A stretch of 63,116 bases of DNA, filler included, from Collodictyon triciliatum (lineage: Eukaryota), in the NCBI GenBank assembly GCA_043381765.1. It is 5 parts of 5 records of this genome, joined end to end, with 100 filler letters (N's around TTAATTAATTAA, not from the genome) between each part and the next. Parts side by side here need not be neighbours in the genome. Positions count along the whole stretch, not along the records: positions 1 to 19,912 come from JBHJMP010001271.1; positions 20,013 to 39,915 come from JBHJMP010001272.1; positions 40,016 to 52,664 come from JBHJMP010001274.1; 2 more parts are not named here. One strand, given 5' to 3'. Of the stretch, positions 1-63,116 are shown piece after piece; position 1 is the first letter of the stretch, and each line of letters opens with the position of its first letter. The translations under genes were made by a program, and so were the position numbers. Under the pieces are notes generated by a model. That model had not been told where the DNA came from. It saw nothing but the letters and a program-made list of their open reading frames with translations, and ran no database searches.

Positions 1-65
1 GTTTTTTTTTTTTTTTTTTTTTTAATTTTTTATATTTTTTTTATTTTTTTTTTTTTTTTTTTTCC

Positions 66-113
<48 letters not shown>

Positions 114-301
114 TTTTGTATTCAAATATTTTGACATGTTTCACATGTTTTTTCGTGCTGTTTCCCCCTTATGCCTTTTATTTACATGTCTTTTTCCATT
201 CATTAATGTGTATGTGATTGGATACAATAATTGCTGATGAAAAAACAATCACAATATTTCCATTAATTGTTATTGTACTCGCTATTTTATTTTGAAACCA
301 G

Positions 302-742
302 GCTTCTATATGGGTTCAGAGAGAGTATTCCCCATACCAATGCAGCTTTGAGAACAAAATGGAGCTGTCTAGCCTGTACACCATCTTTCTTTCGTTTTTT
401 CTTGCACTCCTATCCAGTTTTCTGGGTATCCAGACATGGATTACAGCAGTTTTGATAGTTCTGAATCTGACGTGGTTGGTATATGTTTATTGGGTTGGAT
501 TTGCAATTCCGTTCTACAGAAATGCAATTGCAGCCCACCTTGCCAACGTTGTTCAGAAAATCCCGCACGATAGCAGCAGTGGGGAGGAGGTTGACTACTC
601 GGAAGGAGGTGAATACCGTGAGAATTGTGGTAGTGAGATCGAGTCTGTTGGTGAAATGAAGGGTCATCCAACAAGTGCAGAAAGTAATTCCGCACAAGAC
701 GATGAGGTAGACATAGGACTTGGTCGTGTGAAGTGTGATTAG
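302..742 (+). CDS. Last exon of a multi-pass membrane protein (5' part lies outside the contig)
   Basis: Acceptor ccag at 298-301, then ASIWVQREYSPYQCSFENKMELSSLYTIFLSFFLALL..., two hydrophobic helices, an acidic tail and TAG. The PY..(E)N.(L/M)E..SL pattern resembles the C-terminal TM region of large protist membrane proteins (recognised by eye). Confidence 0.6.
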   Translation, partial: ASIWVQREYSPYQCSFENKMELSSLYTIFLSFFLALLSSFLGIQTWITAVLIVLNLTWLVYVYWVGFAIPFYRNAIAAHLANVVQKIPHDSSSGEEVDYSEGGEYRENCGSEIESVGEMKGHPTSAESNSAQDDEVDIGLGRVKCD

Positions 743-1394
743 CAAGGAACAGGCGAAAAAAATATTTGGTCTGAAAAAAACTTGCAAGAAATGCTTCTAA
801 CTAGATATAAATAATTTTTCTACATATAATTCCTTGAGAGTAGGCAATTAGACGACCTTTTGAGATAAAACGAAGATTACTTTTCTAGTGGAACTTTTTT
901 TTCCTTTGTTTAACAGCTACACATCACCCCAATAAAATAACACATAGGATGGAAACTATAGATTGTCGACAAATATGCCCGAACTCATTAATTAGAATGC
1001 ATATTAACTAGTGATAAAACAGTAAATACATATTGAGCCACCACCATGACAAGCAAGACAAAAGCAAACCACACCCAATACATTTGCAACCTAGTTTGCG
1101 GTAAAATCCCTAATTGGGTGACAAACCTATCTAATGCTCATGTAATACAAAAGTAAGCCATTATAGTGCATTTCATATATGTTTTCAACCGCCACGAATA
1201 TAGTTGGGTTATTCATCCAAAACGTGCGCAACCAAAATTGCCACATAAACAGAAATGAATGTACTAGCAAGTCGTACTTGAGATTGATGTGTTTTTCTCA
1301 TCAATGCCTTCATTCTCTTAAAAAAAAAATACATTTTTCGAACCCTCTATTCATGAAGCACAACATGGAAAATAATTGTATACGTTATGAGTTT

Positions 1395-1453
1395 ATGTTA
1401 GAGGCGCGATTCTTTGAATCGAATAAAGGGGAAAAAATGTTAGAGGCGCGATT
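1395..1453 (+). mobile_element. Tiny poly(A)-tailed retroposed insert with 17-bp target-site duplication
   Basis: ATGTTAGAGGCGCGATT (1395-1411) + CTTTGAATCGAATAAAGGGGAAAAA + ATGTTAGAGGCGCGATT (1437-1453); perfect direct repeat. Confidence 0.75.
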
Positions 1454-1706
1454 ACTCAAAGAGCCATATATTTTGTTACTCCCGAAGGTTTCAAATACTT
1501 CCTCTCGGTTTGTATGTGCCCTCCTACTTACATATAATTTTATTAAGGGCAAATATATATAATAAAATCTGGATTGGTCACTCGTGAAGTGAAAAGAAAG
1601 TAATTAAGGATATATGAATAGTTGCAGTATTCATGAGATATATACCTAGGTATCCCCTTGTATTCAATGTATCTGACTCACAGTGGCAAATATATTTACT
1701 TATAAC

Positions 1707-4493
1707 CTAGCTGTTCCTATTTTCAAGAAGATCACTTGTTGGTGGTGAAGTCATAGCGTCATCGAGAGACTTCACAGGTTGGACCGTGTTATGAGATGAT
1801 AATACTTGGGACAAAGCAACAAACTGGGATAAATGGGCCTACATATTTATTTATTTTTTATAAAAATAAAAGTAACTCCAAAATTGAATCAATATATTTC
1901 ACGACTGATTAGAAAAGGCAAGAAAAAAATTGAAAGTATCAATTCAGAGAGCGGCCTTCAAAAGAAGTGGGACATAATCAAACAATAAAAGTGTACATTT
2001 GCCCCTTGAGCCAGCAAATTGACCTTTGATGATTCTGCCGATGGTGTTGGAATGTATGTTTTGGTACTCACTGAATGAAGGCTTTCTGATGAACGTGCTA
2101 TTTTATCAAATTTTTGCGTTATTAAAATGAAGTATTCTCAAATATTTGATGGATTGGATATTATAAGTATGGAAATAGATGGGATATGTCATTATGTACG
2201 ATAAGAATGACATACCAATACTATTTGCACTTCCTTGCTCGTAATAGTCTTTCGGCCCAAGAGTTAGATATCCTTGATTTCCGGAGCCTTGTAAAGGAGC
2301 GAACATTTGCTGCAGAATAGATATCATATAGTTTTGAGTCTCTTGATTTTGATCCCTAATTTTCTTTACTTCTGTATGAATTACACCGACGTTATTTTTC
2401 AGCTCCTGAACCTAGTTACATCAGTATTGAATATGTTAGAAATAAGTGAGGAGATTAGGGTACGCTGCATTTCTTTCCTTCTCTGCGTAGTTTATTTTGG
2501 TACTTTATAGGTAATAATTATTAAATAAATCAACGTCGCATACAAAGAAGACGTATTAAACAAAGGTCTATGTGGACTCTTAAGTTACCTCGAGTAAGAT
2601 GGCATTCAGTAGCTGAGTTTGCATTAATTCGCTACAGGTTGTTTGAGGATTATTATGGTCCACGGGTATATGATATTCAGATGATCGATTTGCAAAAGAG
2701 GGAAATCCTTGTTTTATGGCTTGGGTGTCAACCGGAGAGGATGCAATAGACATAGACATTTGGACAAAGTGCATCTTTTGGTGATTTGTTGGAGGGGATA
2801 CAGTCTCGTCCAGATAAGATGATTGATTAAATTCTCGGTAAGGATGGTCGTATGCTTGCAATGAGGAAGTCGGTATAGTATACTGATAAGTATCTCCGTT
2901 CTCCAACGGAGTCTAAATGTCGCCATGAAAAGATAATATATATACACTTGAGTAATAAAGCAATACATGCCCGATTAATAATAAAAAAAATTTTCCCTTA
3001 AAAAGTATTGTGATAGAGCAGACTTTTCGCCAGCCTTCTGTAATTTATTCAGAATATTCCTTCGCTTGGTAGCTTTTACTTTTTTTTTTTTTTTTTAAGG
3101 ATACGGTGGAATGAGTAATTAAGCTCACAACATATCCAGATTCATCAGGTTCATTCGGCGTTGTATCAGTGCCCTTGCTTTTGCGGCGGTCCGACTTCTT
3201 TCGTTGGATTTTCTAAGGGGATGTGTTATAGTAGATAAGCAAAAAGAAATGTAAGTTCTCTTAAAAAGAAGATGATTTTATTAATTGTTTGCTTATAAAC
3301 ATATTCAAAAGCATATAATCAGTTAAGTGGTATACGCGAATATTGTCGTGTCCATCCTTTCGAAATATTGGATGAAAAAATTCCGACCCTTCCGTAGAGT
3401 CGGTTACCTTTACATTTTATTGAAATAAGCGATCTCAAAAAGACACAAAGACACGTTATTTATTTATGCCGAAGTTGAGAAATCACCTTGTGAAATCCAT
3501 ACGCGTTCAATTGTCGAACGAATGAGATCATTTTATTATGCTGAAAATATGTCGATAAGACGGTAGATTCGAATTTCTTAACATCATGTATGACCAAAGA
3601 CGTCCCGCTTTTGCTCCATCTAACTATATCCTGTTACAAAAACAAACAAACGACAAAAAAAAAAATACAAAATATCAAAGGAGAAGTAAGGATTTTTCAT
3701 TTATGTTTATTAAAAATAATTAAATACTATGTGATTAATATAATTTATAAATGATTGACTAAGCGACTATTATGAATATAAGCATGTGAATAGAAATGAG
3801 ACAAGAACTACAATAAAATAGAAAAGAAAAGAAAAGAAAAGAAAAGAAAAGAAAAGAAAAGAAAAGAAAAGAAAAGAAAAGAAGAGAGAAGAGAAGAGAA
3901 GAGAAGAGAAGAGAAGAGAAGAGAAGAGAAGAGAAGAGAGGAGAAGAGAAGAGAAGAGAAGAGAAAAGAGAAGAAAAGAGAAGAGAAGAGAAGAGAAGAG
4001 AAGAGAAGAGAAGAGAAGAGAAGAGAAGAGAAGAGAAGAGAAGAAAAGAGAAGAAAAGAGAAGAAAAGAGAAGAAAAGAGAAGAAAAGAGAAGAAAAGAG
4101 AAGAAAAGAGAAGAAAAGAGAAGAGAAGAGAAGAGAAGAGAAGAGAAGAGAAGAGAAGAGAAGAGAAGAAAAGAGAAAAGAAGAAAAAAGAAGAAAAAAG
4201 AAGAAAAAAAGAAGAAAAAAAGAAGAAAAAAAGAAGAAAAAAAGAAGAAAAAAAAGAAGAAAAAAAGAAGAAAAAAAGAAGAAAAAAAGAAGAAAAAAAA
4301 GAAGAAGAAAAAAGAAGAAAAAGAAACGAAATGGCACATTGTTCAAATTAAATACCGAATTGCGGGGCTCGTTGACAATGTCCCACAGCTTCGTGATGAA
4401 GGCAGTTGGGTAAAGCACTTGGGGGGTAGGCAAAATGGCGTTTGCACCCTGACTCGACGCATGATCGTTGTTGGCACTCTGCTTTTCAGCCAT
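1707..4493 (-). CDS. Heat-shock-factor (HSF) family transcription factor, about 8 exons
   Basis: Spliced GT-AG exons give PTAFITKLWDIVNEPRNS|DIVRWSKSGTSLVIHDVKKFESTVLSTYFQHNKMISFVRQLNAYGFHK|VTDSTEGSEFFHPIFRKDG, the HSF DNA-binding domain with the SFVRQLN.YGF.K signature. A later heptad segment reads VQELKNNVGVIHTEVKKIRDQN. Stop TAG at 1707-1709. Confidence 0.9.
3817..4326. repeat. About 510-bp compound polypurine microsatellite (GAAAA/GAGAA/GAAGAAAAA)n in HSF intron 1
   Basis: Directly visible A/G-rich tract; it produces the spurious F/S/L-rich ORFs in the track. Confidence 0.95.
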
Positions 4494-5080
4494 GTATTGT
4501 CTGTCGAGTAAACTGTGGCGCCCTTCTGGTTTGTTAAACTTATATTCTTTGATTAGTCCTAGACAATTCGATCTTCAACTTTTTTTTTTTTTTTTACCTT
4601 TGTCCCATCAGTTCCGCCAGGCATGTTTTATTTCAATTTTATTCGGTTTCACTTTTGACTTTTGTGTTATAGATTTGCTTTATTGTTGATGTGTTTACGT
4701 CATGTCATGTGTGCTCAACTAACTTTCTTCGCTATCTCTTACGCGTGACAGGTTTTAAATGTCGCTATGACATGCCCCTTTTTTTTCTTCTTCACCGACA
4801 TAGTGGCAGCCATTTAAAAAGACTGCTTCTAATACATGGCTTTCTATTCTTTTCGTTAATAGCAAATACATTATCCCCACGCTCACGACATCAACCCAAT
4901 CTTGCAGGAAAAGGTAAATATTCACCGACAGCCTTCATAAAATATTTGAGATGGCCCAGCCTTGAGTTCTCTAGGTCTAATCAGAGGCCTGTAGCCCAGT
5001 TGTTATGACTCTGACCACTGCACAAAGGCTAAAAGACGCGCCAGAATGAGAGGGGATATGAATACAATAGCCAGTAGGTG

Positions 5081-5082
5081 AA

Positions 5083-5141
<59 letters not shown>

Positions 5142-5142
5142 A
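5081..5142. repeat. (AAAT)n microsatellite
   Basis: Directly visible. Confidence 0.95.
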
Positions 5143-5509
5143 CTCTAAAGTTCTCTCTTCCATCCTTTCTCAGGCGTCATATTGCCCCAGAATATAAGTT
5201 TTAACTTTATAACAAAGTCACTATGTAACGGTGGGTGGTATGCACTAAATCCATGGTTAGAGAAATTTGGTTTAGAGGTGAAAACAAGGGGAAGACGAGG
5301 AAGCATCAAACAAACCATACGGAAAAAAGAAAGAAAAAAGAGGTGTTAAAGCAACGTGTAATTTTGAGATCAAGAGTGCTTCGGTTTTTCTTATGAGTAA
5401 ACTAGCTATGATGCGATTTTCCCCTCCTCGTGACATCATAAGCTTAAAGTTTTGATCAAAGAAAGAAGACTATAACGTCCCGAGACAGCCAGGATTAGGA
5501 ATATTCTTA

Positions 5510-10161
<4,652 letters not shown>

Positions 10162-10817
10162 GAAGCTAAGACAAGTTTAACGTGCCTCTGAGTTTAATAA
10201 TCCCTTTCTTTTTTTTCTTTTTAGTTTGTCTTTTTTTTTCTTCCAACAGCTCTATTTACTCTTTCTCAACCAGGCAGTCACAGGGAGCTGGCAAACTGTC
10301 TGATTAAACTCACAAAGACACGAAGCAGGGACTCCAACCTGACCGCCTTTTGGTTGGTCAGCGATAAACCGATTCACGCTTTGACTTTTTCTTCCTCTCT
10401 CCGCTCCTTCTCACTCACTCACTCATTCACTCATTCACTCATTCGTTCACTCACTTCTCGATTGTTTTTCAGTCATTTTCAATGGTGTGGCATTGGCACA
10501 TATTCAAACACGTCGACGCCATGATGCTTCAAAATGGAAGAAGTCATGACGTGATTGGACTGTGCACGGCGGACGTTTCTTGATAAATGGTACTTCTTTG
10601 GTGGCTTTTTTTGGTTTTGGCTTGCAGCGATAAAAATGGTATGTTTACGATGACTAGAAGTCAACTAACCTCGCAGTTTATATCTTAAGTTTATGACATA
10701 TTATTGTGGGTATATTTCCATAGAATTAATCCATAAAACGAACAAAATGTTGAAACAATGGAAAGTTCGCAATTACAGTTCTTTATGTATAATATAATTT
10801 TCTGGGGAGGAACATAA

Positions 10818-10890
10818 GCTTCCTCGGAACAGTTGGCAAGGCGCTCCCCCAGTCAGCGAGAGATCAGCAGTTCGACTCCGCTAGGAGGTA
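10818..10890 (+). pseudogene. Degenerate tRNA-Thr(AGT), probable pseudogene
   Basis: Parses as GCTTCCT CG GAA CAGTTGGCAA GGC G CTCCC CCAGTCA GCGAG AGATC AGCAG TTCGACT CCGCT AGGAGGT A (73 nt), with an intact B-box followed by TTTTT. Defects: C at 8, C at 33, C at 37, broken D-stem, mismatches in anticodon and T stems. Confidence 0.75.
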
Positions 10891-11221
10891 ACTTTTTACA
10901 GTTTGTTGGGAAAACTTGCCCATGTCAACGCGCCCTTTCCACAGCAGTGGGGGAATGTTTTTTTATTCTAAAAATCTCAGCTGTTGAGCCTGCCTCAACA
11001 ATCAACGCAAAGAAATGTTGATTAAACAAAAGAAGGTTCTTGTTTGGATGAGACATGAACCACTGCAAAGAAAGACACTTCTTAACGCCACCACTTTTAT
11101 TTGTTGCACGACATTCTCTATTCCTTTATATGTATTGAATCCGGGGTTGTTGGAATAGGTAAGCAATCCGTTAAAGTCAAAAAGATTCGAAGTTGAAGGG
11201 CGACAGAAGGAGCGCTCTATG

Positions 11222-13932
11222 TTAGCTGTTCTGGTTTCCAGAGGGCTTCGGGACTCGGTTGGGGCGCGGGTCCTCTCTTTTTCCTCTGGCCTGTCGATTA
11301 TCCTCTCCAGTTGCGTGCTGGTTTCGAGGGCGATTTCCATCGTACCTATTCATCAGGATGAAAGATTATCGCGATGGCTCGATTGCAATTTTCTGAATGG
11401 TATCCTGAGGTACGTAGTATGCTCCCAGTCAAAATTAGTCTTTCTTCTTTTTCTTAAAAAGAAAAAAAACAATAACAGAAAAAAAGAAAAGAGAGAAACA
11501 GTAGTAATGAAGTATCGCTCATAAGACACCAAACACTTACGTATTTCCATGGCGTGCTCTGGAAGACGTTTCGTAGAAAGGTGACCGCGGCTTCTGGTAG
11601 TTAGAAGGGTGTTTCGGAACCGCGATATTAAATGTTACCACTTCCGAGTTTCCAGACGCGTTGGGTCTCCTTTGTTGTGTCGGAAGCACTGGCTCGACCT
11701 TTCCAGCATCAGGCACAATAGGAGCACTTAAAAAGTCTTCATTCGGGACTTCTGCCTCAATAAGCAGCTTGGTGAGAGTGTCCACTGGCTTGTTTGAAAT
11801 TGGTTCAGGGGTTTCATCCTTTGGCTCGGATTTCTTCTCTCGATTATCAGTTGGAACCCTTGTAGGGGATATCGGCTTGGTCTTGACTAATTCTTGAGTT
11901 GTTTCTCCCTCCGATGGTTCTGTAAGAAATCATGTGTTATGATGATTTTTTTCTTTTATTCGATTCAAGGGAAGGAAGGGGTTCTTGATTGTTTGATATC
12001 TATTTTGATTCAAATTTTCTCAGTATTTTATCTGCTTCTTTGAAAAATACAATACTCTGCTCTGGAACTGGGGCGGAAATCGGCTCATCGGTGGATGGTT
12101 CTTCTATTGGCACTTCTGTGAACGATATCCATCAAATTCGAATTATGTTTATGATCCGAGAACAACGCCGTAGCATTTGACTAGCAGTCGAGACAAATAT
12201 AGTAAAATATTCAAAATTTACCTTCCTTGATTCTGCCTACCTATTCCGTCGAAAGTGAAATAATAACGTTAGGTTCGTAATGATGCGGTGAGGAAAAAAA
12301 CATATAAGTATGCACAGAAAAATATTCAAAAATATTATTATACTCCATACACATTCAGTCGTCGAAGTGATATTCAGTGGGCTGGATAGAACAGGTAAGA
12401 CATCATTAACAGTGAAGGAGTGCGATTCTCTTCGCACGTACTCGAAAATTTCAAACAGTTGCTCCAATAAATCAGGGATGGATGAATCTAGTTTATACAA
12501 AAGTATATTAAACGAATCATTTGGCGAAATATATCACACATGGTGTATTAATAGTATTTTTTTTTCCTTTATTCGATGCAAAGTGCAGCGAGTGTGTATT
12601 AATGGAATAAAATGGGGATGTTTTGGATGTATTGTGGCAAAAGAAATATTACAATTAACTCCGTTGGTTAGAGCTTCATTCGAATTTGTCAGAAACTTGT
12701 GGATTTTATCTGTCCTATAGACCATAGGATTAAGTTCATTTTGCTTCTTTTCTTTCTAGATTTTGAGCTTGGTTGTAACTCTTCATATAGGATCGAAATG
12801 ACTAATATAGTAGGTTTTTAATATATATAAAAAGGGGGAAACGTAATATTACTCGTTGTCAGAAAAAGCTGCTCGGACCAGTTTAAAGATGTCAAGAGCT
12901 GATTCAAATTCAGCTATTGTTGCAAACTAAACGCAAATTAATCATCAGGGAACAAGTATTATCAAATGCATATAAATGCGAACTGAATATAAAGCGTAAA
13001 ATTGAGCTTTCTTGTACTGTCCACATTGAAATCTTTCATTTTCTTTTTTTAAAAAAAGATATAACAAGCCTTTGATGATTCTGCCTTAACGATTGCGTCT
13101 TGCAAGACTCTTGGGTCACAAGCACTTCTAGAGTTGAGAATCTCAGATAGACGAAAAACTTTAGAAATCAGAGATAGTTCTACCAGGCGGGCAGCCTAAT
13201 GAGCATGATCAGTTCCCGTTCAAATAACCATTTTGTCAGAGAAATTGGAATGACCCAGATAAAATGGAGGTGAACAAAAGAAAAGGCAATTGGGTACTCA
13301 AATCGGGCATGTCATATATCCTTTGCAATATTATCAAAATTGTGGCGTACTTCAAATCGGCTAGCGATGTCAATCTCCAGCTGGGCTCTCTCGTCCTGGG
13401 TCTTTTCCGCGCTTTCGATCCGTTTCTCTTTGAAGTGAATCTATTCCATTAGTTGACTCCATAGTTAATACTTAATTAAAAGGCTGGCTTTGTTTTCCTC
13501 GAAGGAGGCAAACAAGAGAAAAAAATATACATATATTTACACGCGTAAGAGGATACTAAAAAAAAAAAAAAATAATCTGATAATGACTGGAAGTGGAGAC
13601 TGTAATTGTGTCTTGTGATGAGAGGTGAGCGCAGAAACAACTATGGATGTTTTCGTGGCCACCTTTTGGCCGTCTTCCCTGGCCACAGCGCTCATCTGCT
13701 GAAGGGTCTCTTCATAGTCTTCCACGAGATAAAGCAGCCGCTGCTTGTTGCTGATGGCCTCCAATTGTTCAGGTAGCGGCTGGATCTTTTGGCCGGCAAT
13801 TTTTCTTTCAAGCTCTTCGATCTTGGTGAGTTTCTTTCGTGCTGCGCGATTCTTTTTGGCAACAACAACAAAGAAAGGGTGTTGATCGCGAAGCTGCTCA
13901 GGCTTTTGTCCCTTGCAATCTTTGTCAGCCAT
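11222..13932 (-). CDS. Caprin-1-like RNA-granule protein
   Basis: N-terminus VVAKKNRAARKKLTKIEELERKIAGQKIQPLPEQLEAISNK resembles the Caprin HR1 start. Middle KIHKFLTNSNEALTNGVN|YSSIPDLLEQLF resembles the Caprin dimerisation domain. P/E-rich linker and R/G/N-rich tail ending ..KPSGNQNS*. Confidence 0.6.
12543..12608 (-). mobile_element. Tiny poly(A)-tailed insert (same family) with degenerate 15-bp TSD, intronic
   Basis: Minus strand: ATTCCATTAATACAC + ACTCGCTGCACTTTGCATCGAATAAAGG(A)8 + ATACTATTAATACAC (13/15 identical). Confidence 0.6.
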
Positions 13933-14454
13933 ACTTCCTTGGACTATAGATGAGCACAATCATGGCATCGTGAGAAATGGTGCCATTCGAGGTTGGGTAG
14001 TTCATGCTCTACTGCGGATCAGATTGCCGTCGCTTCTTTTCTTTTTTGTTTGTTTTTTGTTTTATTGTTTTATTGTTTTATTGTTTATTGTAGCTCCAAA
14101 AAATCGAACATTCCGGCAATGTTTTCATGCTATATTTGTTTTCTTAATGTGGATAATACATAGTTTCCTGTCAATATACCCATATATTAAAGAAACTTTA
14201 AAATGAGCTTGTAATATTCACTGCATATAATGCTTTAATACAAAATGTGTTGCCTGATTTGTTCATTATTGCAGAACCAATCCATAAGGTTTTTTTAACG
14301 AATCCATAAGGTTGTGAGCAATTGTTGCTGATTAGTTACGTCTCCTTGAAAAAATGTAGGAAGAGGAAGGTTCAGCTTGTGTGGATATAACAACCAAGTT
14401 GTCTGACTTTTTATTCTAAGGGAAAAAAAAAGGACATGTTAATGGAACTATGAT

Positions 14455-16840
14455 TCAAATGAGAGCACAAAGCCGTGATTTGGGGTCTAGGGCATGTTCT
14501 AGGGCGACCATCTCGTTCTCTAGATTCTGTTTTTCAACTTTCATTCGCTCTATATCGTTTTCGCATGCCTTCAGATCATCCTGTAGTTTTTTCATCACGT
14601 GGTCATCGTATTCCGATGGAGTTCTGATACCGCCTGACACAACTCCCGCGCCATCGTCCTCCCCATCATCATCATCTTCATGGGCAACCACAATATACAA
14701 TTGAGATTTTCGTTCCAAACTTCCATTCAAGGATTAATTCTTCTTAAGCATAGAGGAAGTCATATAAATATCTGCATGCCAATAAGAAAAAAAAATCACC
14801 TTGATATAGTACATATGGATCCTCAACTGGGGTGACAGGTCGTTCAGAGCTCAACGACTGCAAAATTCCTTCTTCCAAATCATCTTGAATATCCAAATAA
14901 GATTCAGCTCCAACAGACATTTCGATGAAATCTTCGTGCCATATACTTGAATCCGATGCTCGTGCGATGCGGGTCTGCATATCTCCATATGCAATCAGCC
15001 GCTTACACTTTGAACAAAGGCGAAGTTTCTCCAAAAAAGAATCAATGTGTATTTCTCCACCGTGAAATGTAAATGCTATGACGAATCCACCCGGGGATAT
15101 GCCTTCAAAGCTTTCCACACCAGATGTACAGGAACGAACCCACCCCACTTTTCTCTGAGAGGCGAGCCACGTGTGAATTGCCTTTGCATTTCGACATTGT
15201 CTCTGCAACCTGAGCCCGATTGTTGTGATTCCATGAATCATCATGAATGATCTGAACGAATCCAACTGAAGCCCTGTGTTGTATAATGTTTCTTGGCGGC
15301 ACTGCACAGAGAATGACATGTTTAGACCGCCGTAGTTTCCAAACGATTTTGAGTAGTTTATCTGGATGAGCCCGTTTTGTGAGTTCATTACATCTTCAAA
15401 TTTCGAAGACGACCAATTGAATGACCCTGCGTCCACTATGACCCCAGCATCCACCGAACTATTTCCTGTAATAGAATGCGCATTTGTACATATTACCACA
15501 TCTGCTCCATGCTCAATTGGTCTGTACAAATATCCACATCCTGGTAAAAAAAATACTCTTTTAACATGGAAAATAGGTCATGTTGAAAACATTCGACTTT
15601 GTATAAGATTATGTATAGCATGTAAATAAAAAAGAAAAAAGAAAAGAAAAACGAGAAGTATTGAGTGTTATAGCGTGCATGTATTCATGGGTATCTGAAT
15701 TACTCAAAATTAACGATTTACATCCAGCTGTATTATCTACAATTAATGGGAGTGTATGTTGTTTGCAAAACTCAGAAAGCTTTTCTAAGGTAAAATCCCA
15801 GCTTCGATATCCAAAAGGGGTTTCTACAAATACAGCTCTGGTATCTTGATCGGCTGCACTTGAAAGCTCGGAGAAATCTGCGCTGCGACAGGCAATACCC
15901 TAGCGGCCCAGAGATATGTGGTCAGTGAGTCAAAGTATATGACGTACATAATGAATGTTTTGGCAGAAGTAGATAAACGATTTTTTGCGCCATTGTTGGC
16001 CGGATATTCAAATATGACGGACCCGAGGAATACACAGTTTTGAAAAAAAAAGTAAATGGGTTAATGTGAAGATTACATATCTATGTAATCCATCCATCCA
16101 TTCTTTTGTTTCTTTGCTCACATTTCCGCAGTAAATGATATTTTTCCCTTTTGCAACTATCGACAGGAAAGTCACGGAAAGTGCTGCACGGCCACTTGCA
16201 ACAGCAACAGCTGTGACTCCTTTCATATGGAAACGAACAAGTAATGGTATTGAAGGAAAAAAAATATAACATAACAGTTACAATTCGAATTAATCTTCAT
16301 AATTTTCGATAACGAAGTATAGTCAAACAAAAAAAAAGTCCTCTCTTTGAATCAAAATGACAGCCAATGTCCTGCGTCACTTCACTCTGAAAAATAAACT
16401 GCCATTTGATACATTATGATATGTTGATTGCAGACTCAATTGTAAAGTGTTTTTTTTAAAAAAAATAAAAATAATAGTAATCAAAACCTCCTTCTAGTGC
16501 TGCGTATCTCTCCTCGAGTGCAGCTGTAGTGTATGTTGAGGCTGCATGTGGCGGACATGTTGGGTCGATCAGCTCATACACCTCCTCTGCGTTCTCCCAT
16601 GACCAAAGCATAGGGCTTGCATTCAATACCAGTGGTGTAAACGAAGGGCCTGGAGTGATATATGTGTCGTATATGAGCAGAAATTGCGTTGCGAAGAGAG
16701 CAAATTGCCCTTGAACGCTTGAACCTTTTGCATCATTGACATAGCCCGATACTGAAAATCAAATATAAATCTTTCAATAAAGGTAACTAACCCTCAGACT
16801 CATCGAAGCCTGCATGCAGCGAAAGTGTCTCAAAACGCAT
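14455..16840 (-). CDS. O-acetylhomoserine sulfhydrylase (MET17/MetY)-like Cys/Met PLP-fold protein with acidic/coiled-coil C-terminal extension; probably catalytically dead. 3' end uncertain.
   Basis: MRFETLSLHAG; ALEERYAALEG|GVTAVAVASGRAA; TRAVFVETP; PLIVDNT; RPIEHGADVV; GVIVDAGSFNW; IEMSVGAESYLDIQDDLEEG. All are MET17/MetY landmarks. Confidence 0.8.
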
Positions 16841-17423
16841 CCTGTTGGTTTTCTTCTGGCTGTGGGTCTTTGTCTTGGCGGATTGGCAGATTCATTTTGG
16901 ATGAAGTGTTTGACCGGAAGACGGTTATTGTTTCCATATTTGAAATATAAATATGGAATTTATAAAAATTTACCTATATGATTCGATATAGACATGATTT
17001 ATAAGTAATATAACAAAAAAATTATGTAAAATATATCATTATATTAGACTAAAACTAGGTGCACAAGCGAAATGCTCGGCGAGAAATTCCAGGAAGACAA
17101 TGCCAAATCCCTGCGGGAAATATTCCAAGTCCCGCCGTTCGTGTGGGTATTTAGTGGGGGTGTCATTTGCTGGAATCTTACGGTTGCAGGTGATTATATT
17201 TCTAACTAGGAGGTATACACTAAGCTAAAGAACCCAGACAAAAGAGTCATCCATCCGTCGGTGTGTCAATGAAGCAAAAATTCAATATGATTGAACAAGT
17301 TCGTGCCGTGTGTTATTTTCTATTCATTTGCTGACCCCTTTGCATAAATCCAGTCACCAGCAGGTATAAACCCGCAGACCCAAATAAACAAAACAAAACA
17401 AACCTTCGAAGCGACAACAGCAG

Positions 17424-18298
17424 ATGGCGAGCAACTTCCAAACAATGAAATTCGTTGCAGTTGGCGACGGCTGTGTGGGGAAAACGTCACTCCTGGTCTC
17501 TTATTGCACAAACTCTTTTCCTGGAGAGCACGTCCCCACAGTATTTGACAACTATGCTGCTAACGTTATGGTGGATGGCCAAGTAGTTAGCATGTCCCTT
17601 TGGGATACAGCAGGCCAGGAAGATTACTCCCGCCTGAGGCCTCTTAGCTACCCTGCGACAGATTGTTTCATTTTATGCTTTTCATTGACCAGCCGAGCGT
17701 CCTACGAGAATGTCAAAGCAGTGGTAAATCATTTTCACTTAACTTTCGCCGCCATATACAATGCTCACAAGAAACAATGAAAAATGAAGCCCCCAAAAAG
17801 TAAAAGAACTCCGGGCTCAAGGTCTAAATTTTTCTGCCTATTGAACAATATCTTCCTAACTGCTCATAGTGGGTTCCCGAGTTGAGACATCACATGCCCC
17901 GCACCCCTATCATTTTGGTTGGCACAAAGTCAGATTTAAGAGACGAGGCTGTTTCCAGTGGCTCCTCAAAGAATTTTATTCGCACAAACGAGGTAAGAAT
18001 CTCATTATGCATAAAGGCAATCAGTTCCTGGCCTTTTTTTTTTTCTTCTTCTTCTTCTTCTTCTTCCTTGTATGCCAGAACATTGATATCAGTTGTAATA
18101 GATCCACAATCATTCTTCTGATGTTATAATTATATATGTATAAAAAAGGGCCAGGACCTGTCCAAGCAAATTGGTGCAAGTGAATATATAGAAACATCAG
18201 CCATGATGGCTAAGAATGTCAAAGCACTGTTTGATACCTGCATCAAGACTGTCATGACTCCAAAGCCGAAGAAGAAGCCAGTCTGCTCAATCATGTAA
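17424..18298 (+). CDS. Rho-family GTPase, Rac-like (exons 17424-17723, 17870-17992, 18149-18298)
   Basis: [46 protein letters not shown], and a polybasic tail with CaaX box [12 protein letters not shown]. Confidence 0.95.
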
Positions 18299-19798
18299 AT
18301 TGATTGCTAGAGTGATAAGAAAGGCCTCACACACCGTCCTTATGAAAGTGTAATCGGCCCTGCCGCCCTTGGAGAAAGTACATTCCAAATGAGCGTGCCA
18401 TCAAACTTTTGATAGCATTCGCTCATTTTTTTGATACTTTTCCATTCTCCTCTCCACCTCTTTCACACGTTTAACATGACCGAAATAGGTCCTAAATGGT
18501 TTTGATTGCGCAGATTGTTGGACGTTTTCAACCAACACGTTTGTGCAACTGAACCCATTTGAGATTTACTTCTGCTTGTATTTTCGTGTCTCCTTCATAT
18601 CACCACTCATCCACTGCCATGCCCCTCCCTTGACCTTTGAAAACTTGTGTCAATCTCTCCTTGCGCTGTGTGCGAACTGCTCAGGTAGCATTTCACGGAG
18701 AACATTTTTTATGAAGCCATTTTTTTTTTGGGAAAAGAGTACTCCCAGATGCCACGCAGGCAACATTCAGTTCGAGGTATCAGGCAAAAAGCCCTTGAAA
18801 AGGCCACTTTTCTTTGGTTTGTCTGGTTGCTTTGGTTGGATGGTCTTTAATGACGCGCCTGCGGTGTTTCATAGATCCTTCGTTGGAGTGTACACCTGAA
18901 AGTTTCACACAAAAATCAGGAGAGAAGCCTCATCTTAGACACAAGTTCATCCCCCTCCTTCTTCTGCATTCATTCACCTTCCTCTGTTCTCTCCAACCAC
19001 CGAGCCCTGATTCCACTTTGGATTCACATGACAGTGATAATAAATCATCAAAAAAAAAAAGTCTAAATCTGATGTTGTATCGTTAACTATATATTACGGA
19101 GTCAACGATATAACACTTATTCAAAGGAAAAGAAATAAGAGATGTTGGATATTTTAATGAGAAAGGCCCAAGGTACATTGATGAATCCGATTATCTGTGC
19201 ATACAAACGCACTGGGTTTCCTCTATTCCGGCTGTGTGATAATCCTCTTAAAACGCTGTTCTTAGCTTCCGTCAGTGCTGTTCATTGCCACGAACGAAAC
19301 ATGGCTCCATCGGCTTAAAAAAACTGATTCAGAGCCCACCCTTCGTTTTGAAAATAAATTCCAGAAATAGAAAATTTTCGAGAAAGACAAAAGTGGCTCC
19401 TCGCCGGCCACAACCGATTCCAAAAGTAGATATCCGATGTCATCAAACGATTATTCCGTTACTTTTTGTCCCCGCTCGTTGTCCAAAGCCGTTCCAATAT
19501 GCGAAAAATGAAACTGGGTGAGCTATTTTCACATGTTATACAAAAATGGACTGGATACGTATAATTTAAGAAACTAGGACCAAATTCGCCTGCATTTTTT
19601 GAATTTTCGAAAATATTTTTTTAGCTATTATTCGTTTCTTGAACCCATCTTTCCGTTACTTTTGACCCAATTTTTTTCCCTATTAAGCCAAGAATAACGA
19701 CAACCAGCAACAGCAAGTCCGCGGGAATCTCTCGATTCAGCCCCCGCGGCAGAGGCAAACACCACGCCCCTGAGCCCCCGGGAGGGCCACCCAGCAAG

Positions 19799-19912
19799 AA
19801 ACAAAACAAAACAAAACAAAACAGAACAAAACAAAACAAAACAAAACAAAACAAAACAAAACAAAACAAAACAAAACAAAACAAAACAAAACAAAACAAA
19901 ACAAAACAAAAC
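19799..19912. repeat. (CAAAA)n microsatellite at contig end
   Basis: Directly visible. Confidence 0.95.
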
Positions 19913-20012
19913 NNNNNNNNNNNNNNNNNNNNNNNNNNNNNNNNNNNNNNNNNNNNTTAATTAATTAANNNNNNNNNNNNNNNNNNNNNNNNNNNNNNNN
20001 NNNNNNNNNNNN
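19913..20012. other. Artificial contig linker N44-TTAATTAATTAA-N44
   Basis: Identical 100-bp spacer, with stops in all six frames, occurs four times in the window. Confidence 0.97.
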
Positions 20013-20355
20013 AAAAGTAGAAGAAAAAAGAAAAGTAAAAAAAAGTAAAAAAAGAAGAAAAAAGAAGAAAAAAAGAAGAAAAAAAAGAAGAAAAAAAAGA
20101 AGAAAAAAGAAGAAAAAAAAGAAGAAAAAAAGAAGAAAAAAAAGAAGAAAAAAAAAAAGAAAAAAAGAAGAAAAAAAAGAAGAAAAAAAAGAAGAAAAAA
20201 GAAGAAAAAAAAGAAGAAAAAAAGAAGAAAAAAAAGAAGAAATAAAAGAAGAAAAAAAGAAGAAAAAAGAAGAAAAAAAGAAGAAAAAAAAGAAGAAAAA
20301 AAAGAAGAAAAAAAAGAAGAAAAAAAAGAAGAAAAAAAGAAGAAAAAAAGAAAAA
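20013..20355. repeat. (GAAGAAAAAAA)n low-complexity tract at contig start
   Basis: Directly visible. Confidence 0.9.
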
Positions 20356-20605
20356 GCTAAAAAATTAGGAAGTTGAATTAAAAAAAGGAAACTAAATTAA
20401 TCAAAGAGAAACGAAGAAAGGCGGTTTATTTTCACTTTGCTTTGCCCACGCCCAACACACCCAAACACCACCACCAAGACCAAGACGACGACGAAGACGA
20501 CGACAACAACAACAACAACACAAACCTCAGCCAAGAGATATAGATGCAGATACTTTATTCCAAGCTGCAGCGGCATCTCAAGAGAAGGGAGACCGAAGCA
20601 GCAGG

Positions 20606-23600
20606 CTACGCAGAGGGGAGAGAAGCGTGGAGACGCCGGAGAGCATCACAGCCTTCTGGACAGCCGGCCGTGGCCTGCGCAGTGTAGAGCCGAATGGCGA
20701 GAGACACATCCTTGTGCAGACCTCTGCCGTGCTCATAGCAGGAGGCGAGATAGCCGGCGCTGGAAGGATGCCGCTGGGCAGCCGCCTGGCGATACCAGCG
20801 GATGGCCGACTGCATGTCCTTCTGCGCGCCTTGGCCGGACTCGTGGCAGATGGCCAGATTGCACTGCGCATCCGCGTGGCCCTGCACGGCTGCGAGTCGG
20901 TAGAACCGGGCAGCATCTGCCAAGGAGCGCGACACGCCTTCACCCGCCTCGTAGCACACGCCGAGACTGTACTGCGCGTCTGGATTCCCCATCTCAGCCG
21001 CCTTTGCGAACCAGCGCACGGCCTCCTTTTCGTTCATGCGGGTGCCGCGTCCGCAGTAGAAGCAGAATCCCAGGAGGAACTTGTCCATCCCGCTGGCTTT
21101 GGTGCTCATCGCTCGCTGCCGGATCACCTGGAGGCTCGCCTGCTTTCGTGCCTCGGTGCTGAAGTCCGACCTTTCAGACAGCTCTGCGCACACTTCCAGC
21201 CCACGGGGTCGCGGGCGTGGGACGTTGCGGGGATGTCGGGAATACAGTGTCCACAAGCCTATCATCGGCGCCACGAATTCCGGCTCTTTGCAGAGACTGA
21301 GCATGTAGAGCGTCTGTGCTCGGACGTATCTTCCAATATCACACGCATCCACTGCGTCGTGGAAGTTTTCGGTTGCGGTTCGGTTGATGTCCGCCCGAGT
21401 CAAGATGACATCCACTTCTCTTCCTCGTTCAAGGAAGTCTATGGCTTTGGTGTTTTGGGTTGCTTGGAAGAGCCCAGTGCTGTTTCCTGCCACTCCTTGC
21501 AAAAGCATACCTGTGTTCAAGACCGATGCTGTATCATTCGGGGTTGTTGTCACACTGCTCTCTTTGCTGTCTGCCTCCATCAGAGACTCCACGTCAGTGT
21601 CCCAATCCAAGATGTGCGGTCGGCATGGGACATCACATTCGGCAGCTTTCCCAAACCACGAAAGAGCAGACTCTAGATTGACATCTGCACCAATGCCGTC
21701 CATGTAAAGATGGGCGAGTTTGATCTGTGCTTCTCCGTGTTTGCCCTCAGCTGCTTGTCGAACGTGGTCAAAGCCCTCCGCTACTTGGCCCATGTTCAAG
21801 AGTCGAAGGCCCTCCCGATATTTCTCCTTTAGGACCCGTTTTGCTTCAGCATCCTGAGCTGCCTTGCTGGGCTCGTTGCTTGGTACGGGGTCTTCACCAG
21901 CAGGCGAAGAGATGTTTGTGTTGTGGCTGATATCGCCAGAGGGCGTGATTATGATATTTGAAAGGGTGGCTATGGTTGGCTGTGAGGGTTCTTCATGATT
22001 CAATTGGGTTGCTATATTGCTTTTAACAATCTCTTTCTCTTCGTGGGGGATACCTACTTCTGGTTCTTCATTTATCTTATCGTCCTCCTTGTTGAGAGCA
22101 AGCGGTGTTCCCTCTCTATTTTCTGGTAGCAGAGAGTTTCTTGTCAACAAACGCTGTGGAACTGGGGCATCAGGATGTGGAGGCCAATTATAAGCGGATT
22201 CGCCTCTACGAACCGGGGGCTCCTCTGCATTTTTTTTCGATTCTAGCTGGAGATTGCTTTCCTCATTTCGAGTATCCAAAGGTGACAGTGCATTTTCTCT
22301 AGGATTTTTAGAGTTCTCCAGGTCAGCATTCTCACTTTGTTTTGTGGGCATATCTGTTGATTTTTGAGGTCGTTTCGTTTCTTGGAAGTAAGTCGGACCA
22401 GGATTTACATTTATTCTCAAACTCTCTTTGATACCAATATCAAAATCAGGCAGGATTCCTCTCAAGCTTCCGCCAAACATAGCATCAAATAACTCTTGTG
22501 GCATGTAAGGCTCCACATCTGAGCTTAATGACTCATCAGCAAGGACTGCATCATCAGAGACACATGTTTCAGCAGCTTCCTTGGGCGATTCTTTAAGCAA
22601 CTCTGGCTGTTTACTTCCTTCAACTGCTTCGTGGGGCTGTGAATGAGAGGTGCTATCTCCCGATTGAGAGTCCAGAACCTGATTTTCTTTCGTTTTGTCT
22701 TCCTTGTTTTCACTTTTATCAACTGACGGACGAATTTCTGACCACACACCATCCGCGGTGCTTACAGAAGAACCCTCCATGCATCTCTTTTCGATTTGAA
22801 GCGCTACACTTTGCTCCAGCTCGACAATATGTTTTCCAGGATTCGTCTCTGCATCCCCCTGATAAATTGCGTAATACTTGTAATTTTTAGAGGCCTCATT
22901 CTCATCAGTTTCTTTTGCTATTGATTCAATGTTTTGATATCCAGATGAAGCCACTGGATTGTCATCGGGGGGAGTCAGGATTTGGGTGGCCTCTCCCTTT
23001 GAAGAGGTAGTATTTTTTACTGAGGAAGGGTTGGGCACTTCAGTCACGTCAGCAATATTGACATCATCCTGTGGGACTTCATGTATTTTATAATTAAAGA
23101 AATGTTTTTTTAAAAAAGGAATTTAATTATCTATAACCTAACATAATTTTTAGGAGGATAACAAAACCAAAATTACACAAATTGGAAGCAAGAATAAAAA
23201 TTACTTAAAGATTTAGCAGAAGTGTCACTACGAATCTGGTATTGTTGTGGTCCGTTGACACTTCCCTCGGGTTTCATATACGAATCTGTTTTTTGCCCTG
23301 AAATAGTGCCTGCAGTGCAAATTGAGTGAAATGAAATGAAAAAAAAAAAAAGACGAGCTAATATGGCTAGAAAATAATAAAGTAATATCATGATGCTGAA
23401 TTAGAAGACATCGTACTTGGGGACTCTGGGTTTTGAAATGGTGATATCGAAATAATATTTAGTTTCTCGAGTTCTTGCTTGACAATTTCGGTCTTTGGGA
23501 CAGAAAGAGACGATTTTTCGGGGGTTTTTGGACCAACGTAACTGACGTATTCCATCGACAAAGGTGTTCTCTACATATAAGCAGATTATGTGTTATCTTT

Positions 23601-24802
23601 GTGCACAAAAAAAGAAAAGAAGGAAAGAAAAGGCATTATATAACCACATACCGAAGTGTTTACAAGCAAATTGAAAGAAAAATCACTGTGCACGTGATGA
23701 ATGTGAATGAAATATAAACCAATCTATCCAGAAGAAATTTTTGAGCTCGAAGTAGCTTGAGTAACTGAACCGGGGTTATTCCAGGAAATTCTGCTACAAA
23801 GTCGTTCTTTGTGAAAGAAAGGAACTCCATGGGGGTCACGCCATCAGCAATCAGCCTTTCGATGGCATGGGCTGGGGCCTTCGACTTGTAAAGAGCCTCA
23901 TTCAATAATGCTGGAAATAAATCCACATGAGACTCCATAGACAAGATTGTATTCAGGCGCGAGGATAACCAAGTGTTGTTTTCTGACCATTTCTGCAATG
24001 CTAACTTTACATAGAGGAACGACGGGCGGTCAGATGCAGTTTGAACCCAGCAGGCATTGATGATGTGGTACAATGGGTCGGGCATTTGATATGGAAAGAC
24101 CGGGCGTTTCCCTTGGTCAATCAAGCTGTGAACATCGCGCACAGGTGTCTCTGGAAAGGGAAGCTGGCCCAACCACATTTCCCACAGAAGAATCCCAAAG
24201 GCACAGACGTCCTTGGCTTGCTCTGCTGTGCGGTCCACGGGATATAATGCCTTTGCGATTTCGTACGGATCGGCTCCGGTGAGACTTGCCGCGTGGATTT
24301 TCTTGAGGCGGGCGAGGCCGTAGCTCGATATCTTCACAGTCATATCGGAGGATGCAGCTGCGGCTGGTTCTTGAGCGCAGGGCTGCATGAAGATCTTTGA
24401 GGAGCGCAGATCGCCGTGTCCGACAAAGTCTGTCGCAGAGTGCATACACTCACACGCATCACATATGTCGATCGCATATTCCAAGAAGCGGTCGAGACGA
24501 AGGCCACAGCCGCCTTCTTGCAGCACACTCTGCAGTGTTTTGCCTTCCACGTACTCAAAGATAAGCATCATGTCTCCTTTGGAATGCCGTGTTCCGTAGA
24601 AGCGGACGAGGTTTGGATGGCTTACCCGCAGCAGCTGTTTGATCTCCTGCTTGGCAAACGACAGTAGGCCGAGGCTCGAGTAGAGCCCTTTGAGGCAGAC
24701 GGGGAGGGACTCATTCAGCCACCCTTTGTGTGTCGATCCGAGAGACCCGTCTCCGATCTTGGGCCCGCGCGTGATCGATTCGATGGCCACGTGCAGATTC
24801 AT
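20606..24802 (-). CDS. TKL-like pseudokinase + SAM-like domain + disordered linker + Sel1-like repeats (4 exons)
   Basis: Kinase fold: GDGSLG, VCLKG, HPNLVRFYG, HGDLRS, DVCAFGILLWE. Three phase-consistent GT-AG introns (..DRL|RTP..SP|STIS..KSL|IPQDD) join it to the 813-aa ORF with Sel1 repeats (AQYSLGVCYEAGEGVSRSLADAARFYRLAAVQG). Confidence 0.8.
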
Positions 24803-24987
24803 TCGAGGCTCTGGCGCAGTTGTTGCGGGCGGCTCTTTCCCTTTCCCTTTCTCTTTCCCTTTCCCTTTCTTCCTAGTGTGCTGTTTGCTCTTACGCTCCT
24901 GGGTGTCGGGTTTGCGTCGCGGTTGATCAAGATCGGTCCGGGTTTGGGCGATAAACTTACAATAAGCAAGAAAAACGAGACTGCTTT

Positions 24988-25040
24988 AAATCCTCGCAAA
25001 TCCTCGCAAATCCTCGCAAATCCCCGCAAATCCCACAAAT
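24988..25040. repeat. 10-bp tandem repeat (AAATCCTCGC), about 5 copies, in a divergent promoter
   Basis: Three perfect and two degenerate copies between the head-to-head pseudokinase and LPAAT starts. Confidence 0.85.
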
Positions 25041-25213
25041 TCAAAAGTCAGATTAGAGCAAGTGTTGTAGTCTTTCAGCGCAGTCAAAGTATGTGCCCGT
25101 ATTTTAGAGAAAATGCATGGCTTGTGGCGTGAAGGAGCAGAGAGCAACCAAGGCGAGGCAAAGGATCGCAAGACTGAAACTGTAGCACACAACTGTGATA
25201 GGTCTTCAGCACC

Positions 25214-26247
25214 ATGAGCAAAGAGCCTGAGGACAAGCAGGTGTTTGCAGTCTCCCCACAATACCGCCCCGTCGATGGACAGCCCAGCAAAGCCCTCAAG
25301 GAGCGTTTCCGCTCAACGCCTCTGACAGTTTTGGAGAGCATTCTTCGTGCAGTTGCGACGCTGATTCTTGGCTCGGCAACCATGCTTGTGCTTCTGCTGT
25401 TGTCGCCCTTGCGTATGCTCCACCCCATGCTCAAGAAGAGAGGCGTGAAGAGGTTGAGTCTCCCAATCGACTTTATTCAGCGCCTTTGGGCTCGGTTCAT
25501 GCTCTTCTTGTTTGGTGTTCAGGTGACTGTCCACTACGAAGACAAAGTCCCTACCGAGAAGCCGATACTATTGATGTTTAGTCATTCATGTAAGCCTAAT
25601 TTTCTCCACTTTTCCACCCGCATACATCTTGGCAACTATATTTCTTCCGCACAAAAAAATAAAAATAGTTATGAGGCGTAGTGATGCACCTATTTGACAT
25701 ACCTTTTGTATACACAGCTGGGATAGATCCGTTTGTTGTTATCGCACATTCACCTGCATCTGTCCGCTTCGTGGCCAAAAAGTCCATCCTATTTGTCCCG
25801 CTTTTTGGCATCACTGGCTACCTGTATGGGCACGTCTACATCAACCGCCAGAACCGCTCGAGCGCAATTGATTCCTTGAATCAGGCTGCATCTGCAATTA
25901 CAGACCGAAACACCAGCGTGGCTATCAGCCCTGAAGGAACACGCTCCAAAGATGGGTCGCTCGCACCATTCAAGAAAGGCCCCTTCCATCTTGCCCGACA
26001 AGCGGGATGTACTGTCGTTCCGTTGGTAATCTACGATGCGCTTCCTTGCTGGCCTCCCAACGGACTCTGGCCGATTCCTACAACCTCCCGCAAAGGCCAG
26101 CCAGTGCGTCTCTTGTTTGGCGAACCCATTCATCCCGACCAAGAAGGAAATCACAAATCAATAGAAGAGCTATCTGAAGCTGTCCGGTCTTCGATGGTTG
26201 ATGTGATTCAGAGGTATGAGTCCGAGGTATCCAAAAAGTCTGATTAA
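25214..26247 (+). CDS. 1-acyl-sn-glycerol-3-phosphate acyltransferase (LPAAT/PlsC family), intron 25590-25717
   Basis: Splicing restores the HX4D motif SHS|SGID. Also FVAKKS, YINR, SPEGTRS and PFKKGPF. Confidence 0.92.
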
Positions 26248-26749
26248 AAAAAGAACAATGGAGATGATGGCCTTCCTATAACTCAACCAGGTGCACGACC
26301 CATTCGTCTCTCCTATATTTTGTAATTTTCTTTTTCAAAACAAAAAAAAGGGAAGATAATGAACAAAGGAAACAAAAAGGAAACAAAAAAGGAAGAAAAT
26401 GAAAAAAGGAAACAAAAGAAAAGGAAAGGGTTGAAACGGTACAGAAAACAGTGTTGGATGCAGACTCAACTCCACCCTAATCCAATTTTGAAACATACAT
26501 CTGGAATATAAAATTCTCAAGCCTGTTCCCGCAGCCACAAGCCAGGGAGGCAACCACAACTCCTTCCACACCCGCGTTTTTTGACCTTCATGCGGTTGCG
26601 TGTATGTACGCTCATGATAGCGATCCGCAACAAAAGAAACACTTTGGCGAGTGACACGGATACACAGTCACAACCTTGTGTACGAAAGTCGTCCAGGAAA
26701 CCCAAGCCCCTCATAACCTCCATATTGTACCCAGACTTTGCTCTAGGCG

Positions 26750-28495
26750 ATGAAGGCTACTCTAGACCGCCTCTCTCCGGCTTTATGTCTCTTGCTATTT
26801 GCAGCTTTGACGACAGAGATTGTCGGAACCCCCAAGGCTGAAAGTTCGACTACGCCACTATCATTCCGAGCACCGAAACAGCAGCTTCCCAATCCCACGC
26901 CGGGCTTCATTGTGGAGTTTGGCCGCAGTGTGTTTGTAAAGTCTGGTCTTCTTGCGACAAGCGGACGCCTTGTCCAGGCACCTGGGAGCAACGAAAAGGA
27001 CTATTCACCTGTTGTTCATCTTTATGAACAGCATGACAGTGAATGGAGACTGCTTCATTCCATCCCACCGATCCCGACCGCGAAAAAGACAGATGACTTT
27101 GGGTACAGCCTCGTTCTATCTCAACCCCACACAAACTATACCTTTCTTTTCGTATCTAGCCCACAAACAAACTACGCCAAAGGCAGTGGCCTCGTTGATG
27201 TGTTCCATGTTGGAAACAGCCGTGATAGCTGGGTTCATTTGGAGAGATGGAGCCCAGACGATTTGGAGCCGGGAGACCATTTTGGCTCCAGCATCGCCGC
27301 ATCGGGCTTGTTTGTTGCTATTGGGGCACATTGGCATCAGGAAGCGGGCGCTGTATTCATCTATGAATTTGATGCAGATGGAAAAAACGCTTGGGCACTC
27401 ACACAAAAGCTGGAGTCAGACCAGAGCAGAGATCGTTTTGGCCTCAGCATTGAGCTTAGCGAACCGCATGGTGCCTACAAGAATGCAGATGCCAACACAA
27501 CGCAGAATTACTTGGCCGTGTCTGCTCCAGGGAGAATGGGTGGACGAGGCTCCGTGGAAATATATCAGTATATTGGCAGAACATGGACTCAGGTATTGGT
27601 TTTGGATGCTCCGGGAAGTGTCGGGCTTCAATTTGGCTGGGCTGTTGCGTTCAAGTTTCCATGGGTGGCTGTGACGGCATTGCAGTGCGGAATTCATAAT
27701 ATTACTGAGGCTGGGTGTGTAGCTATGTACAAGCTGCAGCCAAATGATTTGAAGACTAAGAAACAAGATGTGCAACCCGTCGACATTCTGCACCGGCCAG
27801 ACGGGCCTCAACCCGTGGACCGATTTGGATGGGACATAGCATTGGATGAGCAAGCAAAAAAATTGGCCATCAGTGCCATCTGGGCTGATTTTGATGATAA
27901 TTCTAATCAAGGAATGGCTTTTGTCTGGTATTTAAACGATACATCAGCAAATCCCAAAGGAAATCCTACTTGGGTTCCAGAGTTTACGATTGTAGAGTCG
28001 AATGGTGCACCTTTGGATGAATTTGGCTCTTCCATGGTAATATGTGGGGATGAGTTGATCATCGGGGCACCGGGGTACGATGACAACAACATCGATGATG
28101 GGGCGGTTTTTATAGTTGACATTAATAGTAAGTGGAAACCAAGAACTTATTGAAATGATTCTTATTGATATACTTTTACTTTATGAAACCTTTTTGGAAA
28201 GAAGAAAAGTGTATCTAAAGAAACGAAACATGCATAGGTTGCCCTTTGACCTTTTTTTTTGTTTAGAATTTTAACCGAGACTTTTATTTCATATTCTCGT
28301 TTTATTACTTCAGGAAAAGAGGCTAAAAGCGACAGACCAGAAAATCAACTCATCATCACAGTTGCTGTAGCCTTGACTGGTATTTTGCTCGTCTTTGGTT
28401 CTGCTGTAATCTCATATGCGGTGAAGTCAAGGACTTATGGAAACTATCAGCTTGTTGACCAACAACTACAAAACTTTGACCCTGATGAAGTATGA
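26750..28495 (+). CDS. FG-GAP (integrin-alpha-like) beta-propeller type I membrane protein, intron 28128-28313
   Basis: Signal peptide; repeats FGYSLV, FGSSIA..IGA..GAVFIY, FGLSI..SAPG..GSVEIY, FGWAV, FGWDI, FGSSM..IGAPG..GAVFI. Second exon gives TM IIITVAVALTGILLVFGSAVISYAV and a short tail. Confidence 0.85.
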
Positions 28496-29986
28496 AGTAA
28501 ATAGCTTCTTTTTATCTCCCTTTTTACATTCTCTTCAAATCTACCAAAAATAAATACCCTTGCATCATTTTTACATTTCCCCCTCTCTATCTCTGGAAAA
28601 CGCACCTTGCGACGAAATACGGGGAAAATAGAAAATATACCTTACTGCTCTTATTCTTTTGCGGATCTATTTACGACATTTGCAAAGTGTGCAGTGCGTT
28701 TTGTGGCTTCATATTTCTGATTCAATCCCTTTTATTATATTCCCTTGTCGATGATTTATCAAAAGGTACTGGATCCATCAGACCTTGTGATTGACATCGA
28801 AATAACTGATATGGGCGATTCCAGCGCCGTTTGTGCTTCGGCGTTGCTTGAAGTGGGTGTGCAGCCTATTGTAGATGTATAGAAGATAACACGAACTATG
28901 ATGGCTGGCTGCCAGTAAATTGAAACCTGAATCCAGTTCTTCTGCACCGTGTCGATGAAAAAAAAATCTTCTCTCCTTTTTTTGTTCTATAATCCTCCCT
29001 GGTCATAAACTTAGGGCCGACGCGTACCACGTTTTGTTGTTCGTTTTGGCTGCGTCGCACGTGGATGTGATGCCTCGAGATACAAGCCTTCCTTCTGCTC
29101 TTCCCTCGAAATAATCTTGGTCAAATTTGGGCAAAGATTGGCAGAAACGAACCACAATTATGGAAAACCCAAAACATTTCATGAATTTGTCCTTTTTTGA
29201 ATTTCCAGGAAAACACAAGTAAATCAATTGATAGTACCTTATCTTTTAAAATAGACTACTTCTTTGAATTATTCGAGACAGACAAAACCACTTAGCGCCC
29301 ACTCTCGGTCTAATTCCTTGGAATTTCCAAGAACTACGTCATCATTCGTCACGGATCTATTTCCAAAAAGGTAGATTTTTCCTGTCCACGAAGCCTGCAA
29401 TCAATGCGCAATCACGCCGAAATGTACATGCCTTGTGATGAGGCTGTTTCCTGTGTGCGAATTGGTTCAAGAGCGGCGCCCTTATGATGCGCACTGATAG
29501 CCAACCAACGTGAGAAAAAGTCATTATTGAGCAGCTTCAGCATGGACACACACTGAGCGGAACCGAGCATGAGAACGAGAAGCTTCGTGGGAGCAGAGAG
29601 ACGAACCAAGCGCCTCTTGTGAGCAGCATGTCTTTGCGTCTGAGAGGAAGCGCTTTTCGCGGCGCGGCAAGTTGGGTCGAATCGGTGGCTCTTTGCTCTG
29701 TTCAATTCGGACTCTTTTTTTTTTTTTTTAATTTAATTTTTATTTTTCATCATTTTTCTTCTTGATTCATCTCGGTCGTGTTCCGTTTTCTGAAGCCCGA
29801 AAAGACTCTTCGAGAAGTGTCCTCCACCCTATGTTGCTGTGTTGTTTGTTTTCCTGCACTGTATGAGTACGGTGGGGAAACCGTGGCTCATGAGAGGATC
29901 GAGAGACTGCTTGTCCTTGCACCAGACGCAACTCACAGCCCAGATGAACGAGTCGTATTGCTAACCCCGACAAACTCCACTCACAG

Positions 29987-34375
<4,389 letters not shown>

Positions 34376-34602
34376 ACGGCGCCTCCTGCGTCCCCGTCTT
34401 TGTGACTATCTTCATGCTGGAACTAAGCCCTCAGAGAAACGAGTCGCCGAGAAAACTAAACCTCTGGCTCGCTCTGTGCAACCCTCGTCTAGATTATGTG
34501 ACGCCTCTGATTCGCTAATAGCCTGCGAACAATTTCTCATTTTTTTTTTTTTTTTGTTAGTTGTGATGTTCGCGTCAGTGACACTTTATATGCCTCTGCA
34601 CC

Positions 34603-37600
34603 TCACGCTGGGCTGAGGGCTACATCCCTGATGGTCGGGGATGCGTTGCTGAGGGTCACGGTGACTGTGGCCGGCTGATAGCCTGTGTGATTGCAGTGAT
34701 GGAATGTGATGAGTGGACTTGCCGGCGACTCCCAAAGAGCATAGTGTGTTGGGGTCGAAGGAGGGCGGTTAAGGAGCGACCTGCAGCGGAGAACGTGAAC
34801 GTGTATGTGCCATTGGGTAGGAACTCATAGAAGCGCCCAAAGACGGCGTCTGTGTAGCGGGTTTCTCCACTTTGCCAGGCAACCTCACGGACTGCAGAAG
34901 GTTTCATGGTTAGCGATGGGGTTTGTGGTTTGTGATGTGTGATGGCGGGTTTGGTTGAGTGGCACCGTCGATCTTTGCGCGGATGGGTCGTCCAGTGCGT
35001 GAGTCGGTCACGCGGCCCGAAAGTGGGATGGTCTTGTCGAACACTGCCTGAACAAGGGGCCACAGTCGGTTGGCTTCGGCAATCGCACGGGAGTAGCTGA
35101 GTGATGTGATGTGATGTGATGTGATGTGATGTGATGTGATGTGATGTAATGTATTTTTTTTTTTTGGTGACCCAACAAGGAAAAGAGAAAGCACCTGGGT
35201 TGGAACTCTGTCTCAGTCTCGACGAGGAATGCGTAGTTACTCAGCTCTTTGATAGCAAATTGCTGATGCTCGCCATCAGCGCTGATGCAATAGTTGTGAG
35301 AGTGAGTTCGCGCAGCAGTGTATCAATCATGTTTACAAACTCGTGAAATTTGAAAGGTGGGTGATAAAATTAGTTGTTTGTTTTTCTTCTAAAAAAACTA
35401 TTGTGTATAAAAGATATGCAATGGAGCACGCCTGTGGGCTCGGTTCTTGTTTACGCAGTTGTATAGAATGCGGGTGTATATGATATTTGAGAGGAATCAA
35501 ACGCACCTGGGGACGCGGTTGGCATAGTTGACTATTTTCGCCAGGTTTGTTCCCTCAGAGATGACATAGTTGTTGATGATGGAGGGAATCGGGGTGCATC
35601 TGAAAATGCGAGGAAATGACTTTTTCATATGTTCCTTTTCACATTTCTTTGAATCGAATAAAGGAAAAAAAAAATGTTCCTTTACACATTTGGAGGATAC
35701 TGTCGGGTATTCTCATTGACACAATTAGAAAAGGAGAGGGGAAAGAAAAATTGTCCCTCATAAAGTCGACTTATATGTTGTATGCGGCGGAGAGGTAAAT
35801 ATATCTCGTGATCATAAAAGTAAAATAATAAAGTATTCTCCCAATTACGTGTATGACAGAAGAACTTCGCGTCCGTACGAGTGGAAATCAATGACTTTGG
35901 CAAAATGACGCTTTCGGCTGAACAAAATCAGGTTCTGCAGTGTGTATTACAAGGAGTAAAAAAAGTAACTACATAAGCCAATACTTTGTCGTTGATACTA
36001 TTAAAAAAAAAAAAGAAAAAGAGTACACTTTCAGTTTGTTCCCTACTTTTTTTTCTATGCAATAGGTTCTACATTCATATTGATTATAAGACTATGATTC
36101 ATGTGAACCCAGCGCCATTCTGCATAGCTGAGTATATGTTCAATTTTCTTCATTTCACTGAATCATATCATACTTGAGTCTCCTCTTCAGAGTTTGCGGA
36201 TGGTCCGCGGTATGTCTCGCTTGATGGTCTATATAACGAAGTAATTAATTGATATTAACTCGACTTCTTCCTTTTTTTGCACAGCCAACTTATGCCAAAG
36301 AGGAGCTATATAAATAGTTTATGAATACATGGTCTTAATGACTATATATTATTGAAAGAAAAATAATGTTTTCTACATTGAACTTCCTCCACAGGAGCTA
36401 GCCCATCCCAGGTCATAGTTTCGGTTTTGGTCGACCTATGAGACATTTCATCTGAGTTGGAAGCTAGGAAATAAAATAAAGAAATTATTCAACAAATGGA
36501 ACTTCTATTATGTATATCGTCGTACACCAAAGGCAGTTGATGAGACAGGTTTGCGATTCTTTCTCCACCTAGCAAAATAAATTACTAAAAGAAAAAGAAG
36601 ATCAAACATCTATAAAGAAAAAGAATAATGCACATCATTTTTTACACACTTTATTTACGTACATGTTATTGACTCTCCAGACGTACTCATACCCATCTAT
36701 GTATTATTTGGGGTTTAATTTTAAGTTTAGCAGTTATATAATGAACAAAGTCTTTCAAGAGGATTTCAGATACACAGGCGTGAGCTTGCCTGGATTCCAG
36801 ATCGGAGCAAGAAAGATCTCATTATTGTCCACATAGGACCGTATTTTGTTATCCCTGTTATTTGCATGTTAGCCTAACAGCAGAGTTTTTCTTCAATGTG
36901 GTTACATGAATACAAATAGCAAATATGACTTTTTACCATGAACGACTGATGTTGTAATTTCACTTTGTCAAAAAAAAAAAGACGAAAAATATTGTAAAAA
37001 TATATGATGAAAATATTCGTGTCCTTCGTTTAGTATTGTATGTTTATTACGTGGCATATCCTTCGGTCAAGCGGCGGATGATGTCCAAAATAATTTCTGG
37101 TGTAATAATTTCACTGTAGCGGGTGTGTGTCAGACAATTATTGCAAGAGCAAACATGAAAAGAACTGGCGAGTATGTTATGCTGTCAAGAAGTAGATGAT
37201 TACCGTGCATGGTGAAGTGCTACGAAGAAAACCTGGTAAGAAGGACACATGGAACAAATAATATCATTAGTGAACATGGTTGTGAATCAAAGGAGATGTC
37301 ATTAACCTCTGCTTCTTACAATATTATTCTAATCTTTCCAGTGGACTTAATTCAATAGTTACATTAGGCTCATCCTCATCGACTTGGACGTTGTCTGATA
37401 TCTTTAACGCGTACATCGGCCGCCCCTTAATATTTTTTTTAAAAAAAAGAAGAAAAGTGAGTGAAACCTCGACATACGAATTTTTCTTTTAAAGTATGTG
37501 GGAAAATACTATATGTTTATTTTGTATTTAGGGACATCAAATGTATAGCTGCAGTAGCTGTAAATTTAGTATTGATATTATGTAATCATTTTCCCCCTTC

Positions 37601-38601
37601 ACTCGATGTTACATAATCAATTTAAATAAACATAAGAGCACACACACAAACTATGGTGCCAATGAAGGAACGCAAAATATACCTCAATGTGCATGTATGA
37701 TATGATTCTGTCATAGGCATATGCTCACCTCATAAGTGTTGCCGATACCGTATTCCTTTCCAACATCAACTAGCTTAGCTATAGAAGGATATTTGTTCTG
37801 AGTCTCCAACAACAGTGCGTTGATTGTGGCAAGGTCGCGATACCCAGAGGGAAGAGCCTCTCTATCATGGACCAAGCAGCGTCAAGGTAATTGTTTTGTG
37901 CAAGGCGCGGGTTAGTGAAGCAAAAAGCAATTTAAAATGCAATACGCTTTTTTTTATTTTTACGCTTAGAAACATCTAGTTTATATATAAAGAGTTGTTT
38001 GCTTGAGAGAAAAAGGGCAACTTTTTATTTATCTTATTGATATCATGGGATATTATGCGTGACTAAATAGCATAATTATGTCATATACTCGGCCAGTTTT
38101 TCAGCCAAGGGTCTCGCCTTCTCAACGATGTTGTAGTGAATTCGATTCACGTTCAGGAGTTGAAGATCAGTGGGACTGGCGAAGAGCTGCATTGGTTCAT
38201 GGTGTAAGGGGAACACATTAGTCAAGTCTGCTTATCTTGCAACGATTATGTTAATGAGGCACTAAAGAGCCTTGTCGTTGGAATAAACTAGCAATAGAGT
38301 GAAAGCTTGCCTCAATGATCTGCAACTCTGTGAGATAAACCGAGTCCAGCCCGAGAGAGTCCACACGATCCTTCAGAGCCGGGCCGCTTTGTTGATTGAC
38401 GTTGATCTGAGTGGCAATTGCACAAAAGTCAGAGGATCTGAGGTATGCGGCGAACCTTTAGGCGCTTTTGTCTTTCCAAAGTGCTTATCTTATGTTTAAA
38501 ACAACCTGCAAGCGAAAGAGCGGCTCATCGAGCCCAAAAGCCCAGGCAGAAGAGACAAGGACAAGGAAAATCAGCGCACTTACGGCAACCCTTCGAGGCA
38601 T
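34603..38601 (-). CDS. Secreted zinc carboxypeptidase, M14 family, carboxypeptidase T-like, with C-terminal CarboxypepD_reg-like domain; about 17 introns
   Basis: Signal peptide MPRRVAVSALIFLVLVSSAWA. Motifs YE|GRPMYALKISDNVQVDEDEP, LHHAR|E, WNP|DGY, WRKNR, G|VDQNRNY, SETYRGPSANSEEE, IDFHSYG, AFLVET. Tail LSGRVTDSRTGRPI..GTYTFTFSAAG|Y. Confidence 0.88.
35101..35147. repeat. (GATGT)n microsatellite directly upstream of an acceptor in the carboxypeptidase gene
   Basis: Directly visible. Confidence 0.9.
35629..35691 (+). mobile_element. Tiny poly(A)-tailed insert (same family) with 18-bp TSD, intronic
   Basis: ATGTTCCTTTTCACATTT + CTTTGAATCGAATAAAGG(A)9 + ATGTTCCTTTACACATTT (17/18 identical). 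Confidence 0.75.
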
Positions 38602-39091
38602 TCTATTACCAATGTCGGTATGTAACTCTTGCGAGATGGATAGGTGGATGGATAGAATAAAGAGCCTTCGAACTCATGACGGAACTCGTGTGCAAAGGCG
38701 AGGGTATGTTTGTGCGATCGAGTGATGGGAAGTGATTTGATTCTTTCATTCGCTCAATTGATTTTGCATTTGCTGTCAATTCTCTTTCTTTCTCATGTAT
38801 TTTGTATTTTGGTAAACAACACGTTTTCCATATCTCGGCTGTGGTGGGTGTCTCAGAGTCCATCCTTGGAATGTCTCAACAGGTGATGAATGATGGGCAT
38901 TGATTTATTTCGTCAAGGTATTAGCGGTATTGGGACGGAAGGTGCGCATCGAACAAGACGACGAAGATATGGCAGGGGGAATCAAATGTTTGAAGTGAGG
39001 CGAAATGCTAGGAGGGTGTGACATAATTGCTTGAGATACGGACACTGGAGGAGATATGTGAGTTTGCTAAGAAATAATAATAAGGAATAGC

Positions 39092-39759
39092 TCAGCTTAA
39101 GTCGGGAGAACCGAATAGGAGAAAATGTTGGCTCATTCGACGAGCAGGCAGCCGAACGGCTTCGTTGTGTGTGTCTGGTTCTTTGTCTTCACTTTTTGTG
39201 ATGTCCCCGCTAGACTCTATGTCTCGGCCAGCAATGCCTAGACCGATAGCTTTAGGAATATCTTCGTCGTCATCACTTCCATAGCTGTCTTCATCTTCGT
39301 CGTCAGCCAACACGATTTCCCGGACCATGCGCAAGAGTTGTCCGTCACGCAATCGCCTTCGTGGCGTGCTCTATTACGACCGAAGGTTAGAGTTGCCAAA
39401 GTACTTTGTGAGTGACATCGGTATGGCATATTACTTATCCATATTGGCTACTTGCAACAGAAATGAAGGCAAAGGTAAAAGCAAAAGCAAAAGCAAAACA
39501 AAGTTACAGGTGATGATGACTCCAAGACTTTTGGAGAGACGTTGGCGGACAGGAATGAAGTCAAAACTGGCGAATTGCGCAGCAGGCTTGGAAGGCGCAT
39601 CCTAGGAATCCCAAAAGCAGGGTTGATAGTTTCCGGACCGAATCGGTTATTGGTGGCGCTGGCGGAAGCTGCGTCGATTGATCGAATCGCCCCCAGCAGA
39701 CTCCGTGGCGGAGACCGAGCAGTGAGCACGGGTGTGGGTATTTCGCTTGGGGTCGACAT
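39092..39759 (-). CDS. Uncharacterised S/P-rich and acidic low-complexity protein (at least 2 exons; 5' end may lie beyond the contig)
   Basis: ORF MSTPSEIPTP..ESSSP|gtaact ...atag|STPRRRLRDGQLLRMVREIVLADDEDEDS..., phase consistent; no recognisable domain. Confidence 0.45.
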
Positions 39760-39817
39760 CTTCTGTGCACTGATGGAGATGCGCACATCAAGTGGGGTTA
39801 CCACGGTATCTTAGTCG

Positions 39818-39915
39818 TGTTTGTTTGTTTGTTTGTTTGTTTGTTTGTTTGTTTGTTTGTTTGTTTGTTTGTTTGTTTGTTTGTTTGTTTGTTTGTTTGT
39901 TTGTTTGTTTGTTTG
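39818..39915. repeat. (GTTT)n microsatellite at contig end
   Basis: Directly visible. Confidence 0.95.
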
Positions 39916-40015
39916 NNNNNNNNNNNNNNNNNNNNNNNNNNNNNNNNNNNNNNNNNNNNTTAATTAATTAANNNNNNNNNNNNNNNNNNNNNNNNNNNNN
40001 NNNNNNNNNNNNNNN
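39916..40015. other. Artificial contig linker
   Basis: N44-TTAATTAATTAA-N44. Confidence 0.97.
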
Positions 40016-40065
40016 GTTTTTGTTTTTGTTTTTGTTTTTGTTTTTGTTTTTGTTTTTGTTTTTGT

Positions 40066-40102
<37 letters not shown>

Positions 40103-40184
40103 GTTTGGATTACTCGTGCATTAGTATGTAGTTTTGATGTTACCTATCTCAAGAGAATGTATCGGTTCGCGTCCTGTCGCTCTA

Positions 40185-41709
40185 ATGAATGCTAATTCGT
40201 TCAAACATTACCTTGAAGCTTTGCTCAACAATGATGAGCTTCCTCAGGGACACTCGGGCGATGATAAATGTCGTGCTGTTAGCGCAGTTATCTACAAGAT
40301 GATTCGAGAAGGGTGCGTCATATTCTCTGTTTTAGAACTAAATTTCATCAATTAACAAACTAATAATCCAAGGTATCAATATCTATGCATTTTCATATAT
40401 CTGAATCAAATCATTTTTTTTTATTTTAATGATCAACAAAACAGAGCGCGAAATCCGAACCCGATTTTCATCGAGGACTTGAATGATAGCAAATACAATT
40501 ATTATTCATCAGGGCCATCGTGTTGTTTTTGTTTTGGAGGAGGCGAACAGTATTCACTGATATCATCATCATCTATTATCCTACTTAACATATATATTTT
40601 AAACTTCTATATATTTCCATGACAAAGACACTCCGAAACATCATGTAGATTCATTCTTTGCATTCGAACATGAAAATCCACCAGAAGTCTTTTAATAACT
40701 CCATAACGACCTTCTGATTACAATTGTATTTTAATCCCAAACAGGCGATACGACATGCCCGAAGTCAAACACATATATGTTTACATTAGAAAAATCATGC
40801 GCACCACAGGTTCGGTGAAACTGGTCAAGCATTTATACAGTTATTCACCACGGCAACCACTAATCCAATTTCCTTTGATGAGCTAGGGATGGGTCTTGAT
40901 GTCACCATCATCGGTCTAGTGCTGATTGATCGGTAATCCATACAAAAAAATATATTGTTTCTCCCAGATTGTCATACAGAAGATACGCATCAATATGATT
41001 TGTGTTTTTTTTTTTTTTTTTTTTGTTTTTTTTGTTTTTTTGTTTTAAAAAAGCTAACATTCATTTCTGTGCAGTTTGGTGAAGAAAACTGGACTTACAT
41101 TGTCGCCTAACAATTGGAAACCGACAGTTTTTGCATGCATGCTACTTGCAAGCAAGGCGTGGGGAGATGACGAAGTGCGCTTTTGCAACGCAGACTTGAC
41201 TTATTTGACCGGCGTTACTGATTACTCTCTCCCGGATGTGAACAGAATTGAGAGAAAAGTTTTAGAGCTTTTGCAGTATGATATCAACGTTTCATCAAAT
41301 ATGTAAGTATGCTTGGCTTGATTGCCCAGTGACGCAAGGATGCGATGTCTTTGCTTCCATCTAAAAGTGCTTACAAGCCCTCTCCCGTCCACTTCTTTCC
41401 TTTTTCCTTTTTCCTTTTTCCTTTTTCCTTTCTTTTTTTCCCCCTTTTTCCCCCCTTTTCCCTCTATCTATTCTTTTCATTTTCTCTTACATGCCACAGT
41501 ATCTACTTTAAATTATCGTCATGAACATGCAGTCGCTGTTTTGTATTAATTTTGTGTCTTGCTTGCCCATTGTTTACAGATATGCCAATTACTACTTTGG
41601 TCTTCTTGCGCACTCAAAGCCCAAAGAATCAAACAACTTCCGTACAAAGTTCTATGCTCGCCCCGGTGTTGCAAAGAATATCGCCGCACGACCAAAGCAG
41701 CAGGTTTAG
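40185..41709 (+). CDS. Cyclin Y-like protein (start uncertain, possibly 5'-truncated)
   Basis: IIGLVLIDR|LVKKTGLTLSPNNWKPTVFACMLLASKAWGDD..DVNRIERKVLELLQYDINVSSN|IYANYYFGL matches the cyclin Y box pattern (NW..LLASKVWDD; YAKYYF). Confidence 0.85.
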
Positions 41710-42409
41710 ACCTTTGTGAACAGTTCTCGACGAGATTCGAATCCAGACTCTTTTGACATCGCCCGAATCACGCACCCTTTTTGCTATATGCGCCCCCAGA
41801 TTCTGAAAATAGTCTTCTTTAGCAACCAGAGAAAACGGAGAGCACAACGCCGAAACTCGCAACTACGCTTTAAGTACAGAAGTGCAGCAGAGGCAAAAGA
41901 AACTACAAACACAACGGGTATCACAAAAGAGTCATGGGATGCAGATTGCAAATAAGGGGAATGTCAAAACGGAGAGAGAGACAATATGAATGACTTCAAA
42001 TCGATGGGATTATATTTCTCTTTTTAATTCTGCCTTTTCTTTGCCTTTCCTTTTTGCTCCTCGATTTTTTAATTTTTGAAGTCGAAGCCACCAAAAAGTC
42101 GTTATATTACTTTTAACCCCCTCGTTATCATTGCCATTCGATTTAATTATTCATAAACACTCGATATTTTTTAAATTATGGATTACAAGAAGAAAAAAAA
42201 AAAGAGAAATAGAGAAAGAGATTATCGGCGGATGTACGGGTCGTGTGGTATTGCAATCTTAGTTTACACTTTATTTCATTATCGAGTAAATCATCGTTAG
42301 TAAAGCTCTAGAAGTGCAACAGCGGTTTACTGTGGTTGTTGCTGAGCTATTGGATATACTCTCGCTGCAACGCATCTAGGACACAGATTGAACACTGAAT
42401 GAACGGACC

Positions 42410-45400
42410 TTATTGATGGCTGCCCTTCGCGCGGATGCGGGAGGCTTTTGAGTTTGATGTTTTTGAAATGAGTGCCCTGTGAGAGATAAAATAAATAAGC
42501 ATGCTTGCTTCAAATATCAGAGTTTGCAGATACGGTCATGCGCACTGCGGGTATCACTCGCATACACAGCTCGATTTACATGAACCCATCGTACTTTTCA
42601 ATCCTGACAACCACGGCATCGTCCGCACCGTCCTCCTCGCCAACATAAACTCCTCCATCGAATCCTAAGACGTGTGTGGCGTTGGAAGATGTTGGCCGAG
42701 AAATGGTCTGTAGTGGTGTTTTTGCTCTGCTCGACGGGCGTCTGGTTATGATGTGCTGTGAGTCGGGTGAATCGAAGCATAGAAGCAGCATGTGATATTT
42801 TTCCCTTCAGTTTGCCTGTGGTCGTTTTTTGCATCAAGATGAATAGTGCAGATAATAAGCGATGAGTGGCTACGTTCTCGAGAGGGCGCTTTGTGAGCTG
42901 TTGATGCCAGGAAGCAAGGAAGATTCACGCTCAAACGGCGTAAGGAACTGGTCAAGCTCTGTGCTGAGAGCCACGGAAGCCCTGCAAGCGATGCGAAGGT
43001 ATATCAATTACCGTCATCGTGTGGCACAGAGGATTGAAAAATGCCAAATCGTTGAAGGTCGTCCATTCATTACCCACATTTCGTTCAACCGAATAAAGGA
43101 AACAAAAATAGTTACATAGCTTTTTTTTTTTCTTGTTATCAGTATGGCAGAAATAAAGGAGCGATAAAAAGAAAGAAGTCGATGAGCAAATACGTAATGC
43201 AAGTCTAAGGCGGGGTCGTAATGGTGCATAAGAAAACTGGGCAAGCATTGTACTTTTCATAAGTCATGATATCCTCCTCGCATGGGGAATTCTTTCTTGT
43301 GATGTTTGCTGGTGTGTGGAAAATGGGGCTGCTAGTGTTGTGCGAGGGTGTAGTAGACCTAGAATTCAACGTCTGAAGCAAAATAATAATAATTCTTTTA
43401 TGCTAAATACGATAGAATCCAGTTTGGATAGAAGCTTCAAAATATACAAAAAGAATCTAATTGGTTTCAATCAGCCGTAGTTATTGCATTGATATATACA
43501 TATACCGCTGTAATGTTTCTGATTGTGTCGTCGATTCGCTTAGAGTAAATTTCAAAGTCTTTCTTGTCAAGCTTTTCCTCGCTTATTCTCTTTCCAGCAA
43601 TCTGTGGGTAGACTTTTTCAATTTCGCTGGTGTTTGAGTGTGCAAATCAATGATGTTTGTAATTAACACTCTCATTTTTTTCTTTAAAATAGCAACAGTA
43701 ATGAATAAGTAGAGGGTGAAAACCTTATCTTGCTTCATCTGTAGTAGCAGCTGGATCTTTTCCATTTCCTTTTCAATAAGTTTGGACTCTTCGGTCTTTA
43801 ATTGGAACATCTCTATTATCTCTCTTTGGTCATATAGAATCTTGATGAATCGGTCGAACTCAGCTTGGTCAACCTTAAAATATTTATCTGAATTTATATA
43901 TGAAAAGAATGGTAATTTATGACAGTCTTATGGGAAAAACCTTTGAAACAAATGTGCAAGATAAATCCTCCAGTCTTTCAACGATAGAATGAAGCAGTTG
44001 GTATTGTGGGGAACTTGACGCTGGACTCGAAGCAACCTTGGTTTTGATTTGTTCAATTTAAAAAAAAATACAATATATCGATCTATGTCGACATTAAATC
44101 ATAAAGACATATAAATGCACAGAAATTATCGAATAAAGGGAAAAAAATATAAATGCACAGAAACGTAAGCATAGGCACAAACTTCAAAATAATCTATGAA
44201 CCATAAATAATGAAGTTTCCCAAAAACAAACCGGAAGCAAAGGATTAGAGTGTTTCAAGTGTAATTTTCCAGGGGCGATTCGCGCCTGCAGGTTATATAT
44301 CTCGCCGTATGGAATTCCATTCAACCGATCGAATGTGTACGCATCCGGCGTGGCTCCATCCATTATTCCCCTAGTTTCCAGTTGATGCACTCTGACTATA
44401 AAAAGCGTGTGAAGAGCCTCATTTAATTAAGGATAACGCCTTTTCTTCTTCGTGACGACTTTATCATTTTGCAACACTGGTTGTAGTTATTTTTAATCTA
44501 GATCAACACCCATAAGCTCAGAGAATTGCAGATGGTGCGCATCAAACTCTGATTTATCAAGCTTCGTCCCGATGTCATGCAAAGTGGTGGCCCTATCTTG
44601 CTGTGTGTTTCAAATGAGAGTCATTAGAACAAGATAGCTTGTAAATTTCATTTCTATTTCCTGAATCGTTCGAAGCAGACCATGTAGTGGGTGCAAGTCA
44701 CGTAATCACCAAGCGTGATGGACAGTTTTGCGTATATTTGGTCGTGGATTGTGGATTCTAACTTTGTAATTCTGGTCCAGAGGGTGTCTTTTGCATCCTT
44801 TCCCAGAGATAATAGCATGTGTTTCAATATAAGGAGAGAGAGAGAGAAAATAGTGGTAATATAAGATAAAGGTTGCATGATTTAAAATTGCGAGAACAAA
44901 ACATTTCTTTTTCGAATGAATATGGTACTCATGAAAGATAAGTTTATTACGATAGAAAAGTTTTGTGTCTGGTTTAGCTTCGCCCTTATGTCTGTTAGTT
45001 CGCCAAGAATGGCTTTTTTTGAATCCAACGATTGGTCAACCAGCTGCCTCAACTCATCGGATAGTTTTTGCGTCTGTAAGTATATTAAAGAAAGCGGGAA
45101 AATCCTGTTTCAGTGTCTACCAAGTATGTCAACAATAGTGATATATATATATATATTAAAATCAGTTTATAGATACCATCGATGATAAGAAAAGATTGGA
45201 TAATGCACGAATCTAACAGGCCGATCGACCTTTGTGCAATAAAGAATGACAAAGTGGATATGACAGATAACCAACCGATGTTGCAAATGACGCCAGTGAC
45301 TCCGATTTTGATTGCAAAGCCTGCGTCAATTCCTTGATTTTCTGGTCGTGACTTTCCACCTGCATGAAAAATGTGGAGGCATCCTGCAGCCGAGTAATGT

Positions 45401-46224
45401 ATGGCTCAATCATGTTGTTTATCTTGCTCTCTAGTGCCTAGCAGGAAAGAATAAATGTCGGATGACTGCAGATACGGGAACGAAATTGATTGTGCAATGC
45501 CTTTCAAATATGGTAATCAGATCAATGAGAAAGAAAAAGTGAATATGTAGTATTTCCTGGGTTGCATAATAAGTAGCAGGGGAACATATCAAACTGTACG
45601 TCAAAAAAATATGGATAGGTGGAAGGAAGGAGGGAAAGTAAAAGAGGAAAAATAAAGGTGCATTTATAGAGTGCGATTCCCACCGCAAAGAATTATAATA
45701 TATATATATATATATCAAGATTAGGAATCAACCATGTCGGTTCTTATCTGGATCGAATTATGATAAAGAAAAAAGAAACCTCGTCGGTTCTTTTCTGGGA
45801 CTCTGTTCGGTCTTCGATGTGGGCGTTTGAGGAGGAGCGATTAAGCGTTGTTTTGATTGACGTGCTGCGTCCGCGCAGAGGCGTACTGGCGGGACTCTGC
45901 TCGGCCTCCCGCAGAGGTGCAGTGCGAGGTTTGCTTGCCCTGGAAAACAGAGAGGCAGGAGGGCGTTCAGGAGCAGGGCAGACTCGCGCATTTTTGTGGG
46001 GATTTCCCAACGGATGCAGAGGCAGAGGCAGAGCGCGAGTGAGGAACGGTTCAAGAGAGAAGGGGAATGGCTGACCGGTCGATTTCGTCTCGCAGGCGGA
46101 TTTGGTTTGTCTCCAGCGCTCTGATTCGCTCGCCCTGCTGTCCCAAAAGTCGCTGCTGATCGCGGAGCATTTCGAAGCAGGTTGCCAGTGTCACTTCCTG
46201 AACAGCAAAACCCGTCGACTCCAT
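42410..46224 (-). CDS. Uncharacterised multi-exon coiled-coil protein (boundaries approximate)
   Basis: Chain of GT-AG-bounded heptad-rich exons (e.g. HDQKIKELTQALQSKSESL; DTLWTRITKLESTIHDQ; EESKLIEKEMEKIQLLLQMKQDK); no family recognised. Confidence 0.55.
44109..44163 (+). mobile_element. Tiny poly(A)-tailed insert (same family) with perfect 17-bp TSD, intronic
   Basis: ATATAAATGCACAGAAA + TTATCGAATAAAGGGAAAAAA + ATATAAATGCACAGAAA. Confidence 0.75.
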
Positions 46225-46673
46225 CGAAAACTGCGCCCTGTGGGTCGGGTTTCTTGTTGCTTTGAGCTGCTTTCTGTCTCCTGTTTTGCCAGAGTCTTGC
46301 GTCTTCCGGCTTTTTGAGTTTCTCTGGTTTTTAGTATTCTGTGTGATTGGCCGCTTGTCAGATCGTTGTTTGGCTCGTCCAGATTGCGTTGGTATATTTT
46401 CCACATCTGTTTCAACGGTTCCTTTTCTGGGTGGCAGGCGCACCTTTCTGCCTAGGGAGGAAGCTGGTTGTTGCTCGGCGGGCAGATACAAGCAAAAAGA
46501 TTCGGCGACAGATTCACAGTTTGCACTTTTTTCTGGGCTGAGTGTGGTGATGAGAATGGAAGGTGGATTCGTTCACATGTGAAGTAAAAGTATGGAGCAG
46601 TACAAAATAAATTCAGAATAAACAATAAGGGATTCATCAGGCTTTTGCAAAGGGTCGCCGCCTTATGAAAATG

Positions 46674-46718
<45 letters not shown>

Positions 46719-46775
46719 AGTTCTGTATTGGTTTGCTTATTTGAGAGCAGAAAGATTTTCTATGAGGTGTGGCAT

Positions 46776-63116: not shown

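Follow-up and report, generated by a model that had tools for sequence, protein, structure and literature searches.

Short poly(A)-tailed tracts that recur between direct repeats raise the question of whether they are insertions and, if so, which element made them. The window analyzed here, a 63,116-nt stretch of Collodictyon triciliatum DNA (GCA_043381765.1), consists of five contigs joined via N44-TTAATTAATTAA-N44 spacers and holds 62.3 kb of non-N sequence. When both strands of the window were searched, the motif ATCGAATAAAGG was found exactly at 1418-1429(+), 12566-12577(-), 35653-35664(+), and 44128-44139(+), and with one mismatch at 11953-11964(-) and 43088-43099(+). These six matches with at most one mismatch (four exact, two one-mismatch) compare with 0.50 on average over 100 shuffles, none of which reached six, and all are located on the first three of the five joined contigs; the original prediction of a recurrent short motif on three contigs is thus borne out. 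The poly(A) run (A5-A10) abuts the downstream flank in all four exact copies, and each insert carries the AATAAA signal of the element. The insert density is about 1 per 10 kb (six over the 62.3 kb outside N runs), and a high genome-wide copy number is plausible. The copies comprise the following features, in which L003 denotes the metagenome contig described below.

1395..1411, + strand: copy 1, upstream target-site duplication (ATGTTAGAGGCGCGATT), 17/17 identical to 1437-1453
1412..1436, + strand: copy 1, insert of 25 nt, CTTTGAATCGAATAAAGG (18 nt of LINE 3' end), GG, and A-run; 18/18 to the L003 end
1437..1453, + strand: copy 1, downstream target-site duplication, 17/17 to the upstream repeat
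35629..35646, + strand: copy 2, upstream target-site duplication of 18 nt, 17/18 identical to 35674-35691
35647..35673, + strand: copy 2, insert of 27 nt, 18 nt of LINE 3' end plus A9-10; 28/28 to L003 including the tail
35674..35691, + strand: copy 2, downstream target-site duplication, 17/18 to the upstream repeat
44109..44125, + strand: copy 3, upstream target-site duplication (ATATAAATGCACAGAAA), 17/17 identical to 44147-44163
44126..44146, + strand: copy 3, insert of 21 nt, TT, 12 nt of LINE 3' end, G, and A-run; 19/20 to L003
44147..44163, + strand: copy 3, downstream target-site duplication, 17/17 to the upstream repeat
12594..12608, - strand: copy 4, upstream target-site duplication (ATTCCATTAATACAC, minus strand), 13/15 identical to 12543-12557
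12558..12593, - strand: copy 4, insert of 36 nt, CTCGCTGCACTTTGCATCGAATAAAGG (about 27 nt of LINE 3' end) plus A8-9; 34/36 to L003
12543..12557, - strand: copy 4, downstream target-site duplication, 13/15 to the upstream repeat
11946..11969, - strand: copy 5, old/degenerate, about 17 nt of LINE 3' end plus A7; 22/23 to L003
43088..43108, + strand: copy 6, old/degenerate, ACCGAATAAAGG (about 13 nt of LINE 3' end) plus interrupted A-run; 18/19 to L003

Direct repeats flank all four exact copies, and each pair is specific to its site. Direct reading of the sequence and a script reproduced the identities claimed earlier (17/17, 17/18, 17/17, and 13/15), and AT opens the upstream repeat in all four cases, as had been stated. 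The window holds only eight exact direct repeats that reach 11 nt and have a gap of 8-80 nt, and the two longest of these (17 nt) flank copies of the motif. Scored as length minus 3 per mismatch, the repeats of copies 1-4 reach 17, 15, 17, and 9, respectively. For comparison, we used 74 ATCGAATAAAGGRRAAAAA loci, 68 from prokaryotic genome contigs and 6 from viral contigs, as controls because none of them has LINE sequence upstream or a duplication. None of these 74 chance matches scored at least 9, the highest value being 8. Among the other A-runs in the window, 4/484 scored at least 9, and these four fall within tandem repeats rich in purines near 26.4 kb and 30.4 kb; another 221 A-runs, whose best repeat was low-complexity, were set aside. 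Repeats of this strength thus accompany 4/4 exact copies of the motif versus 0/74 chance matches, which places them above chance. Copies 5 and 6 score 4 and 5 and are therefore without a target-site duplication, in agreement with the earlier description of two weak copies. Within 3 kb, a search for further poly(A) retroposons with duplications returned nothing but copies 1-3 themselves and one trivial repeat of 13 nt (14279-14313). As judged from sequence, the short poly(A)-tailed inserts are confirmed as real insertions, and the graded repeat identities (17/17, 17/18, 17/17, 13/15, none, none) suggest that they differ in age.

A metagenome search for TTGAATCGAATAAAGGNNAAAA gave six loci, with a LINE-like continuation in L003 only; the other five look like chance matches, L001 and L006 being alike around the match. 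L003 is 1157 nt long and its 3' end reads ...CCTCGCTACACTTTGAATCGAATAAAGG(A)10. The last long frame stops at place 205, with the terminus about 160 nt downstream of the stop, and the upstream ORF, open at its 5' end, matches Pfam zf-RVT with 32.4 bits (cut-off 27.5). In a blastn comparison of L003 with the window, only its last 18-36 nt match, at exactly the six sites, and all matches end in the tail; the terminal 27-28 nt plus poly(A) of the inserts also end L003. Among the differences, copy 5 reads AAAAG instead of AAAGG, and the G in CTCGCTG of copy 4 is a variant at L003 place 132, which is also present in 21 and 23 contigs of the public sequencing runs X1 and X2, respectively.

The L003 ORF aligns to the C-terminus of protein P0009 with 28% identity (E 3e-17), and the CxxC...H....C pattern is conserved. 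This ORF2 C-terminus has only 14 matches in a representative library of 1.84 billion proteins and shows 25-38% identity to four full-length relatives over the matched stretches. P0009, P0011, and P0012 combine Exo_endo_phos, RVT_1, and zf-RVT domains, while P0010 has Exo_endo_phos and RVT_1; P0009 matches human LINE-1 ORF2p with E 3.4e-57 and R2 with 1e-23. A word-indexed protein search for longer proteins with the L003 ORF gave no match. The parent is probably a new L1-like LINE family, its class being taken from the best match of relatives, since L003 carries the C-terminal domain only; its reverse transcriptase domain would lie off L003, as judged from relatives that are about 30% identical. 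The expectation that a reverse transcriptase-encoding element ends in the insert sequence is thus supported: L003 shares the insert terminus and carries a zf-RVT ORF homologous to the C-terminus of proteins with endonuclease and reverse transcriptase domains, although the reverse transcriptase domain is not on that contig. The window has 178 ORFs with a length of 85 aa or more; 145 were scanned, the remaining 33 being mostly overlapping or low-complexity frames, and no reverse transcriptase or endonuclease domain was found in the 145. A family profile search of 10 ORFs adjoining the inserts gave no family that reached its cut-off. In the protein atlas, an 813-aa Sel1 ORF matched generic Sel1 clusters only, and a repeat lies at 8279-8379.

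The runs X1 and X2 contain 9% and 8% of the sampled words from window 1-10000; the public runs listed for those words were these two small-share ones, with no RNA run listed. They share both window words and the LINE, and may be mixed samples. Contigs aligned on L003 number 306 in X1 and 344 in X2, and the flanks beside the L003 tail differ among contigs (agreement 0.55-0.59). L003 depth beside the tail is 4915/3440 (X1/X2), and the mean beyond 500 nt is 165/305. The fall in depth away from the 3' end is 11- to 30-fold, in runs that are possibly mixed samples and whose RNA or DNA kind is guessed. L003 places 1-78, the unique flank, have no cover in X1 or X2.

Taken with the flanking repeats, the shared terminus makes it very probable that the inserts derive, by severe 5' truncation, from a non-LTR retrotransposon (LINE) that is L1-like and has a poly(A) tail. 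The inserts, their tails, the duplications, the identity to the LINE 3' end, and the varied 5' ends are direct observations; for the enzymology of insertion and the cause of the early stop, we infer a course whose steps are drawn from established L1-type biology. Specifically, the ORF2 endonuclease would nick the bottom strand immediately before the top-strand AT, and the freed 3' end would serve as a primer for copying the LINE RNA from its poly(A) tail. Reverse transcription would then halt after 12-27 nt of 3' UTR, AATAAA included. The short cDNA would be joined at a second nick 15-18 bp off, and gap filling would yield the target-site duplication.

The original prediction had offered two interpretations, extreme 3' remnants of a LINE or a defined micro-retroposon of about 20 nt, and the identity to the L003 terminus favors the former. 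The latter would be a SINE-like non-autonomous element that is mobilised in trans by a LINE and has a hairpin and a fixed 5' end of its own, and its appeal lies in copies 1 and 2, which share the first base, CTTTG. The 5' ends are nevertheless scattered, lying about 12, 13, 17, 18, 18, and 27 nt before the tail (copies 3, 6, 5, 1, 2, and 4, respectively), and one shared end among four copies has a chance of about 0.2-0.3, with 0.2-0.5 as a wider figure, so the proposed fixed end is not sustained. The CTTT...AAAG hairpin was rejected as well: for the inserts of 25 and 27 nt the folding energy is 0 kcal/mol, a value equalled or bettered by 200/200 shuffles. Rfam and tRNA searches of the window gave 0 matches each, leaving such an element without a tRNA-like or Rfam-like head; a promoter cannot fit in 21-36 nt, and copy 4 extends upstream into LINE sequence as it stands in L003. 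We therefore regard a micro-retroposon as very improbable. Still less credible, to the point of being nearly negligible, is an origin without mobility, by chance recurrence of the motif or local tandem duplication enclosing an A-run. Small duplications do occur here, as in the unrelated 13-nt direct repeat at 14279-14313 with its 9-nt A-rich spacer, but this origin is refuted by the excess of motif matches over the 0.5 expected, by the same 12-27 nt standing between four unrelated repeat pairs on three contigs, and by the identity to a LINE terminus in an independent metagenome contig.

Truncation of LINE copies thus remains the preferred reading, and a further matter is the length of the products. 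All six LINE copies in the window are at most 36 nt long, with none longer, and LINE sequence lies at 0/10 contig ends. Taking X1/X2 depth as a proxy for copy length gives a decay length of 150-230 nt, under which 14-21% of copies would be that short and the probability of six out of six would be 1e-5 to 1e-4, with 1e-5 to 2e-3 as a wider range, although this depth may be RNA and is blind to copies shorter than about 31 nt. Plain random truncation does not obviously predict such an all-short outcome. The inserts may instead form a distinct class derived from LINE RNA, a favored separate product and not the tail of a smooth truncation series, arising either by run-off reverse transcription on LINE RNA pre-cut about 12-27 nt from the tail or by a reverse transcriptase with built-in early release. 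The common starting base in 2/4 copies with duplications also fits this proposal, but it is compatible with chance, as calculated above, and the remaining 5' ends differ. Moreover, the assembly is fragmented, with simple-sequence repeats at 9/10 contig ends (8 of them A-/T-rich) and a 455-N gap, and longer near-identical repeat copies may have escaped it; selection near genes would likewise retain tiny copies alone. We consider a distinct class unlikely on this evidence. A related proposal, that this LINE family yields mainly ultra-short copies (12-27 nt plus tail) and that these are no rare extreme, whether via pre-cleaved RNA or via a reverse transcriptase usually released within the first 30 nt, seems to us equally doubtful.

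The truncated-LINE reading can be set against known systems. The inserts resemble 5'-truncated LINE-1 copies in their poly(A) tail, an AATAAA close to the terminus, duplications that vary between 15 and 18 bp, and differing points of 5' truncation, and the relatives of the parent, like LINE-1, bear an AP endonuclease, a reverse transcriptase, and a Cys/His C-terminal domain, with human L1 ORF2p as the best match. The human L1 target consensus is TT/AAAA, unlike the first nick here, which would fall before the top-strand AT in all four sites. Like SINEs and other short non-autonomous poly(A) retroposons, the inserts are short, tailed, flanked by duplications, and carry LINE 3' terminal sequence; unlike SINEs, they are 21-36 nt long and have no fixed 5' end, promoter-bearing head, or tRNA/7SL/5S part. 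They also differ from human L1 insertions in holding only 12-27 nt of element sequence, where the median length of solo human L1 insertions is given as 390 bp for somatic and 1277 bp for germline events (PMC13009371). A coarse full-text word search of the literature, judged from titles and abstract openings, listed no paper on a LINE family represented chiefly by copies shorter than 40 nt.

The insert scars would thus reflect ordinary biology, namely target-primed reverse transcription of an L1-like LINE, from a family that is scarcely represented in public data (14 matches among 1.84 billion proteins). Insertions of 21-36 bp fall below the detection of repeat annotation, and hidden LINE scars of this kind may make up a real part of the small indels and of the new polyadenylation signals in similar genomes. 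If the excess of ultra-short copies is true, it would indicate that processivity is very low or that pre-cleaved RNA serves as template, and the family would be a helpful natural example for studying the completion of such insertions. If such copies are indeed the main product, about one AATAAA-plus-poly(A) cassette per 10 kb would be scattered through gene-bearing DNA, as scars that are invisible to repeat finders and could make new transcript ends.

Six matches to ATCGAATAAAGG occur in the window, four exact and two with one mismatch, while shuffled sequence gave a mean of 0.50 matches and none of 100 shuffles reached six. All four exact copies end in a run of A5–A10, and each lies between direct repeats unique to its own site. 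The copies are as follows:

Copy 1, plus strand, repeats 1395-1411 and 1437-1453, 17/17 identity, insert of 25 nt
Copy 2, plus strand, repeats 35629-35646 and 35674-35691, 17/18 identity, insert of 27 nt
Copy 3, plus strand, repeats 44109-44125 and 44147-44163, 17/17 identity, insert of 21 nt
Copy 4, minus strand, repeats 12594-12608 and 12543-12557, 13/15 identity, insert of 36 nt
Copy 5 (weak), minus strand, 11946-11969, repeat score 4, without duplication
Copy 6 (weak), plus strand, 43088-43108, repeat score 5, without duplication

Copies and controls were scored alike, as repeat length minus 3 per mismatch, and copies 1–4 score 17, 15, 17 and 9. As an outside control, 74 chance matches to ATCGAATAAAGGRRAAAAA from 68 prokaryotic and 6 viral contigs were used, whose top score is 8. 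Inside the window, 4 of 484 other A-runs reach a score of 9, all four in purine-rich tandem repeats; 221 further A-runs, whose best repeat is of low complexity, were excluded from this comparison. Moreover, only eight exact direct repeats of 11 nt or more with an 8–80 nt spacer exist in the whole window, and the two 17-mers among them both lie at the motif. Short poly(A)-tailed inserts with site-specific repeats, as originally noted, are confirmed in full and stand well above chance, and the weaker copies do lack a clear duplication. The upstream repeat copy starts with AT at all four sites (TTT/ATG, CAT/ATG, GAC/ATA and TTT/ATT), again as noted. Copies 3 and 1 carry an extra G and GG, respectively, between AATAAAGG and the tail, possibly because the source copies or the cleavage sites differed. 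Separately, a 13-nt exact direct repeat (AATCCATAAGGTT) surrounds a 9-nt spacer, CGTTAAAAA on the minus strand, at 14279-14313; a tandem duplication of 22 nt and a poly(A)-type scar of even smaller size would be indistinguishable here.

A scan of JGI metagenome contigs with TTGAATCGAATAAAGGNNAAAA returned six loci, five of which look like chance matches. The sixth is L003, a contig of 1157 nt; its minus strand contains ...CCTCGCTACACTTTGAATCGAATAAAGG(A)10 and then unrelated, AT-rich DNA. Two open frames lie upstream of the tail on the same strand, a 202-aa ORF open at its 5' end and then a 133-aa frame, and the poly(A) starts about 93 nt past the stop codon that closes the last long frame (place 205). 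The reading frame shifts between them at places 549-606; contigs of two public sequencing runs, X1 and X2, bear an extra G behind place 593, so the frameshift may be peculiar to the L003 copy. In Pfam, the 202-aa ORF scores 32.4 bits (cut-off 27.5) for zf-RVT, a zinc-binding region that LINE reverse transcriptases carry at their C-terminus. A HMMER pass with this ORF over 1.84 billion representative proteins gave only 14 matches, of which the close ones (59–98% identity) are short metagenome fragments and four (P0009–P0012) are full-length proteins of 1226–1275 aa, with 25–38% identity over the matched stretches. All four contain Exo_endo_phos and RVT_1, and three additionally zf-RVT. P0009 resembles human LINE-1 ORF2p over the endonuclease and RT (E 3.4e-57), versus 1e-23 for R2 proteins, and its residues 975-1123 align with the L003 ORF (pairwise E 3e-17), the C-x2-C...H-x4-C motif being in register. 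Taken together, these matches argue that L003 is the 3' end of an L1-like LINE.

When L003 was compared with the window by blastn, only its last 18–36 nt matched, at exactly the six motif sites, each match running into the tail. The copies depart from the LINE sequence about 27 nt (copy 4), 18 nt (copies 1 and 2), about 17 nt (copy 5), about 13 nt (copy 6) and 12 nt (copy 3, after two extra T) before the tail. Copy 4 has G in place of A in CTCGCT(G/A)CAC, a variant at L003 place 132 that is borne by 21 X1 and 23 X2 contigs. The reading as extreme 3' remnants of a LINE was right, on insert, tail, duplication and identity to the LINE terminus. The probable parent was recovered in part: a 3' end with the zf-RVT ORF was found in a metagenome, and the reverse transcriptase is presumed from relatives at 25–38% identity.

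The other reading, a defined micro-retroposon of about 20 nt, fared poorly. The six 5' ends are not fixed, and the two copies starting at the same base, on which that idea was built, are a coincidence within chance (probability 0.2–0.5 among four to six copies). The proposed CTTT...AAAG hairpin is not predicted, as folding of the 25- and 27-nt inserts yields 0 kcal/mol, a value that 200 of 200 shuffles equal or better; the structure of the last 59 and 159 nt of the LINE is not unusual either (z -0.24 and -0.51). Inserts of 21–36 nt are too small for a promoter and resemble no tRNA or Rfam family, and scans of the whole window found 0 tRNAs and 0 Rfam families. With varied 5' ends, no predicted hairpin and no room for a promoter, a dedicated micro-retroposon is very unlikely.

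For the LINE remnants, the insertion steps behind the observed features may be modelled on established L1 biology. The ORF2 endonuclease would nick the bottom strand, the freed 3' end would prime on the poly(A) tail, reverse transcription would halt after 12–27 nt, the cDNA would be joined at a top-strand nick 15–18 bp downstream, and fill-in would create the duplication. The AT start of the upstream repeats suggests a nick-site preference leaving a T-ended primer able to pair with the tail, a reading from four sites, too few for a consensus.

X1 and X2, available as contigs and guessed to be RNA, though possibly DNA, contain 9% and 8% of sampled words of window 1-10000. At 80% likeness, 306 (X1) and 344 (X2) contigs match L003, 129 and 128 of them at least 99% alike. 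The unique flank of L003 has depth 0 in both. In the first bin beside the tail, depth reaches 4915 (X1) and 3440 (X2), and it drops 30-fold and 11-fold, respectively, to means of 165 and 305 past 500 nt. The flanks beyond the tail differ among contigs (agreement 0.55–0.59 among the loose ends listed, with 140 more). A LINE family with many copies, 5'-truncated and biased to the 3' end, looks like this; were X1 and X2 RNA, transcripts could account for some of the gradient.

The window itself bears eukaryotic genes (a Sel1-repeat ORF, a TKL-type kinase, XPB helicase, Ras, a succinate dehydrogenase flavoprotein and a Cys/Met PLP enzyme). Directly upstream of the intronless 813-aa Sel1-repeat ORF, in the same orientation, is a 380-aa Tyr/Ser-Thr-type kinase ORF (both within 20606-24802, minus strand); these may be a single kinase-Sel1 gene or a tandem pair. 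An imperfect 512-bp (AGAAAAGAAA)n array at 3820-4331 creates long spurious ORFs on both strands, e.g. 3759-4493. The window is laid out as follows:

1-19912, 20013-39915, 40016-52664, 52765-59838 and 59939-63116, contigs
19913-20012, 39916-40015, 52665-52764 and 59839-59938, artificial spacers (N44-TTAATTAATTAA-N44)
58407-58861, 455-N gap within contig 52765-59838
1-110, 19799-19912, 20013-20100, 39836-39915, 40016-40095, 52585-52664, 52765-52844, 59939-60018 and 63037-63116, simple repeats at contig ends

ORFs crossing a spacer or the 455-N gap are artefacts. Simple repeats occupy nine of the ten contig ends, A- or T-rich ones at eight, as expected when short reads give a fragmented assembly; the types overall are poly-T, (AAAAC)n, (TTTG)n, (GTTTTT)n, (AAAAGC)n and (TGTA)n. 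The assembly breaks at simple repeats, in which the genome is rich.

In their mode of insertion the inserts resemble 5'-truncated L1 copies, sharing the poly(A) tail, the site-specific duplications, the LINE 3' terminus and the varied 5' ends of that class, but they differ in scale, with 12–27 nt of LINE sequence. In humans, the median length of L1 solo insertions is 390 bp for somatic and 1277 bp for germline events (PMC13009371). Among titles and abstract openings, a blunt word search returned no LINE family represented chiefly by copies shorter than 40 nt. None of the six copies in 62.3 kb exceeds 36 nt, and none of the ten contig ends carries LINE sequence. If the X1 and X2 depth reflects copy lengths (decay length 150–230 nt), only 14–21% of copies would be so short, and six of six has a probability of about 1e-5 to 1e-4. 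This may have ordinary causes: longer near-identical repeats are lost or broken in short-read assemblies, selection in gene-bearing DNA would spare only tiny copies, and the depth behind the decay length may be RNA, from contigs that cannot register matches under about 31 nt. A real excess of ultra-short products seems unlikely to us. Run-off copying of pre-cleaved LINE RNA, or an enzyme of very low processivity, could produce such an excess, if real. The inserts belong to a new LINE family of the familiar L1-like sort, and their genome-wide length distribution is the point worth following.
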